Source: an uncultured virus (IMG/VR IMGVR_UViG_3300044557_000566) (lineage: Duplodnaviria > Heunggongvirae > Uroviricota > Caudoviricetes). Taken from it: a DNA stretch of 64,000 bases. Positions within the stretch are counted from its first letter, which is position 1. Every line of letters begins with the position of its first letter. A program made the translations under genes and the position numbers. Below, one piece after another: positions 1 to 64,000 of this stretch. Below the pieces are notes generated by a model. It was not told the DNA's origin and made no database searches. It was given only the letters and a program-made list of their open reading frames with translations. The stretch lies in IMG/VR virus record IMGVR_UViG_3300044557_000566; one strand, given 5' to 3'.

Positions 1-1589
1 GGATTGTCCTGACCAAGATTCTTCCTCGTCTCAGTCATGTTCGCAAGATCACCGCAGATCATAGATCCTATGAGAGAGCCAAGATCATTCTTCTGGGCAG
101 CATCAAGCGAGAATAGGACAACATTCCCCGATTCTGATGACAAGTCTGAAATATTGATGATCTTACCAGACCCAGCACCCTCACCACCCTTCATCCATTT
201 GCCATACGAGCTAACCATAAGACCAGTCATTTTGGACAGGTACTCTCCCTGCGAGTGCTGGGCAGCCTGAACGTCAGGGGACCTCCTACTGGACGACAGG
301 AGGTCATTAAGCTCTGACGCTTGCTGGCGGATATACGCGGCCTCTGGTATCTGGTTCATAGCCACAACCACAGCGTTGAATATGCTCTTATCAAGCATCT
401 GAGTGAACGTCCACATCTTCCCCTGACTGCTGTCAAGAGCTGGAACCTTGTCGAGAACTCCATATTCCTTTGCTGCGTCCATTACTGCGAACACTTTTGA
501 TAGGAATGACTGCGCCTGGTCACGGTACACTGATGCAGCAGTATCCCACTCCCGAGTGTTCAGCATCATGTCCACATCCTTTGACGTGGATCCAGATGAT
601 AACGGGTCATATGATGACGGTCCCTCAGGGTTGCCCTGTATCCTGTATGGAAGGTCGGCTGAGAAGTGATAGAAGTTGCACCCGGACTCACGAGATCTCC
701 TTGACAAGAACTCGGCCACCTCGGGATCCTTCTTACAGTCAATCACGAAGATGGTCTTATGATTATCAATATCCCTCGTCATCATTGATTTCAGAGTTAC
801 CGTCTTACCGGATCCAGCAGCACCGGTCACCATCGTATGCTTAGGAGCTTCGTCCTCAGCCCTGCAGACAAGAACCTCATTCTTAATCTTCATCGGATCC
901 TCAGGCGGGTTCAACGGTTCTTCCTCGACACCAAGGGGGATGAGATCTTTACGATGATACGGGTGGAGCTTGTCCTGCCTTATCTTACTGATCATGATCC
1001 TCTTCATAATGATCTCAACCGGACTCATCCTGAATCTGAAGTGATACATCCACTTCGGGGATAGACCCTCATTCAAGACTAGATGAGGGCTATTCCTCAT
1101 GCGAGCGCACTGCATGATCACAAATATAAAAGCAAGCCATGGGCCAATGATCAAGCATAATGGCGTGAGTGATGACATAATCCCCGATGGCAGGGTTGAT
1201 AGGCTTGCCATGATAGCATTCTTATCCGTGAACTTAAGACCACGGATAAGATCTATGGCTGGTTTGAATCCTCCCTTATCATTGAACCACGCTATTCCAA
1301 TGATGGATAGGATAGCGTTCAGGGTCGCTATGAACGTCGGCCTGAACCTCATGAGTCTGAAGAAGACCATGTACACGACCAGCGCGACGATCAGGGCTGG
1401 AAGAGCAATGAATGCTAGAACTATTATTATAATGAAGCCAATGGTCTTCACTATGGCATCATCGGTCTGGGCGGACCCGGTTCCGTCAGACCAACCATGG
1501 TTATGTGCCCCCCAGTCACCCGAGTTGTACTGTCCGTCGAACCCCGAGCCCTTATTATAACGGTTTATGTAATCCTCATCGCCTAGCAT
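1..1589 (-). CDS. VirD4/TraD-like type IV coupling protein, 3' end runs off the window
   Basis: Translated by hand from ATG at 1589: N-terminal TM segments, then KHTMVTGAAGSGKTVTL (Walker A) and IFVIDCKKDP. Absent from the ORF track, consistent with no stop inside the window. Confidence 0.75.
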   Translation of the reverse strand, partial: MLGDEDYINRYNKGSGFDGQYNSGDWGAHNHGWSDGTGSAQTDDAIVKTIGFIIIIVLAFIALPALIVALVVYMVFFRLMRFRPTFIATLNAILSIIGIAWFNDKGGFKPAIDLIRGLKFTDKNAIMASLSTLPSGIMSSLTPLCLIIGPWLAFIFVIMQCARMRNSPHLVLNEGLSPKWMYHFRFRMSPVEIIMKRIMISKIRQDKLHPYHRKDLIPLGVEEEPLNPPEDPMKIKNEVLVCRAEDEAPKHTMVTGAAGSGKTVTLKSMMTRDIDNHKTIFVIDCKKDPEVAEFLSRRSRESGCNFYHFSADLPYRIQGNPEGPSSYDPLSSGSTSKDVDMMLNTREWDTAASVYRDQAQSFLSKVFAVMDAAKEYGVLDKVPALDSSQGKMWTFTQMLDKSIFNAVVVAMNQIPEAAYIRQQASELNDLLSSSRRSPDVQAAQHSQGEYLSKMTGLMVSSYGKWMKGGEGAGSGKIINISDLSSESGNVVLFSLDAAQKNDLGSLIGSMICGDLANMTETRKNLGQDN

Positions 1590-1671
1590 ACGGTGAAGAT
1601 ATCAATGGGATTCATAGTCGGGTTGATGGGTGGCCTGCTGATTGAACGTGGTCTTCAATCAGCGTCCGCCA

Positions 1672-2853
1672 TCAGATGCGGCGAATGTTCCTACGCCTTA
1701 TAGCGTCCTCGGCCTGGTGCTTCGCGTACTCAGTGACAAAGTTCCTCAAGTGATCATCAGCAGGCCATCCAACGCGCTTCCAATTATCTGCCTCAGGTAC
1801 GTACTGATAGATTGGCTGCGTCTTGATCTTCGCGGCCTCAGTATCTCCAACAATCTTCGTGACCTCTTCAATGGCAAGCACGCGATACTTGTTCTTCGGC
1901 CTACCGAGCTGTATGATATAGTCAACAGCGTTCGCGATGTCCTGGTTGATAGACGCTGATGGCGTGGTTCCATTGCCAGGAGCTCTCTTCGCAAAGTTGA
2001 ACATCTTGTCAAGAGCCATCCTCGGGGTGTTCGCGTGGAGTGTCGTCATGGATCCATCAAACCCAGAGTTGGCCGCGGTGAGGAAGTCTGCGAATTCCGG
2101 TCCCCTCGTCTCTCCAATTATGATCCTGTCGCAACGCATACGAGCCGTCTGGGCGACGACCCATGAGAGGCTAGCCTGATCATCAGCGCTCTTACCGGGC
2201 TGCTTGGGGTAAGCCATCAGGTACGAGGTGTTAGGAATAGTCTTGAATTGCAACTCAGGAGCGTCCTCGCACACGCAGATTCGTTCACGGGAGTCTATGA
2301 GCTTGGCTACAGCGTTGAGGAATGTGGTCTTACCAGCTCCGGTCCCCCCTGAGAATACGATGGTCTGACGCGCGGCCATGAGGGCGGATACGAACTCGGC
2401 CATCTCCTTGGAAAGACTCCCCGACTTGACGATGGAGTCAAGGGTGGCAAGTTCTATACTCTGCTTGGCAATCGTCACCTGTGGGAACTCGCAGACTGGT
2501 GGCTTCACGCAATGGAACCTGGCGCGAATCGTGGGAGACCCGTCAAGCGTCTTGATCCTAAGACCGCCCTCATAGATGCAGAACGCATCCCTATACTTAG
2601 CCCCATACCTGACCATATGGCTCTCAATGTCTTCCATACTCCTCTCGAAGTCTGACGCATCAACCCAGGCAATACGACCTGCAATGTCGGGACCAACCTG
2701 CATCCTCTTACCGTTGAACTTAGCCCACACGTTGTCAGCATCATTGACCTCAATCTCCGAGCATCCGGGGAATGCGAGCAGACTGAATATCGTTGACCAC
2801 TGCTTAGACCTCATCCCGCTGAGATCTATCTTAACTGGATCATCATGACTCAT
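1672..2853 (-). CDS. CpaF/TadA/VirB11-family secretion ATPase
   Basis: SGGTGAGKTT Walker A, EDAPEL, RMRCDRIIIGETRG, GSMTTLHAN motifs. Confidence 0.9.
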   Translation of the reverse strand: MSHDDPVKIDLSGMRSKQWSTIFSLLAFPGCSEIEVNDADNVWAKFNGKRMQVGPDIAGRIAWVDASDFERSMEDIESHMVRYGAKYRDAFCIYEGGLRIKTLDGSPTIRARFHCVKPPVCEFPQVTIAKQSIELATLDSIVKSGSLSKEMAEFVSALMAARQTIVFSGGTGAGKTTFLNAVAKLIDSRERICVCEDAPELQFKTIPNTSYLMAYPKQPGKSADDQASLSWVVAQTARMRCDRIIIGETRGPEFADFLTAANSGFDGSMTTLHANTPRMALDKMFNFAKRAPGNGTTPSASINQDIANAVDYIIQLGRPKNKYRVLAIEEVTKIVGDTEAAKIKTQPIYQYVPEADNWKRVGWPADDHLRNFVTEYAKHQAEDAIRRRNIRRI

Positions 2854-2950
2854 AATCTATTCACTCCTATTTGTTTCCTTGTCAAGATATGCGATATGTA
2901 ATGCGTGAACCGTTTGGGATTACCTGCTCGATTACGCTTCGTGAGAGGCG

Positions 2951-3283
2951 CTACTCATCTTTATCAGCATCCCGATGATCGTCCACGCTCACTGGAAGAT
3001 CAACCACGTTCTTTATCCTAGGAGCGGCCTCGACCTTCACGACAGTCCTCTCTGGAACATGGACCTTATGCCCGTCATAGGGTGAGTACACGTCTTGTTC
3101 CTTCCTCACCCTAAGCTTGAGGGTGGCCAGCCCCCTGATCTTAACGTCTGATCCATTATTGAGGGAGTCAATAACCTCATTAGACAGTTCTGTCAGTATC
3201 TTGTCCACAAGATAAACGCTCACGCCGAGCTTCATCGCTACCTTCTTAACGAGAACTCTGCTGGCTATGAAATTCTTGCTCAT
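2951..3283 (-). CDS. HU/IHF-family DNA-binding protein
   Basis: VKIRGLATLKLRVRKEQDVYSP...VPERTVVK fits the HU arm pattern. Confidence 0.8.
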   Translation of the reverse strand: MSKNFIASRVLVKKVAMKLGVSVYLVDKILTELSNEVIDSLNNGSDVKIRGLATLKLRVRKEQDVYSPYDGHKVHVPERTVVKVEAAPRIKNVVDLPVSVDDHRDADKDE

Positions 3284-3349
3284 ATGATTATCACTCCTGA
3301 ACTCATAGTTGGAATCATCGCTGTCATTTCCCCGCCATCACGTCCGTGA

Positions 3350-3889
3350 TTATAACGAGAACGGGTTAGGGGCGTCTTCATCGCTCTCCATCATATTGTC
3401 AATAGAACTTATTGGGTCATCTTGCGAAGTACTGCCGACATCATGATCGTCATCAGAGGGGATTGGAAGGGAATTACCATAGCCTCCATATGATTGAGGC
3501 TGATCACCAGCATATTCGAACTCGTTCAGATCTGGCACCGGCATGCTCTCAGAATCGCCCTCCCGGGCAACTGGATTCAGATCTTCACGATCGTTCACAT
3601 CTGGCATTCTATCAGGAATCGGTAGTTCATCTGGAACTGGTAGTGGAGCTGGAAGTGGTTCACCCTGATCATCATCCGTCTTGACAACATCGTCCATGCT
3701 CAAGGACTCCAGGGTGTTAGCCTTTGTAGGATCAGCCCCATCCTCGTTGATTGACGGTAGGGATAGATCAAAGTACTCCTTATTTTGCTTCCTCCCAGAG
3801 AGTATAGCGTACAGGGAGAATGCGATCACGCCTCCCACCAACAGGAAGAAAACCCATCCCGCAATATAGACAATTGTATCTTGACTCAT
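3350..3889 (-). CDS. Hypothetical membrane-anchored acidic protein
   Basis: N-terminal TM helix, acidic tail; ATGA overlap with upstream gene. Confidence 0.65.
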   Translation of the reverse strand: MSQDTIVYIAGWVFFLLVGGVIAFSLYAILSGRKQNKEYFDLSLPSINEDGADPTKANTLESLSMDDVVKTDDDQGEPLPAPLPVPDELPIPDRMPDVNDREDLNPVAREGDSESMPVPDLNEFEYAGDQPQSYGGYGNSLPIPSDDDHDVGSTSQDDPISSIDNMMESDEDAPNPFSL

Positions 3890-4971
3890 GATTCCTCCAT
3901 CTTACTCATGACGATAACCTTGAATATGGGATTCCCGTTCTCATCTATGGAGTCAGGACTAACATCATTATTCAAATCAACATCTTTGAACACGTCCCAT
4001 CTTCCAGATCCATGCTCATCCGACCACTTCCTGGCGAACTCGTTGATCTTTCCATACTTGCTGGCAACGAGTAGATAGAATTCCTTCAACATTCTAGACG
4101 ACTTCTTGGCCTTATAGCCGGGTGGGAGATCATAGACTCCAGTGATGAACGCTATATGATCCCATTGATCCTTCCTGACTCCAATGCTAGCGAACCACGC
4201 ACTCCAGAACGCCTTCGTCGGTGTCTCAAGAATGTCATCATAATGATCATCAATGAGATCAATGCGACTAGTCTCCGAGTCAATGATCACGGGGTCAGTG
4301 ATCGCGTACTTCATCGGGGTGCCCTGATCTAATGACGCCTGTTCTTTGATAAGGTCAAGGGTTATCTTCCTGTTAGCACCATTCTTTGACGAACCGTCAG
4401 CTCGACCGTACATGGTTTTAATCGTAGCGGCTCCAGATTGGATGTAATCATAGACCTCCTGATCTGAAGCCTTGCGACCAATCTTCTTCTCCACCCTCGC
4501 CCTGATGGCAGCTATCTTCCTTATCGTGGATATCTTACTAGAGCTCATACCGAACTCAGATTCTTCCTTTAGTGCTGCCCTGCGGACATTCGTGTTAATC
4601 CACTGCATCAGATAATTGACGGCAGACCCACGCATCTTACTGAGGTCGGCATTCTTCATCATCTTCCATACAGCCTCGAATCCTACCTGCTTCAAATCTT
4701 CCTCATCTAGGATCACATGAAAGGATCTTGGCCTGCGAAGCTCCTCACGAACGACACGATTCACCATCCACGCGCAGGACGTGCAGACATCATTGTAAGC
4801 ACGTTCACCGGCGGTAACGGACGATCTTAGACGGGCCTTCTCCGTCCTGTCCATATCGTTAGAGGATTCTAAAAGCTCTTTCGCCTTAAGACCCTCCCTG
4901 AATGGGGGAATCGTTCTCTCGAATAAGCTAATATCCACGTAGCTCGAAGAATCGTTCGCATTATCCTGCAT
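3886..4971 (-). CDS. Sigma-70-like RNA polymerase sigma factor (divergent)
   Basis: Region-2-like EEDLKQVGFEAVWKMM...YLMQWINTNVRRA and region-3-like IGRKASDQEV. Confidence 0.65.
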   Translation of the reverse strand: MQDNANDSSSYVDISLFERTIPPFREGLKAKELLESSNDMDRTEKARLRSSVTAGERAYNDVCTSCAWMVNRVVREELRRPRSFHVILDEEDLKQVGFEAVWKMMKNADLSKMRGSAVNYLMQWINTNVRRAALKEESEFGMSSSKISTIRKIAAIRARVEKKIGRKASDQEVYDYIQSGAATIKTMYGRADGSSKNGANRKITLDLIKEQASLDQGTPMKYAITDPVIIDSETSRIDLIDDHYDDILETPTKAFWSAWFASIGVRKDQWDHIAFITGVYDLPPGYKAKKSSRMLKEFYLLVASKYGKINEFARKWSDEHGSGRWDVFKDVDLNNDVSPDSIDENGNPIFKVIVMSKMEES

Positions 4972-5026
4972 GAGGAAAAGATATCATGGCGTGTTGTTCT
5001 TACGAATCTTACGGTATTGGAAAACA

Positions 5027-5060
5027 GGAAAAGCGCGCCATTCGTATGGCGCGCTTTTCT
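5027..5060. terminator. Probable bidirectional intrinsic terminator
   Basis: GAAAAGCGCGCCA-TTCGTA-TGGCGCGCTTTTC hairpin. Confidence 0.6.
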
Positions 5061-5125
5061 ACTCGTGATCTATGTTCTAGTATAGAGCCCTTATAGTGAT
5101 CATGTGCGAGGACTGGTTGATCTAA

Positions 5126-5596
5126 TTAATTCACTCCGGTAGAACCGAACCCGTTAGAGCCCCTGTCAGTCTCATCAAGGGAATCAACCCGCACGTAGTC
5201 AACTGGTAGGTATCTTTGCACGACGATCTGCGCGATGCGGTCACCCCTCGCGATCTTGAACTCATGCTCCTGGTCAGTATTCATGAGACACACCTTCACC
5301 TCGCCACGATACCCCGAGTCGATGAGGCCAGGCGCATTCACGATCGTGATCCCATGCTTGGCCGCTAATCCAGAGCGCGGTGTGACCCACGCGAGCTGGT
5401 CGTCTTTGAGAGCAATGTGGACACCAGTACTAACGAGCACGCGCTCACCGGGCTGTATGGTTACATCCTCAGACGCCCTCAGATCCGCACCAGCGTCCCC
5501 AGGATGAGATCTTGATGGCAGTGACCCACCGTCATCAAGAGTCACTTTGATTACAGGTGCATCCAATCCGTCTAACGTTGGTTGACTCCATGCCAT
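5126..5596 (-). CDS. dut: dUTPase (trimeric)
   Basis: DAGADL, PRSGLA, GLIDSGYRGE, GDRIAQ, RGSNGFGSTG; start chosen at ATG 5596 after AAGGA. Confidence 0.95.
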   Translation of the reverse strand: MAWSQPTLDGLDAPVIKVTLDDGGSLPSRSHPGDAGADLRASEDVTIQPGERVLVSTGVHIALKDDQLAWVTPRSGLAAKHGITIVNAPGLIDSGYRGEVKVCLMNTDQEHEFKIARGDRIAQIVVQRYLPVDYVRVDSLDETDRGSNGFGSTGVN

Positions 5597-5781
5597 TATG
5601 TATTCCTTATTTATCGTAGTTTGAGTGTGCAATAAGGATTGTACCTTTCAAATGAGGAGACCCAATCAGAATTGCAGGATAAGAATTCAATGTGCTGTTC
5701 TCAGCAACCGAGCGCTTGTACCCGTCAGATGGACGTGACGTGGTGGATGTCAACGCGGCCCTTCCACCAAGATTAACTATA

Positions 5782-6495
5782 TCATAGAATCCCTCTTAAA
5801 GGCTTCTCTATGACGTTCATAATGCTCTTTATCTTTCCGGGAGAGTCAATGGAAAGGCCAACTTCTGCTGGCGTCTTGTAATCATTGAGGAGGAGTCCCC
5901 ACTCTGACTCCCTATTCTTCCAATCGTCCTCACTAATCTCATCAGGTCTGTCAGCATTATCCCAATAATTGCGCTCATTGAAAGATTCAGACGATATGAG
6001 CGTATCATAGTAATCCCCCTCCTCAGAGAAGACAAGACCGAGAACACTGCCACCATTATCATTCTCGATGAGGGTGACATGCCAGAAAACGTTAAGACTA
6101 GGGTCAATGGACGTTGAGTTCTTATCAAGATTACTCATGATCGTCCACAGTTGCCTGAAGATAGCGCGTCGTCGAGTATTCTCGTCTTCATTCCATGCAA
6201 TGGGGTCATCACCGTAACCCTCATACAATGGAACCGATACACCATGATCATTAAGATCATCTAATCTGGATCCCTCGGGCAAGCTCATGCATACGTCAAC
6301 AATCTTGCGGAATTTCTCATAGTAGACAGCATCAAGTATCCTGCGAACATCGTATCCAACCTGGAACGGGTTATCACTGCTGGCAATGAACCCGTTGAAA
6401 ATCTTAGCGTTCATATCCAAGAACTCCAATCTATTGACCTGTTGATTCAATCGTATTAATCGTAGAATTTCCAATCCGTGTTCTAGAAGATTCAA
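5782..6495 (-). CDS. Hypothetical protein (start uncertain)
   Basis: 237-aa ORF in the operon direction. Confidence 0.6.
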   Translation of the reverse strand: MNLLEHGLEILRLIRLNQQVNRLEFLDMNAKIFNGFIASSDNPFQVGYDVRRILDAVYYEKFRKIVDVCMSLPEGSRLDDLNDHGVSVPLYEGYGDDPIAWNEDENTRRRAIFRQLWTIMSNLDKNSTSIDPSLNVFWHVTLIENDNGGSVLGLVFSEEGDYYDTLISSESFNERNYWDNADRPDEISEDDWKNRESEWGLLLNDYKTPAEVGLSIDSPGKIKSIMNVIEKPLRGIL

Positions 6496-6614
6496 CGGCC
6501 TGCAGGATACTTCTCATGCAGCATGTCTAGAATGATCCATCAGATTGATGGCTGCTAACCTTCAGCATACTTCTCTATGTTCCCTATTCATCCAATATAC
6601 GATTACAAGTTTAC

Positions 6615-6688
6615 GGTTGCCTGAGAAGGACTCGAACCTCCAGTATCCCCGTCCAGGGCGGGGCGCGTTGCCATTGCGCTATCAGGCA
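6615..6688 (-). tRNA. tRNA-Gln(CTG), C33
   Basis: Cloverleaf; AC arm CCCCG-CCCTGGA-CGGGG. Confidence 0.8.
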
Positions 6689-6866
6689 ATAAAATGGGCG
6701 GCTGGTTCCATGCAGCCGGCCTTACGCCGGCCCATGGGGGTACTCAATGGATATGATCCATTCGTTGACCACCAGCACCCCACGATCATGGTTATCTTCA
6801 ATCGCCATGATCGTGTTTCGCAGAATCCTGCATCATGTTGAAGACCACGATGCTATCAACTGTTAG

Positions 6867-6950
6867 CGGATGATGCGGGAGTCGAACCCGCCACGGTGTT
6901 ACCCGAACCTCATTAGCAGTGAGGCGCTTTAACCGCTCAGCCTACCATCC
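6867..6950 (-). tRNA. tRNA-Ser(GCT)
   Basis: CCTCA-CTGCTAA-TGAGG, long variable arm, G73. Confidence 0.9.
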
Positions 6951-7203
6951 ATACGCACTTCATATCAATTGCCGGAGTAAACCAGCAGTATCATTATAAC
7001 TCTTGCAGCCCGATCGTGTCAACCCCATCAGAATCATGCGAGAAACCTGCCATGACCTCAGCCTCATGAGCATCGGTCTTACCGGCAGACCCTCCCCTGC
7101 TGATGGTGAAGCAGATGGAATCATGGCGGTCGGAATTTCCTCACCAATTCCTCCTGAGTTTTATGATTACCCAACCCAGTGATGTGGACTCATCGTTACT
7201 CTC

Positions 7204-7374
7204 CTACTTCCTGCCGGGATGAATAGGATGATCAGTGCTCCCAATAATCGCCGTGAGACGTGGAGCAGGTGTGAAGCCATCCATGAACGCATTCAGGCGC
7301 ACCCTGGAGTCCTCAAGCTCTTTCCTCGTGAGGGGACCACGGTCAATCACGTAACTCTTGTCTATGCTACTCAT
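7204..7374 (-). CDS. Small hypothetical protein in the tRNA array
   Basis: GGAGG RBS before ATG 7374 (MSSIDKSY...). Confidence 0.4.
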   Translation of the reverse strand: MSSIDKSYVIDRGPLTRKELEDSRVRLNAFMDGFTPAPRLTAIIGSTDHPIHPGRK

Positions 7375-7414
7375 TTTCCCGTCCTCCATCGTTTCAATGA
7401 ATAATTGCATGGAG

Positions 7415-7487
7415 TGGAAGCGACGGGGATCGAACCCGCTTCCTCCTGCGTGCAAGGCAGGTGTCCTACCATTAGGACCTCGCCCCC
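7415..7487 (-). tRNA. tRNA-Ala(TGC)
   Basis: CCTGC-CTTGCAC-GCAGG, G3:U70. Confidence 0.9.
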
Positions 7488-7530
7488 ATTTGTGGAATAC
7501 ATGGACACAGTGCTATATCCATGCATCTAG

Positions 7531-7615
7531 CGGATGATGGGGGATTCGAACCCCCGGTGGTGTTACCCACTCCTGTTTTCTAGACAGGTGCACTAAACCG
7601 CTATGCGAATCATCC
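7531..7615 (-). tRNA. tRNA-Ser(AGA), A34
   Basis: CCTGT-CTAGAAA-ACAGG, long variable arm, G73. Confidence 0.9.
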
Positions 7616-7616
7616 G

Positions 7617-7689
7617 AGCCAGCAATCGGTTTCGAACCGATGACCTTCTCATTACAAGTGAGATGCTCTACCATCTGAGCTATGCTGGC
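7617..7689 (-). tRNA. tRNA-Thr(TGT)
   Basis: TCTCA-CTTGTAA-TGAGA. Confidence 0.9.
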
Positions 7690-7709
7690 AATTTTATGAA
7701 GTGATCCTT

Positions 7710-8067
7710 GAAGGCGGCCTGTAGCCACGGTTCTGTCCACATGATGACGAATAGGATCATCATGTTGTACCATCATCCATCTACTCCCGCTACCTGTCCT
7801 TATAACGATCGAATAAATCTAGACGTTCTGCGGTTTCACCGGGACTGGCTTGCCAAGGTTCCCCTCACGAGGATTAACCCACGATTTCTTACATCGTGCT
7901 TTTCACCCTTACCTGTGATTCCTTATGGAATCCATCGGCGGTATGGTCTCTGCGGCGCTATCACTACTCTCACGGGCGGTGGGATTACCCCACGTCCCTA
8001 TTCTATGGTGCCGTGAACTTCCTCTGAAAGAACGTCGTGTTCTACCAGCGATGATCCAGCTGCCTTC
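7710..8067 (-). ncRNA. rnpB: RNase P RNA
   Basis: P1 GAAGGCAGCTG/CAGGCCGCCTTC; 5' GAGGAAGTTCACGGC and 3' ACAGAACCGTGGCTAC form P4 with the bulged U; GGTAAGGGTGAAA present; ~358 nt. Confidence 0.9.
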
Positions 8068-8116
8068 AAAATGTTACGAGCTAACCCAATAAAAATTCGA
8101 GCAATCACGTATCATC

Positions 8117-8181
8117 GTGCTCATAATCGGAATCGAACCGATAACAATATACCCATATGGGAATAAAACCACCAGGTGAGC
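8117..8181 (-). pseudogene. Degenerate tRNA-like remnant
   Basis: Intact T arm ATCGG-TTCGATT-CCGAT and partial acceptor GCTCA/TGAGC; no D arm or normal anticodon arm. Confidence 0.45.
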
Positions 8182-8189
8182 TAATATTT

Positions 8190-8651
8190 TTAGACTAATA
8201 ATGATGACAATTCCGTTACCATTAACTCTAGTGTATGACGCCTTTCATTCATAAGAAACGAATTATTGACCTCATTACCATGATTATCAAATGATACCGA
8301 TTGGTCCCACATGACCCAATCATCCTTGTACTTGTTAATATCATTGATAAGTTCATTAGCAAGATATCTACAAGTTCTTAAACCCTCATAATCCATAAGA
8401 TCATGGGTCAACAGGCCATCATCAATGCTCGTTGATACGGAGTAAAGAATGCCATCAAAATCAAGGAATCCTACCGAATATCCCTCCGCGTCAAGACTTA
8501 CATTCAAATGAACGTCATCCTGATTAGCGGTAAGAACATCGATAAAATATTGAAGCAAGATTATAGGTACGTCATCAGTATAACTCACACTGCCTACACG
8601 CTTGTTATTAATAACAAGATCAGCGTACCCAGAACTTGGCTTTGATAACAA
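8190..8651 (-). CDS. Hypothetical protein (AT-rich insert)
   Basis: 153-aa ORF, AAGGAG RBS before TTG. Confidence 0.65.
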   Translation of the reverse strand: MLSKPSSGYADLVINNKRVGSVSYTDDVPIILLQYFIDVLTANQDDVHLNVSLDAEGYSVGFLDFDGILYSVSTSIDDGLLTHDLMDYEGLRTCRYLANELINDINKYKDDWVMWDQSVSFDNHGNEVNNSFLMNERRHTLELMVTELSSLLV

Positions 8652-8688
8652 AACGTTCTCCTTAACTATATCTCCCTATATCGTGAGG

Positions 8689-8759
8689 AGCGGTCGACGG
8701 GAATCGAACCCGCATCATCTCACAGGCAATGAGACGCCTTACCATTGGGCTACGACCGC
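8689..8759 (-). tRNA. tRNA-Gly(GCC)
   Basis: TCTCA-TTGCCTG-TGAGA, U73. Confidence 0.9.
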
Positions 8760-9015
8760 GTGAAAACCTAGCCAGTCCCCGGAGTGATCATGCATAATCA
8801 GACCAGGGGGACGGCTAGGAACTAAAATGTCGGCCATCATGGATGGGAAGATCCTCGCCTAATTGGAAATACCATAGCGATTGATGTCTTCATGACTGCT
8901 AACCGGGCGATCCCCATGACGCAACAGAATCCTCAGGGCTAGGCGCATCCACGCCTAGTCCTACTCCCCCATTCGGGAACTGCACGAGCATCACGCCTGC
9001 AAGAAGTGACCGACG

Positions 9016-9090
9016 TGCTTCCAACAGGATTCGAACCTGTGATCTCCTCCGTGTAAAGGAGGCGCCTTAGGCCAACTAGGCTACAGAAGC
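9016..9090 (-). tRNA. tRNA-Val(TAC)
   Basis: CCTCC-TTTACAC-GGAGG. Confidence 0.9.
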
Positions 9091-9164
9091 AAGATGTGTA
9101 CAAGCGTGTACAAATAAGATCGTGTACAAGCGTGCATAATCCTATCCGCGTACTGGACGCGTGA

Positions 9165-9329
9165 TCAATCAACCCTAGAATCTTTATCAGGGTCTTTATC
9201 CTTCAGGGTCTTCATGAAGGCGATAGAGGAGTCAACCAGTGAGTTCATCTTACGCTCAGTAGAATTCCTAGGGTGAGCGACCCTGGTATAACCGGGAATA
9301 AGCTTCCTATCCGTTGGGTTCTTACCCAT
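9165..9329 (-). CDS. Small hypothetical protein in the tRNA array
   Basis: GGAGG RBS before ATG 9329 (MGKNPTDRK...). Confidence 0.4.
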   Translation of the reverse strand: MGKNPTDRKLIPGYTRVAHPRNSTERKMNSLVDSSIAFMKTLKDKDPDKDSRVD

Positions 9330-9376
9330 ATCAGCCTCCAAATCCTGTGATTGTGATCCTATGTATGCTTGTTGCG

Positions 9377-9452
9377 TAGCGGGGGCGCGATTCGAACGCG
9401 CGATCTCTTGATTATGGGTCAAGCGAGGACAGCCGAGCTCCTCTACCCCGCA
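9377..9452 (-). tRNA. tRNA-Met(CAT), initiator-like, C33
   Basis: CTTGA-CCCATAA-TCAAG; 1:72 mismatch. Confidence 0.8.
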
Positions 9453-9454
9453 AG

Positions 9455-9527
9455 TGCTTTCAACAGGACTCGAACCTGTGACCTATTCCGTGTGATGGAA
9501 GCGCGCTGCCATCTGCGCCATGAAAGC
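9455..9527 (-). tRNA. tRNA-Val(CAC)
   Basis: Anticodon loop ATCACAC. Confidence 0.85.
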
Positions 9528-9739
9528 ATAAGTGGACGAGACTGCCTCTCCTTATGTCTTATCCATAATGCACCGTGCGTGATCATAAAACCCCCACGGG
9601 AGAGACGTGCTGACTGCTGTGGAGCATCAATGATCACAGCCTGTTATCACTGATCATCACCCCAATGGAGAACAACTCCCGTTATCTCAGGGACTGTTGC
9701 CCTCCACCAGTTACGACAATGATCAATGGATGCTCTGCG

Positions 9740-9810
9740 AGCGGATGACGGGAATCGAACCCGCGTATCTTCCATGGGAGGGAAGCGCCTTACCATTGGG
9801 CTACATCCGC
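9740..9810 (-). tRNA. tRNA-Gly(CCC)
   Basis: CTTCC-CTCCCAT-GGAAG. Confidence 0.9.
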
Positions 9811-10003
9811 AGCGCCAGGATCTTACGTGTCCTGGCAGGAACACTCCAGACTCCATACTCCACCTCGAGGTCAGTATTTCCACCAGCCCCTACAGGAGTG
9901 CTGTCACGACTGCCCTCACCGTCAACCACGTATCGGTTACAGGCTGGGGGGGGGAGTGCAGCTGCCCTAAACGTCTAGCTATAATAGAACAAACCAGACA
10001 TCG

Positions 10004-10074
10004 AGGGGATGACGGGAGCCGAACCCGCGTAACCTGCTTGGAGGGCAGGCGCACTACCGTTATGCTACATCCCC
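10004..10074 (-). tRNA. tRNA-Gly(TCC), C33
   Basis: CCTGC-CCTCCAA-GCAGG. Confidence 0.85.
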
Positions 10075-10202
10075 ATGTATCCTGAAACCATCACCGTGGC
10101 ATGCTCAAGATGGACGAAGGGTGTTCAGGACTGCACACCCTCTGTTTCCTTATCCCCCTATTGCGAGGTGAAATCACGATGATGACAAAAGATTTATGTC
10201 AA

Positions 10203-10780
10203 TTATCTGTGAGGGTTAGATCTTTCAGATTGTAATTTACGAAGGCATTCTTTGCTACAAGATTTTCTAACCTTCCTTGATGTATAAGAAAACTCACGCC
10301 CACACGCTTCACAAACGCTAACTCTACTACGTTTTTTGAGCGTATTCAATCTTCTGCATTCAAAGTAATTAACAGAAGTACGACTCACAAAACCAGTACC
10401 GTTCAATGGAACATTGCTGGATGAAGTTTACGCATCGATTCTGAAGTTTTCTGTCTAGTTTTACTACTTTGAGACCAAGTTCTCGTAAGACTATTAGGAA
10501 TTTGCCCGTAGAATAATGGCTTAAGAGTTACAAACCATTTCATCTCTAGAAAATCCTTAATCCTATTGGAATTCTCGCATTGTTCAAGAATTTGAAATCT
10601 AAGAGCGTGAGGATCTCCACCGTGTCTATTAAACCACTTTATAAATTCCTTACGATTATGATTACCAGACTTCAAACCCTTTAAGTGAGCTTTCCATCGT
10701 TCTTGAATATCCTTAGATTGACCAACGTAAAGACACGCTCCGTTGTAAGAATCAAAAATTGCGTAAATCCCACAAGCCAT
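10203..10780 (-). pseudogene. GIY-YIG homing endonuclease, apparently frameshifted (nuclease domain 10403-10780, Zn-ribbon part 10203-10406)
   Basis: GIYAI...LYVGQSKDIQERWKAH; second frame has CEACG...SCSKEC; AT-rich. Confidence 0.7.
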
Positions 10781-10863
10781 TGCTTATTACCACCTTAATG
10801 TTTTAAGAAACAAACGTTAAGATATCATTAGTAATGAAAATCAATCCTCTCAAGAGGATATCG

Positions 10864-10934
10864 TACCCCATGATTGAGTTGAACAATCTTAAGATGTTTA
10901 TAAGACATCCTTGCGCTACCGGCGACAATGGGGT
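10864..10934 (-). tRNA. tRNA-Ile(TAT), atypical D arm
   Basis: Acceptor ACCCCAT/ATGGGGT, GATGT-CTTATAA-ACATC, T arm GATTG-TTCAACT-CAATC. Confidence 0.75.
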
Positions 10935-10946
10935 GAATGTCCACAA

Positions 10947-11046
10947 TATGGGTTCACCGTGATTAATCACGCCGTGAGCATGAGGACTAGGGTAAGGATA
11001 ACCTAACCCTCACCTTGACGGCAATTGGAATCACGGTGAACCCATA
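10947..11046 (-). ncRNA. Candidate rod-shaped ncRNA
   Basis: 18-bp perfect terminal stem; inner TGAGGGTTAGG/CCTAGTCCTCA pairs fully only on the minus strand (two G-U pairs). Confidence 0.5.
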
Positions 11047-11175
11047 ATTAATAGATATAGGAGGTTTCTCATGACTGATCAGATTCAATGCTGCCACAAT
11101 GATTCCCATGCAATGGAATCATTCCACTGATCCATCATGACCGATCCGGGGAAATGATCAAAACCCGGATCAGCG

Positions 11176-11250
11176 TAGCCATATCGGGGCTCGAACCCGA
11201 ATTCTCTTCATTGAAGGTGAAGTGAGATAAACCAGTTACTCTATATGGCC
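11176..11250 (-). tRNA. tRNA-Glu(TTC), C33
   Basis: CTTCA-CCTTCAA-TGAAG. Confidence 0.85.
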
Positions 11251-12380
11251 CTTCTAGTTCTCCCTAGCTTCCTAATAGGAACACCAAGAAAATTTAATCT
11301 ATTCTCTACAGTAGTATGAGAAATTCCTAATTGTTCAGCAATTGCGTCCATACTCATTTCCTTTATAGAATAACATTTCTGAATTTCATCATCTAGGTTA
11401 TTTGCTATTCCATATCTACCAAGTTGAGCACAAATTCGTGAACAATATGTTTTATCTTTAACTTTTCTTCTAAAGATTGTAAAATGTTTTCCGCAATAAT
11501 CACAAACATAATGGTATCCATCTTTAGGCGTTTTGTGTATTTCTTGAAGAAGCAATCCGTGTTCTTTTAAACATCTTCTCACATGATTCCTACTGATGTG
11601 AAGTTTCTTGGCTGTGTCATATGTACTGATTCCAGATTTATAGGTATCAATGATAATATCCTCAATACTATCAACTTCTTCATGATAACATTCATCTGCC
11701 TTTCTTGTTTTTGGATTTATTCTATTGTCGCAAGAAACATTATTGCGTTTCAAGAATTTATCTAAAGATCCTCGACTGATATGAAGTTTTAATGATATAT
11801 CGCGTATGGCAAAACCAGACCGATAAAGTTCGTTAATAGTATTTTCAATACCATCAATTTCGTCATGATAATGCTTTTCAGCTCGTTTCTTAATTTCTTC
11901 AGCTCCAAGACTGATTTCGGGGTCCAATCTATTAGGCCAAGGAGCACAGATAGCATGATTCATAAGACATTCACCAATATTACGGCCATATTTTATCAGT
12001 AATGTTTCCATCACGTCAAGATCTGTTTTAAACCACGCATAAGCAATGAATGTTTTAATAACATCACCCTCACTATTGGAATTAATGTGCTCCTTAACAT
12101 CCCTACCACTACTCTTATAACGACGCCAACCAGGATTGCCGCTATTGTGCTTATCTTTACTATAATAATCACAAGCTAACTTGCGCTGACCTATGTATGT
12201 CTTGCCATCAGACTTGGTTGTTATCAGATAAATATAACCGTATGGAGTATCATGCGGATCATGCTCAGTCTTAATCTCGTCAGACTTCAACCTGAACATG
12301 GTTCGTAGTCGCTCTACGCGTTCATGCAATGGTAATGATTCCATACGATATATGGCACCAATTAGTATCAAGAATCGCAC
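11241..12380 (-). CDS. GIY-YIG homing endonuclease with HTH/Zn-finger repeats (start possibly ATG 12299)
   Basis: YGYIYLIT...KTYIGQRK, repeated HTH (ISLKLHISR, AKKLHISR, AEQLGISH), CDYCG...YCSRIC; stop codon lies inside tRNA-Glu. Confidence 0.8.
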   Translation of the reverse strand: MRFLILIGAIYRMESLPLHERVERLRTMFRLKSDEIKTEHDPHDTPYGYIYLITTKSDGKTYIGQRKLACDYYSKDKHNSGNPGWRRYKSSGRDVKEHINSNSEGDVIKTFIAYAWFKTDLDVMETLLIKYGRNIGECLMNHAICAPWPNRLDPEISLGAEEIKKRAEKHYHDEIDGIENTINELYRSGFAIRDISLKLHISRGSLDKFLKRNNVSCDNRINPKTRKADECYHEEVDSIEDIIIDTYKSGISTYDTAKKLHISRNHVRRCLKEHGLLLQEIHKTPKDGYHYVCDYCGKHFTIFRRKVKDKTYCSRICAQLGRYGIANNLDDEIQKCYSIKEMSMDAIAEQLGISHTTVENRLNFLGVPIRKLGRTRRAI

Positions 12381-12406
12381 AAATTATGACCCTTTAGGGT
12401 CATAAG

Positions 12407-12480
12407 CGCCCCGAACAGGATTCGAACCTGCAACCTACTGGGTAGAAACCAGCCGCTCTGATCCATTGGGCTACCGAGGC
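12407..12480 (-). tRNA. tRNA-Arg(TCT)
   Basis: GCTGG-TTTCTAC-CCAGT. Confidence 0.9.
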
Positions 12481-12577
12481 ATTAGGATTGGCGTGGTCGC
12501 GGATAAGACGATTATTCCACATTTTCATTTTTCAGATTCAGCCGATCCTCTATATAATCAACCGGCTACCAATCCAG

Positions 12578-12651
12578 TGCCCGCAGTCGGATTCGAACCG
12601 GCAACCTTCTCCTTAGGGGGGAGACGCTCTATCCAGTTGGGCTATGCGGGC
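12578..12651 (-). tRNA. tRNA-Arg(CCT), C33
   Basis: TCTCC-CCCCTAA-GGAGA. Confidence 0.9.
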
Positions 12652-12656
12652 ATGAT

Positions 12657-12770
12657 GCAGACGTGATGAACGCGATCAGGAAGAATCTTTTCCATCAGAC
12701 CACCGACATGCATAAGAGTCGGGCGGGATTCGAACCCGCATCTCTTCCATTACGCGCTCACCGCGTCTGT
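12657..12770 (-). ncRNA. Circularly permuted tRNA-like RNA (Y RNA/YrlA-type architecture)
   Basis: Long terminal stem, then T arm GCGGG-TTCGAAT-CCCGC, loop-closed acceptor CCGAC/GTCGG, then D arm GTCT-GATGGAAA-AGAT. Confidence 0.7.
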
Positions 12771-12828
12771 GCTCGGGGATTCCGGAATCCCCGCTTGAAA
12801 CCGCACGGTTGCAATCCATGCGGCCAAG

Positions 12829-12911
12829 TGCCCCGAGCGGGAGTCGAACCCGCACTTCCGAGGAAAGTTCTTTTTAAGAGAACCGCGTATACCAATTCCA
12901 GCCATCGGGGC
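12829..12911 (-). tRNA. tRNA-Leu(TAA)
   Basis: GTTCT-CTTAAAA-AGAAC, long variable arm. Confidence 0.9.
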
Positions 12912-13011
12912 GTTGGATGAGTTTACCGACATCATTAGGTCTAAGTATAAACGCTATTCCATTATCAAGCATTTGTTCACATTCACACGGTCAACGTGGC
13001 GAACAGTATTC

Positions 13012-13050
13012 ATTATATCACGGTGCTGCGTGCTTGACAACGGCGTGTCG
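13012..13050 (-). promoter_or_regulatory. Internal sigma-A promoter of the tRNA array
   Basis: CGACACGCCG-TTGTCA-17 nt-TATAAT with extended -10 TG. Confidence 0.7.
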
Positions 13051-13084
13051 CAATCCCCCGCTATAAGTTTTGAATAATGGTCAG

Positions 13085-13156
13085 ACGTGGAGACGGGATT
13101 CGAACCCGCGTATAATTGAATTGCGGTCAATTGCCTAACCATTTGGCTACTCCACG
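13085..13156 (-). tRNA. tRNA-Cys(GCA), C33
   Basis: ATTGA-CCGCAAT-TCAAT, U73. Confidence 0.85.
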
Positions 13157-13157
13157 G

Positions 13158-13229
13158 TACGGGCAGATCGAGTTGAACGATCCTTGCTTCTGTATCAGAG
13201 AAGTGTACTCACCGATGTACGATGCCCGC
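13158..13229 (-). tRNA. tRNA-Ile(GAT), divergent
   Basis: CTTCT-CTGATAC-AGAAG. Confidence 0.75.
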
Positions 13230-13281
13230 GTATTCTACTCATTCTGCTGTTCGCGTGTGAGCACGAGGAGCGTGCTCATCG

Positions 13282-13355
13282 TCACAACGGGAGGACTCGA
13301 ACCTCCGACATCCTGATTATGATTCAGGCGCTCTCACCAGCTGAGCTACGTTGCG
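13282..13355 (-). tRNA. tRNA-Met(CAT), elongator
   Basis: CCTGA-ATCATAA-TCAGG. Confidence 0.85.
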
Positions 13356-13466
13356 TTACGAGATATAGACGGTCACGGCTGAGTCTACGATCAGTAAACA
13401 TCCCCGCGGGCTGTGCGGCCACATGCCAGCGCTTCCTCCTATTGAAAGTCGCGCAAGCACCCACCG

Positions 13467-13538
13467 TGGATCCAACGAGAGTCGAACTCGCCACATCCTC
13501 CGTGCGGGGGAGGATCGCCACCATCGGCATTTGGACCC
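13467..13538 (-). tRNA. tRNA-Ala(CGC), C33
   Basis: CCTCC-CCCGCAC-GGAGG, G3:U70. Confidence 0.8.
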
Positions 13539-13633
13539 ATAATAATGAATGTTATAATTGTGCTCGATTCGACATGCTGGTACGATGTACTAGAACCTCG
13601 ATAGGGACCATAATGCTTCCATCATGATCCTCG

Positions 13634-13707
13634 TGCGAATGGATCGGCTTGAACGATTGACATCATCCTTATCAGGAATGCGCTCTAACCATCTGAGCTA
13701 CATCCGC
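13634..13707 (-). tRNA. tRNA-Ile(GAT)
   Basis: CATTC-CTGATAA-GGATG. Confidence 0.85.
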
Positions 13708-13738
13708 GAGCCTTATAAATAGTTGAATAAGGAGTCAA

Positions 13739-14155
13739 TCAATTTGACAAACTTTTAATCGCGTTAATCACTTCTGTGCACTCCTTAACTTGTAATGATT
13801 CCACGCCATAACGATCAGCCACATTTTCAAGACGTGCTTCAAAGCTTACAAGATCCCCGCGTGAATCAACAGACATATCAGCCTTATTAAGGAGTATTCC
13901 TAACGTAGTATTCAGACCTTCCATCGTACCATGCGCTGCTACTTCTTTCCAGTGAACATAACCTTGGGATCTTAGCAAATCACCACCAATCTTAGCGTGA
14001 GTACGATTGTCCCCAATCATGTACCCAAGATCATGCACCCATCCTAATAATGCTGCTTCTTGAGGATCAAGCCCATATTCTGATGCATGATTAAACATGT
14101 ATTCTGCTACTCCTCGTGAGTGTGAAGCCCTAGTAGAATCAATAAAACTAATCAA
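13739..14155 (-). CDS. HD-domain phosphohydrolase
   Basis: HSRGVA...GWVHDLGY...H...AH...LNKAD. Confidence 0.85.
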   Translation of the reverse strand: MISFIDSTRASHSRGVAEYMFNHASEYGLDPQEAALLGWVHDLGYMIGDNRTHAKIGGDLLRSQGYVHWKEVAAHGTMEGLNTTLGILLNKADMSVDSRGDLVSFEARLENVADRYGVESLQVKECTEVINAIKSLSN

Positions 14156-14210
14156 TAATTCTCCTTATTAATAAATTGACACTCGAACGTACAAACCCAT
14201 AACTAGGGTA

Positions 14211-14248
14211 CGTGCGGGGGAGGATCGCCACCAGCGGCATTTGGACCC
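14211..14248 (-). pseudogene. 5' half of tRNA-Ala(CGC), truncated just after the anticodon loop
   Basis: 37/38 identity to 13501-13538. Confidence 0.75.
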
Positions 14249-14279
14249 AGGTAATGCTAACCGTATGGCTAGCATATCG

Positions 14280-14354
14280 TGCGGATGATGTGACTTGAAC
14301 ACATGACCTCATTCTTATCAGGAATGCGCTGCTAACCATCTGAGCTACATCCGC
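14280..14354 (-). tRNA. tRNA-Ile(GAT)
   Basis: CATTC-CTGATAA-GAATG. Confidence 0.9.
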
Positions 14355-14403
14355 ATGTCTCATATAATGAATGACGGGCAGCAAGCCACGCCGATGATGG
14401 TCA

Positions 14404-14493
14404 GGTTCAACCCCTCTACGCTGGGAATACCCGCGTTGTCAGACGCTTGCCCACTGAGCGCGGAGAGGTTCAACCCCTCTACGCTGGGAATAC
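14404..14493 (-). CRISPR. Mini-array: two identical variant repeats and one spacer
   Basis: GGTTCAACCCCTCTACGCTGGGAATAC at 14404 and 14467; three differences from the main-array repeat. Confidence 0.8.
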
Positions 14494-14536
14494 CTCCTAG
14501 GTCATCCGGGTACAATCATCTACTCCCCTCACCACG

Positions 14537-14609
14537 AGCCAGCACCCGGAATCGGACCGGGGACCTTCTCATTACGAGTGAGACGCTCTACCATCTGAGC
14601 TATGCGGGC
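14537..14609 (-). tRNA. tRNA-Thr(CGT)
   Basis: TCTCA-CTCGTAA-TGAGA. Confidence 0.85.
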
Positions 14610-14786
14610 ATACACGATTTTATCCAGATCGTGAACTGGTTGGCGCGCCCTTAGTTAGATGCCGGTCAATCACTTCCACCAATTGTTAGCATCGTTCCCG
14701 CGAACAGCACGCGGACGCCATCCCGCGTGACACTCACCCGAGTACGGTTCGGAGGTTGGGGCTGTGGACACTCCGATGGAGAGACG

Positions 14787-14860
14787 TGTTCGCAGCTGGA
14801 TTTGGACCAGCGACCGCCTCCGTGTCAGGGAGGAACGCTACCGGACTGCGCCATGCGAAC
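14787..14860 (-). tRNA. tRNA-Val(GAC)
   Basis: CCTCC-CTGACAC-GGAGG. Confidence 0.85.
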
Positions 14861-14922
14861 ATATGAGACCAAGACGCCTGATCCACAGGCAATCAACGAT
14901 TGCCATGGACGTGGACGCGGAG

Positions 14923-14995
14923 AGCCAACAGATGGAATCGAACCATCGACCTTCTCATTACTGGTGAGACGCTCTACCAACTGAGCTATGCAGGC
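14923..14995 (-). tRNA. tRNA-Thr(AGT), A34 and C33
   Basis: TCTCA-CCAGTAA-TGAGA. Confidence 0.85.
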
Positions 14996-15102
14996 AAGAT
15001 GGACGGCTTGGGTGATCCCATTTGCCGTCACGACTCGAAGCATGAACCCGCCAGTTCATGTTTCTCATCGTGACGGCCGCACTACTAGGAATACCGTCAA
15101 TG

Positions 15103-15176
15103 TGCCTCCAGCCGGGTTCGAACCGGCGGCATCTTGTTTCGAAGACAAGCGCTCTGATCCGCTGAGCTATGGAGGC
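15103..15176 (-). tRNA. tRNA-Arg(TCG)
   Basis: CTTGT-CTTCGAA-ACAAG. Confidence 0.9.
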
Positions 15177-15186
15177 AAGTAGTGAT

Positions 15187-15265
15187 TGGCGAGGCGTGCA
15201 ACCATGCTGCATCTGCGGAATCGGACCGGTGCAGGAATACGGACTCGAGCCGTTACCCTTCGCCA
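15187..15265 (-). ncRNA. Second candidate permuted tRNA-like (Y-like) RNA
   Basis: TGGCGAAGG/CCTCGCCA closing stem; ACGG-CTCGAGT-CCGT, CTGC/GCAG and TGCAGC-ATG-GTTGCA in T-acceptor-D order. Confidence 0.4.
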
Positions 15266-15308
15266 CGGGGCAACCAGCCCCAATCCTACCACACCGGGTA
15301 GGACGCAG

Positions 15309-15381
15309 TTCTCCCAATCGGTCTCGAACCGATGACACCCTGCTTAAGAGGCAGGTGCTCTACCATCTGAGCTATAGGAGC
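15309..15381 (-). tRNA. tRNA-Lys(CTT)
   Basis: CCTGC-CTCTTAA-GCAGG; 1:72 mismatch. Confidence 0.85.
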
Positions 15382-15419
15382 ATTATCTCCCAAATCATCA
15401 ATCACAATGACTGGAATTG

Positions 15420-15493
15420 GGTGACTGGAGGAACTCGAATCCTCGACCTGCTGAACCACAATCAGCCGCTCTAACCATCTGAGCTACAGCCAC
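15420..15493 (-). tRNA. tRNA-His(GTG)
   Basis: GCTGA-TTGTGGT-TCAGC, C73. Confidence 0.9.
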
Positions 15494-15495
15494 AG

Positions 15496-15568
15496 CTCCC
15501 CGTGAAGGATTCGAACCTCCAACCTCTGCATTCAGAGTGCAGCGCACGGCCAAACATGCTGACGGGGA
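15496..15568 (-). tRNA. tRNA-Gln(CTG)
   Basis: CTGCA-CTCTGAA-TGCAG. Confidence 0.85.
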
Positions 15569-15609
15569 ATATTAGGACTCATTGAGATTACTATTCTCAA
15601 TGCTTCCAG

Positions 15610-15680
15610 CTGCCCACCATGGATTCGAACCATGCTTGGAGGTACCAAAAGCCTCAGTCCTGCCAATAGACGAGTGGGCA
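15610..15680 (-). tRNA. tRNA-Gln(TTG)
   Basis: Anticodon loop TTTTGGT, U1:A72. Confidence 0.85.
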
Positions 15681-15941
15681 ATATGAAAATCCAGCTCTTA
15701 ACGGAAGCTGGAATGAAGCTCTTAATATGCGAATCCGCACTAGACTATCGTTCTCAATGATTCCTAGTTTCTAGTATCATTGCGTCCATGAGCTACCGAC
15801 GTCCAAGTGAATGGCGGTCAAGCACATGCGAGTACAGTGATCTCTATGATCACAAATGATGCTCACATTGGATTAACGCTTAACCAGATCCGCTGCAGTC
15901 CAGTTCGAGAGGCGGGCGTGGTGCGCACGCAAGCCGCCAAG

Positions 15942-16014
15942 TGCTCTCAGTGGGATTCGAACCCGCAGCCTCCTGTTCCGTAGACAGACGCTCTATCCGT
16001 TGAGCTATGAGAGC
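15942..16014 (-). tRNA. tRNA-Arg(ACG)
   Basis: TCTGT-CTACGGA-ACAGG. Confidence 0.9.
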
Positions 16015-16047
16015 AAAATAACAAAAACGACTCTAAAAGCCATTTCG

Positions 16048-16119
16048 TGCCCCATGGGAATTCTGCCATCCCGACCCGATGCTTAAAAGGCACCTGTTCT
16101 CCTTCTGAACTAATGAGGC
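16048..16119 (-). tRNA. tRNA-Lys(TTT), non-canonical T loop
   Basis: GGTGC-CTTTTAA-GCATC; T arm GGGA-TGGCAGAAT-TCCC. Confidence 0.7.
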
Positions 16120-16346
16120 AAATATAAGATTTGATGGAAGCATAGCCTGGTCATGGCTCCAATCCATGTTACCATCCCGTCACCATGATTACGATTGCTA
16201 GCATTACCGTCATCATGATGGCTGCGAGTCACGTTCTATACGCTCATGGTCCGGAGTCTAACCGGATCCCATTGGAGACCTGCACTCCACTCTCGCACAG
16301 CTACGAGCCGCCCATCCTATCCTCATAAGAGGTAAGGATCGCATCG

Positions 16347-16418
16347 TACGCCCGCCGGAACTTGAATCCGGTCCAGCGGTTTTGGAGACCATTATGCTTC
16401 CAATCACACTACAGACGA
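16347..16418 (-). tRNA. tRNA-Trp(CCA)
   Basis: Anticodon loop CTCCAAA. Confidence 0.75.
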
Positions 16419-16420
16419 CG

Positions 16421-16494
16421 TGCCCTCCACGGGATTCGAACCCGCACTGAACAGCTCCTAAGGCTGTTGCCTCTGCCAGTTGGGCTAAGAGGGC
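16421..16494 (-). tRNA. tRNA-Leu(TAG), short variable arm
   Basis: ACAGC-CTTAGGA-GCTGT. Confidence 0.9.
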
Positions 16495-16693
16495 TTGAAT
16501 GCGCAATAAATGGTGGGTTTATTGTCATCACCGGGACATTGACGCCACGCGTTCATCCAGAGCATTCGCTGGGGACAACCGGTCAGGCTTGGTGTTACGA
16601 TTCTATCGTAACACACAACTGCGAATCGTGATGATTGGCGTGTCTTAAGTGTGAGCAGGTGAGCCCCATCTGAGGGGATGATGCTCAAGCGCG

Positions 16694-16766
16694 TGGAACC
16701 GGGGGGAGTCGAACCCTCTACCTCTTCCGTGCTGGGGAAGCGCTCTACCAGTTGAGCTACGGTCCC
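16694..16766 (-). tRNA. tRNA-Ala(AGC), A34 and C33
   Basis: CTTCC-CCAGCAC-GGAAG, G3:U70. Confidence 0.9.
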
Positions 16767-16767
16767 G

Positions 16768-16839
16768 CACGTCGGCAAGGAATCGAACCCTGATCGGGAG
16801 GTTTGGAAGCTCCTGTCCTTCCAGTTGGACGACCGACGC
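16768..16839 (-). tRNA. tRNA-Trp(CCA)
   Basis: Anticodon loop TTCCAAA, G73. Confidence 0.8.
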
Positions 16840-16849
16840 ATGATGCGGA

Positions 16850-16919
16850 CAATGAGTAGGACTGTCGCGCCCGCCTGGCATGAAGCCAGGCAGCGGGTTA
16901 AACCCCGCTGTACTCATTG
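16850..16919 (-). ncRNA. Candidate four-way-junction RNA (permuted tRNA-like)
   Basis: 9-bp closing stem CAATGAGTA/TACTCATTG enclosing 5-, 7- and 4-bp hairpins. Confidence 0.45.
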
Positions 16920-16977
16920 CCCTGATATGATGATGTAGACGAGGTCACAGCCACCCTATCATTCGTCTACACCAGCG

Positions 16978-17057
16978 TGGTGCGTGAGGGACTCGAACCC
17001 CCGTACCCGAGAGAGCTGATTTACAGTCAGCCGCATTTGCCGCTCTGCCAACGCACC
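16978..17057 (-). tRNA. tRNA-Tyr(GTA)
   Basis: GCTGA-CTGTAAA-TCAGC. Confidence 0.9.
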
Positions 17058-17149
17058 ATGTGATCACCGCTGGGCTGCTGTGCTTCCACCCTGACCCTGT
17101 GACGATGACGGCGACCCGTGAGTACATTATATGCTCACACCGTCGCCAG

Positions 17150-17223
17150 TGCCGACAGTCCGGGTCGAACGGACAACCTCCGAGGCTTCAACTCGGCGCT
17201 CTTGCCAATTGAGCTATGACGGC
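17150..17223 (-). tRNA. tRNA-Phe(GAA)
   Basis: CCGAG-TTGAAGC-CTCGG. Confidence 0.9.
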
Positions 17224-17224
17224 G

Positions 17225-17307
17225 TGCATCCAGTCTGATTTGAACAGACATGCCTTATCGGCAATGGCTTCTGAAGCCATCGTGTATACCAGTTTCACCA
17301 TGAATGC
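17225..17307 (-). tRNA. tRNA-Leu(CAG), long variable arm
   Basis: ATGGC-TTCAGAA-GCCAT. Confidence 0.85.
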
Positions 17308-17449
17308 AAATGGCGGCTTCCCCGCCAGCACTGGTGTTCTCATCGAACGAGCAATGGCGTTGAACGGGCGCATCACAGACTGAACCTCATCCAACCGATG
17401 GGATTTTTACCAGACTGAACCCTGGAGTGCCTTTGCCGTGGCTCCGCCG

Positions 17450-17514
17450 TAGTCTCAACAGGACTCGAACCTGATTCGTCTGACATGGGAGGCAGACGTA
17501 CTACCAATGAGACA
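17450..17514 (-). ncRNA. D-armless tRNA-like element
   Basis: Acceptor GTCTCA/TGAGAC, T arm CAGG-TTCGAGT-CCTG, 6-bp CGTCTG/CAGACG arm, no D stem. Confidence 0.55.
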
Positions 17515-17654
17515 TTTCTAAATTATGTAGACAATAGCATGAATGTGGGCGTTGCACCCACAGGGTCGCTATAGCATTCGGCTCGTTAGTGGTCACGACT
17601 AACCATGATAATCTTTACGATTATGCTGCTAACTCAAAGCCTACTGATACTGCG

Positions 17655-17743
17655 CGGTTGATGAGGGATTCGAACCCCCGGTGGACGTTAATCCACGCTT
17701 GTTTAGTAGACAAGTGCCATAAGCCAGACTCGGCCAATCAACC
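17655..17743 (-). tRNA. tRNA-Ser(ACT), A34
   Basis: CTTGT-CTACTAA-ACAAG, long variable arm, G73. Confidence 0.9.
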
Positions 17744-17941
17744 ATATGATTGCTTGACGGACAATCATGAGGACAAAGCTCCGCGGAGCGCTCCGCCCAC
17801 CGGCTAGGCCATCAACCCAGCGTAATGTGCGTCCCTGCTTGCAGATGCTGTCAGGATTCCTCATCTGCATGTCCATCCTCACAATAAGTCCTGTCATTAT
17901 TGGATGGGCTGGCTAGATACGTTGCCATATCCAGGGGCGCG

Positions 17942-18028
17942 CGGATGATGGGGGATTTGAACCCTCGGTGGTGTGACCCACTCCGTCTTTCGAGGACGGT
18001 GCACTAAACCAGACTATGCGAATCATCC
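17942..18028 (-). tRNA. tRNA-Ser(CGA)
   Basis: CCGTC-CTCGAAA-GACGG. Confidence 0.9.
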
Positions 18029-18064
18029 ATATGCTGATCATGTGGCCATTGGCAGCAAGATCCG

Positions 18065-18138
18065 TCCCTCGTATCGGCGACGATCCGATCACTCCCTGAT
18101 TAAGAGTCAGGTGCTCTACCAACATGAGCTAACGAGGG
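18065..18138 (-). tRNA. tRNA-Lys(CTT), non-canonical T loop
   Basis: CCTGA-CTCTTAA-TCAGG; T loop ATCGTCG. Confidence 0.8.
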
Positions 18139-18139
18139 G

Positions 18140-18213
18140 TTGCGGAGAATGGATTCGAACCATTGACTTCGTGGGTATGAGCCACGCGAGCTACCGAACT
18201 GCTCTACTCCGCG
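18140..18213 (-). tRNA. tRNA-fMet(CAT)
   Basis: C1:A72 mismatch, loop CTCATAC. Confidence 0.9.
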
Positions 18214-18287
18214 TGTCCCCTATGGGATTCGAACCCATACTAGACGGCTCCTTAGGCCGACGCCTCTACCAATTGGGCTAAAGGGAC
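18214..18287 (-). tRNA. tRNA-Leu(AAG), A34, short variable arm
   Basis: CGGC-CTAAGGA-GCCG. Confidence 0.85.
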
Positions 18288-18374
18288 ATGATACGTGGAT
18301 GCGATCATGATCGTCACCAGTCACGCATCCACGATAGGGCCAACTGGTGACAACCGTCGCTGTCATCGTGTGCC

Positions 18375-18465
18375 CGGTTCTCAGGGGGATTCGAACCCAC
18401 GCTCGCTGGGAATGACCCCTCGCACCACTTTATCGGCGGCTGCTACCATTGCATCATTGAGAACC
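18375..18465 (-). tRNA. Atypical tRNA-like gene: 8-bp acceptor, long extra arm, loop CGATAAA
   Basis: GGTTCTCA/TGAGAACC, G73, canonical TTCGAAT T loop. Confidence 0.55.
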
Positions 18466-18468
18466 ACG

Positions 18469-18554
18469 TGCCCTCACCCGGATTCGAACCGAGAGCCCCA
18501 TCACGGGAAGACGGGTTTGAGCCGTCCGCGTCTACCAATTCCAGCCATGAGGGC
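18469..18554 (-). tRNA. tRNA-Leu(CAA)
   Basis: GACGG-CTCAAAC-CCGTC, long variable arm. Confidence 0.9.
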
Positions 18555-18710
18555 AATTTGCTTAATGCTCTGTAAGGAGAATCACTTATGATCATCAGGA
18601 CTGCAAGCGCAAGCCGTATGCGCTCACCGGGTGACTATCCCCCGCCAAGGGAAGAATTGCCGCCAACAATTCTTGTCATCATCCCCACGGTTGTCCATTC
18701 CCGTGGTAAG

Positions 18711-18784
18711 TACTCTCCATGGGATTCGAACCCATGCTAGACGGTCCCTGAAACCGCCTCCTCTGCCAATCGGGCTAGGAGAGC
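18711..18784 (-). tRNA. tRNA-Leu(CAG), short variable arm
   Basis: GCGGT-TTCAGGG-ACCGT. Confidence 0.85.
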
Positions 18785-18841
18785 ATAACGTGCCGTCAAT
18801 CCCACCGTGGTTTGGGGAGTTGAACCATTGACGGCACATAG

Positions 18842-18915
18842 TAGCCTCATCGGGACTCGAACCCGAAGTCTCATCCTTGAGAGGGATGCGAGGTGACCAG
18901 TTACTCTATGAGGCC
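18842..18915 (-). tRNA. tRNA-Glu(CTC)
   Basis: CATCC-CTCTCAA-GGATG. Confidence 0.9.
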
Positions 18916-18916
18916 G

Positions 18917-19001
18917 CGGATGATGAGGGATTCGAACCCCCGGTGGTGTTACCCACTCTTGTTTTCAAGACAAGTGCACTCGACCGCTATGCGAATCATC
19001 C
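18917..19001 (-). tRNA. tRNA-Ser(TGA)
   Basis: CTTGT-CTTGAAA-ACAAG. Confidence 0.9.
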
Positions 19002-19100
19002 AAATATTGTATGCAGTAAGAGCTAGGAGCCCCCGCCGCGCCGGGCCACAGCCTTACCGGCTTGTCCAGCCCTCGAGTAAGCATCCTTATCGAGCCCGCG

Positions 19101-19172
19101 CGACCACGACGGGAATCGGACCCGCTCTAGCTTGCTCGACAGGCAAGTGTCCAACCGGAGGACCTCGTGGCC
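19101..19172 (-). tRNA. tRNA-Asp(GTC)
   Basis: CTTGC-CTGTCGA-GCAAG, G73. Confidence 0.8.
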
Positions 19173-19247
19173 ATAATGATGCAGACAGCATTACGTGATG
19201 AAAACAATGTCAGAACTTTCATCGGAATCTGTCCACATTCACCTACG

Positions 19248-19322
19248 CTCCCTGTACTAGAGTCGAACTAGTTGCCTCTCGATTAACAGTCGAGCGCAGC
19301 CGCCGAAGGCTGCTCACAGGGA
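19248..19322 (-). tRNA. tRNA-Asn(GTT)
   Basis: CTCGA-CTGTTAA-TCGAG. Confidence 0.85.
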
Positions 19323-19355
19323 ATAATAGATGGGCGTTTAACGTGCGCCCATCAT

Positions 19356-19752
19356 GCACGGCATGTTTTTCTATCCGACTGCTCGGACTGCTTAGACCAG
19401 CTCACCACTTGGACATGACTGACAGCATGCGCTGTCAACCGTCACCGCGGATTGCCTATAGGGAACATCTGAAGAAGTATGTTTATTGTCTACCGGCGCT
19501 CGACCTTCACAACGAGCTTGGTACCCGGCTCACGGATTATACGTACTGGGACACAATGTGACCCCGGGTAGCATCTTGAGGACAAGACGCGACCACACCT
19601 CGCTTTCTCCGTGCGAGATCCAGAATACTGGCGCTCCATCATGCAGACGAGTTGACTAGACCCGTATGGTCTCCTGACCAAGCGCGATAATTCTTTAACA
19701 TTCCGGTACCGTGGCCGTCGCATTGCTTCCTCATCTGGAGTTGCACCAGACC
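19356..19752 (-). ncRNA. Candidate large structured ncRNA (unidentified)
   Basis: Nested long-range stems (ACGGC/GCCGT, TACCGG/CCGGTA, TACCCGG/CCGGGTA, GCGCT/AGCGC) plus many local hairpins. Confidence 0.5.
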
Positions 19753-19834
19753 TCATTATTAGATTATCAGACCATCCTCACCATGATTCCATGCGGTCAA
19801 GCATGTCCACAGGGTGACCAGATGACGGTCATCG

Positions 19835-19908
19835 TCGGGATGACAGGATTTGAACCTGCGGCATCTTGCTCCCAAAGCAAGCGCGCTACCAAGCTGCGCT
19901 ACATCCCG
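19835..19908 (-). tRNA. tRNA-Pro(TGG)
   Basis: CTTGC-TTTGGGA-GCAAG. Confidence 0.95.
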
Positions 19909-20003
19909 AAATATTAAGTTATGTCACTACGCTGGACGGTTTCCCGTTGAGCGCGGCACATCCAATGATAACACACCCGTTAGGGTACGCGGTCAGCGGC
20001 GTG

Positions 20004-20076
20004 TCGGGATGGCGGGGATCGAACCCGCTGTCTCCTGCTCCCGAAGCAGGCGGATTACCTTTCCTCCCTCATCCCG
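20004..20076 (-). tRNA. tRNA-Pro(CGG)
   Basis: CCTGC-TTCGGGA-GCAGG. Confidence 0.85.
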
Positions 20077-20371
20077 GTATTCAATTGTCAAATGTTGCCC
20101 TTTAACATGAAGAAGGCCCGATCCTCAATGATGAAGACCGGGCCTAGATTCACATTGAATCTTTACTGCTTAAACCACGATCTTACATCCTGTTGAATTA
20201 TCATGCTTATAACCGTTAAATGACCTAATGGCCATCGGCTGCCAGCATGATTGAAGGCTACGCTCACGCGTGGATGACGATTTGGACAAACCTGCGAGCA
20301 ATGTCATCACAACCTCCATTCTGCAATCCGTGGAACGCGGTAAGCATCCCGTTCAACAACCAACAATAGAT

Positions 20372-20400
20372 AATATATCACGGTGCTACGTCAATAGCAA
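20372..20400 (-). promoter_or_regulatory. Probable main promoter of the tRNA array
   Basis: TTGCTA-17 nt-TATATT sharing GCACCGTGATATA with the 13012 promoter; rRNA-boxA-like TTTGACAATTGAATA at ~20078-20096. Confidence 0.55.
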
Positions 20401-20577
20401 CCCTAATCCGTAATTATTTTTCGTCAATGACGCGGGAACGTTGAGACGGCAACGAAAAATAATCAAAAATATTTTCTGGAATCAACAATCTCATCGGCGT
20501 GTCTTACTCAGGAAGGCTCCATTTCCCTGACTATAATATTATATCAGTATAGATTAACTGATGCAATCATTCTATTA

Positions 20578-21300
20578 TCACTCGATGATATTTGAATAGG
20601 AGTATTTATACTCATCTTTGGACCCAATATCAGACGGGTGATGATCAGACTCGATCCATTCATGGGTATTAGACGGCGTTGGATCACCCAATATGGTCCT
20701 CATCCTAACAATGAACCCATTGTGTCTATTAACGATTCCCAATCCTGTTAATCCGAGTAGAACGTGACCTTCAGCTATGCCATTCTTACATTCTGCTCTT
20801 ATCGTTAGGTCATACCCAACTGAGTCAAGGATCGTATCTCTGTCAATCGTCACCGTGATTCTTCCATTATCGTCTGTTGTATAATAGGTTTGGTCAATCA
20901 ACTTGCCGCCCATAATCCTGCCAACAAGATCATCGTAATTCGTAACGCCAGCTGACCTAGATCTGACGACCACGCCATCGGTAAATCCTACTCCTATTCT
21001 AGGAGTATCGTTGCTTATCACTACCGGATTCCTCGGAGTATAAGTCCCATGCTTACCATCAACATAATCGTTAAGATGTGTTCCGAGATAACAGTTCTTT
21101 AGACTCACCCCGTTATCATTAACAAGCTGGTACGTTGCCGTGAACGGTTCCGATCCTGATTTCAGCCTGTAATTACCGGCAGATATGGCAATTATCGGCA
21201 TAATGAGAACCATTACAATTAGGATGATTAAAGAATGCTTGATTCCTGTTATCTTATGCATGATCAGAAATGACTTGTTGGATTGTTGAGAAGGTATCAT
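20578..21300 (-). CDS. Hypothetical secreted protein
   Basis: Hydrophobic N-terminal signal; AT-rich. Confidence 0.6.
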   Translation of the reverse strand: MIPSQQSNKSFLIMHKITGIKHSLIILIVMVLIMPIIAISAGNYRLKSGSEPFTATYQLVNDNGVSLKNCYLGTHLNDYVDGKHGTYTPRNPVVISNDTPRIGVGFTDGVVVRSRSAGVTNYDDLVGRIMGGKLIDQTYYTTDDNGRITVTIDRDTILDSVGYDLTIRAECKNGIAEGHVLLGLTGLGIVNRHNGFIVRMRTILGDPTPSNTHEWIESDHHPSDIGSKDEYKYSYSNIIE

Positions 21301-22360
21301 CAGTTATTCTTTCTCCAATATTATACGCATCATTTTCATAATATGGTATAGAATCACACGGGCTTTTATTATCAGAGCAATACTCTCCTCTTTCTATTCC
21401 TATAGCCATTAAGGATAAAGAATTAGGATCATCAGTTGCGAATGCTGATCCGCTATCTCCCTCTGCATTGTCTAAAGATGTAGTAAACATATATGATGGA
21501 CCAACTGATCTTATTAAGTTGCCATATTCTGTCCACATGGTCCACTCGAGCTTATCACTAGGATACCCAGTCATCCTTATATCAGGATAATTACCATTAT
21601 AGACATATTCTGGAGTTACACCATAACCGTACCATCCTACTTGATTTCCAATAGGATCATTAAGAATAATCAATCCCCAATCGTTTCTTTGTGATGCGGG
21701 AGTATTATCATCCCAATTACCCGATATTGCCTCACCGGAAGCCGTTGTTGAATACTCTGATTCTGGGAAATGTACAGAAGACCCTTCTTCTATAGGATTA
21801 TCTTCATCCGCTGAAACGGCTCCTGCTGATACAGCATAATTATCAAACCATTCTTCATTTGACTGTAAACAATGTGCGGCTGTGAGAACGACATTAGGTC
21901 CTATAAGAACTCCGCTGCATTTTTGATAATTATTGCTTTCTGTACTATATGCTGTTATACTGGCAATAGGAGCATAAATGGGGTTACTTTCCGTAGCGGT
22001 TACCTGTGTGCGATCATCATCGCCAATAACCATGTACGGGGTAATTGAAGAAGAAGTATCCGATCCAGCATCAATATCTTTGAACGGAGTCCATCCGTGA
22101 TGAACATACGATTCAGGATCTGAACTTTTTGATAATTCTGTTGACAATGAGTTCTTTACCGTTCTCAATTCTGTTTTACCAGTATTCTCATCACGCCATG
22201 TGTACGAAAGATTTTTCTCGTCAAATGATAAAGAACTGGTCTCATTAGCATAAGCATTACCCGACAGAATTGAAATCATCAGAGTTAACGCACATATGGA
22301 AGATTCTACCATCATTAATCTTTTCCTGTCTTTACTTGTGATCATTTGTCTACCCCTCAT
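21254..22360 (-). CDS. Secreted trypsin-like (V8/glutamyl endopeptidase-type) serine protease
   Basis: CSGVLIG...VLTAAHC, NDWGLI, GDSGS. Confidence 0.9.
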   Translation of the reverse strand: MRGRQMITSKDRKRLMMVESSICALTLMISILSGNAYANETSSLSFDEKNLSYTWRDENTGKTELRTVKNSLSTELSKSSDPESYVHHGWTPFKDIDAGSDTSSSITPYMVIGDDDRTQVTATESNPIYAPIASITAYSTESNNYQKCSGVLIGPNVVLTAAHCLQSNEEWFDNYAVSAGAVSADEDNPIEEGSSVHFPESEYSTTASGEAISGNWDDNTPASQRNDWGLIILNDPIGNQVGWYGYGVTPEYVYNGNYPDIRMTGYPSDKLEWTMWTEYGNLIRSVGPSYMFTTSLDNAEGDSGSAFATDDPNSLSLMAIGIERGEYCSDNKSPCDSIPYYENDAYNIGERITDDTFSTIQQVISDHA

Positions 22361-22452
22361 TAAGATTGACCATGATTCATTACGAGGATATCAACGATTT
22401 TTCGTAGGTAATAACTAAGCTAGGCATCAGATGAGATTAAGATTAAATGGGA

Positions 22453-23769
22453 TCAGACCTCAATGCTGCCATCTGCCACTCCAGCCCAGAATCCGAGGGC
22501 CCATTGCCTCACCCTGTCAGTATTCCCGCGCTCATCACTGCTGGCATGACGCCCATTCATAAGATTACACATGCCAGATGGATGGAATAGCATAGATGAT
22601 GCTTCTGACATGAACTCACCCGGGCCCGTGCTACCATAATCCATGGCATCACTGCCGAATCCACGATGAACTATTCCGATGCTTGAATGCTTGTCCGTGT
22701 TAACTCCCTCATCGAACCTCGCGTACGCCTCCTCGGCTGCCTTCCTGAATTTTGGAAATGATTCTGACAATCCATGCACATACTCATGCATGAGCACCTG
22801 TTTGAATCCCTCATCTTCCTTACCGCTGGGCTTCCTCACGATGATGGCAGATCCGAATGCTTCCCGTCTTTCCTTAACCTCATACACGGGAGCCTTAACA
22901 TGCTCTTCCCCTTCTGAATAACCCTGCACTATCACATCGGCCTCATTAGCGATCTTTTTTAGGGACGACCCCTTCCCCATACTGAACTTACGCCCTAGGA
23001 CGACCTTACGAACAGTATTGCTATCGATCTTCATGAGAGCAGTTGCACCCTTGCTTCCATTCTCGAATCCCTCCTTTCCATCATAGGAAGACCATTCAAT
23101 GATCACACTCCCAATCTTAGCCTTCTCCATGAACTCCATCTTCTTATCTTCATATTGATCTTTACGAAGAGAGCTAATCCTAGTATCAATTGTAGCTGGT
23201 GGTAGCGATACCGCTCCCGAATAAAAGTACCCAGCCGTGTCACGATTCATAGCATGTGAGATCTTACTGCCCTGAGTCGAGTCGATAAGAAGAAACGATC
23301 CAGGATTATCATGATTCTTCACGTTATTTGGGAGAACAGCTATAGACTCGTTAAGCTCTTTAGCATACCTTCCAACGGCATTCCTGACAAGCTCACCGTT
23401 ACCGCTCTTCGCGTGGGTGGACATCCAATCCCCCAGCTTTAAGGCAAGACGATCTGCCTGAACGTCGGGGTATTCTGATGGATCAATGCCGAACTCTGAT
23501 TCCAGTTGCTTGCCCTTATCAATGATGGACGAGACATCGGTGGGATCAATTCTGCTACTCACGTGCTTACGGCCCTTCTTCAACGACTCTGATGGTAATG
23601 AATCTTTATTAGCATTGGCATGCTTGAGCGTTATGATCTCCTCTGCAGCATCGGGATCTAACATCCCGCCATTGTGAAGACGCCAGTAGCCCCTAACCTT
23701 GACCCCATCGCGCTCATATGGTTCAACCCATGTAGCACCGTCAACAGGGGCAATATTCTCATCATCCAT
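22453..23769 (-). CDS. Hypothetical protein with C-terminal HEXXH zincin-like motif
   Basis: VLMHEYVHG...GEFMSEA. Confidence 0.65.
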   Translation of the reverse strand: MDDENIAPVDGATWVEPYERDGVKVRGYWRLHNGGMLDPDAAEEIITLKHANANKDSLPSESLKKGRKHVSSRIDPTDVSSIIDKGKQLESEFGIDPSEYPDVQADRLALKLGDWMSTHAKSGNGELVRNAVGRYAKELNESIAVLPNNVKNHDNPGSFLLIDSTQGSKISHAMNRDTAGYFYSGAVSLPPATIDTRISSLRKDQYEDKKMEFMEKAKIGSVIIEWSSYDGKEGFENGSKGATALMKIDSNTVRKVVLGRKFSMGKGSSLKKIANEADVIVQGYSEGEEHVKAPVYEVKERREAFGSAIIVRKPSGKEDEGFKQVLMHEYVHGLSESFPKFRKAAEEAYARFDEGVNTDKHSSIGIVHRGFGSDAMDYGSTGPGEFMSEASSMLFHPSGMCNLMNGRHASSDERGNTDRVRQWALGFWAGVADGSIEV

Positions 23770-24107
23770 TCCAGATCACCAACCCGAATCTAATATCATT
23801 GCAAGATCTCTTATCAAGACTTTGTTAATCTATCGTCGAACGGAAGATAGGAGAACAAAGAACATCGCAATAAGAATCGTATTGTGATTAAAGACTTGTC
23901 TATTCCATGGGGAAGATGATCCTAATCATGTGGTCTCATATGGCTGAGATTCAACTATCATCAGAACGCAACAGTCTACTATGCTTCTGGTGATAGTCTG
24001 AACGGACATGTGCAGAAAGGCTTCCTTGTGTATAACGTAACTTCCCGAGGGCTAAACCACTGTAGAATCGCGAGATCTCAATGCTTGCAATGCATCAATA
24101 ATAAGAC

Positions 24108-24965
24108 TCAGAACGTGATCACGATCTTCATCCTGCAGGCCTCATTGAGACGAAGATTGCTTGACAGCCTCTCAACATCTGACAAGACGCCATCAAGACT
24201 CCTACTACTACGTCCACCCGATGCTACGCTATCACGATCTGTCGCCACCACCCATTCTGGATGCTTAGCGTCAGTCTTATCGTGAATCCTAGGCTTGATG
24301 CCCACCCATGCAAGACTGGCCTTGCTCTCGCCAGTAATTTCGTGATTACCGTTCGTTATGATCTTGGTAGTCCACGCGCTAGCATAGAATCCCCTAACAC
24401 CGTCCCTACGAAGTCCCCTCCACGACAATGAACCATCACGGATAACCTGGTACAGACCAACACAGACCGCTCTCTGAATGAGCTTACCGTTCTCGTCTGT
24501 TCCCTCTGACCATTCAGTAGTGGCATTGATCCCGCCTGAGTAAAGACCCATTCCGTCAAGTTCCTTCCTATTGGAAGCAATACCCCTCGTATCAGACCAC
24601 CATTCCGGCTTATGGATGATTGATTGTTCTGATGGAGCCCAGATGGGCTCGAAGATGATCGGCTGCTTCGTCTTATCATGCTCTCTCAGCAATTGCTGCA
24701 ACTTGGATGCGATTCTTGCATATGAGGACTTGATCTCACTCCTACCGGGACCAACCCTACGCATGACCTCGTCAAGAGTGGGATTCCTCTGGCTCCCCTC
24801 ACGGAGGCTCTCCTGGAACTCAAGCCATTCCACAGCGGAATCCCTATCAGTCCAATGGTACAGGGGGTGACCATTGCCGTCATGATGATAACGACACGTC
24901 TTTGGGTCACGGGCCCGGCAGGCCTCCAGCCCGCCGTCCCTTATCACCCACGCTACATTCCTCAT
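24108..24965 (-). CDS. Hypothetical protein with N-terminal CxAxDPxxCRYH motif
   Basis: 285-aa ORF, leaderless-type start. Confidence 0.65.
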   Translation of the reverse strand: MRNVAWVIRDGGLEACRARDPKTCRYHHDGNGHPLYHWTDRDSAVEWLEFQESLREGSQRNPTLDEVMRRVGPGRSEIKSSYARIASKLQQLLREHDKTKQPIIFEPIWAPSEQSIIHKPEWWSDTRGIASNRKELDGMGLYSGGINATTEWSEGTDENGKLIQRAVCVGLYQVIRDGSLSWRGLRRDGVRGFYASAWTTKIITNGNHEITGESKASLAWVGIKPRIHDKTDAKHPEWVVATDRDSVASGGRSSRSLDGVLSDVERLSSNLRLNEACRMKIVITF

Positions 24966-25158
24966 GCGATGAGGATATCAGATCTAATATCGCGGGATGG
25001 TGGCGTCGCGTGAATGGTTTTACTTATCTTACCATAGTTTCGATCAACGGGGGGGGGTAGATCATGAACATGCTACGAAGTGAGGGGGAGCTGAGATGGT
25101 AGAGACTATCGTCGGTATCGTGGTGCTCGTGATCTTTGGACTCACCCTTAGCCACAGA

Positions 25159-26634
25159 TCATTGAGCCGACTTGTACTCATTGTAGAATCTTACCAGTTC
25201 TACCCTCGCCCTGTCCTCTCCAACCTGACCATTGCTCATCCTGTACTCTAGCATGTGATCATAGAGGACACCCAGGACTGGACCAGGCTTGATCCCAAGG
25301 ATGCTCATCATCTGGTTACCGTTCAACTCGGGGCGGATCTTGTCAAGATCCTCCTTGGCCTTGAGCCTGGAGACGTGATCCTCCAGTTGGTCCATGTATC
25401 CAATGATGCGGGCCTCACGATTCTTATGGAAGGTGGTCACGTCCGCCCTGGTAAGCACCATGAGACGATCATACAGCGGACCCACCTCCTGGAGGAATCT
25501 TCGCACACCAGAATCAGACCATAAGACCCCGTTGGGATCAGCGTACCCATGTGCCCTCATGTGAAGGGCTACCAGGTCGCTCACATCCCTAATCACGTCA
25601 TGAGGATACTTCAACGAGGATAGCCTCTTCTTCACCATCCCGGCACCAGCAGCCTCGTGGCCATCAAAGGTCACCTTCTTCCTGCCGTTGAACCTCCTGG
25701 TGGTAGTCTTGCCCACGTCATGGAGCACTGCGGCCAGTCTGAGGACAAGATCGGGGCCTCCATCAGGGAGTCTGTCCTCCATACTGATAGCCCTGTCAAG
25801 AACGGTGAGGGAATGCTCGAAGTTAGCCTTGTGGAGTCCACGGCTACTTCTATCAGCCCTCCTCAATTCTGACAACTCGGGGAGAACGTGATCCATGAGA
25901 CCCGAATCAGACATCTCCCGTAGAGCGTTAGATGGGTTGGCTGACAGCATGATCTTGTTCAACTCGTCAGCAACCCTCTCCCTACTGATCTCATCAAGAC
26001 GTGGGGTCATACTCCTTATAGCGTTCATGGTCTCATCTTCAATCTTGAACCCATACTTGCCAACGAATCTGATCGCCCTGAGCATACGGAGTGGATCTTC
26101 ACCGAAGGAGATCTTTGGGTCAAGCGGGGTGCGAATGACCCCACGCCTGAGATCTTCACGGCCTCCGTAGGGGTCAACCAGCACAAGATCAGGAAGTCTG
26201 ATGGCCATCGCGTTGATGGTCATGTCACGACGCTTGAGATCATCTTCGAGGCTTGAACCCCATTCCACTCGAGGCTTCCTAGATCCACGATTATAGGAAT
26301 CGGAACGGTAGGTGGTGACCTCAACGTCAGCGTCAATATTCCCGGGGAGATGCCTGCGAGCACCAATGGTCCCATACTTACGGCCAACCTCCCAGTAGCC
26401 ATCTCCCCACGGCATCAGTATGCGGGAAGACTCATCTGGTCTAGCATTAGAGGTCATGTCAAGATCTTTTGGAACACGACCAAGAAGAAGATCGCGAACC
26501 GGTCCTCCAACAAGAGCCAGTTCATACCCCCTTGACTGGTATTCCCTTCCAAGACTGATGGATGCGTTGATGAGGGGGATGGCTGCATCTGGAATCATGA
26601 TGCCACCCAGACCCTTGACTGACAGGTTCTTCAT
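25159..26634 (-). CDS. cca: CCA-adding tRNA nucleotidyltransferase with HD domain
   Basis: VGGPVRDLLLG, DLD, EDDLKRRDMTINAMA, EDPLRMLRA, LHDVGK; start chosen at ATG 26634. Confidence 0.9.
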   Translation of the reverse strand: MKNLSVKGLGGIMIPDAAIPLINASISLGREYQSRGYELALVGGPVRDLLLGRVPKDLDMTSNARPDESSRILMPWGDGYWEVGRKYGTIGARRHLPGNIDADVEVTTYRSDSYNRGSRKPRVEWGSSLEDDLKRRDMTINAMAIRLPDLVLVDPYGGREDLRRGVIRTPLDPKISFGEDPLRMLRAIRFVGKYGFKIEDETMNAIRSMTPRLDEISRERVADELNKIMLSANPSNALREMSDSGLMDHVLPELSELRRADRSSRGLHKANFEHSLTVLDRAISMEDRLPDGGPDLVLRLAAVLHDVGKTTTRRFNGRKKVTFDGHEAAGAGMVKKRLSSLKYPHDVIRDVSDLVALHMRAHGYADPNGVLWSDSGVRRFLQEVGPLYDRLMVLTRADVTTFHKNREARIIGYMDQLEDHVSRLKAKEDLDKIRPELNGNQMMSILGIKPGPVLGVLYDHMLEYRMSNGQVGEDRARVELVRFYNEYKSAQ

Positions 26635-26784
26635 AATCAGCCTTCCTTCCATTACTGTAGAAGCATTAACGTTAAAATGACAAATGACAATTGAATCATA
26701 ATATGAAGACCCATAGGAAACGCCGCGAGCCATGATGAGAATGGCCCGCGGCGTAGCAATACTCTCCACCAGCTGGATGAGATC

Positions 26785-27309
26785 CTATCGAGCTGACGGT
26801 GAGAGTATCAGCGTGACCGCAGACCCATTATACGTGGGCGGCGTCGAGATTACAAACACGTCTTCAAGCGAAGACACCATGGTCTTCATGCAGTCATACG
26901 CGACCTGCTTGTGATCACGCTCACGTCCACGAAGCTGCACGGTGAGGCGGACTTTATCACCCCTTGATAGGAATCGTACAGCCTGGTTCTTCTTGACCTC
27001 AAGATCATGTGATTCTATATTCGGGCGGAGACGGATCTCCTTCAACTGCTGTACGCGAGCACTATGCCGCTGACGCTTGGCCTTCTGCTGCTCTTTAAAT
27101 CTTTCCTCGGACGCATCACCCATCTTCACGATGGGAGGATCATGACGAGCATCCATCTCAATGAGGTCAAATCCCGCATCATCGGCCAATCGAAGCGCGA
27201 CGTCAGTATCAATCACCCCAGCGCTCTTACCGTTATCGCCTATGAGCATAACCCTGCTCGCGGTGATGTCCCCATTGATCTTCCTACGATTATCAGCGTT
27301 CTTACCCAA
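26785..27309 (-). CDS. infC: Translation initiation factor IF-3
   Basis: INGDI...DPPIVK...KEIRLRPNIESHDL...FLSRGDKV...RGRE. Confidence 0.95.
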   Translation of the reverse strand: MGKNADNRRKINGDITASRVMLIGDNGKSAGVIDTDVALRLADDAGFDLIEMDARHDPPIVKMGDASEERFKEQQKAKRQRHSARVQQLKEIRLRPNIESHDLEVKKNQAVRFLSRGDKVRLTVQLRGRERDHKQVAYDCMKTMVSSLEDVFVISTPPTYNGSAVTLILSPSAR

Positions 27310-27419
27310 TGACTACTATCTTTCTCCACTTACCATGATGACGTGTTCTGTAACGCCATCTACCGGAAACAACATGATGATTATATCAATAGACGGTGAT
27401 TAGCGCAACAGGCTAACCC

Positions 27420-28610
27420 CTATCTTTCCAGCCTTGCCATTCGATCTTTGAGAACGCCGCCCATCTCGATGATGGCCACCTCAAGGTACACTCTCGTATC
27501 ATTGTCTAGAGTGGAGTCACGTTGGGCTTTCGCGATGATCTTAAAGCACTTGAGTAGGGTCTCAGGTCCAATGGTCACGGACATCTCCACCCTCTTACGA
27601 GGATACTCTTTCGTCTCGTCCTCGGTGAGACTCCCGATGATGATCATCTCCCTAGCGAAGTCAACCAATGATCTTGTAAGCACCCTGACGTCAACCCCGT
27701 CGATGATAGCATTAGATAGGTCAATAAGAGCCTTAACAGAATCCCCGCACGGGCTCTTCCTACCGTTGAGGAATAGATCAGACTCGATGAGGCGGGTCCA
27801 GTCCGTCTTATATGAGCCTGGGGTTGACAGGAGGTGGTCTAGCTCAGACAGGGTCTGACGCGCGGATCCACCCTCGAAGGTAGCCCCAGACTCTTTTATG
27901 GCCTTGACGATGAGGTCAGACGAGTACACCTTCCTACGCTCGTGGAAATCTTTCCCAGCATCCTCGGTCTCGTACTGCTTCCTCTGCTCTTCTGGAATCT
28001 CCTCGTACCCCTCTTGCTTGAGTATTCTACGGCACAGCGCGTCGAGCGTCTTACGCGGTACGAGCTTGAACGCCCTCTGCTGGACGCGGCTCGTGATGGT
28101 CAGGGGTATCTTGTCGATCTCCGTCGTGCAGAATATGAATATTGACGACATGTTGGGATCTTCGAGTGGGATTAGAAGGGCGTCTAGAGCGTTCTTCGAG
28201 AGCCTCTGGATCTCGTCAATGATCCATATGGGCTTCCTGATAGCACTCCTACGCTTAGCTTGATCTACTATAGACTTGATGTCATTCACGCCCCCACCCT
28301 CGAAGTTGGCAGCGCTCAGATAGTGGACACCCATGTTCGTGTTAGCGTCTATAGACTTGCAATTATCACAATGATTACAGGGATTGCCCTCACCGTCAGG
28401 GTTCTCACAGTTGATGGCCTTCGCGAGGATCAACGCTACCGTGGTCTTCCCGCATCCCCTTGGGCCAGAGAAGAGGTACGCTCCGGCTATCCTATCAGTG
28501 GATACGCTCTCCCTAAGATTATCAACGATCTTATCCTGTCCGACGACCTCCCCCCAAGTCCTTGGACGATACTTCTTGTAGAGCTCCTCATAACCATTCT
28601 TCTTAACCAT
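27420..28610 (-). CDS. dnaX: DNA polymerase III gamma/tau
   Basis: LYKKYRP, GPRGCGKTT, Zn site, IIDE, TITSRVQ. Confidence 0.9.
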   Translation of the reverse strand: MVKKNGYEELYKKYRPRTWGEVVGQDKIVDNLRESVSTDRIAGAYLFSGPRGCGKTTVALILAKAINCENPDGEGNPCNHCDNCKSIDANTNMGVHYLSAANFEGGGVNDIKSIVDQAKRRSAIRKPIWIIDEIQRLSKNALDALLIPLEDPNMSSIFIFCTTEIDKIPLTITSRVQQRAFKLVPRKTLDALCRRILKQEGYEEIPEEQRKQYETEDAGKDFHERRKVYSSDLIVKAIKESGATFEGGSARQTLSELDHLLSTPGSYKTDWTRLIESDLFLNGRKSPCGDSVKALIDLSNAIIDGVDVRVLTRSLVDFAREMIIIGSLTEDETKEYPRKRVEMSVTIGPETLLKCFKIIAKAQRDSTLDNDTRVYLEVAIIEMGGVLKDRMARLER

Positions 28611-28665
28611 GGATCATATGGTACCAAATAATGGCGAATGAGATCAATAACAGATTATTTTTACT

Positions 28666-29913
28666 CTACAGAAGACCGTCATCGTCGTCATCATCGCCGA
28701 CGACGCCAAGGTCCATGCCTGACATTGGCGGCATGCCTGGAACGATCTCGCCATCATCATTGATCTTAACCCCAATCGGAACCTGAATAGAGTCAACATA
28801 AGAGAAAGCCTCAGGATCGCGATTCTTAAGAGCGGTTATCCATGCTACGATGGCCTCTTCCTCCTCCGGAGTGGTCTTACGACTCATACCCCCACTCGCC
28901 ATCCACTCAGTCCTCATACTGACCGTGGCCAATGGCTCCGGATCCGTTCTATGCTCACCGGACTGATCAACGATCACGGTTGAGATCGCTAATGTCATTG
29001 GACTAGACCTGATCTTGTACATGCCACCACGAACATCATCGATAATCGCGTCCATGAACTTGATTATCATCTTACTCTTACCGTAGAGACGGCCTCCGAT
29101 TACAGGTCTGGATACGATCTGCACGCTAATGATCTTCGCCGCCCTAAAGAACTCATCCTTATAGACAGTGCTCCCAATATCCCCAAGCTCACTGACAAGA
29201 TCCTTGAATGCTGACTCCTCATCGCTGGTGAGTGTCGTATGCTCGTTACTAGAATCGCCGGCAGCATCAACGTCAAGCCTATTTAGATTGAATACCGACT
29301 CCTTCGAATCAGGAGCATTACCATCATTGTCATCATGGATGGTAGGCTTGGTAGAATCAGACTGGATCGGGGTAGGGGTGATAGGCTTCATAGTCCCCAT
29401 CTCGTAGAAGTGAACGCCATCCCGGTGGAGAAAATCGAAGAGCGAGTGCGTTGTCGGATCGTTTCCTACGATCTTCCCATGCAGGAATGCGTCGTACACA
29501 GATTCTTCATCAGAATACTTATTCCAGTCTTCCACTTCTATAAGGTTCTGGTGGATCTCATTCTGATCAATATTCCCGTAAATACTGTTAAGAAGATCAC
29601 ATAGTGCCATTGATGCGTCTGGGGCGGTTCCTATCATCACGCTCTTAATATCAGTATCAGGATCGAGTCTTAGATCTTGCAGGAATGAGGACCTTGCAGA
29701 CTCAAGAACGTCTGGCCTATGATTCTTCATCCACCTATGATCACTCCTGATCACGTTCAACGGGACGCCGATCTTCTCTGATAGGAGCGTCTCGCTCATG
29801 CCAGTGCCAATAAGAGTGGCCACAATGACCCTCCTTGCCGCAATCTGCCCCTCAGTGAGCCTCTTATTATAGTCTCTAGGAGAAGAATCTGTACTCATCT
29901 GGCCACCTTCCAT
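28666..29913 (-). CDS. Hypothetical protein, possible N-terminal HTH
   Basis: GMSETLLSEKIGVPLNVIRSD. Confidence 0.65.
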   Translation of the reverse strand: MEGGQMSTDSSPRDYNKRLTEGQIAARRVIVATLIGTGMSETLLSEKIGVPLNVIRSDHRWMKNHRPDVLESARSSFLQDLRLDPDTDIKSVMIGTAPDASMALCDLLNSIYGNIDQNEIHQNLIEVEDWNKYSDEESVYDAFLHGKIVGNDPTTHSLFDFLHRDGVHFYEMGTMKPITPTPIQSDSTKPTIHDDNDGNAPDSKESVFNLNRLDVDAAGDSSNEHTTLTSDEESAFKDLVSELGDIGSTVYKDEFFRAAKIISVQIVSRPVIGGRLYGKSKMIIKFMDAIIDDVRGGMYKIRSSPMTLAISTVIVDQSGEHRTDPEPLATVSMRTEWMASGGMSRKTTPEEEEAIVAWITALKNRDPEAFSYVDSIQVPIGVKINDDGEIVPGMPPMSGMDLGVVGDDDDDDGLL

Positions 29914-29940
29914 TGATAACGACTCCTACTCTAAAGATAT

Positions 29941-30612
29941 TCAGCGCTTAACCCTGAACGCGTCGATCACAGCACGAGTGACAGCGAGGAATCCGAAGAC
30001 GGCGAACAATCCCACGATCGCCTTGAAGATTAGTTCGGGTGCCCCCTTACGATTAGCCTTTACTGGAGTGTACTCTCTTCCGTGAATACCGTCCAGGAAC
30101 GATCCTACTATATCACGTCCACGTTTCACGATGCTGATCTTATTCCTGTCCGCGTTGAGGTCAGCTCGAGCAGGCTTTGAACGCCCATCAGATGCGAATT
30201 CCTTATGATCATTATTCGCATGATCGTCAGTCCTCACATCAGCAGTGTAATCATCCCATCCACGCTTGATTGATGATAAGATTCCACCAATCTTTGCTCT
30301 TACATCAGAAGGTTCTGGGGTTGGCTGGTCATCGTTCCTATCAACGTCAGCGTCATCAACAACTGGCTCTAATAAGACAATACCATCATCAACCTTATCG
30401 AAGACTCTCGTATGCGTCTTACCAGCCGTGTCGTGGATGATGAATGGGTCACCGTGATTCAAGCCCTCAAGCTTATTCTTCCCATCACCATTAACCCAAT
30501 ACGTGTTCAGCCTCGTCACGTCATCTGTGAACTCGAACGGGTTCTTCCTAGAACCGCGTGAGTATGTTACCTCAAGCATTCCATCATCTTTACTCATAGA
30601 GCAATCCTCCAT
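29941..30612 (-). CDS. Hypothetical protein with C-terminal TM helix
   Basis: 223-aa ORF with GGAGG RBS. Confidence 0.65.
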   Translation of the reverse strand: MEDCSMSKDDGMLEVTYSRGSRKNPFEFTDDVTRLNTYWVNGDGKNKLEGLNHGDPFIIHDTAGKTHTRVFDKVDDGIVLLEPVVDDADVDRNDDQPTPEPSDVRAKIGGILSSIKRGWDDYTADVRTDDHANNDHKEFASDGRSKPARADLNADRNKISIVKRGRDIVGSFLDGIHGREYTPVKANRKGAPELIFKAIVGLFAVFGFLAVTRAVIDAFRVKR

Positions 30613-30818
30613 ATTCTACTTATTTCCATTCCGCATGTTAACAATAATAGTATCACCATAAAGCGTGTAAGACAATCTCAAAACTATTGACTACCGGCCT
30701 GAAGCGTATGATCATCTAGACGCGCCGTGATAACTCGATGCCAGCATATGATCCCAATGGACCAGAAGATGAGTGCCTGAATCTACTGTTCGTAAAGCGT
30801 TGAGCCCATTGTAAGAAA

Positions 30819-31076
30819 TTAGAGACGACCCATGTATAGATCCATAAGCTTCCTTCCATCCTTCATGGCTGATCGAATCTTATCTGACGTGAGCACGCCA
30901 CTCGGGGCCTCATTCTTCTTTAACGACATTCGACTTGAATTGCGAGCATCGGCCTCAAGCTGGGTGACCGCTTCCCTCCTAGAATTGAAATGCGTCGCTC
31001 CAACGTGGAATCTACAGTGCTCTGGATCCGCCGCCCGACACGGGCGGATCATGTTGTTGATAATGACATAGCTCAT
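30819..31076 (-). CDS. Small protein with CxAxDPxxCRFH motif (possibly truncated)
   Basis: PCRAADPEHCRFH; GGAG RBS. Confidence 0.6.
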   Translation of the reverse strand: MSYVIINNMIRPCRAADPEHCRFHVGATHFNSRREAVTQLEADARNSSRMSLKKNEAPSGVLTSDKIRSAMKDGRKLMDLYMGRL

Positions 31077-31137
31077 AGCTTACGTTGCTCCTCGTGTGGT
31101 GGACACAATCATGTTTACATGATGCATCTAACGCGCT

Positions 31138-31356
31138 GGATGAACCCCCGCAACGCGGGGAATACCTGTCACCTTGAATGCTACTCGAGATCGTAGCACC
31201 GCGGGGATGAACCCCGCCTAGGCGGGGAATACGGGTGAGACTGGAATCGTTGTGATTGCTGGAGGTGGGTTCAACCCCGCAACGCGGGGAATACAGTGGG
31301 CTATTGAATGGTAGTGCTCACATCTGTTGGGTTCAACCCCGCAACGCGGGGAATAC
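31138..31356 (-). CRISPR. Trailer segment of the CRISPR array (4 repeats, last two degenerate)
   Basis: Repeats at 31138, 31205 (degenerate), 31268 and 31330 (perfect). Confidence 0.9.
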
Positions 31357-31427
31357 GGCCTGTTCCACGGTCTTGTCAACATCTGTTGACATCATGATAG
31401 AGCTCATACTAAACGGTTACGAGACGG

Positions 31428-32246
31428 TTACGGAGCGGTGCAATACTCCGTGTCTATGCTCGACAGCAGGGAGGCGTTCCTCGCGGTGAACGTCTTGGAC
31501 ATGGACACGACGCTGGATCTATTGGATCCACCCGAACGTGATCCGACGCTGACGTTGATCTTAAGATCATCGAAGAACCCGGACACGGTGCCTACAGTGC
31601 CACCATAGAAGACCCCGCTACCAGCGTCAACGGAGCCACTGGAATCATCCGAGGACGAGACCATAGACGTGAGGATGATCTTACCCTCATCATAGTCCGA
31701 GTCCTTCGAGGCGTCCTTGGATCTACGGATCATCCTCATCGTCCCATTGGAACCATCACCGATGGAACCATCAGGATCCTTCACGACGGTCAGCGCCACA
31801 CACCTGCCGACAGTGTCGGCACTTGTGGCGCTAGCGGAATCCGCCGACTCACTGGGAATCGCCATCACCACAGTCTGGTCACCATCAGAATCGGTGGTGA
31901 TCCTGAACCCAGCCGCGGATCTTGCGTCTCTCCCCACCATCTGCATGGCTGTACTCACCTGCGACGTCGCCTGTGATCTTATGGTGGCGGAGTAGTTCGC
32001 TCTCATCAGCTGGATGGCGCTGAGAGAGAAGAACGCCATGAAGATCGCCATCGCCACAAGAAGCTCCACGAGGGACGCACCATGCTCGCCCCTATGGATC
32101 ATGCCCACACCATTGCCTACATGTCTGTCCACATTATTGTCTACACCGGTGTCTGCACCCATTCGAGCATGTCCGAGCGTCCGTCCATACGCATATGTCC
32201 TCATCTTAATCTTCATCCTATTCCCCCGTGGATCTAGTGGCGTCAA
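31428..32246 (-). CDS. Type IV pilin/pseudopilin-like protein (prepilin N-terminal motif)
   Basis: EHG|ASLVELLVAMAIF class III signal with E5; two distal Cys. Confidence 0.75.
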   Translation of the reverse strand: MTPLDPRGNRMKIKMRTYAYGRTLGHARMGADTGVDNNVDRHVGNGVGMIHRGEHGASLVELLVAMAIFMAFFSLSAIQLMRANYSATIRSQATSQVSTAMQMVGRDARSAAGFRITTDSDGDQTVVMAIPSESADSASATSADTVGRCVALTVVKDPDGSIGDGSNGTMRMIRRSKDASKDSDYDEGKIILTSMVSSSDDSSGSVDAGSGVFYGGTVGTVSGFFDDLKINVSVGSRSGGSNRSSVVSMSKTFTARNASLLSSIDTEYCTAP

Positions 32247-32293
32247 CGAGCATCGAAGTCGTATAGTAGCTTATGGTATCACCACGCGAGACG

Positions 32294-33624
32294 GGTTCAA
32301 CCCCGCAACGCGGGGAATACCATCACTGGAGCCATCACTGGAGCAATCACAGTCAGGTTCAACCCCGCAACGCGGGGAATACGCTGCCGCATTACTGACT
32401 TCACGACCGTGAACCAGGGTTCAACCCCGCAACGCGGGGAATACCACACCGTTTGCAGCGAAGCTGCCTACCGAATCTAGGTTCAACCCCGCAACGCGGG
32501 GAATACGGAACGCTCTCTCTTTACTCTCAAGACCCGTCGAAGGGTTCAACCCCGCAACGCGGGGAATACTGATCTTCGTCTTTCCGGACTCAGTTTTGGT
32601 CAGAGGTTCAACCCCGCAACGCGGGGAATACGCATTGATCGTTCTTATTGCGTTGAGAATGATACAGGTTCAACCCCGCAACGCGGGGAATACTTGAAGC
32701 CGGAGCCGGCTCACAGGAAACGAAGCCAGGTTCAACCCCGCAACGCGGGGAATACTTGAAGCCGGAGCCGGCTCACAGGAAACGAAGCCAGGTTCAACCC
32801 CGCAACGCGGGGAATACAGACGGCGGGCTAATCCATGAGCCGGGTAAGCGCAGGTTCAACCCCGCAACGCGGGGAATACCAAGCGCTATAATCTGTATGA
32901 TGCGAAGCATACTAAGGTTCAACCCCGCAACGCGGGGAATACGTCTGTCGCACGTTGTTCTGAGATGAAATCTCCAGGGTTCAACCCCGCAACGCGGGGA
33001 ATACTTTGCGATCTAATTCGTCCGCTTCGTTTGTAGAAAGGTTCAACCCCGCAACGCGGGGAATACTTGTTTCAATAGGATTGGCTCAGATTCAACTATA
33101 AGGTTCAACCCCGCAACGCGGGGAATACTCGAATCAGAAGAGGAGATTGCTGAGATGGCAGAAGGTTCAACCCCGCAACGCGGGGAATACCTGCACACGA
33201 AGCCTGATCCAATACCACGCGTAGGGGTTCAACCCCGCAACGCGGGGAATACTGATTATTTTTGTCTTTCTGTTTAGTTATAATATAGGTTCAACCCCGC
33301 AACGCGGGGAATACCACGCCTGCGATCTGCCACACGGGCTAGCACTGAGGGTTCAACCCCGCAACGCGGGGAATACCCATTGAATTTCGACTTTCTTCAG
33401 ATCGAGTCTAGGGTTCAACCCCGCAACGCGGGGAATACTTCAGTGCGCTTGGGTACTAGCACAGGACGGTGAGGGTTCAACCCCGCAACGCGGGGAATAC
33501 AGTTCATGTTCTTCGATGATGAGTAGCCGAAGATGGGTTCAACCCCGCAACGCGGGGAATACGTCTAGTTGGTCAACGTTGTTCGTTGCTACTACAAGGT
33601 TCAACCCCGCAACGCGGGGAATAC
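32294..33624 (-). CRISPR. Type I-E-like CRISPR array, 22 repeats and 21 spacers
   Basis: Repeat GTATTCCCCGCGTTGCGGGGTTGAACC(Y) on the minus strand, period 62-63; one spacer duplicated. Confidence 0.98.
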
Positions 33625-33737
33625 GCCTAGGAACGTTGAGACCACGTTAACGATGGTCGAGTACCACCACGATTCTCGTTAACGTAGATCAACATTCCGA
33701 ACCCTCGAAAGAACCTCTATTGGAATCATCACAGTTG

Positions 33738-34108
33738 CTAGAAACCGTTATTCTTGGTTGGACCCGCTGCCGCTATCGAGCATCCTCGTTCACGGCGACC
33801 CTGATTCCTAGCAGGGGTATGACCGTCGCCTCTCGGACGACGGGAGCGAACCGTCTGTAACACGGTGCTCAACCCGAATCTGTTGTTCTTGTGAAGCTTC
33901 CCCAGTCCGCGGAGTGCTATGATATAGCCCGCAGCGTCATCCTTGTCACCCGTGTACCCGCACGTGTCGCATGTGAAGGAGTGGGTCCTAGGATCCGTGT
34001 CTTCGCAACCGGAGTGATCTTACCCTCCATCACGTACCGCCTTAGCGTGGAGTCCACCACCACAGGATAGTCGGCCGCTTCCTTGGGCCTGCACATTCCG
34101 TTCCTCAT
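33738..34108 (-). mobile_element. Internally deleted IS607-family remnant: tnpA N-terminus joined out of frame to tnpB C-terminus
   Basis: RPKEAADY...STLRRYVMEGKITP (MerR-like HTH); another frame gives FTCDTCGYTGDKDDAAGYIIALRG to TAG 33738. Confidence 0.75.
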
Positions 34109-34259
34109 GTTGTAAATATATTACGGTAGTAACGCCAATGACACGAAAGCAGGTATCTAATGAATACAATATTAAGATATCAAGCATCAGTACAACCACA
34201 TGATAAGATATCAGGAGGCACATGTGGGACTCACGTCAGGGTCACGAGCCCGCCGCGTC

Positions 34260-34967
34260 TCAATCCCACATGTACGGGAGAACCTCACCTATCCATGCCC
34301 AAACCCTCTTGAATTCAGACTCGACGCGCTTCTCGTAAGCTTGATCGCCAACGATGCCCAGCGTACGATCCTCATAGTCTTCAAGGGCGGTGTCGTTAAG
34401 GCGCGAGTACCTCCTGAAGACCCTGGATGCATAATACAGATCCTGCGTCCAAGCTGCTCCATCAGCACCATACTCCTCAACGGTCTCATTAAGCTTATGA
34501 TTAAAGTCTTTAGTGGATCCAATCTTTGACCAATCTATCGACACAATGCTGAACCGGTTCCATGGTGTCTTCAACCACTCTTCATAATCATCATCATGCT
34601 TGTTCAGCCAGTACCTGCGACCATTATGAATGTTCGCGTCTCCATCATCTTGAATATAGAGGGGAGGATACCCGTGATCGGTTCTAGCCAGTTCAAGCAT
34701 GAGCCTAGATAGCCTATCAATCTCGCGATCACCAAGATCCCAAACATCATAATCGTCATACCCACGACGCGCCCTCTGGAACGTTCTCTTAACCCGGCCA
34801 GGAAGCTCACTCGCGTTCCTGTGAATGAACCCGTACGCTGTCTGCAATGGTGATGGAAGATGATCATACAGGGAATCACCGATATCCTCCAGCCCGTCCC
34901 TTAGACCATGATGCTCTTCATCTTCATCATAAAGACTAGTTGTTATGTCCTGACCCTCACTACTCAT
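34260..34967 (-). CDS. Hypothetical protein
   Basis: 235-aa ORF, AAGGAG RBS. Confidence 0.65.
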   Translation of the reverse strand: MSSEGQDITTSLYDEDEEHHGLRDGLEDIGDSLYDHLPSPLQTAYGFIHRNASELPGRVKRTFQRARRGYDDYDVWDLGDREIDRLSRLMLELARTDHGYPPLYIQDDGDANIHNGRRYWLNKHDDDYEEWLKTPWNRFSIVSIDWSKIGSTKDFNHKLNETVEEYGADGAAWTQDLYYASRVFRRYSRLNDTALEDYEDRTLGIVGDQAYEKRVESEFKRVWAWIGEVLPYMWD

Positions 34968-35005
34968 GATGCTAATCTCTCCTTAAAACCGTCCATCGTT
35001 AATAC

Positions 35006-37498
35006 CTATTCCCCGATAAGATCGAGGATAGCGTCAGAATCATCGGGATGGATCACCCTGACATCATCGCCCCCATCCTTGTCCACAGGAATCGTGAGCA
35101 GTGACAGCGCCTTGTCAACAGTCATTGGCCTTGAGTAGATAGAGTTCTTGGCAATGGTTGCGAACACCGGCTCATTGCCGTCAACACGATTCAACGAGAT
35201 GTTAGAACCAGCATCCACATCAACCCAGGTGACCTCACCAGTAAGCAGGTCAAGAATGAACGGGGTAGAATTCGTGGACTCCCTCGTGAGACTCCACTTC
35301 AAAGCCACGTTCTTTGGATCGAAGATCTCACCAGTCTGCTGGCCTAGTTCCGTCTTCAACATGACGCCAGCGCAAGCCTCGGGGATCTTGCTGAAGTGCT
35401 GCGCTGTGAATGAGTACACGGATGGAATCATATACCTAACCTCAAGCGTATCGAGAGCGTATCTGACATTCACGTCAATGAACTCAGCAGCCCCGTCAGG
35501 AGCACTCGTAATGTCCCCAGAGTGGACAATACCTCTGCCCTCTCGAAGGTTCGTGTAAGATACCTGCCTACTATTCTTGAACCCCTCATCAAAGAACACG
35601 GTGCTCATGTCAAGATCAACTCTGGAACCGTATTCTTGACTGTTAAGATCATGCCAGTGCATGAAGACACGGACAACAGGCTGTTCACCCCATCCTGGAA
35701 TCTTGAACCTTGAGCCACGCCCAATGAGCTTCACGCCAGAACTTACCGACCCAACGCCCATGGGTACAACGTACCGTCCATCTGGAGAGGCAGACACGTC
35801 GAGGAACGTCTTCACGTTCTTACGCTTGTCCTTAAGAGCGGACTCGATGCCATTCATGATGAAACGGGCTTCATCAACCGTCACGTCGTTAACAATCGTG
35901 TTGTCAATGCTTGACGTCTTCTGTCCGTGAGGAGTCCTCATGATGACCATACGCTTGTCAAGATCATTGATACCATCTGACAGTCTCGTGTTCAAGAAAC
36001 CCCAGAGCTGGATGAGGACCCGGTTGCTCACATTCCTGGCCACACTATTGAACGCGGTGAGCACGATCCCATGATACTCCTCGGGGAGCTTGCGGAGCAA
36101 CTCGACGAGACGACGGGCGAACACGCCAGGCCTACTCTTCAATTGTCCAACGATCTCATTGACGAGACGAGGATGATCGACCCCGTCTGATTCCTCCCGC
36201 AGATCACGAATCAAACCGTCAACGATCCCATCAAGAGATCTCGTGCCACCAGACTGCACCAAAGCCAGCCACGATCGTGCTGAATCCAATTCTGGGCTAT
36301 GAGGCAGAACATTGCGAACAAGCTCCTGGTAGTGAAGAGTAGTCGCAAGGCGCTTCCATTCCTCCTCGTAACGATGGAACTCGTCTGACAACTGGTCCTC
36401 ATTAGGATTCTTCTTGAGGATACGACCAAGCTCGAATAGGATGAGCTTCCTCTTCGACCTGTTTAGCTTGAACTTCACTGGTGCTGATAGGGAGGCGTCA
36501 CCATCAGAAGACCAGAATGCGGCCAGTCTGAGCACATCAGTCACGCTATCGAGAAGATCCTCGTCAACATACTTTGAAACCTCGCCATGATTCCACGTCA
36601 CGCATGGAAGAACAACGTTTAGATCAGATCCGTCCAACTCTCTGAGCAATGCGTACAGGAAGACGGCGTTCTCGTGGATCTTAGGCCATTCCGTGATGAC
36701 TCCGACCGTTTCATCAAGGTGGAGTAGGGAGAACACGCCCCTGATGAACCACTTCTGATCATCAGACCACACCTGTGATGAAGATACCACATTCTTGAGA
36801 ACATCAAGGACATCGTTCCTACTGATGATCCTAATAGCTGTCGGCTTTAACCCGTCAATGAGATGAATCCTAGGTGATGGAGTGTAATCATGCATGATGC
36901 GGACACCGATCCAATCACCGAGGTAATGCAGGAAGGCATTCCAGATTAGCTCTTCATCCGATGCTTCCGCCACCTGTTCTGGGAAGTCCGGGTACATTGG
37001 ACGATAATCGTAAGCCGTTCCGCGCGATTCCTTAAGCACATCAAGAACAGAAGACAGCGTGCCGGCCGAAACACTGCCCAGGCGCTCGACGAGATCATCA
37101 TAACCTACACCCGATTGAGAGCTGCCTGTGATCGCGTAGTTAAGAGATAAAGCATTAGCAATGAATGCAAGAACAGCGTGCGTTGAAGCGCCTTCAAGAT
37201 CATCAATTGGGTACAGGAATATCTCGTTATGATTAACGGTAAGGTACTCGTTCACCGCATTGAGGTTAGCCTTGTCCAGCCCACGCTTAAGTTCATGAAT
37301 TCCACCATAGTTAACGGTACTAGCATTATCGATCTGATTCTGGGGATCATTAATGTTATCATCACGCTTATCCTTAAGCGCTTTCAGACCACTTGCCGTT
37401 CCCCCTGTGGCCTTATTGAGCTCATCCAGGCCATCAAGACTGTCATCAGGACCGTGATCGTGGTTTCCAGTGAACTCATCCTTGCTTGCTACTCTCAT
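35006..37498 (-). CDS. Large helical protein with C-terminal TerD-like domain
   Basis: VDLDMS...HSGDITSAPDGAAEFIDV; YRPMYPDFP, TDVLRLA, RPGVFARRL. Confidence 0.75.
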   Translation of the reverse strand: MRVASKDEFTGNHDHGPDDSLDGLDELNKATGGTASGLKALKDKRDDNINDPQNQIDNASTVNYGGIHELKRGLDKANLNAVNEYLTVNHNEIFLYPIDDLEGASTHAVLAFIANALSLNYAITGSSQSGVGYDDLVERLGSVSAGTLSSVLDVLKESRGTAYDYRPMYPDFPEQVAEASDEELIWNAFLHYLGDWIGVRIMHDYTPSPRIHLIDGLKPTAIRIISRNDVLDVLKNVVSSSQVWSDDQKWFIRGVFSLLHLDETVGVITEWPKIHENAVFLYALLRELDGSDLNVVLPCVTWNHGEVSKYVDEDLLDSVTDVLRLAAFWSSDGDASLSAPVKFKLNRSKRKLILFELGRILKKNPNEDQLSDEFHRYEEEWKRLATTLHYQELVRNVLPHSPELDSARSWLALVQSGGTRSLDGIVDGLIRDLREESDGVDHPRLVNEIVGQLKSRPGVFARRLVELLRKLPEEYHGIVLTAFNSVARNVSNRVLIQLWGFLNTRLSDGINDLDKRMVIMRTPHGQKTSSIDNTIVNDVTVDEARFIMNGIESALKDKRKNVKTFLDVSASPDGRYVVPMGVGSVSSGVKLIGRGSRFKIPGWGEQPVVRVFMHWHDLNSQEYGSRVDLDMSTVFFDEGFKNSRQVSYTNLREGRGIVHSGDITSAPDGAAEFIDVNVRYALDTLEVRYMIPSVYSFTAQHFSKIPEACAGVMLKTELGQQTGEIFDPKNVALKWSLTRESTNSTPFILDLLTGEVTWVDVDAGSNISLNRVDGNEPVFATIAKNSIYSRPMTVDKALSLLTIPVDKDGGDDVRVIHPDDSDAILDLIGE

Positions 37499-37526
37499 TC
37501 AGTGTCTCCGTTCTGTAATCTTGCAT

Positions 37527-37561
37527 ATAAAAAGGGTGAACCGTGACAAGCGATCCACCCT
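37527..37561 (-). terminator. Intrinsic terminator after the tandem RNA motif
   Basis: AGGGTGGA/TTCACCCT stem followed by a U run. Confidence 0.65.
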
Positions 37562-37578
37562 AATTACCGTACAAAGCA

Positions 37579-37753
37579 TTGAGTGATTGGAAAGCACGCG
37601 GGCATGATTTTCATTTACTATGAAGTGGATAGAAGAACTCCCACGTATGGCCAATCATTCAATTACATGCGGTAACTCGTTGTGGAAAGCGATGGAGCAA
37701 TTTTTTAATCAGAAAAGTTAGAAGAACTCTCCATCATGGCCGCAATTCGTTAC
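37579..37753 (-). ncRNA. Tandem pair of homologous structured RNAs
   Basis: Both copies: P1-GGCCAT-P2-AGTTCTTCTA...P2'-GCTTTCC-P1', with different but paired stems. Confidence 0.75.
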
Positions 37754-37760
37754 ATTAAAT

Positions 37761-37788
37761 ATTATATCACGGTTCTATCATCATGCAA
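37761..37788 (-). promoter_or_regulatory. Promoter for the tandem RNA
   Basis: TTGCAT-16 nt-TATAAT, shares ACCGTGATATA with the tRNA-array promoters. Confidence 0.6.
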
Positions 37789-37812
37789 CCTAGTGATCAA
37801 TTCTCTTGATTC

Positions 37813-39075
37813 TTATCGTACAGTATCCAGGATCTTTACAGCCCTAGCATTAAAGTCCACGCTTCCAATAAAGTAATCATATGCTCGCTCCCTGAACTGG
37901 TCATAATAATCATCGCTTGACAAGAGCGCACGGTACTTCTCCGAGAAGTCATCCCACTGGGAGTCATCAGCCCATAGCGAATCATCATCAGTTGACGGCA
38001 ATGCTAGCATACCGAACTCGGATAAATCGCGATCAGGCATGAGGGTGCCCCTGTACATGGATGGAACGGCTAGTACGGTGCCATTCTGGATGATTTCCAG
38101 TGTGACGTATTCTGGTAAAAGATTCATTTTTGGATCTAGGAATGACGTGTACATGCCTACGAAAGACTCACTGATGAGGCGTTCTCCCACTTTGGGATCA
38201 TATAGTCCATAAATCTGGGCCTTATCCTCCAAGGTGTTGGAGAAATGGATGTCAGTCTTATTCTTCTTATGATACTCGAGGAATGGCTTGAAGACTTTTG
38301 GCTTGAGGCTTACCGTGAGTTTTGATACCGTGCCTATACTAGGCATGAGGCCATTCATACAGAGGTTAATGTCAATATGATGGTTAGCGCATCTCTGCTT
38401 GAAATCTAGCCATTGAATCCATCCCTTCCATGCCGGCGTTCTTCCCTGCCAGTAGAATTGCATTCTATACTTATCTTCCGGGGATCGCCAGTTCTTCCTG
38501 CTCTTGTCGAACAGGGTGTTATGCTGCATGTAATGGACCTTGTTGAGGAATTCCTTACTTTCCGTTCCATTGAGACTAGAATTGATGACCTTAACGATCT
38601 CGTCCCCGGTACCGAAGGTGATGAAGCTATCCAAATGTTTGAAGATACTGTTATCAAGCTTGACTCCAAGCTTCTCTGACTGCGCTATCCTGTGGCCAAC
38701 ATTAATATAGATCAGCTTACCGTTATTCTTCTTGTCAAGGATAAGATCTGTCTGCCGTCTTATGGGCTTCATGGCCTCTAGTTTATACGAGTCGTCCCCC
38801 TTATTCCAATTCTTAAGGGTGGGCCAGTTAAGGTTAAAGATCACGGTCATCTCTGCTTGACGGAAATGGAAGTCTTCATCCATGAGGTCAAAGAACGCAT
38901 CATTACTCCTCGGTTCTTCCTTCCTCGACATGCCCTTGGAAAACGTGTTCGTGTTCAAATAGACCTTCACGTCATAACCCAGACTCGCGATGATGGACTC
39001 AAAGTTCCGTAAAGCGTTGTCTAGTCCTCCATACGTGTTTCCAATCATGTTGATGATATTGATTCTTATCGCCAA
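37813..39075 (-). CDS. T4 DNA alpha-glucosyltransferase-like protein
   Basis: WQGRTPAWKGWIQWLDF, EYVTLE...GT, YDQFRERAYDY match recalled T4 Agt motifs (WIGRTTTWKG, EYTHLE, YDREREKAYEF). Confidence 0.75.
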   Translation of the reverse strand: MAIRINIINMIGNTYGGLDNALRNFESIIASLGYDVKVYLNTNTFSKGMSRKEEPRSNDAFFDLMDEDFHFRQAEMTVIFNLNWPTLKNWNKGDDSYKLEAMKPIRRQTDLILDKKNNGKLIYINVGHRIAQSEKLGVKLDNSIFKHLDSFITFGTGDEIVKVINSSLNGTESKEFLNKVHYMQHNTLFDKSRKNWRSPEDKYRMQFYWQGRTPAWKGWIQWLDFKQRCANHHIDINLCMNGLMPSIGTVSKLTVSLKPKVFKPFLEYHKKNKTDIHFSNTLEDKAQIYGLYDPKVGERLISESFVGMYTSFLDPKMNLLPEYVTLEIIQNGTVLAVPSMYRGTLMPDRDLSEFGMLALPSTDDDSLWADDSQWDDFSEKYRALLSSDDYYDQFRERAYDYFIGSVDFNARAVKILDTVR

Positions 39076-39188
39076 TGGTAATCTCCTCGCCCGCTGCTTC
39101 TGCTTTCCTTAACTTTAAATCTTACCATAAGACCTTGAGCGTTTTGTGATATCAAGATCGATTCCCCCCCCCATTACAGTACTCCAGG

Positions 39189-40190
39189 CTACTCATCAAG
39201 AATCTTTGAAAAGTCATCCAGTACAGTGTCAGCGTACTCCGTACCATTCTTGACTCGGTCTATAAGGTCTGTGTTAATCCTATCGTCAAAAGTACTGTTG
39301 TCAGGGGATAGGGTTAACGATTCGTAATACCTCTTGGTGAGTAGGTACTCTCCCTTAATTGGCTCGTAGGGGACGAGAAGTTCGGCAGCATTGCGGGCGA
39401 ACCAAGCCCACGAGTTGGGATCGCTCCAATTATTCTTCTTCACATCAGTGCTGAAATCCCTCACGTTGGGGAATACCTTCTTAATATTGCCGAATACCCC
39501 ATCTTCAGGGGATTTTCCTAGATGCATTCTTTGTAATGATTCCTTGAGTACTGGCTTATTAGCTCCATAATAGAACCTGTTGACCGTGGGTTGAGAAGAG
39601 TCAAAGATAGTTTGCCGCCCCGGATATTCTTCGCCAATACCGGCCATTTCGTCTGGAAGAAAGTATGAGAAGAATGATAACCAGGGGCACGTTGTGAAGA
39701 CGCTGTCCTTGTGAAGATGCTTCATGAACTTCTTGTTGATGTAACCCATAGATTCTTTATCGTTAAGCACACTGCGATCAAATGCGCCTATAACCTTCAC
39801 TGGCCTCATGTCATATACGGACGCTCGGCTCTTAAGATCATCTTTATTCCAAACATGAGTATCAATGGTGAAGGTGAGCTCATCGTAGGGGAGGCATATC
39901 GCGTACGGTTTAGCGTTATTGAAAATGTACGTGAGTGTATCTTTAACGTGCCCGAATGAAGCGTAAAGAGCGCTGCCGAACCACGGTAGGATGATGGAAT
40001 CATAATCACCTATAGGCCAATTGCTCACATTACCATCAAGATCTTTTAATTCTACGCTATCAACTCTTCCGGGTATTCTACGCAATCCCTGTAAGAGCGC
40101 CTTCTGATCCCCTCTGGTAGTTGCCGTTCCATGAAAAACGATCAGGGTCTTCCTACTTGAATGATCGTCTTTATTGTTCTTGGTCACCAT
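39189..40190 (-). CDS. T4 DNA beta-glucosyltransferase-like protein
   Basis: VDSVELK, DYDSII, PVKVI, VFGN, LTKRYYESL, LIDRV are collinear with recalled T4 Bgt motifs. Confidence 0.6.
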   Translation of the reverse strand: MVTKNNKDDHSSRKTLIVFHGTATTRGDQKALLQGLRRIPGRVDSVELKDLDGNVSNWPIGDYDSIILPWFGSALYASFGHVKDTLTYIFNNAKPYAICLPYDELTFTIDTHVWNKDDLKSRASVYDMRPVKVIGAFDRSVLNDKESMGYINKKFMKHLHKDSVFTTCPWLSFFSYFLPDEMAGIGEEYPGRQTIFDSSQPTVNRFYYGANKPVLKESLQRMHLGKSPEDGVFGNIKKVFPNVRDFSTDVKKNNWSDPNSWAWFARNAAELLVPYEPIKGEYLLTKRYYESLTLSPDNSTFDDRINTDLIDRVKNGTEYADTVLDDFSKILDE

Positions 40191-40334
40191 ATGGCAAGCG
40201 CTCCTAATCTACGGGGTATCGTTCAATCATTACATTAACCTATGATATAGTACCTTTTACTGATCGATAGGGGATGCAGGCTATGAGGTCCTAGCATTTA
40301 TAGGTTAAAGTAAAAACAACTTAGAATCTTCCCG

Positions 40335-40724
40335 TCAGTCACGGAGTTCTCTTCCATAACCATCACGATGCCATTCAGATCCAGGCGTGCTCGTCAAGAT
40401 GAAGACGCCCTCGACTATACCCCACAGGTTGACCGCTGGGGCTAGTGCGCCGAATGAGAGCAGCGATATGAGCAGTTGGGTCAACGCTCTACTATTCCTC
40501 CCCAGATAGAAGTTATGGACTCCAAGCGCGCCAAGGAAGATAGCCAGTACTCCCGCAGCAGCTTTAGACTTCAATGGAGGCATATCGTTCCCATCCTGTT
40601 GGCCATCAGGACCAATAATGGGCTCAGAGTTCAGACCATAACCACTCCGCCCAATTCCATTGATCTTGTCAGCACTAGACGGATCGTCATAATGGACATT
40701 CTCATAACCAGTTTCATCACCCAT
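40335..40724 (-). CDS. TM2-domain membrane protein
   Basis: KSKAAAGVLAIFLGALGVHNFYLG. Confidence 0.9.
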   Translation of the reverse strand: MGDETGYENVHYDDPSSADKINGIGRSGYGLNSEPIIGPDGQQDGNDMPPLKSKAAAGVLAIFLGALGVHNFYLGRNSRALTQLLISLLSFGALAPAVNLWGIVEGVFILTSTPGSEWHRDGYGRELRD

Positions 40725-40886
40725 GTGCTCTTCTCCCGTTCACATCTTGGTTGTATTGTATCCAGTGGAAAGATATCGTTGGAACGACCTACCCATCAGC
40801 GTCTTTACGAACGGATACCTAACCCAGTTCGGTCAATGCGACCGGGTGGGAAATACGGAGCGGTGAATATCGTATGAATAACGACA

Positions 40887-41294
40887 TCAATCACTGTCAA
40901 ACACGATGGAAACAGAATCGTCATCATTCACGATAGAATGGAATGACATTCCCTCAGTGCTTACAAGACTGATAGCATCAGGCCACGCTGAATCATCACT
41001 AGCACCGTCGAACCATTCCATATTCCTCGCGACATGGACCACCCATCTGTCACCGATACTAACCTCACTATCATCAATGATCACCAGGTGGTCATCCACC
41101 ACGTAGAAGTGATGCTCGTCGAGTAGGTCTAACAACGGGTAATCAAGATCATCATCACTCCTATCAGCTCTTAACGCTACTAGAGTGTTCAACGTGTCAT
41201 CATCCGTACACGTCCATATCTTACCATTACGAGTCTTTAGATAAGACGGGTTACTAGCCCAGTTCCTCATCCCACTGAATTGCTCGATCTTCAT
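40887..41294 (-). CDS. Hypothetical protein
   Basis: 135-aa ORF. Confidence 0.55.
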   Translation of the reverse strand: MKIEQFSGMRNWASNPSYLKTRNGKIWTCTDDDTLNTLVALRADRSDDDLDYPLLDLLDEHHFYVVDDHLVIIDDSEVSIGDRWVVHVARNMEWFDGASDDSAWPDAISLVSTEGMSFHSIVNDDDSVSIVFDSD

Positions 41295-41360
41295 AGCTTG
41301 ACCACAGTCACGCGAATCATCATATGAATAAGATATTCATGGGCTTACTCATAATCATAG

Positions 41361-41981
41361 TTGATTACAGATCACGTCATAAGAATCATGATCATAGGTT
41401 GCGGTACCATGAATGCCATGAAAACTAGCAATGATCGCCTGGAGGAGGATCGCCCCGGAATGGCGATCATAATCATGAGGGTTCTGTTCGTGATCATTAT
41501 CTTATCGGTCATAGGTCTTCCCTTCATCCCAAATGGAGTTGATGGTGATTACACAGTGACCCCCATCAAGAATACCGGAGCGCTGTACTCTACACAGGAC
41601 ACGTCTCTGGGCGGTCCAATTCAACCCACCCCATCATGGAAGAAGGTTGATGATCAGACTGTCATCGTGCAGATGCAGACATGGAAGGACTGCACGCCAA
41701 CGCTTACCACTTCCTCTCACGCTAATGAGAATGAGATCCTCACGACGATTAAAGCGGAATATCCAGAATCATCTATACGATCATGTCTAAAGAAGGATGA
41801 CGTGAAGGAACAGAAGCTCACGTGGAGGCAGTGGAAGATCCATAGCAATCATACCGTGAGTACTGAAGATTCCCTGAAAAAGAGAATAGTCCACGTTGTT
41901 ATGAGGAATGGTCAGAATGGAGGACTGCACGAGGATACATTCGAGCTCATCGAGTACTCCACGTTCGGGAACAAGAAGTAA
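41361..41981 (+). CDS. Hypothetical exported protein (start uncertain)
   Basis: TM/signal segment; one of few plus-strand genes. Confidence 0.6.
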   Translation: MITDHVIRIMIIGCGTMNAMKTSNDRLEEDRPGMAIIIMRVLFVIIILSVIGLPFIPNGVDGDYTVTPIKNTGALYSTQDTSLGGPIQPTPSWKKVDDQTVIVQMQTWKDCTPTLTTSSHANENEILTTIKAEYPESSIRSCLKKDDVKEQKLTWRQWKIHSNHTVSTEDSLKKRIVHVVMRNGQNGGLHEDTFELIEYSTFGNKK

Positions 41982-42008
41982 CCGCTATCATCTATCTATT
42001 CTTTGACC

Positions 42009-43268
42009 TCAGTACTGCTCGATGGAAACAGAATCGCTCTTGTGGTCAATTCTAGCAATGCTGAGGAATCCGCCCTTGTCCACCCTCGTCTCCAGATTGA
42101 AGATCTTACTGAACTCCCTTGGGTCATGACGATGTTCGTTACGATGCCCGTGGAATTGTATAACATCGGTATTCGCATCTTCAACGATCTTGTCAATATC
42201 AATCTTGTAGTCATGAACCATTGGGCTCCCCCCGGTCCCGTACCACCAGGTCGACCCGCTCGTGAAGCCAATGTCATATGACCTGTAACCATCCAGCTCA
42301 TGGTGCTCAAGCATGGCTGGATGTACTCCCCCATGAGACGAGAAGTAGTGCTTACCATCATAATAGAATGGGAAGTAGTCAACAAGATGAGTATCAATCA
42401 ACCGCCCGTACCTCCGGAGGTTCTCTACTGAACCGTGAACATACTTAGAATCCCTTAGAATCTCCTCAATTGTCTTCCTCGTGGACAAAGAGTACGGCTC
42501 CCATACTTTAGATCCATAGTACTTAAAGTAACTGTCATGATTGCCCTTGATGAATACCCTGTTCGTATCATTGATATGATCAATGATCCAATCAAACATT
42601 GGCCCGGCTTCATCTTCAGGCCCACGATCCATAAGGTCACCACAGAACACGGTGAACTCACGAGGATTAATATTGTCTGCGCCAGATCTTACGAACGTGG
42701 AGTAGCAGCCCTGAATATCCCCAATCACCCTGACGTTCGAGTACTGGGAGAGCTCTGTCTCTTGAATCTTCCCTTGACCGCAGAACTCATCTACCGTCAT
42801 TGCTGACTCGCTCCTATTGACCTGAAATCTCCTCGTATCAGTCCAAGTCTTCTCCACCTCAGCGTCAGTCCAAGGTCTGTTCGCCCTGTGGGAACGCTCA
42901 ATAACCTCTTCCAGTGATTGTTCTCCCTGAACGTTGACGAACACGACCTCGTAATTGTACTCATGTGCGAGATTCAGGATAGGATTAATCTTCTTGCGCT
43001 TTGAGTTCGTCCAATCAAATATGATAGCATCCCCGGAACGCATCCTGCGCTCTATAATCTTGCAGGCGATGTCTAATGCTGTCCGTATGTTCTCGTTCGT
43101 AGAGTCACACCCGTAGGCGATCTTACCATTATGATAATACGGCCTGTTCGGATCGATGATTCTCAATATGGAGTCAACGGATACGGTCTGGTCCTCCAGA
43201 TGCTGTCTACGGATCAGGGTGGTCTTTCCTGACCCGTGCGCTCCCCGTATAATAAATATTTTACTCAT
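42009..43268 (-). CDS. Polynucleotide kinase + metallophosphoesterase (Pnkp-like)
   Basis: RGAHGSGKTT kinase; IGDIQG, GDLMDRG, GNHD, SHGG, HGH phosphatase. Confidence 0.85.
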   Translation of the reverse strand: MSKIFIIRGAHGSGKTTLIRRQHLEDQTVSVDSILRIIDPNRPYYHNGKIAYGCDSTNENIRTALDIACKIIERRMRSGDAIIFDWTNSKRKKINPILNLAHEYNYEVVFVNVQGEQSLEEVIERSHRANRPWTDAEVEKTWTDTRRFQVNRSESAMTVDEFCGQGKIQETELSQYSNVRVIGDIQGCYSTFVRSGADNINPREFTVFCGDLMDRGPEDEAGPMFDWIIDHINDTNRVFIKGNHDSYFKYYGSKVWEPYSLSTRKTIEEILRDSKYVHGSVENLRRYGRLIDTHLVDYFPFYYDGKHYFSSHGGVHPAMLEHHELDGYRSYDIGFTSGSTWWYGTGGSPMVHDYKIDIDKIVEDANTDVIQFHGHRNEHRHDPREFSKIFNLETRVDKGGFLSIARIDHKSDSVSIEQY

Positions 43269-43288
43269 AAGTCAATAGTAACAATAAG

Positions 43289-43378
43289 GGGTGAACACCG
43301 CAACGCGGGGAATACTCTTGAATGATCTCCCGTCACCAAGTTTGAATACAGGTTCAGACCCGCCTACACGGGGTTCAC
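43289..43378 (-). CRISPR. Degenerate mini-array (2 repeats, 35-nt spacer)
   Basis: GGGTGAACACCGCAACGCGGGGAATAC-35 nt-GGTTCAGACCCGCCTACACGGGGTTCAC. Confidence 0.65.
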
Positions 43379-43379
43379 C

Positions 43380-44468
43380 CTAACGCTTCCTTGAAACCCT
43401 TCCAGATGCGGGCTTCCTCCTCGCAGGATGATCTTTCTGATAATCATCCCATATTTCCTTAGCCCGATCAGGAGACAGCGCCCTGGGATCTTCCCCATCT
43501 GGAAGCGATATGAATACAGCACGACCACGCGGAGCATTCTTATGACCCAGCCACGCCCCCCTCTTCCCTATTCCAGTGAAGAACCCGTCACCGAGCTGTC
43601 GTGGTAGCTTCACCTCTGAGAACATCTGCTCAGCATCTTGAAGGGTCACCGTGTCCTCAGTGAGACCACCGTCCTTGGGAAGCGTCATGTTCACGGGCTT
43701 AGCGCTCTTCACTGGTGAACCATCCTTATGGATCCTCACGGCCTGCACGTAAGAGCCATACTTACCATTCCTAGCCGTCACCTGCCATCCAGCATACGGG
43801 CCGTCCTTCAGTATCCCCAGGACACGATTCACGGGCGATTTTGCCTCATCTAGTAGCTTCCTGCACGCGCCCGGCGTGAGGGCGTCTTCATCTGTTAGAA
43901 CGGAATCATCCAGCTTCACGCTCTTCACGTACCCAGAATCATTCTTCTCCCCCGAGGGGTCTTCAAGCCACGCGCCAGACCTGTTCACCCTGACCACGTA
44001 CCCGCCGTTGAGATGAACCTCCGACAGCGTGTTGATCTCATTCCAGTCAATATTCCTAGCGAGACCATTCACCCTGCCATCAATGCCGTCAGGAGCCTTC
44101 CACACGCCATCAAGGAAGTCATCCCTTGATAGCGATCCGTCACCGATCTTATCAAGATCTTCCTCCATGGATGCGGTGAACCCGTAGTCAACGTACCCCG
44201 GAATCTTATCCTCAAGAATCTGGGCGACCTTCATGCCCGTCCATGTCGGCGCCATCGCCCTTCCCTTCTTCTGCACGTACCCGCGCTTCTGATTCACGGT
44301 CACGAGGTTAGCATACGTTGACGGTCTACCAATACCAAGTTCTTCCAACTTGGCCACAAGTTGCGGCTCTGTGAACCTTGCCGGAGGTGTAGTCGTGTGC
44401 ATGGTCGAGGATGCTGTTGACAACTCACATTCCTCCCCAACCTTGAACTCATGCGTATTCCTTGCCAT
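43380..44468 (-). CDS. topA: Topoisomerase IA, C-terminal piece
   Basis: TTPPARFTE...LEELGIGRPSTYA...FTASMEEDLD; GKYGSYV repeats; own GGGAGG RBS. Confidence 0.85.
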   Translation of the reverse strand: MARNTHEFKVGEECELSTASSTMHTTTPPARFTEPQLVAKLEELGIGRPSTYANLVTVNQKRGYVQKKGRAMAPTWTGMKVAQILEDKIPGYVDYGFTASMEEDLDKIGDGSLSRDDFLDGVWKAPDGIDGRVNGLARNIDWNEINTLSEVHLNGGYVVRVNRSGAWLEDPSGEKNDSGYVKSVKLDDSVLTDEDALTPGACRKLLDEAKSPVNRVLGILKDGPYAGWQVTARNGKYGSYVQAVRIHKDGSPVKSAKPVNMTLPKDGGLTEDTVTLQDAEQMFSEVKLPRQLGDGFFTGIGKRGAWLGHKNAPRGRAVFISLPDGEDPRALSPDRAKEIWDDYQKDHPARRKPASGRVSRKR

Positions 44469-44486
44469 AATGACCTCCCTATTCTT

Positions 44487-45908
44487 TTATTCTTCACCGT
44501 CATCATACACGGACAGGAATCCCCTGTCATCTATCCTCGTACTACTCGTCGTGAACACGGCCTTACCGTCACTAGATGTAATCGTGATCTTTCGCGTGAT
44601 CCCCCTCGCAGGGTTCATCTGGCTAGCCACGGTCCTCCTGTACACGAGATCATAGACCTCACCAGCCTTAGCGTCATATGAGGAAGATGCCGTCAGCCCC
44701 CTGATCTTCGCTGGATCATAGAATATTCCCGTTGATTCCTCTACAACAGGACGGATGCACTCGTGACCCTCCTGAGCATTCTTAGACTTCGACTTGTATA
44801 TGATCGGCTTTGATGGCATCTGTCCACCGTACTGTTTACGGATAATACTCCTCGCCGCCCTCACGGCCTCATCTGCCATCGCTGGGCTGTCCGTCCTTGA
44901 GTATGTTTGATACGTGTGCTCGAAGAGCTGCTGGGCTATACTCATAGCCCTGCTGGCCGTGAGCCCAAGCATGGATCCAACATTCTGCTGGTATGATGAC
45001 GTGGTGTACGGGGTTGGAGGATTCCTCTTATAGGGCTTCTCCGTAATGTCAGTGATACTGTACTTTTTTGACTTCAGGTCTTTTAGGATCTTCTTCACAT
45101 TATCATCACTGAGGGTGAGCTTATCTGAGGATCCATCCTTCAGCATGCCGTCAGGACCGTAATCAGATCCCGATGCTATTCTACTCCCATCGTACTCCAC
45201 GAGGCTAGCCGTCAATTCGGCTTCCGTCCCCCTGTTAAAAACAGCCTCAATGGATCCATATGACGCCTTCACGAAGCCTAGGCGATCCTTCTCCCTGTTC
45301 ACGACGAGGCGCAGGGTGGGTGACTGCGCCCTGCCTCCAGACGTCCCAGACCCTACCGTCTTCCAAAGGTATGGGGAGATACTGAACCCGAAGAGACGAT
45401 CATAGACCTGCCGGGCCTCTGCCGACTCGGCCTTCCGCACGTCTATACTAGCATATGACTCCAGACCGGCAAGCACTGCCCGCTTCGTGATCTCATGCCA
45501 ACTCGCCCTGCGGACATCCATGCCAGACTTCTTGAGATCTGATTCTAGCGACTGCACGACCTCGTATCCAATGAGCTCTCCCGCCTCGTCCGGATCAGTA
45601 CTCACATAGAAATGCTTCCACCTGCCAGACCTGACCTCAGATCTGATCTCACCCCACTGCTTACGATTCTGAGGGTCATGATCTAGGAGACGCTCATAAC
45701 GCCCACTCCGCACGTCGATCGAGTAATCGCCGTACCGTTCACGCTCTTGACTAGTGCTCTTCTTCGGGTCCTTGAGCTCGAACATGAAACCCTTCGTGGC
45801 CATGATCTTCCACCCGCTGCCAAGGAACCCAGTGATCTCCCTGGCCTTGGTAGGCGACTCAACGATCATGAGGCCGCCGTCACGCTGAATGTCTTCTATG
45901 ATTGCCAT
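44487..45908 (-). CDS. topA: Topoisomerase IA, N-terminal piece
   Basis: IVESPTKA, TDPDEAGE TOPRIM, SGGRAQS, TYSRTDS (catalytic Tyr), AQEGHECIRP. Confidence 0.9.
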   Translation of the reverse strand: MAIIEDIQRDGGLMIVESPTKAREITGFLGSGWKIMATKGFMFELKDPKKSTSQERERYGDYSIDVRSGRYERLLDHDPQNRKQWGEIRSEVRSGRWKHFYVSTDPDEAGELIGYEVVQSLESDLKKSGMDVRRASWHEITKRAVLAGLESYASIDVRKAESAEARQVYDRLFGFSISPYLWKTVGSGTSGGRAQSPTLRLVVNREKDRLGFVKASYGSIEAVFNRGTEAELTASLVEYDGSRIASGSDYGPDGMLKDGSSDKLTLSDDNVKKILKDLKSKKYSITDITEKPYKRNPPTPYTTSSYQQNVGSMLGLTASRAMSIAQQLFEHTYQTYSRTDSPAMADEAVRAARSIIRKQYGGQMPSKPIIYKSKSKNAQEGHECIRPVVEESTGIFYDPAKIRGLTASSSYDAKAGEVYDLVYRRTVASQMNPARGITRKITITSSDGKAVFTTSSTRIDDRGFLSVYDDGEE

Positions 45909-45929
45909 TCAGATCATGGTACCAAATGC

Positions 45930-46769
45930 CTATCGGGTGGCAATAAGCCCCTTGGAGATGACGTTCCCATCAGCATCCACAAGATCACAGGACATCTGCA
46001 TAACGTAGGTGAGACCGTGCTCATGACTAATCCAATCACCGTCAACAATGGAGTCAATACGATCGAAATCAGACTCACTGATGACGCGTGGATCGTCAAT
46101 ACCGTCACCTATCTTGAGGAATGCGTAAAGATCATCGCGCACGACCTGCAGCCTAAGGTTAGACCAACCATGACGTTTACCATCGGACACGTTCCTGAAC
46201 TCGAACAGCATAGAATCATCGTCTAGAAGATCCTGCACGATGCGCACAAGAGCAGACAACTCTTCATCGCTGGTCTTAGAACCCACACTGATGCGGAACA
46301 GGGTCGGGTGATAGTTGATCCCCATTCCCTTCCCAACGGTCTGAACGTACTGCGCGCGATCACCACCGTACGCATTGTCCACGATGACCACATCTGTCCT
46401 CCTGATGTCAGAATCCTCAGGGTACGCTTTGACCTTAGCGTCACCGTTCAGAGTGAGGAGGGCCATGTCCACGAACTCCTCAAGGTACTTCCTGAGAATA
46501 GAATCACAACTCACGTTACTAAACTTGTAGACAGAATATGACCCCGTGTGGATAGCATCATAGAGTGAAGATGCGTTCTTCCGGGAATCCAGCGATTCCT
46601 TAATGACGCTGCGTGCTGATTCCAATCTGTGCAGGTTATGCTCGTAGTCCTCCTTGAGCGTACTGATAGCATTGTCAAGATTCTTGAGGTCTAGCAGATC
46701 CCTCGCATAGCCATTCTTCACCTTGTTCTCGGGTGTGGACACCTTGATGACAGCATTGAATTCTTTCAT
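45930..46769 (-). CDS. Hypothetical protein
   Basis: 279-aa ORF. Confidence 0.65.
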   Translation of the reverse strand: MKEFNAVIKVSTPENKVKNGYARDLLDLKNLDNAISTLKEDYEHNLHRLESARSVIKESLDSRKNASSLYDAIHTGSYSVYKFSNVSCDSILRKYLEEFVDMALLTLNGDAKVKAYPEDSDIRRTDVVIVDNAYGGDRAQYVQTVGKGMGINYHPTLFRISVGSKTSDEELSALVRIVQDLLDDDSMLFEFRNVSDGKRHGWSNLRLQVVRDDLYAFLKIGDGIDDPRVISESDFDRIDSIVDGDWISHEHGLTYVMQMSCDLVDADGNVISKGLIATR

Positions 46770-47166
46770 ATCATGCTAGCTTTCTACTATTTAAGGCGTT
46801 AGTCTTATTAATAACGTACAATCCCATTATAACACGAGATGATGACAATCCTGTTGTGAATCAACCATATGACGAGAATACAGCAATCAGATCTTCCCAT
46901 CATAAGCTACCCGGAGTTCCCTCCTCCCATCTACTCCAGTCAACCCCTCACGTTGACAGCAAGGAGGAATCCTGTCACATCGTCTTCTGATGACTACAAG
47001 ACGTTCCGGTCATGATCACGTATAAGCTCGTTCATCGCATTAGTACTCGCATGATGGAGTTCTGTCTCATTGCTAGCATCAATATCGGCAGCCCCAAAAT
47101 CAATGAACAGACACCTCACATCATCAATGGTCACCCTCTTATGATTGACGCTCAGCACAACACCCC

Positions 47167-48411
47167 CTATATGATCTTTTCACCCTTCTCCAACGCTTGC
47201 TCAAGCACGCCAGCGCACTGATAGGAAAGCATCCTGTTACGCATGTGATACATTCTTAAATCATTCTCGTCCATGAACTCGGGATGCTCATCAATATCCC
47301 TCTTGATCTCGTTGATGATCTCCGACGCGTGATCAATAGGAATCCCACCCACACCCTTGGTTCCCTTAAGAACGCCGGGAATGCCCTTAGACGTGGGCAC
47401 AAGCGCGATGTACGCTTTCACGGAATTGGGGTCATTACGACCTAAGGTCTTTACGATAGCGTCCCTGGATATCTCATCGGAATGAGAGAGGTCATACGTC
47501 TTTGACTCCGCGTGCTCGTCCAGATAATCATAGACCTTGTCCACGTCACCATAATTCTTGTACAGGGTGTCACGGATATCCCTAATCCCCTTCCAATCAG
47601 GATCATTCATATGGACTAACTGGAGGTATGACTTGTTATGATTCCACGTGGCCCAATGCTCCCGAAGGTAATCATGATCACGTTCGGGAACATAATACTT
47701 CGCGTCAATGATCCATGTCCTCCTCCCATACCTGATCATGCAGTCAACGTCAATGTCATACCTATCATCAGGACTCTTCATCGACCAGAACGACACGACA
47801 TTTGGGACGCTCAGGATTCCTGACTCCTGTAGCATCCCGGCTAGGATCCGCTCGCCCTTAGCACCAATAGCACCGCGACCCTCGAACTTGTCGACCATGG
47901 CCACACCATACCCCGGAGTCCCGAAGGTAGAATCCTTGGGGAGCAGCTTGACGGCATCTTCGTACTGCTGCACGCTTACGCCTGGAGCGGGCTGCCTTAG
48001 GATCGGGTCATCTGAGAGGAGTGGATTCGTCTTAAGCTCTTCAGCTACCAGCGGGTCGATAGCATAGAACTTCTGGAATCTCTCCACCGGATCGCCGTAC
48101 AAGAGCCATACGATGAACACGACGCCGACCGCCGGGAGGAATATGATCGCATGGAATGGTATCTCTACGAGTGCAAGAACCCCGTATATGCTAGTAACGA
48201 TAAGAGCCGGGTATGGATTGTTTTTACTCACGGGGTCTTCAAGATAGTCTTTGAACTGCTTGGCAGATATCCACGCCACTGCTATGGCGATCGGCCATCT
48301 CAACCATGGACTCTTGATGAATACTCCGATAGCCAGTACAATGGCTGCTATAACCGTGTACTCAGCGATCATCCCAATGGAAGCACCAATACCGTTCTTA
48401 TTCTTATTCAT
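47167..48411 (-). CDS. Membrane protein with NERD/PD-(D/E)xK-like domain
   Basis: N-terminal TMs; GAKGE...DIDVDC...IIDAKYY. Confidence 0.65.
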   Translation of the reverse strand: MNKNKNGIGASIGMIAEYTVIAAIVLAIGVFIKSPWLRWPIAIAVAWISAKQFKDYLEDPVSKNNPYPALIVTSIYGVLALVEIPFHAIIFLPAVGVVFIVWLLYGDPVERFQKFYAIDPLVAEELKTNPLLSDDPILRQPAPGVSVQQYEDAVKLLPKDSTFGTPGYGVAMVDKFEGRGAIGAKGERILAGMLQESGILSVPNVVSFWSMKSPDDRYDIDVDCMIRYGRRTWIIDAKYYVPERDHDYLREHWATWNHNKSYLQLVHMNDPDWKGIRDIRDTLYKNYGDVDKVYDYLDEHAESKTYDLSHSDEISRDAIVKTLGRNDPNSVKAYIALVPTSKGIPGVLKGTKGVGGIPIDHASEIINEIKRDIDEHPEFMDENDLRMYHMRNRMLSYQCAGVLEQALEKGEKII

Positions 48412-48645
48412 ATGATGAAAATATCATCAAAAATACCCTATGGCAAAAAGATCCTCTATGACCATTCATCTTATCGTCATCTACTGATAACAGCAATTCA
48501 TATTCTAATAGACATCATGATGATAAGAACGTTGAGATCATGCGCTTATAAGACGTGACGGGAAAGATTGACCGCTCTGTAGAAGCTATTCCTCACGAGA
48601 ATAAGCTATGAGTGAAAAGGAAGAACATTGAGCTAGATCAGGAAA

Positions 48646-49290
48646 TCATCTGGACGGCAATGAGTCCACGTGATGGTCAACGGTTGAGCCACCTGCCGTC
48701 TCGTCAGCACTTGACGTTTCATCCAGCTCCTCACGATGAGCTAGATCATTAACCACAGCGTCCATATTGATAGGATCATTAGAAGTAGTGCCCCCACTCA
48801 CCGCCCGAACAATCATCATGTTCCTCTTATGGTCATATGAAGACACGATGACCTCCTGATCCCCATCAACAGGATCCTGGCTCACGAAGAACATCCGTTG
48901 ACTACCAGATCCGAGATCAATCATCATTGATCCAATCTCACCGGGATCAACATGATCAGTTGATCTCCCAATGATTCCAATAGAACGCGCTTGTGATTGC
49001 TCCTCACCATTAGACGAGTGCTTGAGCATCCATGACATGATCTTTATCACGATTGCAGACGCGGCCATACCAGATAAGCCAGCAATCCCAACCGTGGTGA
49101 AGAACGGGAGCCCCAAGCCAAGGGTGATGAGACCAGCACCGCCACCAATGCCCATGAACGCGCCAAGAGCACCGGTGAGGAATGACCCACCGCCTGCCAT
49201 TCCGAAGTCAATACCAATGTCAGATCCGGCTGCGGACAATAGTAAGAGCAATCCTCCAACAGACGTGATTCCAATCATCCATCCAATCAT
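48646..49290 (-). CDS. NfeD-like membrane protein
   Basis: Gly-rich TMs then an OB-fold-like tail. Confidence 0.6.
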   Translation of the reverse strand: MIGWMIGITSVGGLLLLLSAAGSDIGIDFGMAGGGSFLTGALGAFMGIGGGAGLITLGLGLPFFTTVGIAGLSGMAASAIVIKIMSWMLKHSSNGEEQSQARSIGIIGRSTDHVDPGEIGSMMIDLGSGSQRMFFVSQDPVDGDQEVIVSSYDHKRNMMIVRAVSGGTTSNDPINMDAVVNDLAHREELDETSSADETAGGSTVDHHVDSLPSR

Positions 49291-50168
49291 TGCCTGTCCC
49301 CATCCACCTCTTCAACCATAGCAACACCGCCAACATGATGCTCAATTGCAGGCAGGTCTATAATAGAGCCATTAATCACATCCCGGCCATGATCGTCTTT
49401 AAGACCGGTTATACCGTACCTGTTCAAGAACATCTTCACCGTTGGATGGACGTGATCATTCCACGACCACTCGACCATGGAATACTTCCAATCTGGGAGC
49501 TTGCTGATGATCTTCGTGGACACGGCCTCATCCAACGCATTCTTGACTCCAGGATTAGACTTTGATGTGGCGAAGGCCTCATCAATCTTGCCATCGGAAT
49601 CTATGCTCATTCGTACCGTCTTTATCTTCACCACCGTCTGACCAGCGTCTGCCTTGAATAACAGCCCGTTGTCAGACAGCCCGCAGGCGATTGGAACATC
49701 ATGATCGAATCGTATGGTCGCCGTGCAGAACACTGGATCCCATGACAATAGATCGGCCTTCACTTCACAGTCCCGATCATTGCCATCATTCTCCACCTCA
49801 TGAGTCAGACTAGATGAATCATTAACCAGATTAGTAGCATCAACGAGGTCTTCCTTATGATCATGCGCGGCGCCCTGAACGCCAGACCCTATGGATTCAA
49901 GGATAGACGCTGGATCCACATGATTCTCGCTAGCAATAAGCAGCGTATCCCGTAGTTCTGTTATCGAGTCATCATCAACACCAACAAGACCATTCTTCTG
50001 TATCGCCCTCACGCCAGCCATCATGATGGCCAGTATGAGATCAGATGGATCAACTGGATCAACATCTATACCTGCTTCCATCAAGACCCTATTCCTGTTC
50101 ACTCTCTTGATGATTGACCTCACCTTGCCAATCATGATTGGATCAACGGGATCATGACCATCGATCAT
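49287..50168 (-). CDS. Hypothetical protein
   Basis: ATGA-coupled ORF. Confidence 0.65.
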   Translation of the reverse strand: MIDGHDPVDPIMIGKVRSIIKRVNRNRVLMEAGIDVDPVDPSDLILAIMMAGVRAIQKNGLVGVDDDSITELRDTLLIASENHVDPASILESIGSGVQGAAHDHKEDLVDATNLVNDSSSLTHEVENDGNDRDCEVKADLLSWDPVFCTATIRFDHDVPIACGLSDNGLLFKADAGQTVVKIKTVRMSIDSDGKIDEAFATSKSNPGVKNALDEAVSTKIISKLPDWKYSMVEWSWNDHVHPTVKMFLNRYGITGLKDDHGRDVINGSIIDLPAIEHHVGGVAMVEEVDGDRQ

Positions 50169-51619
50169 AACTGCCCCTCCAATCTTGACACGTCGTTAGC
50201 AGATGAAAGAATGAAGATCTTTACGTGACCAGTAATTCGTAGCATAAAACCAGATTTGGATCCAACTCTTACACCATTATCATGAATCAAAGTCTTCACC
50301 ACGTCTTTAAGAGCGCTATTCTTATCTGACGAGATTCCATCCACAACTAGTATGATTGATCCTCCAGTCATACCGTAAGCCACCCAGTAGGGGATGGTCA
50401 CAGTTCTACCATCACCAGACACGATGGGAGCATTATCGTCACCTTGCCTCAGTACATGCAATTCAGCTCCGGAACTATCAGCAATCATGGTGAAAATCGA
50501 GTAGTCATGATCGCCGTCACGTCCAATGGTCGGGACCATGAACACTGGATCTTCAATGGTCTTATTGTTATCTGGGCTACTAGCATCCTCGTCACGATCC
50601 TCAGTAACCGTATGGGGAATATCAGACAGTGCCCGATCGTTATCAGTATCATCCTCCATCACTGGACTGTCCTCAGAAGCATTCCCTCCATCTGACAATG
50701 GAAGATCATTGAATCCATTGTACCTCTCAATGAACTTACCAGCCCTCGTGGCAATGTCATCATGATCACCATATGAGGCTATTGCCTGCTCGATGGAATC
50801 AGCAAGATGAACTGGATCTATTGGACTGTCATTAGAATCATGGCCTAACGTGCCGTGACTGTCATTACCATCTGAATCATTCACGCTATCGTCGACTACA
50901 GATGATGAGCACCCAGTCGTGAATCCCGATGGAGCAGACGACCATACGGTCAACGTTCTCAATGATGGGTCCTTTATAAGGTATCCCTGACTCGTCTTCC
51001 CCAGCGTGAAGAATGGGACATTATCCTCATCATCCTCCCCCATTATCAATACGACCACGTCATCGTTAACATCAACGTACCCCCGCACTGTCCCGTAATC
51101 TTCCAAGTGAAGACCGCCGAACGAGGCCTCCACTGGACACCCCTCATATTCTGATACTGGAACAGATCTCACGTCAATTATATCTGGATTGTCTTCATGA
51201 TCGTTCTTATCATGAGAATCTAAACTGCTATAATCGTTCCTAGCAGGATCGGAATACGATCCGGGGGTAGAATCAGGTAACGACCGATCATCATGCTCAT
51301 CAGAAGCCGCGTCAAGCTCATCTGACGTCACCGAGGCTATCACTTCCGCCCACTGCTTGGAGAACATCTTCCTCCTCGCGTCCTCCTCAACGTCGAGACC
51401 ATCAATAGAATTGATCGTATTCCAGAACCTTACCAGGAGCGACCTGTCAACAAGATCATTCGCATCGGGGGCGATTGTTAGACCGTCATACTTGTTGAGA
51501 GATGAGGTAAGATCCCCGCGATTCAGATCAGAAAGAGCTGATTCCTGAATCTTCCTGATCCTCTCTCCCCTGTTATCATCTTCAGACATGTATCCTCCAT
51601 ATGGATCGAGCATTATCAC
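50165..51619 (-). CDS. Hypothetical acidic protein
   Basis: 484-aa ORF. Confidence 0.65.
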   Translation of the reverse strand: MIMLDPYGGYMSEDDNRGERIRKIQESALSDLNRGDLTSSLNKYDGLTIAPDANDLVDRSLLVRFWNTINSIDGLDVEEDARRKMFSKQWAEVIASVTSDELDAASDEHDDRSLPDSTPGSYSDPARNDYSSLDSHDKNDHEDNPDIIDVRSVPVSEYEGCPVEASFGGLHLEDYGTVRGYVDVNDDVVVLIMGEDDEDNVPFFTLGKTSQGYLIKDPSLRTLTVWSSAPSGFTTGCSSSVVDDSVNDSDGNDSHGTLGHDSNDSPIDPVHLADSIEQAIASYGDHDDIATRAGKFIERYNGFNDLPLSDGGNASEDSPVMEDDTDNDRALSDIPHTVTEDRDEDASSPDNNKTIEDPVFMVPTIGRDGDHDYSIFTMIADSSGAELHVLRQGDDNAPIVSGDGRTVTIPYWVAYGMTGGSIILVVDGISSDKNSALKDVVKTLIHDNGVRVGSKSGFMLRITGHVKIFILSSANDVSRLEGQL

Positions 51620-51842
51620 ATGGTACCAAACCGCGCATCATTCTAACCCCCGCCTCTCCTATATTCATCTTATCTCACCTTATCTCACATTGAACAGATT
51701 GATATGAAGATATGAAAAGAACGGCCGTTAATCATTATGAATGTGATACACAGCTTCTTGTCAATGGATAAGATTATAATGGAATCACAAAACCGGTCAT
51801 CGACCACGTCTCGACAATGATCGGTGCAATGGAGTAAAGAGC

Positions 51843-52292
51843 ATGAGAGGAAGAATTCCAATGGCCGCCAAGACAGTAGATTATGATAAGTTCAATGAAG
51901 ACATCCATGATGAGTTGCAATACGGATCTAATGTTCACAGAGCGTTGAGCATAGATTTGAATGGCCTGAATGGATCGATCGTCATTGCACGAGTACTGAC
52001 CAGCATGATCAATCAAGATGATTCTAACGCGCGAGACGGGCAAGATGAGTCCACGTATTCAGAGGTCATCGGCGTGGTGGGGAGATCAAGGGGAGGGTGC
52101 ATGGTCATCAAGCCCGGTAATGATGAAGATGATCCGCTACCGGAAACCACGCCCAGCATCTTCCGGCCAATACGAATCAGCAATCGGAGTTGCCATGCGA
52201 ATCAATCCGTACTGCAATCAGTAAAGAGTCTCATTGCGGTCTATCCTAACCATAAGGGCAAGGTACAGTCAACGATCATATGGTCAATGTAG
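51843..52292 (+). CDS. Hypothetical protein
   Basis: 149-aa ORF with RBS-like purines. Confidence 0.55.
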   Translation: MRGRIPMAAKTVDYDKFNEDIHDELQYGSNVHRALSIDLNGLNGSIVIARVLTSMINQDDSNARDGQDESTYSEVIGVVGRSRGGCMVIKPGNDEDDPLPETTPSIFRPIRISNRSCHANQSVLQSVKSLIAVYPNHKGKVQSTIIWSM

Positions 52293-52356
52293 AGATCCAT
52301 CAGCCAATCCATCTACCATCTTCTATTCCACGAAGAACAAGGTCGACGATTGACCG

Positions 52357-53922
52357 CTACCTCATGAATGGGTTCAATCCAAGATCGTGAAGAGGATCGG
52401 GATGATCGTCAATAATGCTTCCAGGCGTGTCTTTTACGCTATTCTGCTTATCAACTGATTCAGGATCACCAGGTTCGCTCGACGCGGAATCGCCAGTACT
52501 CTTATCCTGACCACCAGAGCCAACAACTGATGGCAGTGCCAGGTTGATTGACTCCTCGGATATTCTGAGTATCTTATCCTTCTCATCGTTGAGAGTCTTG
52601 AGACCAGATTCGGCCGACTTCTTGATGATCATGAGGCCAGAGGAGTCAAGATCATTAATGTCTGACTCAGACAGTTGTATGGCAGCTCTGGTAAGCTCTT
52701 GAACATGATCATCATGATGACTAGACTTGGATAAGTCCTCCAGGTCTAATGAAACCTCGTTAAGCTTATCGAGCCGTTCCCTAACCACTCGCCTCAAATC
52801 TAGGAGACTATCATCAACGGAAGACTCTCGTATATCATCGTCTATAACCCCCGAATCGGTTGAAACGTCATCAAGGGAACCAGTCTCGTACTGATTCGAG
52901 ATCGTACTGGATATGGTTACGGGCTGGTTCATAGGATAAGATCTTGCCGGCAGTCCATGAGCCTGATGCTTCACGTACAAGCTCAGGTACTTCTCGGCCT
53001 CATATGGAGGCAGCTTGCATCCAGACTTCAACGGGCTGCTAGATTCGAACCATATCATCCGCCCATCTTTTGACACGGAAGTACTCTTGACCGACGGGGC
53101 GTATGCCGACCCGTACTTCCCCCCAATGTACCCGTCAATCACTCTGCGCGCCGCGTCGGCAAGCTCTCTTGGAGTAGCGTTACCGTCATCATACTGCCAG
53201 CAGAGCCATCCGGTTGATGTCTCTAGAATGTAACCGGGCCTCCTCATGGATTCGATCATCTTCAGCCGCTTACGCTCACTCAGCCTATTCCGTATCTTCC
53301 CTATACTAACTATGGCCAGTATGCTTAATCCTAACCACCACGAGATGGAGACTCCCACAATCCAGGCTAGGATCAGAAGACCGAATCCACTCGTATTCGT
53401 CTTCTTCCTGATCCTCCTATTCTCCCTTGAGATGATCTCATCTTGTGACCACTTGTCCATAAGATCAGAGTTGAACTCTGTAATCTTGTAAGGATCATAC
53501 GAGGAGAGGTTCTGCATGAGATCGGGTTCTATAGCGTACTGCGGGTCATATGATATGGCTATGGTCTGACTGTCAGACGAACGCCAGTCTGCCGAAGAGA
53601 TCTTGTCATTCTCAATGGTTGAAGCCCATTCCTCGTGACCGGTCTTCCTCATATTGTCAGCAACAGCCTGCAGGATCACGCTCTTATCTGACTTGAGCAC
53701 ATCATACTGGTAACCGTACGGTAATTGCAGGTACAATCCCCCCAACCCACCGTCGAGACTCCTTCTGACCGTCCAGCGTATCGAGTGCTTATCGAGCATG
53801 GATTGACGATAATCCCAGAACGGGTGGAGTCTATCCCCAGTACCGTCAGAATCAATCGTCTTACTAACGAGCTTTGTTCTTGGAAGCAGCCCACTGCCAG
53901 TACTCTGCTTTTTGCTAGTCAT
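52357..53922 (-). CDS. Hypothetical membrane protein
   Basis: 521 aa, central TM hairpin. Confidence 0.65.
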   Translation of the reverse strand: MTSKKQSTGSGLLPRTKLVSKTIDSDGTGDRLHPFWDYRQSMLDKHSIRWTVRRSLDGGLGGLYLQLPYGYQYDVLKSDKSVILQAVADNMRKTGHEEWASTIENDKISSADWRSSDSQTIAISYDPQYAIEPDLMQNLSSYDPYKITEFNSDLMDKWSQDEIISRENRRIRKKTNTSGFGLLILAWIVGVSISWWLGLSILAIVSIGKIRNRLSERKRLKMIESMRRPGYILETSTGWLCWQYDDGNATPRELADAARRVIDGYIGGKYGSAYAPSVKSTSVSKDGRMIWFESSSPLKSGCKLPPYEAEKYLSLYVKHQAHGLPARSYPMNQPVTISSTISNQYETGSLDDVSTDSGVIDDDIRESSVDDSLLDLRRVVRERLDKLNEVSLDLEDLSKSSHHDDHVQELTRAAIQLSESDINDLDSSGLMIIKKSAESGLKTLNDEKDKILRISEESINLALPSVVGSGGQDKSTGDSASSEPGDPESVDKQNSVKDTPGSIIDDHPDPLHDLGLNPFMR

Positions 53923-53968
53923 GAATTCTGCCCTTCATCATTGTCATTCTTACACGATCGTTCTGGTA

Positions 53969-54565
53969 TTAGAAATCAAAGTGAGTCTTCTTCAACGCTG
54001 GACTCTTCCCCTGATCTGAAACCAAACGGAGTCTCCCATTACTCATGTTGATGAGCCCCTTGATCGGTATACTGCTAGTTGTTGGGTACCAGATGACCTT
54101 ATAGTTACCGCCCTTCAGATTATCCACAACAATAGCCTTGCCATCACTGGTGAGCTTGTCCTCCTGGGCTGGGTCATTCAGGAGGATGTTATTGATCTCA
54201 TACGTGTTCACGATGTCCTGGAATCTGATCGTGTTAGCACCTATCGGCGGTAGGAGGAATCCAGTGATGATGGTGACCGCCACAAGACCAGCTGTTCCTA
54301 TGACCCCACTCCTCCACTTATCCCTAATCGTCTCTGGATCGGACGTGTTGATCTTATCCATGATTGACCATTTCTCATTAGTGATATTGTCAACCAGTTG
54401 AGCTGCGACCTTCCACGTGGTGATAGCGACAACAGCGATAACGCTGGCAGCAATGAGCGCGATCATGATCATTCGCTTTACACCACCAGTCTCAACGGCC
54501 ACCGGATAGTCTGCAATACTCACCGCCATGATGGTAATGATAGAAGCCATGCTCATTGTATCCAC
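53969..54565 (-). CDS. Hypothetical membrane protein
   Basis: Several hydrophobic segments. Confidence 0.6.
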   Translation of the reverse strand: MDTMSMASIITIMAVSIADYPVAVETGGVKRMIMIALIAASVIAVVAITTWKVAAQLVDNITNEKWSIMDKINTSDPETIRDKWRSGVIGTAGLVAVTIITGFLLPPIGANTIRFQDIVNTYEINNILLNDPAQEDKLTSDGKAIVVDNLKGGNYKVIWYPTTSSIPIKGLINMSNGRLRLVSDQGKSPALKKTHFDF

Positions 54566-54816
54566 TCTCCATCCAAAGACAAGAACGCTAATTTAAGTAA
54601 GAATAAGATATGAGTAGATTGATGCCACAACTCCATAATTACAGGCAATATGCCTTCATAATCACCCACATGCCGTTTAGACGTGTTCTAACGTGCCATA
54701 GACGCCCCATTAGCATCAGTACGTGTTTTTTTTACGCAACTAGATAGAGTATGAGGAAGGCGCGTTAGAATTGCTTCCAGCGCGCCTTTCAATATTTGCT
54801 GATGAGGATTGGAAGA

Positions 54817-56220
54817 TCACTCACCAGTATCAGATGCAGTTTCCTTTTCCGTGGCCGTCGTGCCTGCAGGCGTGTCGGCAGTCGCGGCCCCATCAGGATC
54901 AGGATTCTGGTGCGCTAGCTCTCTCAGAGACTTCGCGAGATCAACACCGGTGAGCGTGTTCACCAGTGTTGGCAACTTGGCAGCAAGATCGGTTACGAGA
55001 CTAGATGTCCGATCCTGCGCGTCTGTACCAACCGAGGTGATGGTAGCGCCCTCAAGAGGCTTGCTCAGGGATGCGGCAAGCTCAGGCAGCTTCTCGATGA
55101 TGAGTGACTGCAGGGCAGCCTGACCATACTTACGATAGGCCTCCGCCTTCTTGTTCATAGCCTCGGCCTCTGCAAGACCCTGTGCCCTCACAGCGTCAGC
55201 CTTGGCCTCACCCTGCGCTCTAATCGCCTCGGCCTCAGCGACAGCTCGCGCCTTCGTTGCGGCAGCCTCAGCATCAGCATTCTGACGGGTGACCTCGGCC
55301 TGGGCCTCAGCATCAGTCTTCCTCTTGTACTTCTCAGCGTCAGCCTTCGTGTTCACGTCAGACTCAAGACGAACCCTCTGCAGCTTGACGTTCTCAGCTT
55401 CGGCGAGAGCCTCGGCCTCAGCAATCTTCTTATTCTGTGCCTGCTGTTCGAGACTCTTCACGGCCTCAGCGTTCACATCAGCCTTACCGATGTCAGCCTT
55501 AATGCTTGCCTGTTGTAGAGCGAGATCCTTCTGACTCAGAGCGATCTCTCGATCAGCGGCGATCTGCGCTTGCTGGGCTTCCTGCTTAGCATTCGCCTCA
55601 GCAATCGTGGCGGCCTTCTTCACAGACGCTTCCTGAGGAGCACCAAGAGCATCAATATAACCAGTCTGGTCATTGATCTCCTGAATCTGGAGCGTATCCA
55701 GGGACAGCCCCTGAATGGTGATAGAGTCAGCGACCTCATCACGGACAGCCTTCGTGAACTCAAGACGATCAGAGAGAAGACTCTCGACCGTCATCCCGCC
55801 TACGATAGACCTCATCGATCCCTCAATGATTTCCTTCACGTACGGCTCCATGATCTGTTCCTGCCGAGAGAACCTCTGGGCTGCCAGGCGGATGTCCTCA
55901 TCGGTGTTATTCACCTTGAAGGTTGTAACGACCTTGAGGTGGATCTTGATCTTCTCCTTAGAGATGGCATCGCATTCAGTACTGATCTGATGCGACTTGA
56001 GGGAGATGCTCACCACCCTGTTGATGAAAGGCCAGACGAATCCTCCACGATTCTGGAGAACCCTGACCGCTCTGTTCCCATTATCATCTTTACCATTTGA
56101 TCCAGAGATGACGTAGGCCTCGTTGATGGTCGGCGTCTTATACCGGCTCACCAGGAACCATACTAGCAAGATGACGATCAGTATGATTGCTCCTGCGCCT
56201 ATAGGGGTCGAATAATCCAT
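54817..56220 (-). CDS. Flotillin-like SPFH protein
   Basis: GGFVWP, AAQRF, EGSMRSIVG, AEAEA coiled-coil repeats. Confidence 0.9.
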   Translation of the reverse strand: MDYSTPIGAGAIILIVILLVWFLVSRYKTPTINEAYVISGSNGKDDNGNRAVRVLQNRGGFVWPFINRVVSISLKSHQISTECDAISKEKIKIHLKVVTTFKVNNTDEDIRLAAQRFSRQEQIMEPYVKEIIEGSMRSIVGGMTVESLLSDRLEFTKAVRDEVADSITIQGLSLDTLQIQEINDQTGYIDALGAPQEASVKKAATIAEANAKQEAQQAQIAADREIALSQKDLALQQASIKADIGKADVNAEAVKSLEQQAQNKKIAEAEALAEAENVKLQRVRLESDVNTKADAEKYKRKTDAEAQAEVTRQNADAEAAATKARAVAEAEAIRAQGEAKADAVRAQGLAEAEAMNKKAEAYRKYGQAALQSLIIEKLPELAASLSKPLEGATITSVGTDAQDRTSSLVTDLAAKLPTLVNTLTGVDLAKSLRELAHQNPDPDGAATADTPAGTTATEKETASDTGE

Positions 56221-56357
56221 TCATATTCCTTTCCGAGAAATTGAGCCCATTGACTATTATGCATAGCACGAACAGGACTAATCGTCACGTTTCAATGCAT
56301 ACGAGATAATATAATACCATTATTCCAATCAATATGAAATCAATCAATTCGGTATCG

Positions 56358-57293
56358 TCAAATCTTATCCAGGTTATCCAGGAATATTTGATCATCAAAC
56401 GGGTCATGATCACTGTTTTCAAGTTCGGTAACGATCACGTCAATCACGTACTTGTCCTTGGAGGCCTTTCCACCACCGTAGAAGCTTGTATTCTTTATGA
56501 AGTTATTGTTATCATCATGCCATAAGACGCACGTGTCAGTCCCACCGTCTTGCAGTGGCTTCACGGTAGGCCAACAGTTGGGAGCATCGAAGTCGTGCTT
56601 CGTGATCACGTTCGACCTCACGTCAAAACGAACGATACCAGGGAATAAGAGCCTCTTCTCATTCAAGGCCAGCTTCTCCTTGATGTACGACTTCCTATCA
56701 GCGTTGGATCTTCTCCGATCCTGCTTCTCGTGTGTCTTCCTGAACATATTCTTGTACCTGGTTAAGATCTTCGACTCTAATCTGTACTGAAGCTTGACAC
56801 CCCTGAGATCGTCTTCCACCGCCCTGATCTTACCGGACAATTCCACATGCTTGTACGCCGATCGGGGAATCGTTCTATTCTCCGTCTTCAATGCTGACAG
56901 GCCTGACTTCATCTGACTGATCTTATCCTCAAGTGAAGACACGATGCACTTCTGCGCGTCATAATCGTCGAACGCCTTCCTCTCTGTTGGCGTATAGTCA
57001 GTTGAGGACAGATTCCACGAGGAGGGTTCTAGGGCGATGAGACCGAATTCATGCTCTATGGCAGAACCCCATACCTTCTCACCGTATGCTCTCAGCCAGG
57101 CGCTCTTCTGCCGTGACGTGATGTCATTATCACCGGTATTCGACCCCTTGTAATGCTCCCTTGGAATGGTGAACCTCACCCTTAGTACCTTGGGATCATC
57201 AGAGTGAGATGAACGCACCTTGAATCCAGCATCAGTATCGTCTTCGATCACATTACCAGTATCCTGAAATCCATCGGACATGATTAGTACCAC
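56358..57293 (-). CDS. RusA-like resolvase with long coiled-coil insertion (putative)
   Basis: DAPNCWPTVKPLQDG...WHDDN fits the RusA D-N-K-D-DD pattern. Confidence 0.5.
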   Translation of the reverse strand: MVLIMSDGFQDTGNVIEDDTDAGFKVRSSHSDDPKVLRVRFTIPREHYKGSNTGDNDITSRQKSAWLRAYGEKVWGSAIEHEFGLIALEPSSWNLSSTDYTPTERKAFDDYDAQKCIVSSLEDKISQMKSGLSALKTENRTIPRSAYKHVELSGKIRAVEDDLRGVKLQYRLESKILTRYKNMFRKTHEKQDRRRSNADRKSYIKEKLALNEKRLLFPGIVRFDVRSNVITKHDFDAPNCWPTVKPLQDGGTDTCVLWHDDNNNFIKNTSFYGGGKASKDKYVIDVIVTELENSDHDPFDDQIFLDNLDKI

Positions 57294-58315
57294 CCATTAG
57301 AATTGCTATGCTGAGCTGCCGCCGAGGGGGAACCATACCTGGACGCAATGTAATTCAGCCCCCAGTCGACCTGCACCCTGTAATCTGATCTGTACGCATC
57401 GGTCTGGCACTCACTGTGGCCAAGGCATTGCGGGATTCCAGACGCTCCGGATGACGCATTGTATGACGACGGATTCCATCCCGACTCACGATTCCACAAC
57501 CATACGAGAGCACTGAATTCAGATTCACTCCACCCCCGGCTCAAGACCTTAGAGTGAGCATAAGACTGCGCATCCCCGGCCGGCACAGCAGGAGTCATTG
57601 GGGAAGACGCACCTGATGCCGTTGAAGATGGCATCTCCTTAAGATTAGAGTACGCGGATGAGAGGCCATTCATGGTAGCATTCAGGGCCGATGGATCCAA
57701 ACTTTTGTTATGAATGAGGTCATTAGCCGCATTGACGTTAGACGACCATTCAGACCAGCTATCACTCGTGTACTTGTCCTTATCAAGACTCTTGTGATCA
57801 TTCAAGAATCCCTGCATCTTGCCTTTTATACCTATGGCCTTGTCTTGGGTCTCCGCCTGGTTCTTCAAATTGGACTTGAGTTGTTCAGAATCCTCTCCGA
57901 GAGTCCAAGTGCCATCACCAGTGTTAGCGTTCTTCTCGGAAAGGTACTCCCTTTGAAAGTCCCTCGACACTCTACTACCAGAAGACAATGAGTAGTGATC
58001 TTTAACAACGCGAGATTTGGGAGGGATCGCCCGGAGCTTTGCATCTGGCGCGCGGAGATGACCCATTATTGACCACATAACGCTTGTGGCTATCATGACT
58101 GCGATCATAATGACTGCAACAATGATAGCTTTCCTGTTGATATTAATGGGAGCAGCATGCCGCGCTGAACCCGCGCGCTCGTATTCTATTCCACGCCGAT
58201 TCCTAATAGGATCGTCTCTCGTGATCGTCTTATCTGGCTTCATATAAAGAATAGATATGTCCGTCGGGCTTGTTCTTCCGGTAATGTTCATGATAAACGG
58301 CATCAATACAATCAT
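57284..58315 (-). CDS. Lytic transglycosylase (SLT) domain protein
   Basis: LWNRESGWN...GASGIPQ...WGLNYIASRYGSP...GWY. Confidence 0.9.
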   Translation of the reverse strand: MIVLMPFIMNITGRTSPTDISILYMKPDKTITRDDPIRNRRGIEYERAGSARHAAPININRKAIIVAVIMIAVMIATSVMWSIMGHLRAPDAKLRAIPPKSRVVKDHYSLSSGSRVSRDFQREYLSEKNANTGDGTWTLGEDSEQLKSNLKNQAETQDKAIGIKGKMQGFLNDHKSLDKDKYTSDSWSEWSSNVNAANDLIHNKSLDPSALNATMNGLSSAYSNLKEMPSSTASGASSPMTPAVPAGDAQSYAHSKVLSRGWSESEFSALVWLWNRESGWNPSSYNASSGASGIPQCLGHSECQTDAYRSDYRVQVDWGLNYIASRYGSPSAAAQHSNSNGWY

Positions 58316-58722
58316 ATTAGCAAGGGCAATACTAGCGCAATGAGGGTAGCTCCAGCGACAATGAACGCGACGATCTTAACGGTAAGACGCTCAACCTTGA
58401 CCTTCCTCGCGGGACGAGGACGAGTTGGGTCCTCATGCTGCTCCCTCAGCTTTTCCGCTCTGTCCTTCACCCTACGGCTCATAGCCACGGATATTGAAGA
58501 TGAGTCTATGGTCGCATGGCCCTTAGGAGAGGAATCTTCGGAATGGTCATCGCCATTGCTTGGCGGCACGGCATGGGTCTTGTCATCAACGGGATCATTC
58601 CCACTACTCATTGCTGAACGACGGGCCTCCTCGGCCTTTAGATTCTCAACCCTCCTGCTCTCCTTCTCAAGACGCTTCATGCGTTCTTGCCGCTTCCTCC
58701 TTGATGCCGATCTTGACGACAT
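58312..58722 (-). CDS. Hypothetical protein with C-terminal TM
   Basis: Operon-coupled ORF. Confidence 0.6.
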   Translation of the reverse strand: MSSRSASRRKRQERMKRLEKESRRVENLKAEEARRSAMSSGNDPVDDKTHAVPPSNGDDHSEDSSPKGHATIDSSSISVAMSRRVKDRAEKLREQHEDPTRPRPARKVKVERLTVKIVAFIVAGATLIALVLPLLI

Positions 58723-58724
58723 GA

Positions 58725-59342
58725 CTATCTTCCTCCTATCTGATTCGGGTATCTGCTTATGGTAGATCTCCCCGCACGCACCTTGTATGATGCAGAGGGA
58801 CCGTCAACGATTCCAAAGAGCTTCCATGCTCCAACGGTCTTCAACCATGCTATCATTCTGTCAACATCTTCCTGAGTGGAATCCTCCATGTCAATGATCA
58901 CGGAAATGTCACCAGTGAAATCCTCATTGACGTGATCTTCCCACCCGTTGAATAGTCGAAGGGCGAAGTCCTCATCCATCTCCTCATCGCTGAACATGGT
59001 CTCCCTAGTGATAGTGACAATGTCCACGTTGACTGGGCTGACCACGGCGGCAGCGCAAATCTCGTCACGAAGATTCCTAATGAAAGCACCGCGACTAGAT
59101 CTGATCGCGTAAGACATAGCCCATCTGCCCTCATTATCCAGATTATTGAAGGAATCCTTCCTCGTATAATGCTTCACATTCCTAATATCGACAGACCGCA
59201 ACTTCCTGTCGACCTTCACCACGTCAAGTCCCAGTGATGATACAGCACGATCTTTAAGCCATCCATTCAAGATCGTGCGCGTCCTCATGCCATCGACCAC
59301 AGATTGAATCTTATCAGATTCATCATTTATTATTCTTCTCAT
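58725..59342 (-). CDS. Hypothetical protein
   Basis: 205-aa ORF, GGAG RBS. Confidence 0.6.
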   Translation of the reverse strand: MRRIINDESDKIQSVVDGMRTRTILNGWLKDRAVSSLGLDVVKVDRKLRSVDIRNVKHYTRKDSFNNLDNEGRWAMSYAIRSSRGAFIRNLRDEICAAAVVSPVNVDIVTITRETMFSDEEMDEDFALRLFNGWEDHVNEDFTGDISVIIDMEDSTQEDVDRMIAWLKTVGAWKLFGIVDGPSASYKVRAGRSTISRYPNQIGGR

Positions 59343-59439
59343 TTACAGAACTCCATCCCAATCGTCATCACGAGCAGCGGATGACTAAGACGTTATAACC
59401 AAATAGTCATTATAACTTTATAATCATGTGAGAATCAGG

Positions 59440-60177
59440 TCATAACAATCGTTCTTCCGTGAGTCTAACGGCATCGAGAACAGCCTCATGGATCGTGTCG
59501 TCATCACGGGGGCGCTCGTCAGAATCAGCCGTGACAATCCCATCAGCTATCTTGGCCACACGGTAAAGCTCTTCGTCATTGATCCTCATCTTATTGATCT
59601 CGGCAATGTCATCCTCATGAATAGAATGAACGGCTTTGACGATCCGGTTGACCTCATCTTCGCCCGGTTCATCATCTTCATCAGTATCATCATTCTCATT
59701 GTCCTGCGCGAGTAGAGACTCATTGTCCTCATACGGTAGCCATGAGTCTGATCCTATGATGACGGTTTCCACGCCGTCTTCACCCCTCCCGTAGTCTACC
59801 GTCACTCCAGTAAGACGAGACGTCACGCCAGACGTACGGATAAGACTCTGGACCCTCACGCCCCCAGCGCCAACAAGATGATTATCCCTGAGATCATTGA
59901 GAATATTGATGAGGTCATCAACCGTCATGGGACGGTAGACGTAATGATTGCCAACGTTCACCTTGAGCGTTGGATCATCAGCAGCGTAATCCCTGTAATC
60001 ACCATTACCAGAGTCTTGGATCGCCGGGTCATCTGAATCATCCTCGACGGCCGCCTTCCTCAGCTCGGTTCTCTTCTTATCAAGGCTAGACCACCATCTA
60101 TCAGCTATCACGTCTCTATGCTCAGCCATTCCTACTCCTCCATTAAGATTCATATTCGTCAAATCTTGTAAGCTCAA
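59440..60177 (-). CDS. Hypothetical acidic protein
   Basis: 245-aa ORF; GGAGG before an internal ATG. Confidence 0.6.
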   Translation of the reverse strand: MSLQDLTNMNLNGGVGMAEHRDVIADRWWSSLDKKRTELRKAAVEDDSDDPAIQDSGNGDYRDYAADDPTLKVNVGNHYVYRPMTVDDLINILNDLRDNHLVGAGGVRVQSLIRTSGVTSRLTGVTVDYGRGEDGVETVIIGSDSWLPYEDNESLLAQDNENDDTDEDDEPGEDEVNRIVKAVHSIHEDDIAEINKMRINDEELYRVAKIADGIVTADSDERPRDDDTIHEAVLDAVRLTEERLL

Positions 60178-60305
60178 AACCCGTCAAACATCGTCAGATT
60201 ATTAAGATATTGAACGATATGGTTAGAACCAATCGATCTTAATATAATCCAATAATTGGGGCCTTATGGGAAGACCCCCATACATGACCCCTGGTCAACG
60301 TGAGT

Positions 60306-61616
60306 CTACTTGACTTCCGAATCCTCAGATCCATCTGACGGCAATGTCCTATCAACCTTACTCGACAGAGTGTTAATGAGATCAGTTCTGGTATCATCGA
60401 GGATCTTGGATTCCATGAGCGTCTTATTCAGAAGATCAAGTTGCTTCTGCATTCTCTCGGTGGCATCATGATTGAACTCTACAGAATTCTTCTCAGCATC
60501 CTTGAACGCCTGATGGGCCGAGATGATCGTGTTCAGGGTGGCTTGCATGTTCTCAACGTTATCATGGAGGCTCTCCTGGATCTTATTCACACTGTCCACA
60601 GAGTCCTTAAGATTCACCGCGTTATCCATGTTAAGATTGACGGCGGCCGCGTCTGCCGTGAGTACAGCCTTACGAGCCGTTTCCTGGACGTAGATTCCAT
60701 GGGCGAGTTGAACGGCGGACTTGAGACGGATGACCGCCGTGTTCTTCGTGCTCTTGACCTGCTCGATCATCTTCCAATGCGTCTTCGCGAGGAGGTCAAT
60801 AGAAGCAATGTACGTGGTCTGACCGGCAGCGATGTTGATGAGATCAGATCGTCTGCGTTCTAGGGTGTTCAGTACCTCAGACTCAAGAGCTTCCTTAATC
60901 TCGGGATCAGCATTGAACTTGCCGCTTGATAATTCCGTCCTCAACTGTTCGATGATCTTACCAGCCAAGGACGCTTGTTGCGTGGCGGCCTCAACGCACT
61001 TCAACGCCCTGACGCGATCTTCCTTATATACCGCAATGTCACTCCTGAGCGAGAATTCATACTTGGTGAGCGTCTTCATGCAATCCTCAATGACTGCACC
61101 AGCCTTGCGGGTCTTATTGAAGAAGCTGCGCACTGGGTCATATACCGCTCGAAGGAGCTTGTTCTCCGGGCGATGGAGGATCTTCCTAGCATCAATGTCA
61201 TTCATCGCGTTAGACATCTTGGTGAGCGTCTTGCCAATGTTCTTATTGGCTTCAGATCCCCTGCCAAGCTCTCCCATCGATATGTCAAACTGAGACTTGT
61301 TACTGATATCTGGGAGGAGATCTTTAATAGCATCCTCACCGAAGTTCTCATACTTCTCGTGGAGATCATAGATCTTCGAGAATTTCTGTGAATCTTTAGC
61401 GTCATGCGACTTGATGACGTTGAAGGTATCACCAGAGATAAGACTTGAATCCATGAACTTCTTGTGCCCGGAGACAGCATTAGCAACAGCCTTCTTAGCA
61501 GCCTCAACATCATTCCTCGTATCTGACTCTAACTGCGGGGCTGCCGCGACCCCCGCCGAAATTGATCCATCATCCATACTAACCATTCTCCTTATAGCAT
61601 CGTTATGATTGGCCAT
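60306..61616 (-). CDS. TelA/toxic anion resistance-like protein
   Basis: Coiled-coil, PVRSFFNK...VIEDCMKTL...LERRRSDL pattern. Confidence 0.6.
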   Translation of the reverse strand: MANHNDAIRRMVSMDDGSISAGVAAAPQLESDTRNDVEAAKKAVANAVSGHKKFMDSSLISGDTFNVIKSHDAKDSQKFSKIYDLHEKYENFGEDAIKDLLPDISNKSQFDISMGELGRGSEANKNIGKTLTKMSNAMNDIDARKILHRPENKLLRAVYDPVRSFFNKTRKAGAVIEDCMKTLTKYEFSLRSDIAVYKEDRVRALKCVEAATQQASLAGKIIEQLRTELSSGKFNADPEIKEALESEVLNTLERRRSDLINIAAGQTTYIASIDLLAKTHWKMIEQVKSTKNTAVIRLKSAVQLAHGIYVQETARKAVLTADAAAVNLNMDNAVNLKDSVDSVNKIQESLHDNVENMQATLNTIISAHQAFKDAEKNSVEFNHDATERMQKQLDLLNKTLMESKILDDTRTDLINTLSSKVDRTLPSDGSEDSEVK

Positions 61617-61684
61617 GAATACATTATAACAACAGATGACCTAACAATGCAATTCGCAGGACGAGGAGATGATTCTATCATACT

Positions 61685-62320
61685 TCAGAATATCTGCCAG
61701 TAATGGATGAGTACAGCGACGATAAGCGCAGCGAGAATGACGATGGCAGCGAGTAGCGATTCTAACCCGATCGTGAACTTGTACACCCCTGCATGATGCT
61801 CTGACTCCCCCAGAGCCCACTGCCTCCACGTTCCGAATGCAAGCAGTACTGTCCCCAGATCCATGGTGAGGCACCACGGGCACATAGCACCAATCACGAA
61901 TACTGACTGCTGGAGGAGCCATGTGGAGAAGATGAACGCAATGACCACGCCAATCCTGAACCCCCATTCCACCCATCGCGGGATGCTCACCCCGCTCGCG
62001 ACCAGCACGCCTATCGTAACGAAGACGGAGAACACGATGAGACCAAGGAACGCATTGGGAACTGCCCCGTTACCAGGCCAGTGAATCAGGGTAGACTGCC
62101 ATGACTCTGCAACCGTTGAGCATGACAGTTTAGCATTCACGTCGCATGCGAAGATCGTTTTCGGGTTCAACGCCCTCCAATACGCTTCCAGTGATAGCAT
62201 GAGAGATGCAAGCAGACCAAGAACTGATCCGATGGTAATTAACACTCCAGACCATATCTGGCTCGATCGTACCCTGAATATCCCGTTAATCATGTCTTCT
62301 TCCTGTTCTAGTAGATTCAA
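61685..62320 (-). CDS. Vitamin K epoxide reductase family protein
   Basis: CDVNAKLSCSTV, PNAFLG, CPWC. Confidence 0.9.
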   Translation of the reverse strand: MNLLEQEEDMINGIFRVRSSQIWSGVLITIGSVLGLLASLMLSLEAYWRALNPKTIFACDVNAKLSCSTVAESWQSTLIHWPGNGAVPNAFLGLIVFSVFVTIGVLVASGVSIPRWVEWGFRIGVVIAFIFSTWLLQQSVFVIGAMCPWCLTMDLGTVLLAFGTWRQWALGESEHHAGVYKFTIGLESLLAAIVILAALIVAVLIHYWQIF

Positions 62321-62359
62321 TCTTCTTAGTATGGAATGGTATCGTCAGTAGAATCACAC

Positions 62360-63292
62360 TCACTGAACCTGATCGAAGACTGGATCATCATTTAGCGACT
62401 GGGATGAATCACCATTCTGATTCAAAGTCTCATCGCCAGATCCCATTTCTGAAGGACCGGACTTGCCCCCAATCCCTGATAGCATGCTCGACATGACGCT
62501 GGTAACCGTGTTCTGTATTTGAGCCTGAGCGTATTGCTCGATGGCGTTCTTCTGCGCGTATACGTAGCCGAACGCGCCCAATGATGACAGTGATGTTAGC
62601 ACAGCCACCAGGCCAAGGACGGTGGCCTTCTTCACCTTCGCCATGTCTAGTATTCCAAGGAGCAGACCAATAACCGGGAAGAGAAGGATGATACATCCAG
62701 TCACCTCGAGGGATAATTTAAGATTCTTGGACAACAGGAGCATAGTCACCATGATAAAGAGAATGAACGCTGGTATGCTTACCAGTCCAAGAATAGCTCC
62801 AATGATGACACCATCACCAGGTCTACCTGATGATTGATCAGGGGGATTATTCTTGGAGGTCGTGGCAGATCCGAACCCGACTGGAGTTGCGCCTTTATCC
62901 TTCCTGCCGGAATGATTCCCACCGATGGGTTTAAATGCGTTATGGTCATGCTCTGAGCGTTGATCTTCACTCGTAGATGGTTCTGATTCTAGATGCCTAC
63001 TAGCATAATCTATCCTGTTATCAGAAGCATCAATCTTAGAGGTCGAGGGAACGGTGAATGCGGGCTGTTGTTCATAACGAGCAGCGTCATCCTGGTTGGT
63101 TTCCACGGGAGGCTCAATACTGATGAGATCGTTCTGATCGAATCCCCCCGTCTGATAATCGTTCTGATTATCGTCTTCACTGAAAGATCCATTAAACGGA
63201 TTAGTGTTAATACTGCTTCTCATATCATCAGTATGCTCTCCCATCTGATGATTCCTTTTCGGTAATGCCATAACCATATCCTCCCGGTTCAT
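62360..63292 (-). CDS. Hypothetical membrane protein
   Basis: Three TM segments. Confidence 0.6.
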   Translation of the reverse strand: MNREDMVMALPKRNHQMGEHTDDMRSSINTNPFNGSFSEDDNQNDYQTGGFDQNDLISIEPPVETNQDDAARYEQQPAFTVPSTSKIDASDNRIDYASRHLESEPSTSEDQRSEHDHNAFKPIGGNHSGRKDKGATPVGFGSATTSKNNPPDQSSGRPGDGVIIGAILGLVSIPAFILFIMVTMLLLSKNLKLSLEVTGCIILLFPVIGLLLGILDMAKVKKATVLGLVAVLTSLSSLGAFGYVYAQKNAIEQYAQAQIQNTVTSVMSSMLSGIGGKSGPSEMGSGDETLNQNGDSSQSLNDDPVFDQVQ

Positions 63293-63410
63293 GAGTAAAA
63301 ATAATAGACGCCTGATTACACCATTAAGATATGTGCAATCAGGCGTCTACGGTGATGATCCAGGAATTTGATTCTAATGGGGGATAGTGAGGGCCACTAT
63401 GGGGATTCGA

Positions 63411-64000
63411 TCAGTCCTCGTAATCATCCTCATCTTCGTAATCATCCTCGTAGTCATCATCATAATTCAAGGAGATGTCCTGCGTTGGATTCCTCGTGAC
63501 GTTCAGAACCTCGTACTTGCAGACACGGAGCTTCTGGTACGCGGAGTCTACGGGGACGGAAACCACGTCGCCCGCGCTGAACGCGACGGTGAGGACGTAA
63601 CCGTTCCCCCAGCTGTTAGCGTAATCCCACGTGCCAATGTGAAGACCAGGTGCGCATCCATTATTCGGATCATCGGTCACCTTGCTCTTTGGCATGGCGA
63701 TAATCGACCCGATCTTATTCGGGATGTACCCATTGACCTCACGGAACTCCTTCTCGCCCTTCTCCTTCACAAGACCAAGACCTGACCTCTTTGAGAAGGG
63801 AACGCCGTCCATATCCTGCACGCCCTTGTACCCAACGACACGACCATCATCAAGGAGCGTGAACCCATTCGTGCTATCATCCTCGAAGTTAGACTTCAAC
63901 CATGAGAACAACTGGTCACGAACATACTTCGTGTTATTCGAGTAGAGATCGTTCACGAATCTGAGAAGAGCTGTCCAGTTGCGATCAGAACCATCCGGGT
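63411..64000 (-). CDS. RIIB-like protein, 5' end outside the window
   Basis: LFSWL...DGRVVGYKGV...MPKSKVTDDPNNGCAPGLHIG...VVSVP...KLRVCKYEV. Confidence 0.8.
   Translation of the reverse strand, partial: PDGSDRNWTALLRFVNDLYSNNTKYVRDQLFSWLKSNFEDDSTNGFTLLDDGRVVGYKGVQDMDGVPFSKRSGLGLVKEKGEKEFREVNGYIPNKIGSIIAMPKSKVTDDPNNGCAPGLHIGTWDYANSWGNGYVLTVAFSAGDVVSVPVDSAYQKLRVCKYEVLNVTRNPTQDISLNYDDDYEDDYEDEDDYED

Follow-up and report, generated by a model that had tools for sequence, protein, structure and literature searches.

What is probably a circular giant mobile element of roughly 420 kb, from activated (wastewater) sludge, carries 51 tRNA genes in one array, with an RNase P RNA gene (rnpB) embedded among them and genes for a CCA-adding enzyme and translation initiation factor IF3 lying upstream. 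We consider it fairly probable that these form a translation-support module whose tRNAs are processed from multi-tRNA precursors and which lessens the dependence of the element on its host. To have its own RNase P RNA, CCA enzyme and IF3 together with 51 tRNAs is unusual for a mobile element but not unique, and the kit, composed of RNA subunits and a few enzymes, is not autonomous.

The element is represented by IMG/VR record IMGVR_UViG_3300044557_000566, a complete record of 419,707 bp filed as a virus, part of which is the 64-kb stretch of DNA analysed here (the window). Direct terminal repeats are annotated in the record and its two ends are identical over 89 bp. A 9.9-kb stretch was found in nine further sludge runs from other studies (X2-X10; 0.76-0.92 of sampled words). 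Several genes appear from their sequences to be of actinobacterial type.

Results

The tRNA array

The array and the features located within it are as follows.

6615..20076, minus strand: 51 tRNA genes forming one array in which all 20 amino acids are represented (ARAGORN and Rfam)
10403..10780, minus strand: GIY-YIG endonuclease gene (PF01541, E 6.3e-10)
11241..12380, minus strand: SegE-like GIY-YIG homing endonuclease with HTH/NUMOD domains (PF19835, E 7.3e-9, and HTH families)
13739..14155, minus strand: small HD-domain protein (PF01966, E 6.9e-7; no NCBIfam match)
14405..14493, plus strand: CRISPR mini-array in which the element's CRISPR repeat occurs twice in degenerate form
18138..18213, minus strand: tRNA-Met(CAU) with a C1:A72 mismatch (sequence, fold and end analysis)

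The total of 51 is the union of two sets of calls. ARAGORN identifies 50 tRNA genes between 6615 and 20076, every one on the minus strand, and Rfam identifies 48 above its cut-off, including one missed by ARAGORN (16048-16119; anticodon loop UUU, for Lys); three others (15609-15680, 18375-18465 and 19247-19322) are called by ARAGORN only. The two scans, which the original prediction had named as its check, confirm the array and rnpB. The predicted single orientation and representation of all 20 amino acids hold, while the predicted number of tRNAs, 52, comes down by one. The 50 typed tRNAs carry 42 distinct anticodons, and there is no tRNA gene outside the array in the whole 419,707-bp record. 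With 51 genes in 13,462 bp (3.8 per kb), the array is a tRNA array unit as defined in the available text of PMC4758250: at least 20 tRNA genes at a density of at least 2 per kb.

CCA, predicted to be missing from nearly all of these genes, is in fact encoded after the discriminator in none of the 51. Several genes were also expected to abut with spacers of 0-3 nt, and indeed the distance from discriminator to the next +1 is at most 3 nt at 11 of 50 junctions. T occupies position -1 in 35 of the 51 array tRNAs, compared with 70 of 166 at unrelated loci (Fisher p 0.0012); enrichment of U at this position is reported for transferred tRNA genes in the available part of PMC6582537.

tRNA gene copy number follows the element's own codon use. 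AAG accounts for 84% of Lys codons and there are two tRNA-Lys(CUU) versus one tRNA-Lys(UUU); CAG accounts for 73% of Gln codons and two tRNAs carry CUG versus one with UUG; and for Arg, where AGG represents 40% of codons, the array includes a CCU tRNA. tRNA-Ile(GAU) is present in three copies. The C1:A72 mismatch of the tRNA-Met(CAU) listed above is presumably an initiator hallmark; this tRNA is thus initiator-like and may be one on which the element's IF3 acts. The two repeat copies of the CRISPR mini-array are about 37 nt apart and identical to each other, each with 3 mismatches.

An RNase P RNA gene within the array

The position of rnpB within the array, as originally predicted, is confirmed.

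7706..8067, minus strand: type-A RNase P RNA (rnpB), 362 nt (RF00010)
8190..8651, minus strand: acidic 153-aa open reading frame (pI 4.2), adjacent to rnpB on its upstream side and preceded by a good ribosome-binding site

The neighbours of rnpB are tRNA-Gly (8687-8759) and tRNA-Thr (7616-7689), and 16 nt separate its 3' end from the latter, the downstream tRNA-Thr(UGU). The RNA matches RF00010 at 148.4 bits (gathering score 100, E 9e-46) over model positions 1-367, the whole model, and is a full-size form which retains the specificity domain. The P4 pseudoknot, which is not scored by the covariance model and was examined separately, keeps all eight pairs and the bulged U, and four of these pairs differ from the consensus through changes on both sides. 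P18, in contrast, is missing: a single nucleotide stands in place of 25 model positions. Loss of P18 is known in some bacterial lineages and its absence is therefore no bar to type-A membership. There are about ten non-standard pairs, mostly in P15-P17 (a hand count of 20 'v' marks), and the score of 148 bits compares with 261-288 bits for cellular-type copies on other contigs. Given the missing P18 and the non-standard pairs, this RNA may be under relaxed constraint. Judged from its sequence, it nevertheless looks intact and functional. In an alignment read by eye, the J5/15 adenosines are represented by GAA between P5 and P15, and the 3' side of the P15/16 loop carries the L15 sequence AGGUA, which includes the GGU motif. 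The role of this motif is to bind the tRNA 3' end (see PMC6582537).

The 153-aa open reading frame has no Pfam or NCBIfam match and is not RnpA-like. An rnpB gene also lies within tRNA arrays in six of 12 other large IMG/VR contigs examined, and no RnpA (PF00825) was found in five other rnpB-bearing records.

CCA enzyme, IF3 and other RNA-related genes

The following genes are located outside the array.

25159..26769, minus strand: CCA-adding tRNA nucleotidyltransferase of actinobacterial type (PolyA_pol, PolyA_pol_RNAbd and HD; TIGR02692)
26785..27309, minus strand: translation initiation factor IF3 (IF3_N and IF3_C; TIGR00168)
42009..43268, minus strand: polynucleotide kinase-phosphatase-like protein, a candidate for RNA repair (AAA_33; bacterial Pnkp matched weakly, E 1e-11, far below cut-off)

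Both cca and infC exceed their family cut-offs (527.3 bits versus 438.8 for TIGR02692; 149 bits versus 60 for TIGR00168) and lie 5.1-7.2 kb upstream of the first tRNA of the array (20076), in agreement with the predicted 5-7 kb. The closest named relatives of the CCA enzyme, at 50-54%, are from Bifidobacteriaceae, Cellulomonas and Isoptericola. Both IF3 domains are near complete (IF3_N 1-69 of 70, IF3_C 2-85 of 86). Since no tRNA gene encodes CCA, its addition is needed by all 51 tRNAs and could be supplied by the element's own enzyme. Elsewhere the element encodes a tmRNA (genome positions 267185-267540), a Pth2-like hydrolase domain and, as a fusion, an Rnl1-like RNA ligase with a kinase domain.

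The RNase P protein RnpA (PF00825) was not detected in the 419.7-kb record at E values up to 1, no SmpB partner for the tmRNA was found in the element, and its 367 proteins include neither aminoacyl-tRNA synthetases nor ribosomal proteins in Pfam scans. The sole candidate for RNase Z, an MBL-fold protein, was rejected (47 bits against a cut-off of 252), and no convincing tRNA 3' endonuclease is present on the element. Host proteins are therefore still required at several steps, and activity of the ribozyme depends on host RnpA accepting a diverged RNA. The original description of a self-contained tRNA supply was thus overstated. The claim that the element encodes both 5' maturation and CCA addition for its tRNAs is supported in part, by the CCA enzyme and by an RNase P RNA of intact appearance, but RnpA was not detected.

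Relatives

DNA-level comparison of relatives covers a single, distant genome, G014 (437,576 bp), which has about 50 proteins in common with the element (25-59% identity, with at least half of the query covered). The array, RNase P RNA, CCA enzyme and tmRNA occur there in similar order: G014 includes 47 tRNAs and a tmRNA, and a CCA-type enzyme lies between its array and DnaX. The gene which marks this common order in the window is:

27420..28610, minus strand: DnaX-like clamp-loader subunit (46% identical stretch at G014 182405-183010)

The RNase P RNA of G014 is slim (258 nt, 49.5 bits). It has shed most of the specificity domain and kept the core, with a P4 carrying compensatory changes of its own. 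IF3 was not found in G014 and is therefore not a conserved part of the module. Homologues of the CCA enzyme are also present on contigs of 349,703 and 489,114 bp (61% and 52%, respectively); both contigs carry CpaF homologues and the 349,703-bp contig a RecA homologue.

Discussion

Comparison with known systems

The tRNA genes of phage T4 are clustered, some abutting and some without CCA, and RNase P and a CCA-adding enzyme produce the mature tRNAs from dimeric precursors. The T4 cluster also contains a GIY-YIG homing endonuclease, and cleaved tRNA is repaired by Rnl1 and Pnkp. T4 relies on host RNase P RNA and host CCA enzyme, whereas the element brings its own copies of both. Huge phages are said to carry up to 67 tRNAs. 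CCA enzymes, IF3, tmRNA and suites of tRNAs are already in print for huge phages and large plasmid-like sequences, in the available text of Al-Shayeb et al. 2020 (PMC7162821), whose genomes resemble the element in being metagenomic and >200 kb and in having many tRNAs, CCA enzyme, IF3, tmRNA and CRISPR-Cas. In contrast, 'RNase P' occurs 0 times in the main text of that paper, whereas the element has the ribozyme gene in its array, and unlike the huge phages described there, the element has no detected phage structural gene.

tRNA array units are described on Mycobacterium plasmids, phages and chromosomes (available portions of PMC5966550, PMC4758250 and PMC12803027). These share with the element a dense tRNA array on mobile DNA of Actinomycetota, but the G+C content here is 49%, which is not mycobacterial, and Rfam detects no GOLLD RNA in the 64-kb window. 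The only related case found in the literature, within the available part of PMC9569102, is that of the extra RNase P RNA copies of M. austroafricanum and M. sp. YC-RL4, which have an altered specificity domain and an endonuclease gene between them and for which horizontal transfer is suspected. As far as the available text of the mycobacterial papers extends, an extra RNase P RNA is not placed in an array on a giant element alongside CCA enzyme and IF3. Of the original suggestion that an array of this size with a mobile rnpB is uncommon, the part concerning size is right only to a degree, similar tRNA suites being in print for huge phages and plasmid-like sequences; the rnpB is unusual in print, yet recurs in the six IMG/VR contigs.

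A translation-support module and alternative readings

Our preferred reading, held with moderate confidence, is as follows. The module would comprise the 13.5-kb single-strand array, whose 51 tRNAs could in principle read all sense codons, with its embedded type-A RNase P RNA, the CCA enzyme and IF3 5-7 kb upstream and, elsewhere on the element, the tmRNA, the Pth2-like hydrolase domain and the RNA ligase/kinase genes. Multi-tRNA precursors would be transcribed from the array, and the element's RNA, together with host RnpA, would form an RNase P that cuts each tRNA 5' end. At the 11 junctions of at most 3 nt this cut would also give the upstream tRNA a near-mature 3' end, and the cut at tRNA-Thr would trim the rnpB transcript, leaving no more than 16 nt after the 3' end of the ribozyme. 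Remaining trailers would be trimmed by host exonucleases, CCA added to all 51 tRNAs by the element's enzyme, and charging carried out by host synthetases. A gene set of 49% G+C, rich in AGG and AAG, could then be translated with less reliance on the host tRNA pool and processing, and translation may be more robust to tRNA damage.

The element could instead be a huge tailed phage with capsid, portal and terminase diverged beyond recognition. Its kit would then serve a lytic takeover of the sort suggested for other huge phages. We regard this as quite possible but on balance doubt it. The filing as a virus, the direct terminal repeats and the identical ends are in accord with a phage, as are many T4-like accessory genes, nucleotide and RNA-repair genes among them: rIIA-like and alpha-glucosyltransferase-like proteins (PHROGs), TET-associated glycosyltransferase, dNMP kinase, dCMP deaminase, the Rnl1-like ligase, PhoH2, ThyX, NrdD, dUTPase and SegE-like homing endonucleases. 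In addition, 114 proteins of at least 230 aa have no assigned function. However, no capsid, portal, terminase, sheath or tube family was detected among the 367 proteins (Pfam) or among these 114 (PHROGs), in searches by sequence methods that a diverged set could escape, and no ORF-poor block that could conceal recoded genes was found. The element instead has partition, pilus/T4SS-like, replisome and CRISPR-Cas I-E genes. Plasmid-type matches include an AAA_10/VirB4-like ATPase, TcpE, T2SSF and the plasmid Replicase PF03090, together with a ParB-like and an FtsK-like protein (PHROGs), two more FtsK-like proteins (Pfam), three CpaF/T2SSE ATPases and weak matches to TcpC, TrbL/VirB6 and RcpC; a relaxase family appeared in no scan of the proteins. 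We tentatively favour a plasmid-like element. It is very improbable that the contig represents a fragment of a small cellular chromosome or an assembly error, with tRNAs and rnpB merely cellular. It does encode housekeeping-like TIM, class II aldolase, fumarase, RecA, gyrase, Pol III alpha and two ClpP, but neither 16S rRNA nor SRP RNA was found and Pfam scans gave no ribosomal protein or synthetase. Moreover, all tRNAs lie in one array, the ends are identical and the 9.9-kb stretch recurs in other sludge runs.

The main value of the array might instead be counter-defence: where anticodon nucleases cut host tRNAs, or stress depletes them, the element's tRNAs would replace or outnumber them, with RNase P RNA and CCA enzyme keeping the replacement pool flowing and codon supply being secondary. 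The Rnl1-like ligase-kinase fusion, the Pnkp-like protein, the Pth2-like domain and the element's own CRISPR-Cas I-E with arrays are consistent with this, and PMC12803027, in its available text, treats tRNA array units as putative anti-defence systems. The agreement of tRNA copy number with codon use fits supply equally, and the two roles are not exclusive; as the array's main value we regard counter-defence as somewhat unlikely. A passenger rnpB, picked up along with tRNA genes of an earlier host and by now idle or in decay, would explain the low score relative to cellular-type copies, the loss of P18 and the lack of a partner protein, but we judge it improbable: the RNA has its full length and the catalytic core is intact, its P4 is kept through four double changes, the reduced RNA of G014 keeps a differently compensated P4, and the same architecture recurs in half of the 12 other large contigs.

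Beyond the translation-support module itself, we suggest, tentatively and as an unlikely rather than an expected outcome, that the element belongs to a hitherto undescribed family whose members, 0.33-0.49 Mb in size, lack capsid genes, have been filed as viruses, probably reside in Actinomycetota of wastewater sludge and take over the RNA side of host translation support. If so, the family would supply a full tRNA set and the RNA subunits of RNase P and of the tmRNA system (and, in a relative, SRP RNA) without encoding RnpA, SmpB or Ffh, so that host proteins would be re-armed with element RNAs and the element's ribozyme would be adapted to its own CCA-less, often abutting precursors.

The tRNA gene array

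The original prediction was of a self-contained tRNA supply, made up of 52 tRNAs with rnpB, cca and infC. ARAGORN identifies 50 tRNA genes at 6615-20076, every one on the minus strand, and the Rfam tRNA model places 48 array genes over its cut-off, one of them overlooked by ARAGORN. The union of the two sets is 51 genes rather than 52, while the common orientation and the representation of 20 out of 20 amino acids are borne out. The 50 typed genes carry 42 distinct anticodons and, with ordinary wobble, the array would be able to read every sense codon. Gene density reaches 3.8 tRNA genes per kb across 13,462 bp, and gene copy number tracks the codon use of the element itself. The genes had been described as nearly all devoid of an encoded CCA and as often abutting: indeed, CCA follows the discriminator in none of the 51, and the gap between a discriminator and the first base of the next gene is 3 nt or less at 11 of 50 junctions. 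No tRNA gene was found on the 419,707-bp record besides those of the array, which include the following, together with a CRISPR feature lying among them.

Individual features of the array (tRNA genes on the minus strand)
7530-7615: tRNA-Ser(AGA), A34
14405-14493: CRISPR mini-array, plus strand, opposite to the tRNAs, between tRNA-Ile and tRNA-Thr
14922-14995: tRNA-Thr(AGU), A34
15941-16014: tRNA-Arg(ACG), A34
16048-16119: tRNA-Lys(UUU), UUU in the anticodon loop and a non-standard T-loop; missed by ARAGORN, called by Rfam
16693-16766: tRNA-Ala(AGC), A34
17654-17743: tRNA-Ser(ACU), A34
18213-18287: tRNA-Leu(AAG), A34
18375-18465: long-arm tRNA with a 6-nt anticodon loop, left unnamed by ARAGORN

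The boxes of the six A34 tRNAs are without any G34 partner in the array. To our knowledge, A34 is normally limited in bacteria to Arg(ACG). No TadA-like deaminase for these tRNAs was found on the element; a 153-aa deaminase considered for this role is assigned by NCBIfam to relatives of dCMP/dCTP deaminases instead. An array tRNA-Met with a C1:A72 mismatch is initiator-like. In the mini-array the CRISPR repeat is present twice in degenerate form; each copy has 3 mismatches, and the two are identical to one another.

A T at position -1, which is said in PMC6582537 to be preferred by type-A RNase P RNA, is present in 35 of 51 array tRNAs and in 34 of 48 in G014, a distantly related IMG/VR record of 437,576 bp, versus 70 of 166 in unrelated loci (p 0.0012 for the element, p 0.0005 for G014). 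C at position 74 is found in 49/51 array tRNAs and 48/48 in G014; this is not specific to the element because 86 of 92 CCA-less control tRNA genes, drawn from 176 unrelated loci, have it too.

A promoter and terminator scan returned 33, barely higher than in shuffles (21.8, sd 5.0). Metatranscriptome contigs from run X18 match 9569-9769 and 14218-14451, and those from run X20 match 13636-13863 and 13240-13468, all with 0-1 mismatches and with DNA carry-over possible. The matched stretches include array spacers. Read depth is inflated by the tRNAs of other organisms, the bin with rnpB is nearly uncovered, and none of these observations is counted for or against expression.

A diverged RNase P RNA within the array

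The predicted location of rnpB within the array was correct. At 7706-8067 (minus strand) the Rfam bacterial type-A model is matched end to end (148.4 bits versus a gathering score of 100, E 9e-46), and the 3′ end of the gene sits 16 nt ahead of tRNA-Thr(UGU). The covariance-model alignment spans P1-P17 and contains about 10 non-standard pairs (a hand count of about 20 'v' marks), concentrated in P15-P17. P18 is reduced from 25 model positions to a single base. The conserved J3/4-P4 strand, J12/13 GGGUGAAA, the AA intervening between P5 and P15 and the GGU of L15 are all kept. P4 provides an independent test, because the covariance model leaves this pseudoknot unscored: in the consensus registers 8/8 pairs form, the bulged U is retained and four pairs are changed on both sides (A:U to G:C, G:C to U:G, C:G to A:U and G:C to C:G). 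Such two-sided changes are predicted by selection on the fold and not by decay. The score is far under that of 12 cellular-type copies from other IMG/VR contigs (261-288 bits), which implies that the gene is strongly diverged. Judged from its sequence, this full-size RNase P RNA is apparently functional. No RnpA is encoded on the element; the ORF adjoining rnpB was rejected as a novel RnpA, its product being acidic (pI 4.2) and matching no family. A blastn search with rnpB against phage and plasmid collections gave no match.

A motif scan of IMG/VR yielded 65 loci. Canonical-scoring rnpB is present in 12/12 of the largest contigs examined, six of which include 10-22 tRNA genes inside the 3.3-kb locus around rnpB. 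These six (loci L069, L073, L074, L075, L076 and L078; contigs of 77-279 kb; 261-280 bits) have a G+C content of about 48% in three cases and of 65-69% in the other three. A CCA-type enzyme occurs on two of five tested, and RnpA on none of six rnpB-bearing records tested, the element included.

Other translation and RNA genes

Both protein genes placed upstream of the array by the original prediction, cca and infC, match their families over cut-off.

Translation genes outside the array
25159-26769: CCA-adding enzyme, upstream of the array, TIGR02692 (actinobacterial equivalog), 527.3 versus 438.8 bits
26785-27309: IF3, upstream of the array, TIGR00168, 149 versus 60 bits
267,185-267,540 of the record: tmRNA

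Further genes for tRNA repair or translation encode a Pth2-like domain, an RNA ligase/kinase and a Pnkp-like protein which, with IF3, the initiator-like tRNA-Met and the tmRNA, would complete a translation-support and tRNA-repair set. An MBL-fold protein was rejected as RNase Z (47 bits versus a cut-off of 252). SmpB and aminoacyl-tRNA synthetases are missing from the element. Since these and RnpA are lacking, the kit is not self-contained, contrary to what had been proposed: it is a set of RNAs and a few enzymes which plug into host proteins, and is not autonomous.

Relatives of the element

Homologues of the CpaF-like ATPase encoded 5 kb from rnpB lie on contigs of 349,703 bp (75% identity), 491,046 bp (71%), and 489,114 and 397,575 bp (59% on both). 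RecA homologues occur on the first two (79 and 67%), and CCA-enzyme homologues on the 349,703-bp (61%) and 489,114-bp (52%) contigs. These homologues on contigs of 350-490 kb indicate that a similarly sized family exists and retains the CCA enzyme.

G014 is more distant, with about 50 proteins in common with the element at 25-59% identity across at least half of the query. Its ends are perfect inverted copies of each other over 110,183 bp, either as genuine, very long terminal inverted repeats or through an artefact of fold-back assembly. It carries 47 tRNA genes, one with the amber-suppressor type anticodon CUA (137837-137909), and a tmRNA whose tag ends similarly to that of the element. A CCA-type enzyme lies between the array and DnaX in both; no IF3 was found in G014. 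Its RNase P RNA, located between tRNA-Val and tRNA-Thr, is 258 nt long and scores 49.5 bits, under the Rfam cut-off. P18 and most of the specificity domain are gone, P1-P5, P15-P17 and L15 are retained, and P4 forms 8/8 pairs with compensatory changes of its own. The two RNase P RNAs share a U:G third P4 pair, the loss of P18 and the P15 3′ strand, suggesting common descent. G014 also includes a small SRP RNA right after a tRNA-Val (166297-166383, or 492-578 of its locus L189; 40.4 bits, cut-off 40), and no SRP54 M domain was found on the record.

Other searches were less productive. Scanning IMG/VR with the CCA enzyme as the single query protein found no relative, and no close relative emerged from a scan of genome contigs; a metagenome scan returned just generic CpaF genes at 30-40% identity. 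A first lineage-specific rnpB pattern gave no matches, and a second recovered G014 and four chance matches without tRNAs or RF00010.

Nature of the carrier

The window spans bases 299,869-363,868 of the 419,707-bp record. IMG/VR lists the record as a complete virus with direct terminal repeats, and 89 identical bases are common to both ends. ORF coverage is 89% under the bacterial code, ORF calling gives no indication of an alternative code, and the RNA arrays are the only long ORF-poor blocks. Neither 16S rRNA nor SRP RNA was detected on the element, nor any ribosomal protein or aminoacyl-tRNA synthetase in the protein scans. It is thus not a chromosome.

Features of the carrier
31269-31356: second CRISPR repeat pair, 1 kb upstream of the 22-repeat array
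32295-33624, plus strand: CRISPR array, 22 perfect 26-nt repeat cores, 62-nt period
37813-39075, minus strand: alpha-glucosyltransferase-like protein
43290-43315: solitary degenerate CRISPR repeat
43380-45908, minus strand: topoisomerase I, split in two genes
genome about 244.5-253.5 kb: complete type I-E cas operon, about 50 kb from the CRISPR array
genome 270,952-272,178 (beyond the window): TET-associated glycosyltransferase

The replisome and repair set is near-complete (Pol III alpha, DnaG, DnaB, SSB, beta clamp, DnaX, gyrase A/B, LigA, RecA, RecG and the two-gene topoisomerase I). After the TAA stop of the first topoisomerase gene come a ribosome-binding site and, 18 nt on, an in-frame ATG. 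Genes of central metabolism (TIM, class II aldolase, fumarase, DHODH) and two ClpP genes are also present.

Scans of 367 proteins of at least 90 aa with Pfam and of 114 unassigned proteins of at least 230 aa with PHROGs detected none of the families for capsid, portal, terminase, sheath or tube; two ORFs crossing the window ends were scanned in part. Terminase_6N is absent from 8/8 records tested and hence does not discriminate between phage and plasmid. Genes of plasmid type include a ParB-like protein, a plasmid Replicase family protein and a AAA_10/VirB4-like ATPase adjoining TcpE and T2SSF, with weak matches to TcpC, TrbL/VirB6 and RcpC, a second T2SSF, three CpaF/T2SSE ATPases and three FtsK-like proteins. 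A lysozyme+CHAP protein and a prepilin-like protein are grouped with these plasmid- or pilus-like genes. T4-like genes are also numerous: rIIA-like, the two glycosyltransferases, dNMP kinase, dCMP deaminase, an Rnl1-like RNA ligase with a kinase domain, ThyX, NrdD, dUTPase and two GIY-YIG endonuclease genes within the array. The glycosyltransferases suggest that the element hypermodifies DNA. On balance we lean slightly towards a plasmid-like or unclassified element, and a phage whose virion genes escape detection appears somewhat less likely. The carrier may be no virus at all.

Host and habitat

A 9.9-kb stretch is present at 0.76-0.99 of sampled words in 10 bioreactor-sludge runs from 10 studies, one of which (X1, 0.99) is a possible source of the DNA. 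Lower shares occur in dust, wastewater, one lake-water RNA run and two organisms. The closest named relatives of the CCA enzyme are from Bifidobacteriaceae, Cellulomonas, Isoptericola and Streptomyces (50-54%), and CrgA, NucS and a PASTA-bearing PBP add an actinobacterial flavour. Only these four, among them the Micrococcaceae-like PBP, indicate Actinomycetota. RecA, about 50% identical to that of many phyla, and the Firmicutes-like aldolase do not lead in this direction. Our best guess, from such protein affinities, is a host in Actinomycetota.

The best 'plasmid' match (NZ_CP116225.1, Actinomyces oris) appears chromosomal; this 415-kb PLSDB 'plasmid' carries the housekeeping genes murJ, trxB, thrC and serC. 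The best 'phage' matches (MT835611.1 and MT836608.1, 'Bacteriophage sp.') have 72-73% G+C and no tRNAs, and these unannotated records may be bacterial DNA.

Discussion

The finding is real and its parts were correctly named. What is new is a full-size, apparently functional RNase P RNA added to the translation suite known from giant mobile elements. PMC7162821 reports huge phages that carry many tRNAs along with CCA enzymes, IF3 and tmRNA, and also large plasmid-like sequences that combine comparable suites with CRISPR-Cas; its main text has zero mentions of 'RNase P', and its supplementary tables may be relevant here. Mycobacterial plasmids and phages are known to carry tRNA array units (PMC5966550, PMC4758250 and PMC12803027). 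The closest published case found (PMC9569102) concerns M. austroafricanum and M. sp. YC-RL4, where two additional RNase P RNA homologues lie on either side of an endonuclease gene; their specificity domain is altered, and horizontal transfer is suspected. Beyond this mycobacterial case, our literature search brought up no RNase P RNA encoded by a phage, virus or plasmid, and plasmids and phages are unmentioned in two papers on rnpB finding.

The co-oriented genes and their short spacers suggest that multi-tRNA transcripts are made. The RNase P RNA of the element, with host RnpA, would cleave these at every tRNA 5′ end; in abutting pairs the same cut would bring the upstream tRNA to 0-3 nt from its discriminator, and cleavage at tRNA-Thr would shorten the transcript of the ribozyme itself as well. 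The CCA enzyme could then complete 51 of 51 tRNAs, to be charged by host synthetases.

RNase P RNA is regarded as encoded strictly by cells (and organelles). An intact mobile rnpB amid its putative substrates, with a CCA enzyme, suggests that 5′ processing can limit the expression of the element or, alternatively, that tRNA 5′ processing is a point of attack on a giant element. A 420-kb 'virus' record without detectable virion genes also bears on how such records are classified. A natural, diverged type-A ribozyme without P18 and its slimmer relative may help to show which parts of the RNA are required when RnpA is foreign and how abutting CCA-less precursors are processed. The presence of RNA subunits whose protein partners are lacking (RNase P RNA and tmRNA in the element, SRP RNA in G014) is a pattern which could be tested across huge elements.

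Follow-up and report, generated by a model that had tools for sequence, protein, structure and literature searches.

Six A34 tRNA genes, including Ser(ACU), in the tRNA array of a 420-kb mobile element

Described systems with A34 tRNAs

Why almost every bacterium, archaeon, and phage avoids adenosine at anticodon position 34 (A34) outside tRNA-Arg is a long-standing question. In eukaryotes, the inosine (I34) boxes of ADAT2/3 are those of Thr, Ala, Pro, Ser, Leu, Ile, Val, and Arg. A review called Ser(ACU) "universally missing" and A34 anticodons "prohibited" in phages (PMC8007984), and reported that the anticodons missing from bacteria are missing from phages too (PMC8007984, citing PMC6409571). 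Among the closest described systems are the Leuconostocaceae (Oenococcus oeni, Leuconostoc), in which Leu(AAG) and Thr(AGU) replace the G34 genes (PMC8007984, PMC11066159). Two of the four A34 tRNAs of O. oeni are edited, so unmodified A34 works beside I34 in this organism (PMC11066159, PMC8007984). The unmodified Thr(AGU) of Mycoplasma and A34 tRNAs engineered in E. coli are cases of authentic A34 decoding, in which U is read strongly and C is read weakly or in a context-dependent manner (PMC11066159). Dense tRNA arrays with homing endonucleases occur in actinobacterial phages (cluster C1 mycobacteriophages and the Streptomyces phage BillNye) and in the tRNA region of T4, with its Seg endonuclease.

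Here, we analyzed a 64,000-nucleotide stretch (the window) of a 419,707-bp replicon (419.7 kb), an IMG/VR virus record with terminal repeats. This mobile element, a giant plasmid-like replicon or else a huge phage, probably resides in an actinobacterium of high GC content. Like the Leuconostocaceae, it combines a bacterial-type system with four-codon boxes in which A34 stands in for G34. However, the A34 genes of that family are chromosomal and at most four in number, whereas six are found here on a mobile element; Ser(AGA), Ala(AGC), and the split-box Ser(ACU) are not among the Leuconostocaceae A34 tRNAs that PMC8007984 and PMC11066159 describe, and no co-evolved TadA is in view here. In contrast to Mycoplasma, where A34 belongs to a minimal tRNA set, the A34 tRNAs of the element are accompanied by U34 and C34 isoacceptors and form part of a redundant set. 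Its dense array with homing endonucleases recalls those of actinobacterial phages and T4, and it further resembles the actinobacterial arrays in its actinobacterial flavour and in a tmRNA encoded elsewhere on the element (the only one in a whole-replicon scan), but the 28 tRNAs annotated in a 40-kb stretch of BillNye show no A34 outside Arg.

The tRNA array and its A34 genes

Within the array, ARAGORN counted 50 tRNA genes, on the minus strand throughout, and Rfam supplied the 51st, giving 42 distinct anticodons that cover all 20 amino acids (Table 1). None of these genes encodes CCA, two homing endonuclease genes lie among them, and scanning all 419,707 bp of the replicon revealed no tRNA gene beyond the array, which is best explained as the home-grown, nearly complete tRNA set of the element. 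The sequence-only reading had claimed that A34 tRNAs for Ser(AGA), Thr(AGT), Ala(AGC), Leu(AAG), and Ser(ACT) accompany Arg(ACG) within positions 7531-18287; ARAGORN and Rfam recovered all six, at positions that agree with these limits. It had also found Ser(GGA), Thr(GGT), Ala(GGC), and Leu(GAG) to be missing from the array. This holds for the whole 419,707-bp replicon, in which the anticodons GGA, GGT, GGC, GAG, and GCG are absent from the element's tRNAs, as distinct from those of the host cell.

Table 1. Coordinates of the tRNA array, its A34 genes, and other features of the window
Feature	Position	Strand	Details
tRNA array, 51 genes	6615..20076	-	ARAGORN + Rfam
tRNA-Ser(GCT)	6866..6950	-	ordinary AGY reader, kept alongside Ser(ACT); ARAGORN, Rfam
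tRNA-Ser(AGA)	7530..7615	-	56.5 bits; A34 at 7581; loop CU-AGA-AA; long variable arm, G73
RNase P RNA, bacterial class A	7706..8067	-	full length, within array; 148.4 bits, gathering score 100, model 1-367/367
Homing endonuclease, GIY-YIG	10403..10780
Homing endonuclease, SegE-like	11241..12380
tRNA-Thr(AGT)	14922..14995	-	62.2 bits; A34 at 14962; loop CC-AGU-AA (C33)
tRNA-Arg(ACG)	15941..16014	-	63.6 bits; A34 at 15981; loop CU-ACG-GA
tRNA-Lys(UUU)	16048..16119	-	Rfam only, 41.5 bits; loop CU-UUU-AA
tRNA-Ala(AGC)	16693..16766	-	56.4 bits; A34 at 16733; loop CC-AGC-AC (C33); G3:U70, A73
tRNA-Ser(ACT)	17654..17743	-	50.4 bits; A34 at 17707; loop CU-ACU-AA; long variable arm, G73
tRNA-Leu(AAG)	18213..18287	-	56.6 bits; A34 at 18253; loop CU-AAG-GA; A73
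tRNA-like gene	18375..18465		aberrant; no Rfam match
CCA-adding tRNA nucleotidyltransferase, actinobacterial type	25159..26769	-	TIGR02692, 527 bits, cut-off 438.8
Translation initiation factor IF3	26785..27309	-	IF3_C + IF3_N
Pnkp-related kinase-phosphatase, possible RNA-repair enzyme	42009..43268	-	AAA_33; TIGR04075 below cut-off

All six A34 genes are canonical tRNAs by Rfam (RF00005, 50.4-63.6 bits against a gathering score of 29), each can be drawn as a regular cloverleaf, and the plus-strand letter at every position-34 site is T. It is therefore highly improbable that they are decaying copies, unexpressed genes, or assembly errors, even though the acceptor stem of Thr(AGT) has one U:U mismatch and one G:U pair and the aberrant tRNA-like gene lies nearby. 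Scores of 50-64 bits come with preserved identity marks (G3:U70 in Ala; the long arm and G73 in Ser), and five independent errors each yielding A34 would be implausible. Assembly error is further disfavoured by ten other runs, in which 85-100% of the sampled words of the stretch were found. Strain variants point the same way, as 38 of the 40 listed (of 123) avoid the tRNA genes, which cover 28.5% of the stretch (p = 2e-4).

A further argument against non-functional genes is that unrelated viral contigs likewise carry Ser(ACU) and Thr(AGU). A tRNA-Ser(ACT) was present at 20 of the 21 viral loci matched by the Ser(ACT) anticodon arm, with four further tRNA bodies, and two control 17-mers gave three and two matches, none of them in a tRNA. 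For Thr, 11 of 25 loci matched by a generic pattern held a tRNA-Thr(AGT), with nine distinct sequences. Where Ser(ACT) was the only AGY tRNA in view, AGT exceeded AGC about 5-7:1 (88:16, 76:11, 43:10, and 55:9); at loci with Ser(GCT) beside Ser(ACT), the ratio was about 1:1. With non-Arg A34 in 5 of 51 tRNAs, the element lies far above its comparators, namely none of the 28 BillNye tRNAs and one of 44 in an Aeriscardovia genome (Pro(AGG)). Pro(AGG) stands in place of GGG in 3 of 201 sampled genomes of the best-matching family.

The nearest relative of every A34 tRNA is an array paralog for the same amino acid (73-93% identity). Ser(AGA) is 93% identical to Ser(TGA) at 18916, Thr(AGT) 86% to Thr(TGT) at 7616, Leu(AAG) 79% to Leu(TAG) and Leu(CAG), which are both short, and Ala(AGC) 73% to Ala(TGC); Ser(ACT) is 78% identical to Ser(AGA) and Ser(TGA), and 66% to Ser(GCT). 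Because the closest sequence is in each case such a neighbour, we take their origin by duplication and anticodon change to be established at the level of sequence comparison. The five non-Arg A34 tRNAs would have been born within the lineage, from duplicated U34 or C34 isoacceptors whose anticodons were altered.

Editing and decoding of the A34 tRNAs

The set had been described as eukaryote-like. Five of the eight eukaryotic inosine boxes (Thr, Ala, Ser, Leu, and Arg) do have A34 without G34 here, combined with U34 and C34 in Ser, Thr, and Leu and with U34 in Ala and Arg, but the description was overstated: Val keeps GAC, Ile keeps GAT in three copies, and Pro has TGG and CGG only. Moreover, Ser(ACU) is foreign to the eukaryotic set, and no ADAT-like enzyme was found in the replicon. 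A broadened TadA, another earlier suggestion, was likewise not found: six-frame searches of the replicon, as distinct from its host, with PF00383 and PF14437 revealed no TadA-like deaminase and matched one gene. This sole CDA-fold zinc deaminase gene, which matches ComEB and dCTP/dCMP deaminase models and whose six PDB matches are all dCMP deaminases, was rejected as a TadA and is a dCMP deaminase. An A_deamin family search of the replicon gave no match, its control being likewise silent.

Known bacterial TadA sites all share a U33-A34-(C/A)35-G36 core (YUACGAA or YUAMGRA), every site reported in E. coli or K. pneumoniae lying in UACG and those of S. pyogenes in UAMG (PMC11472039). By this motif, drawn from the few species in which TadA specificity is known, the sole candidate sites are Arg(ACG) (CUACGGA) and Leu(AAG) (CUAAGGA), the latter fitting the S. 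pyogenes consensus YUAMGRA (PMC11472039). Ser(AGA), Thr(AGU), Ala(AGC), and Ser(ACU) all lack G36, and Thr(AGU) and Ala(AGC), with C33, also lack U33. As E. coli TadA fails to edit streptococcal Leu(AAG) in vitro, editing of Leu(AAG) here would depend on the host's enzyme; the element's 75-nt tRNA-Leu(AAG) also differs in having no long variable arm. RNA-library contigs touch the array and, among the 40 of 123 differences listed, include no T>C at the six sites, although such contigs cannot show modification.

The modification state and decoding range of the A34 tRNAs are inferred here. Since the core is missing from four of the five non-Arg tRNAs, unmodified A34 decoding, proposed earlier for the set, is best supported for these four, but Leu(AAG) fits the motif. 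With about even confidence, we propose that Ser(AGA), Thr(AGU), Ala(AGC), and Ser(ACU) are unmodified readers of U-ending codons, pairing Watson-Crick with UCU, ACU, GCU, and AGU and reading C weakly, and that host TadA would deaminate Arg(ACG), and perhaps Leu(AAG), to inosine. C-ending codons in the A34 boxes would then go to host G34 tRNAs or to weaker A:C or U34 wobble. In E. coli, inosine formed at only 3 of 15 A34 anticodons tested; an ACU tRNA kept A34 unedited and decoded AGU, no reading of AGC or AGA being detected, and AGA and AGU anticodons favoured U over C by about 10:1 or better (PMC11066159).

Codon use bears on this proposal in several ways. I34 in Ser(ACT) would, as had been pointed out correctly by wobble rules, also read AGA, and editing of this tRNA is disfavoured because AGA, used 1360 times among the element's 118,008 codons (1.15%), would be misread as Ser. 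Counting against unmodified A34, the codons TCC, ACC, GCC, and CTC, 8009 in all (6.8%), would have no standard reader in the element's set if A34 reads only U, which is odd in a set that otherwise duplicates host anticodons and which inosine would solve. The A34 boxes are not singled out by the element's own codon use, as their U/(U+C) of 0.46-0.61 is not elevated relative to the Val (0.48) and Gly (0.57) boxes, which have G34. In favour of the proposal, the share of U-ending codons in A34 boxes is 0.23-0.39 in the element and 0.05-0.17 in a best-matching-family genome, which was chosen from one gene at 50-54% identity.

The gap in C-ending readers is one reason to consider that I34 arises in all six A34 tRNAs, through either a host deaminase of relaxed specificity or an unrecognised deaminase of the element, giving eukaryotic-style decoding of each four-codon box by I34, U34, and C34. 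The layout of A34 and U34, with or without C34, and no G34 in Ser, Thr, Leu, Ala, and Arg matches the eukaryotic pattern, bacterial TadA has on more than one occasion widened its range to include Leu(AAG), namely in S. pyogenes and in O. oeni (PMC11472039), and the Pro(AGG) genes of the best-matching family indicate that A34 is tolerated there. Nevertheless, we consider such broad editing improbable, given the outcome of the deaminase searches of the replicon, the four loops without G36 and two without U33, unlike every known TadA site, the Ser that would be inserted at AGA, and the deviating Val, Ile, and Pro boxes.

RNA-handling genes and tRNA-targeting defence

Unmodified decoding by the four tRNAs is compatible with a further explanation, the escape from anticodon nucleases raised earlier. 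In this view, the replacement of G34 by A34 and loop changes such as C33 would protect the element's tRNAs from anticodon-loop nucleases of the host or from toxins that deplete host tRNAs, for which they would be poor substrates. Phage tRNAs may evade VapC, PrrC, and colicins by anticodon-loop changes, a published hypothesis based largely on actinobacterial phages (van den Berg et al. 2023; PMC10264068). The support here is circumstantial. Almost every host-type anticodon is present again in the set, a pattern more in keeping with replacement than with supplementation, and the element encodes a kinase-RNA ligase 1 fusion, a Pnkp-like protein, a CCA enzyme, RNase P RNA, a PTH2 domain, a tmRNA, and IF3. 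Furthermore, C33 is enriched, occurring in 8 of 49 tRNAs here versus none of 142 in other viral loci and BillNye (p = 1e-5). However, C33 is not linked to A34 (two of six A34 tRNAs versus 6 of 43 others), no nuclease keyed to G34 of these four tRNAs was found, and Ser(GCT) is retained, as are the G34 tRNAs that serve Val, Gly, Ile, and every two-codon box. We regard escape from defence as a rather doubtful possibility.

A bolder reading, which we hold to be rather doubtful, is that a replacement pool re-engineered through swaps of G34 for A34 in four boxes, an additional AGU-only Ser tRNA, eight tRNAs with C33 for the near-universal U33, and shortened Leu tRNAs, and served by its own RNase P RNA, CCA, and repair functions, lets the element's translation survive tRNA-cleaving defences, or else that an unrecognised deaminase provides a bacterium with inosine decoding in the eukaryotic style. 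If either were true, "forbidden" A34 anticodons such as those of Ser(ACU) and Thr(AGU) would belong regularly, and through selection, to the tRNA sets of mobile elements instead of being accidents. The element is a natural replicon that brings together five "prohibited" A34 types with close U34 and C34 paralogs as built-in controls. It thus offers an experimental handle on whether unmodified A34 is both tolerated and useful, how narrow TadA is, and whether loop changes protect mobile-element tRNAs against host nucleases, and it is relevant to sense-codon reassignment, an application that calls for A34 decoders specific to U.

The tRNA array and the origin of its A34 genes

ARAGORN placed 50 tRNA genes within 6615-20076 of the window, all on the minus strand and 42 of them also at or above the Rfam gathering score, and Rfam added a 51st. 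The array covers all 20 amino acids with 42 distinct anticodons; none of its genes encodes CCA, and a scan of the whole replicon found one tmRNA and no tRNA outside it. Six genes carry A34. We found that these score 50.4-63.6 bits in Rfam (gathering score 29) and fold into regular cloverleafs, with G3:U70 and A73 both in place in Ala(AGC), and a long variable arm and G73 in each of Ser(AGA) and Ser(ACT). The full tRNA scan of the replicon yielded no GGA, GGT, GGC or GAG anticodon. The sequence-only reading, which had reported A34 tRNAs lacking G34 counterparts, was therefore correct, and the A34 pattern is genuine and well beyond what chance would give. Its description of the set as eukaryote-like holds in part: five of the eight eukaryotic inosine boxes fit, whereas Val and Ile retain G34 and Pro is served by TGG and CGG only.

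Features of the array and of the wider element (window coordinates, unless prefixed C1 for the whole record or L042 for another stretch of it; loops span tRNA positions 32-38)
Feature	Position	Strand	Remarks
tRNA-Ser(AGA)	7530-7615	-	A34; loop CU-AGA-AA
RNase P RNA, bacterial class A	7706-8067	-	Rfam 148.4 bits, model positions 1-367 of 367
GIY-YIG homing endonuclease gene	10403-10780	-	among tRNA genes
SegE-like GIY-YIG homing endonuclease gene	11241-12380	-	among tRNA genes
HD-domain ORF	13739-14155		
tRNA-Thr(AGT)	14922-14995	-	A34; loop CC-AGU-AA
tRNA-Arg(ACG)	15941-16014	-	A34; loop CU-ACG-GA
tRNA-Lys(UUU)	16048-16119	-	51st gene; Rfam
tRNA-Leu(TAG), short	16420-16494	-	75 nt
tRNA-Ala(AGC)	16693-16766	-	A34; loop CC-AGC-AC
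tRNA-Ser(ACT)	17654-17743	-	A34; loop CU-ACU-AA
tRNA-Leu(AAG), short	18213-18287	-	A34; loop CU-AAG-GA; 75 nt
tRNA-like gene	18375-18465	-	91 nt
tRNA-Leu(CAG), short	18710-18784	-	75 nt
CCA enzyme	25159-26769		actinobacterial type; TIGR02692, 527 bits, above cut-off
CRISPR array 1	about 31268-33620	+	at least 24 repeat copies; overlaps called ORF 31428-32246
Topoisomerase I, two adjacent ORFs	43380-45908	-	
Deaminase-family gene	C1:182,1xx-182,495		
CRISPR array 2	C1:242,551-244,361		about 30 copies, same repeat as array 1
Complete type I-E cas set	C1:244.5-253.5 kb		Cas3, Cse1, Cas7, Cas5, Cas6e, Cas1, Cas2; adjoins array 2
P-loop kinase (AAA_33) and T4-type RNA ligase 1 fusion	G000:C1:377,922-379,442 (L042:17922-19442)	-	

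Within the array, identity is 93% between Ser(AGA) and Ser(TGA), 86% between Thr(AGT) and Thr(TGT), 80% between Arg(ACG) and Arg(TCG) and 73% between Ala(AGC) and Ala(TGC); Leu(AAG) shares 79% identity with the short Leu(TAG) and Leu(CAG), and Ser(ACT) 78% with both Ser(AGA) and Ser(TGA), compared with 66% for Ser(GCT). Because the nearest relative of every A34 tRNA is a tRNA for the same amino acid in its own array, the A34 genes were made by duplication and anticodon change inside the lineage and did not come from a eukaryote.

Across the array, four runs (two of them metatranscriptomes, one possibly RNA and one DNA) showed 123 strain differences, 40 of which were listed; 38 of these 40 lie outside the tRNA genes, which make up 28.5% of the stretch compared (p = 2e-4). 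The A34 genes contain none of the 40 and, in contigs, no listed difference alters a position-34 site. RNA-library contigs cover the array in places, one of them spanning Ala(AGC) at 16658-16808, with DNA carry-over possible. That the A34 genes are non-functional seems to us very improbable.

Several other features of the array were observed. Bacterial tRNA-Leu normally has a long variable arm, and the three short paralogs with Leu anticodons lack it; they retain A73 and a Leu-like D-loop. The array has long-arm Leu(TAA), Leu(CAA) and Leu(CAG) as well. The tRNA-like gene has a long extra arm and a short loop in which ARAGORN reads a two-base anticodon; it had no Rfam match at E <= 0.01 and may be a decayed tRNA or something else. 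The homing endonuclease genes are positioned as segB reportedly is in the T4 tRNA region.

Possible editing and decoding of the A34 tRNAs

A broadened TadA, the bacterial tRNA adenosine deaminase that converts A34 to inosine (I34), had been suggested as one basis for the A34 set, and none was found on the replicon. The Pfam scan of the element's 368 ORF translations gave no TadA-like gene, and six-frame searches of the replicon with PF00383 and PF14437 converged on the same single gene, of the dCMP deaminase type: it matches ComEB and dCMP/dCTP deaminases in NCBIfam, and all six of its PDB matches are dCMP deaminases (best, human dCMP deaminase, E = 9e-34). PF02137 (A_deamin) had no match in the element, but control genomes were equally silent. 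The host may possibly supply an A34-editing enzyme.

According to the available text of one study (PMC11472039), every reported editing site in E. coli and K. pneumoniae lies within UACG (YUACGAA) and those of S. pyogenes lie within UAMG (YUAMGRA); the S. pyogenes TadA edits Leu(AAG) too, and a streptococcal Leu(AAG) tRNA was not edited by E. coli TadA in vitro. In the portion available of a second study (PMC11066159), 3 of 15 A34 anticodons became inosine in E. coli, all tested in one tRNA body. There, the ACU anticodon kept its A34 and read AGU, and any reading of AGC or AGA was below detection; the AGA and AGU anticodons preferred U over C by about 10:1 or better, and AGC read GCU and GCC about equally without inosine. 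The same text gives four A34 tRNAs for O. oeni, only two of them edited. Because their loops fit known editing sites, Arg(ACG) is a plausible TadA substrate and Leu(AAG) possibly another, while editing of Ser(AGA), Thr(AGU), Ala(AGC) and Ser(ACU) would need a specificity never reported for bacterial TadA.

The most likely mechanism, to which we give about an even chance, combines four unmodified A34 readers with host editing. Ser(AGA), Thr(AGU), Ala(AGC) and Ser(ACU) would stay A34 and read U-ending codons, the host would edit Arg(ACG) and perhaps Leu(AAG) to inosine, and C-ending codons would be left to host G34 tRNAs. Several observations argue against the unmodified-A34 reading. Within the element, U/(U+C) is 0.46-0.61 in the A34 boxes, no higher than in the G34 boxes of Val (0.48) and Gly (0.57). 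Moreover, 8009 C-ending codons (6.8%) lack a standard reader in the element's set if A34 reads U only, and this set otherwise repeats nearly every host-type anticodon. It is not self-sufficient in any case, because it has no Pro tRNA with a purine at position 34 to read CCU and CCC (2068 codons). Broad inosine editing of the A34 set would supply readers for the 8009 codons, but would demand the unreported TadA specificity for four loops, and I34 in Ser(ACU) would insert serine at AGA, which accounts for 1360 of 118,008 codons in the element; we regard such editing as quite unlikely.

The sequence-only reading had also raised escape from anticodon nucleases. Hardening against tRNA-targeting defence would be compatible with the unmodified-A34 mechanism, and we consider it unlikely. 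U33 is near-universal in tRNAs, and we found C33 in its place in 8 of 49 array tRNAs (Gln CTG, Met CAT, Gly TCC, Glu TTC, Arg CCT, Cys GCA, Thr AGT and Ala AGC; positions 6615, 9376, 10003, 11175, 12577, 13084, 14922 and 16693), compared with 0 of 142 tRNAs of other viral loci and the Streptomyces phage BillNye (p = 1e-5). However, C33 is not confined to the A34 genes, and we know of no nuclease that keys on G34 of these tRNAs. The C33 tRNAs fit the proposal, in the available text of PMC10264068, that phage tRNAs escape host tRNases through anticodon-loop changes. Also in keeping with hardening, the element carries the class A RNase P RNA, IF3, the kinase-RNA ligase 1 fusion, a Pnkp-like protein in the window and a PTH2-domain protein; the fusion and the Pnkp-like protein together suggest tRNA repair. 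The RNase P RNA sits within the array, flanked by Thr(TGT) on one side and an ORF on the other, and the main text of the 2020 huge-phage paper makes no mention of "RNase P".

Nature and host of the element

The IMG/VR virus record is 419,707 bp long, has direct terminal repeats and includes the window as its bases 299,869-363,868; it is either a huge phage or a giant replicon of plasmid type. Neither Pfam (368 ORF translations) nor PHROGs (171) detected a capsid, terminase or portal gene, and six-frame searches with PF03237, PF05065 and PF03354 reached 15.8 bits at best, below the cut-off. Phage-like genes include RIIA and RIIB homologs, DNA glucosyl- and TET-associated glycosyltransferases, an Apyc1-like protein and a DnaE-type polymerase; plasmid-like genes include a VirB4-like AAA_10 protein, TcpE, a TraG-type coupling protein, three T2SSE secretion ATPases, ParA and ParB, with a pilin motif alongside the T4SS-like genes. 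The glycolytic enzymes TIM and class II aldolase, fumarase and three ribonucleotide reductase systems are also encoded. Topoisomerase I is divided between two ORFs, one holding Toprim and the first part of Topoisom_bac and the next the last part and the C-terminal repeats.

The best named relatives of the CCA enzyme are from Bifidobacteriaceae (50-54% identity), with other Actinomycetota at 46-50%, and CrgA, NucS and a PASTA-bearing penicillin-binding protein on the element are in line with a host among the actinobacteria. A 350-kb contig (P0003) carries a homolog with 61% identity. The enzyme also served to look for close relatives of the element. As a single query, it found no relative in viral or genome contigs; as an alignment query, it matched viral contigs at no more than 40% identity, and a single tRNA (Pro TGG) was present across 21 loci; and the metagenome scan returned cellular homologs only, at 51% identity or less. 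The stretch also occurs in public runs whose labels name bioreactor sludge, wastewater and dust.

One genome of the Bifidobacteriaceae, an Aeriscardovia MAG of anaerobic-bioreactor origin, has 44 tRNAs, including GGC, GAG, GGA, GGT and ACG. Unexpectedly, it also has a non-Arg A34 tRNA, Pro(AGG) instead of Pro(GGG). Pro(AGG) occurred in 3 of 201 Bifidobacteriaceae genomes sampled (loci L268, on G001:C9, L285 and L286), and its bearers are a possible lead to the host. Spacers of two such genomes (98 and 40 repeats) had no match of at least 24 nt to the element, the best being 23 nt with one mismatch. In the five boxes, U-ending codons take a share of 0.23-0.39 in the element versus 0.05-0.17 in the Aeriscardovia MAG (some 17,000 codons, crudely called). 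If the host is of the Aeriscardovia kind, a guess from one gene, the element calls for U-ending codons 2-5 times as heavily as its host.

Recurrence of Ser(ACT) in other viruses

Extra A34 tRNAs are already known in a few Firmicutes and Mycoplasma. The available text of one review (PMC8007984, citing PMC6409571) describes A34 in the Ser-Arg split box as "universally missing" and phages as lacking the same anticodons as bacteria. A set of five non-Arg A34 tRNAs including Ser(ACU) on a mobile element is undescribed in the literature searched; rare A34 genes may be listed in the supplements of PMC10264068 and of PMC6409571, the latter on anticodon patterns of phage clusters. In a 40-kb stretch of BillNye, Arg is the only A34 tRNA among 28 annotated. 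A megablast search of 50,697 phage records with the array returned nothing beyond single-tRNA matches, which came from 12 records.

The 17-base anticodon arm of the window Ser(ACT) matched 21 viral contigs, and a tRNA-Ser(ACT) occupies the site in 20 of them, whereas two control 17-mers, exact copies of the Thr(AGT) and Ala(AGC) arms, matched 3 and 2 viral sites, respectively, and no tRNA. With C, G or T at position 34, the Ser(ACT) arm found 22 loci, comprising 8 Ser(GCT), 4 Arg(TCT) and 10 non-tRNA sites, so that ACT is the commoner form in this arm. The viral Ser(ACT) tRNAs include four further bodies, 64-79% identical among themselves and to the window gene. A generic Thr(AGU) pattern met this tRNA in 11 of 25 loci (9 distinct sequences), and the matching G34 pattern hit 49 loci, none of them Thr(GGT), though the loop contexts of G34 genes may differ.

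Two of the viral Ser(ACT) clusters (L006, 8361-8452, and L011, 11566-11657) also contain a long-arm tRNA with the anticodon CTA, labelled Pyl by ARAGORN. The L006 copy is 78% identical to the adjoining Ser(ACT); this tRNA is probably a serine-type amber suppressor, a hint that these phages recode TAG.

Where Ser(ACT) is the sole AGY tRNA in the 13-20 kb examined, AGT:AGC is 88:16, 76:11, 43:10 and 55:9; it is near 1:1 where Ser(GCT) co-occurs, and 1528:1667 in the element itself. Because AGA is frequent in several contigs with Ser(ACT) (for example, 127 of 4467 codons), inosine in this tRNA is disfavoured. Codon use in the viral Ser(ACT) loci fits an AGU-specific reader, and Ser(ACT) is not a one-off.
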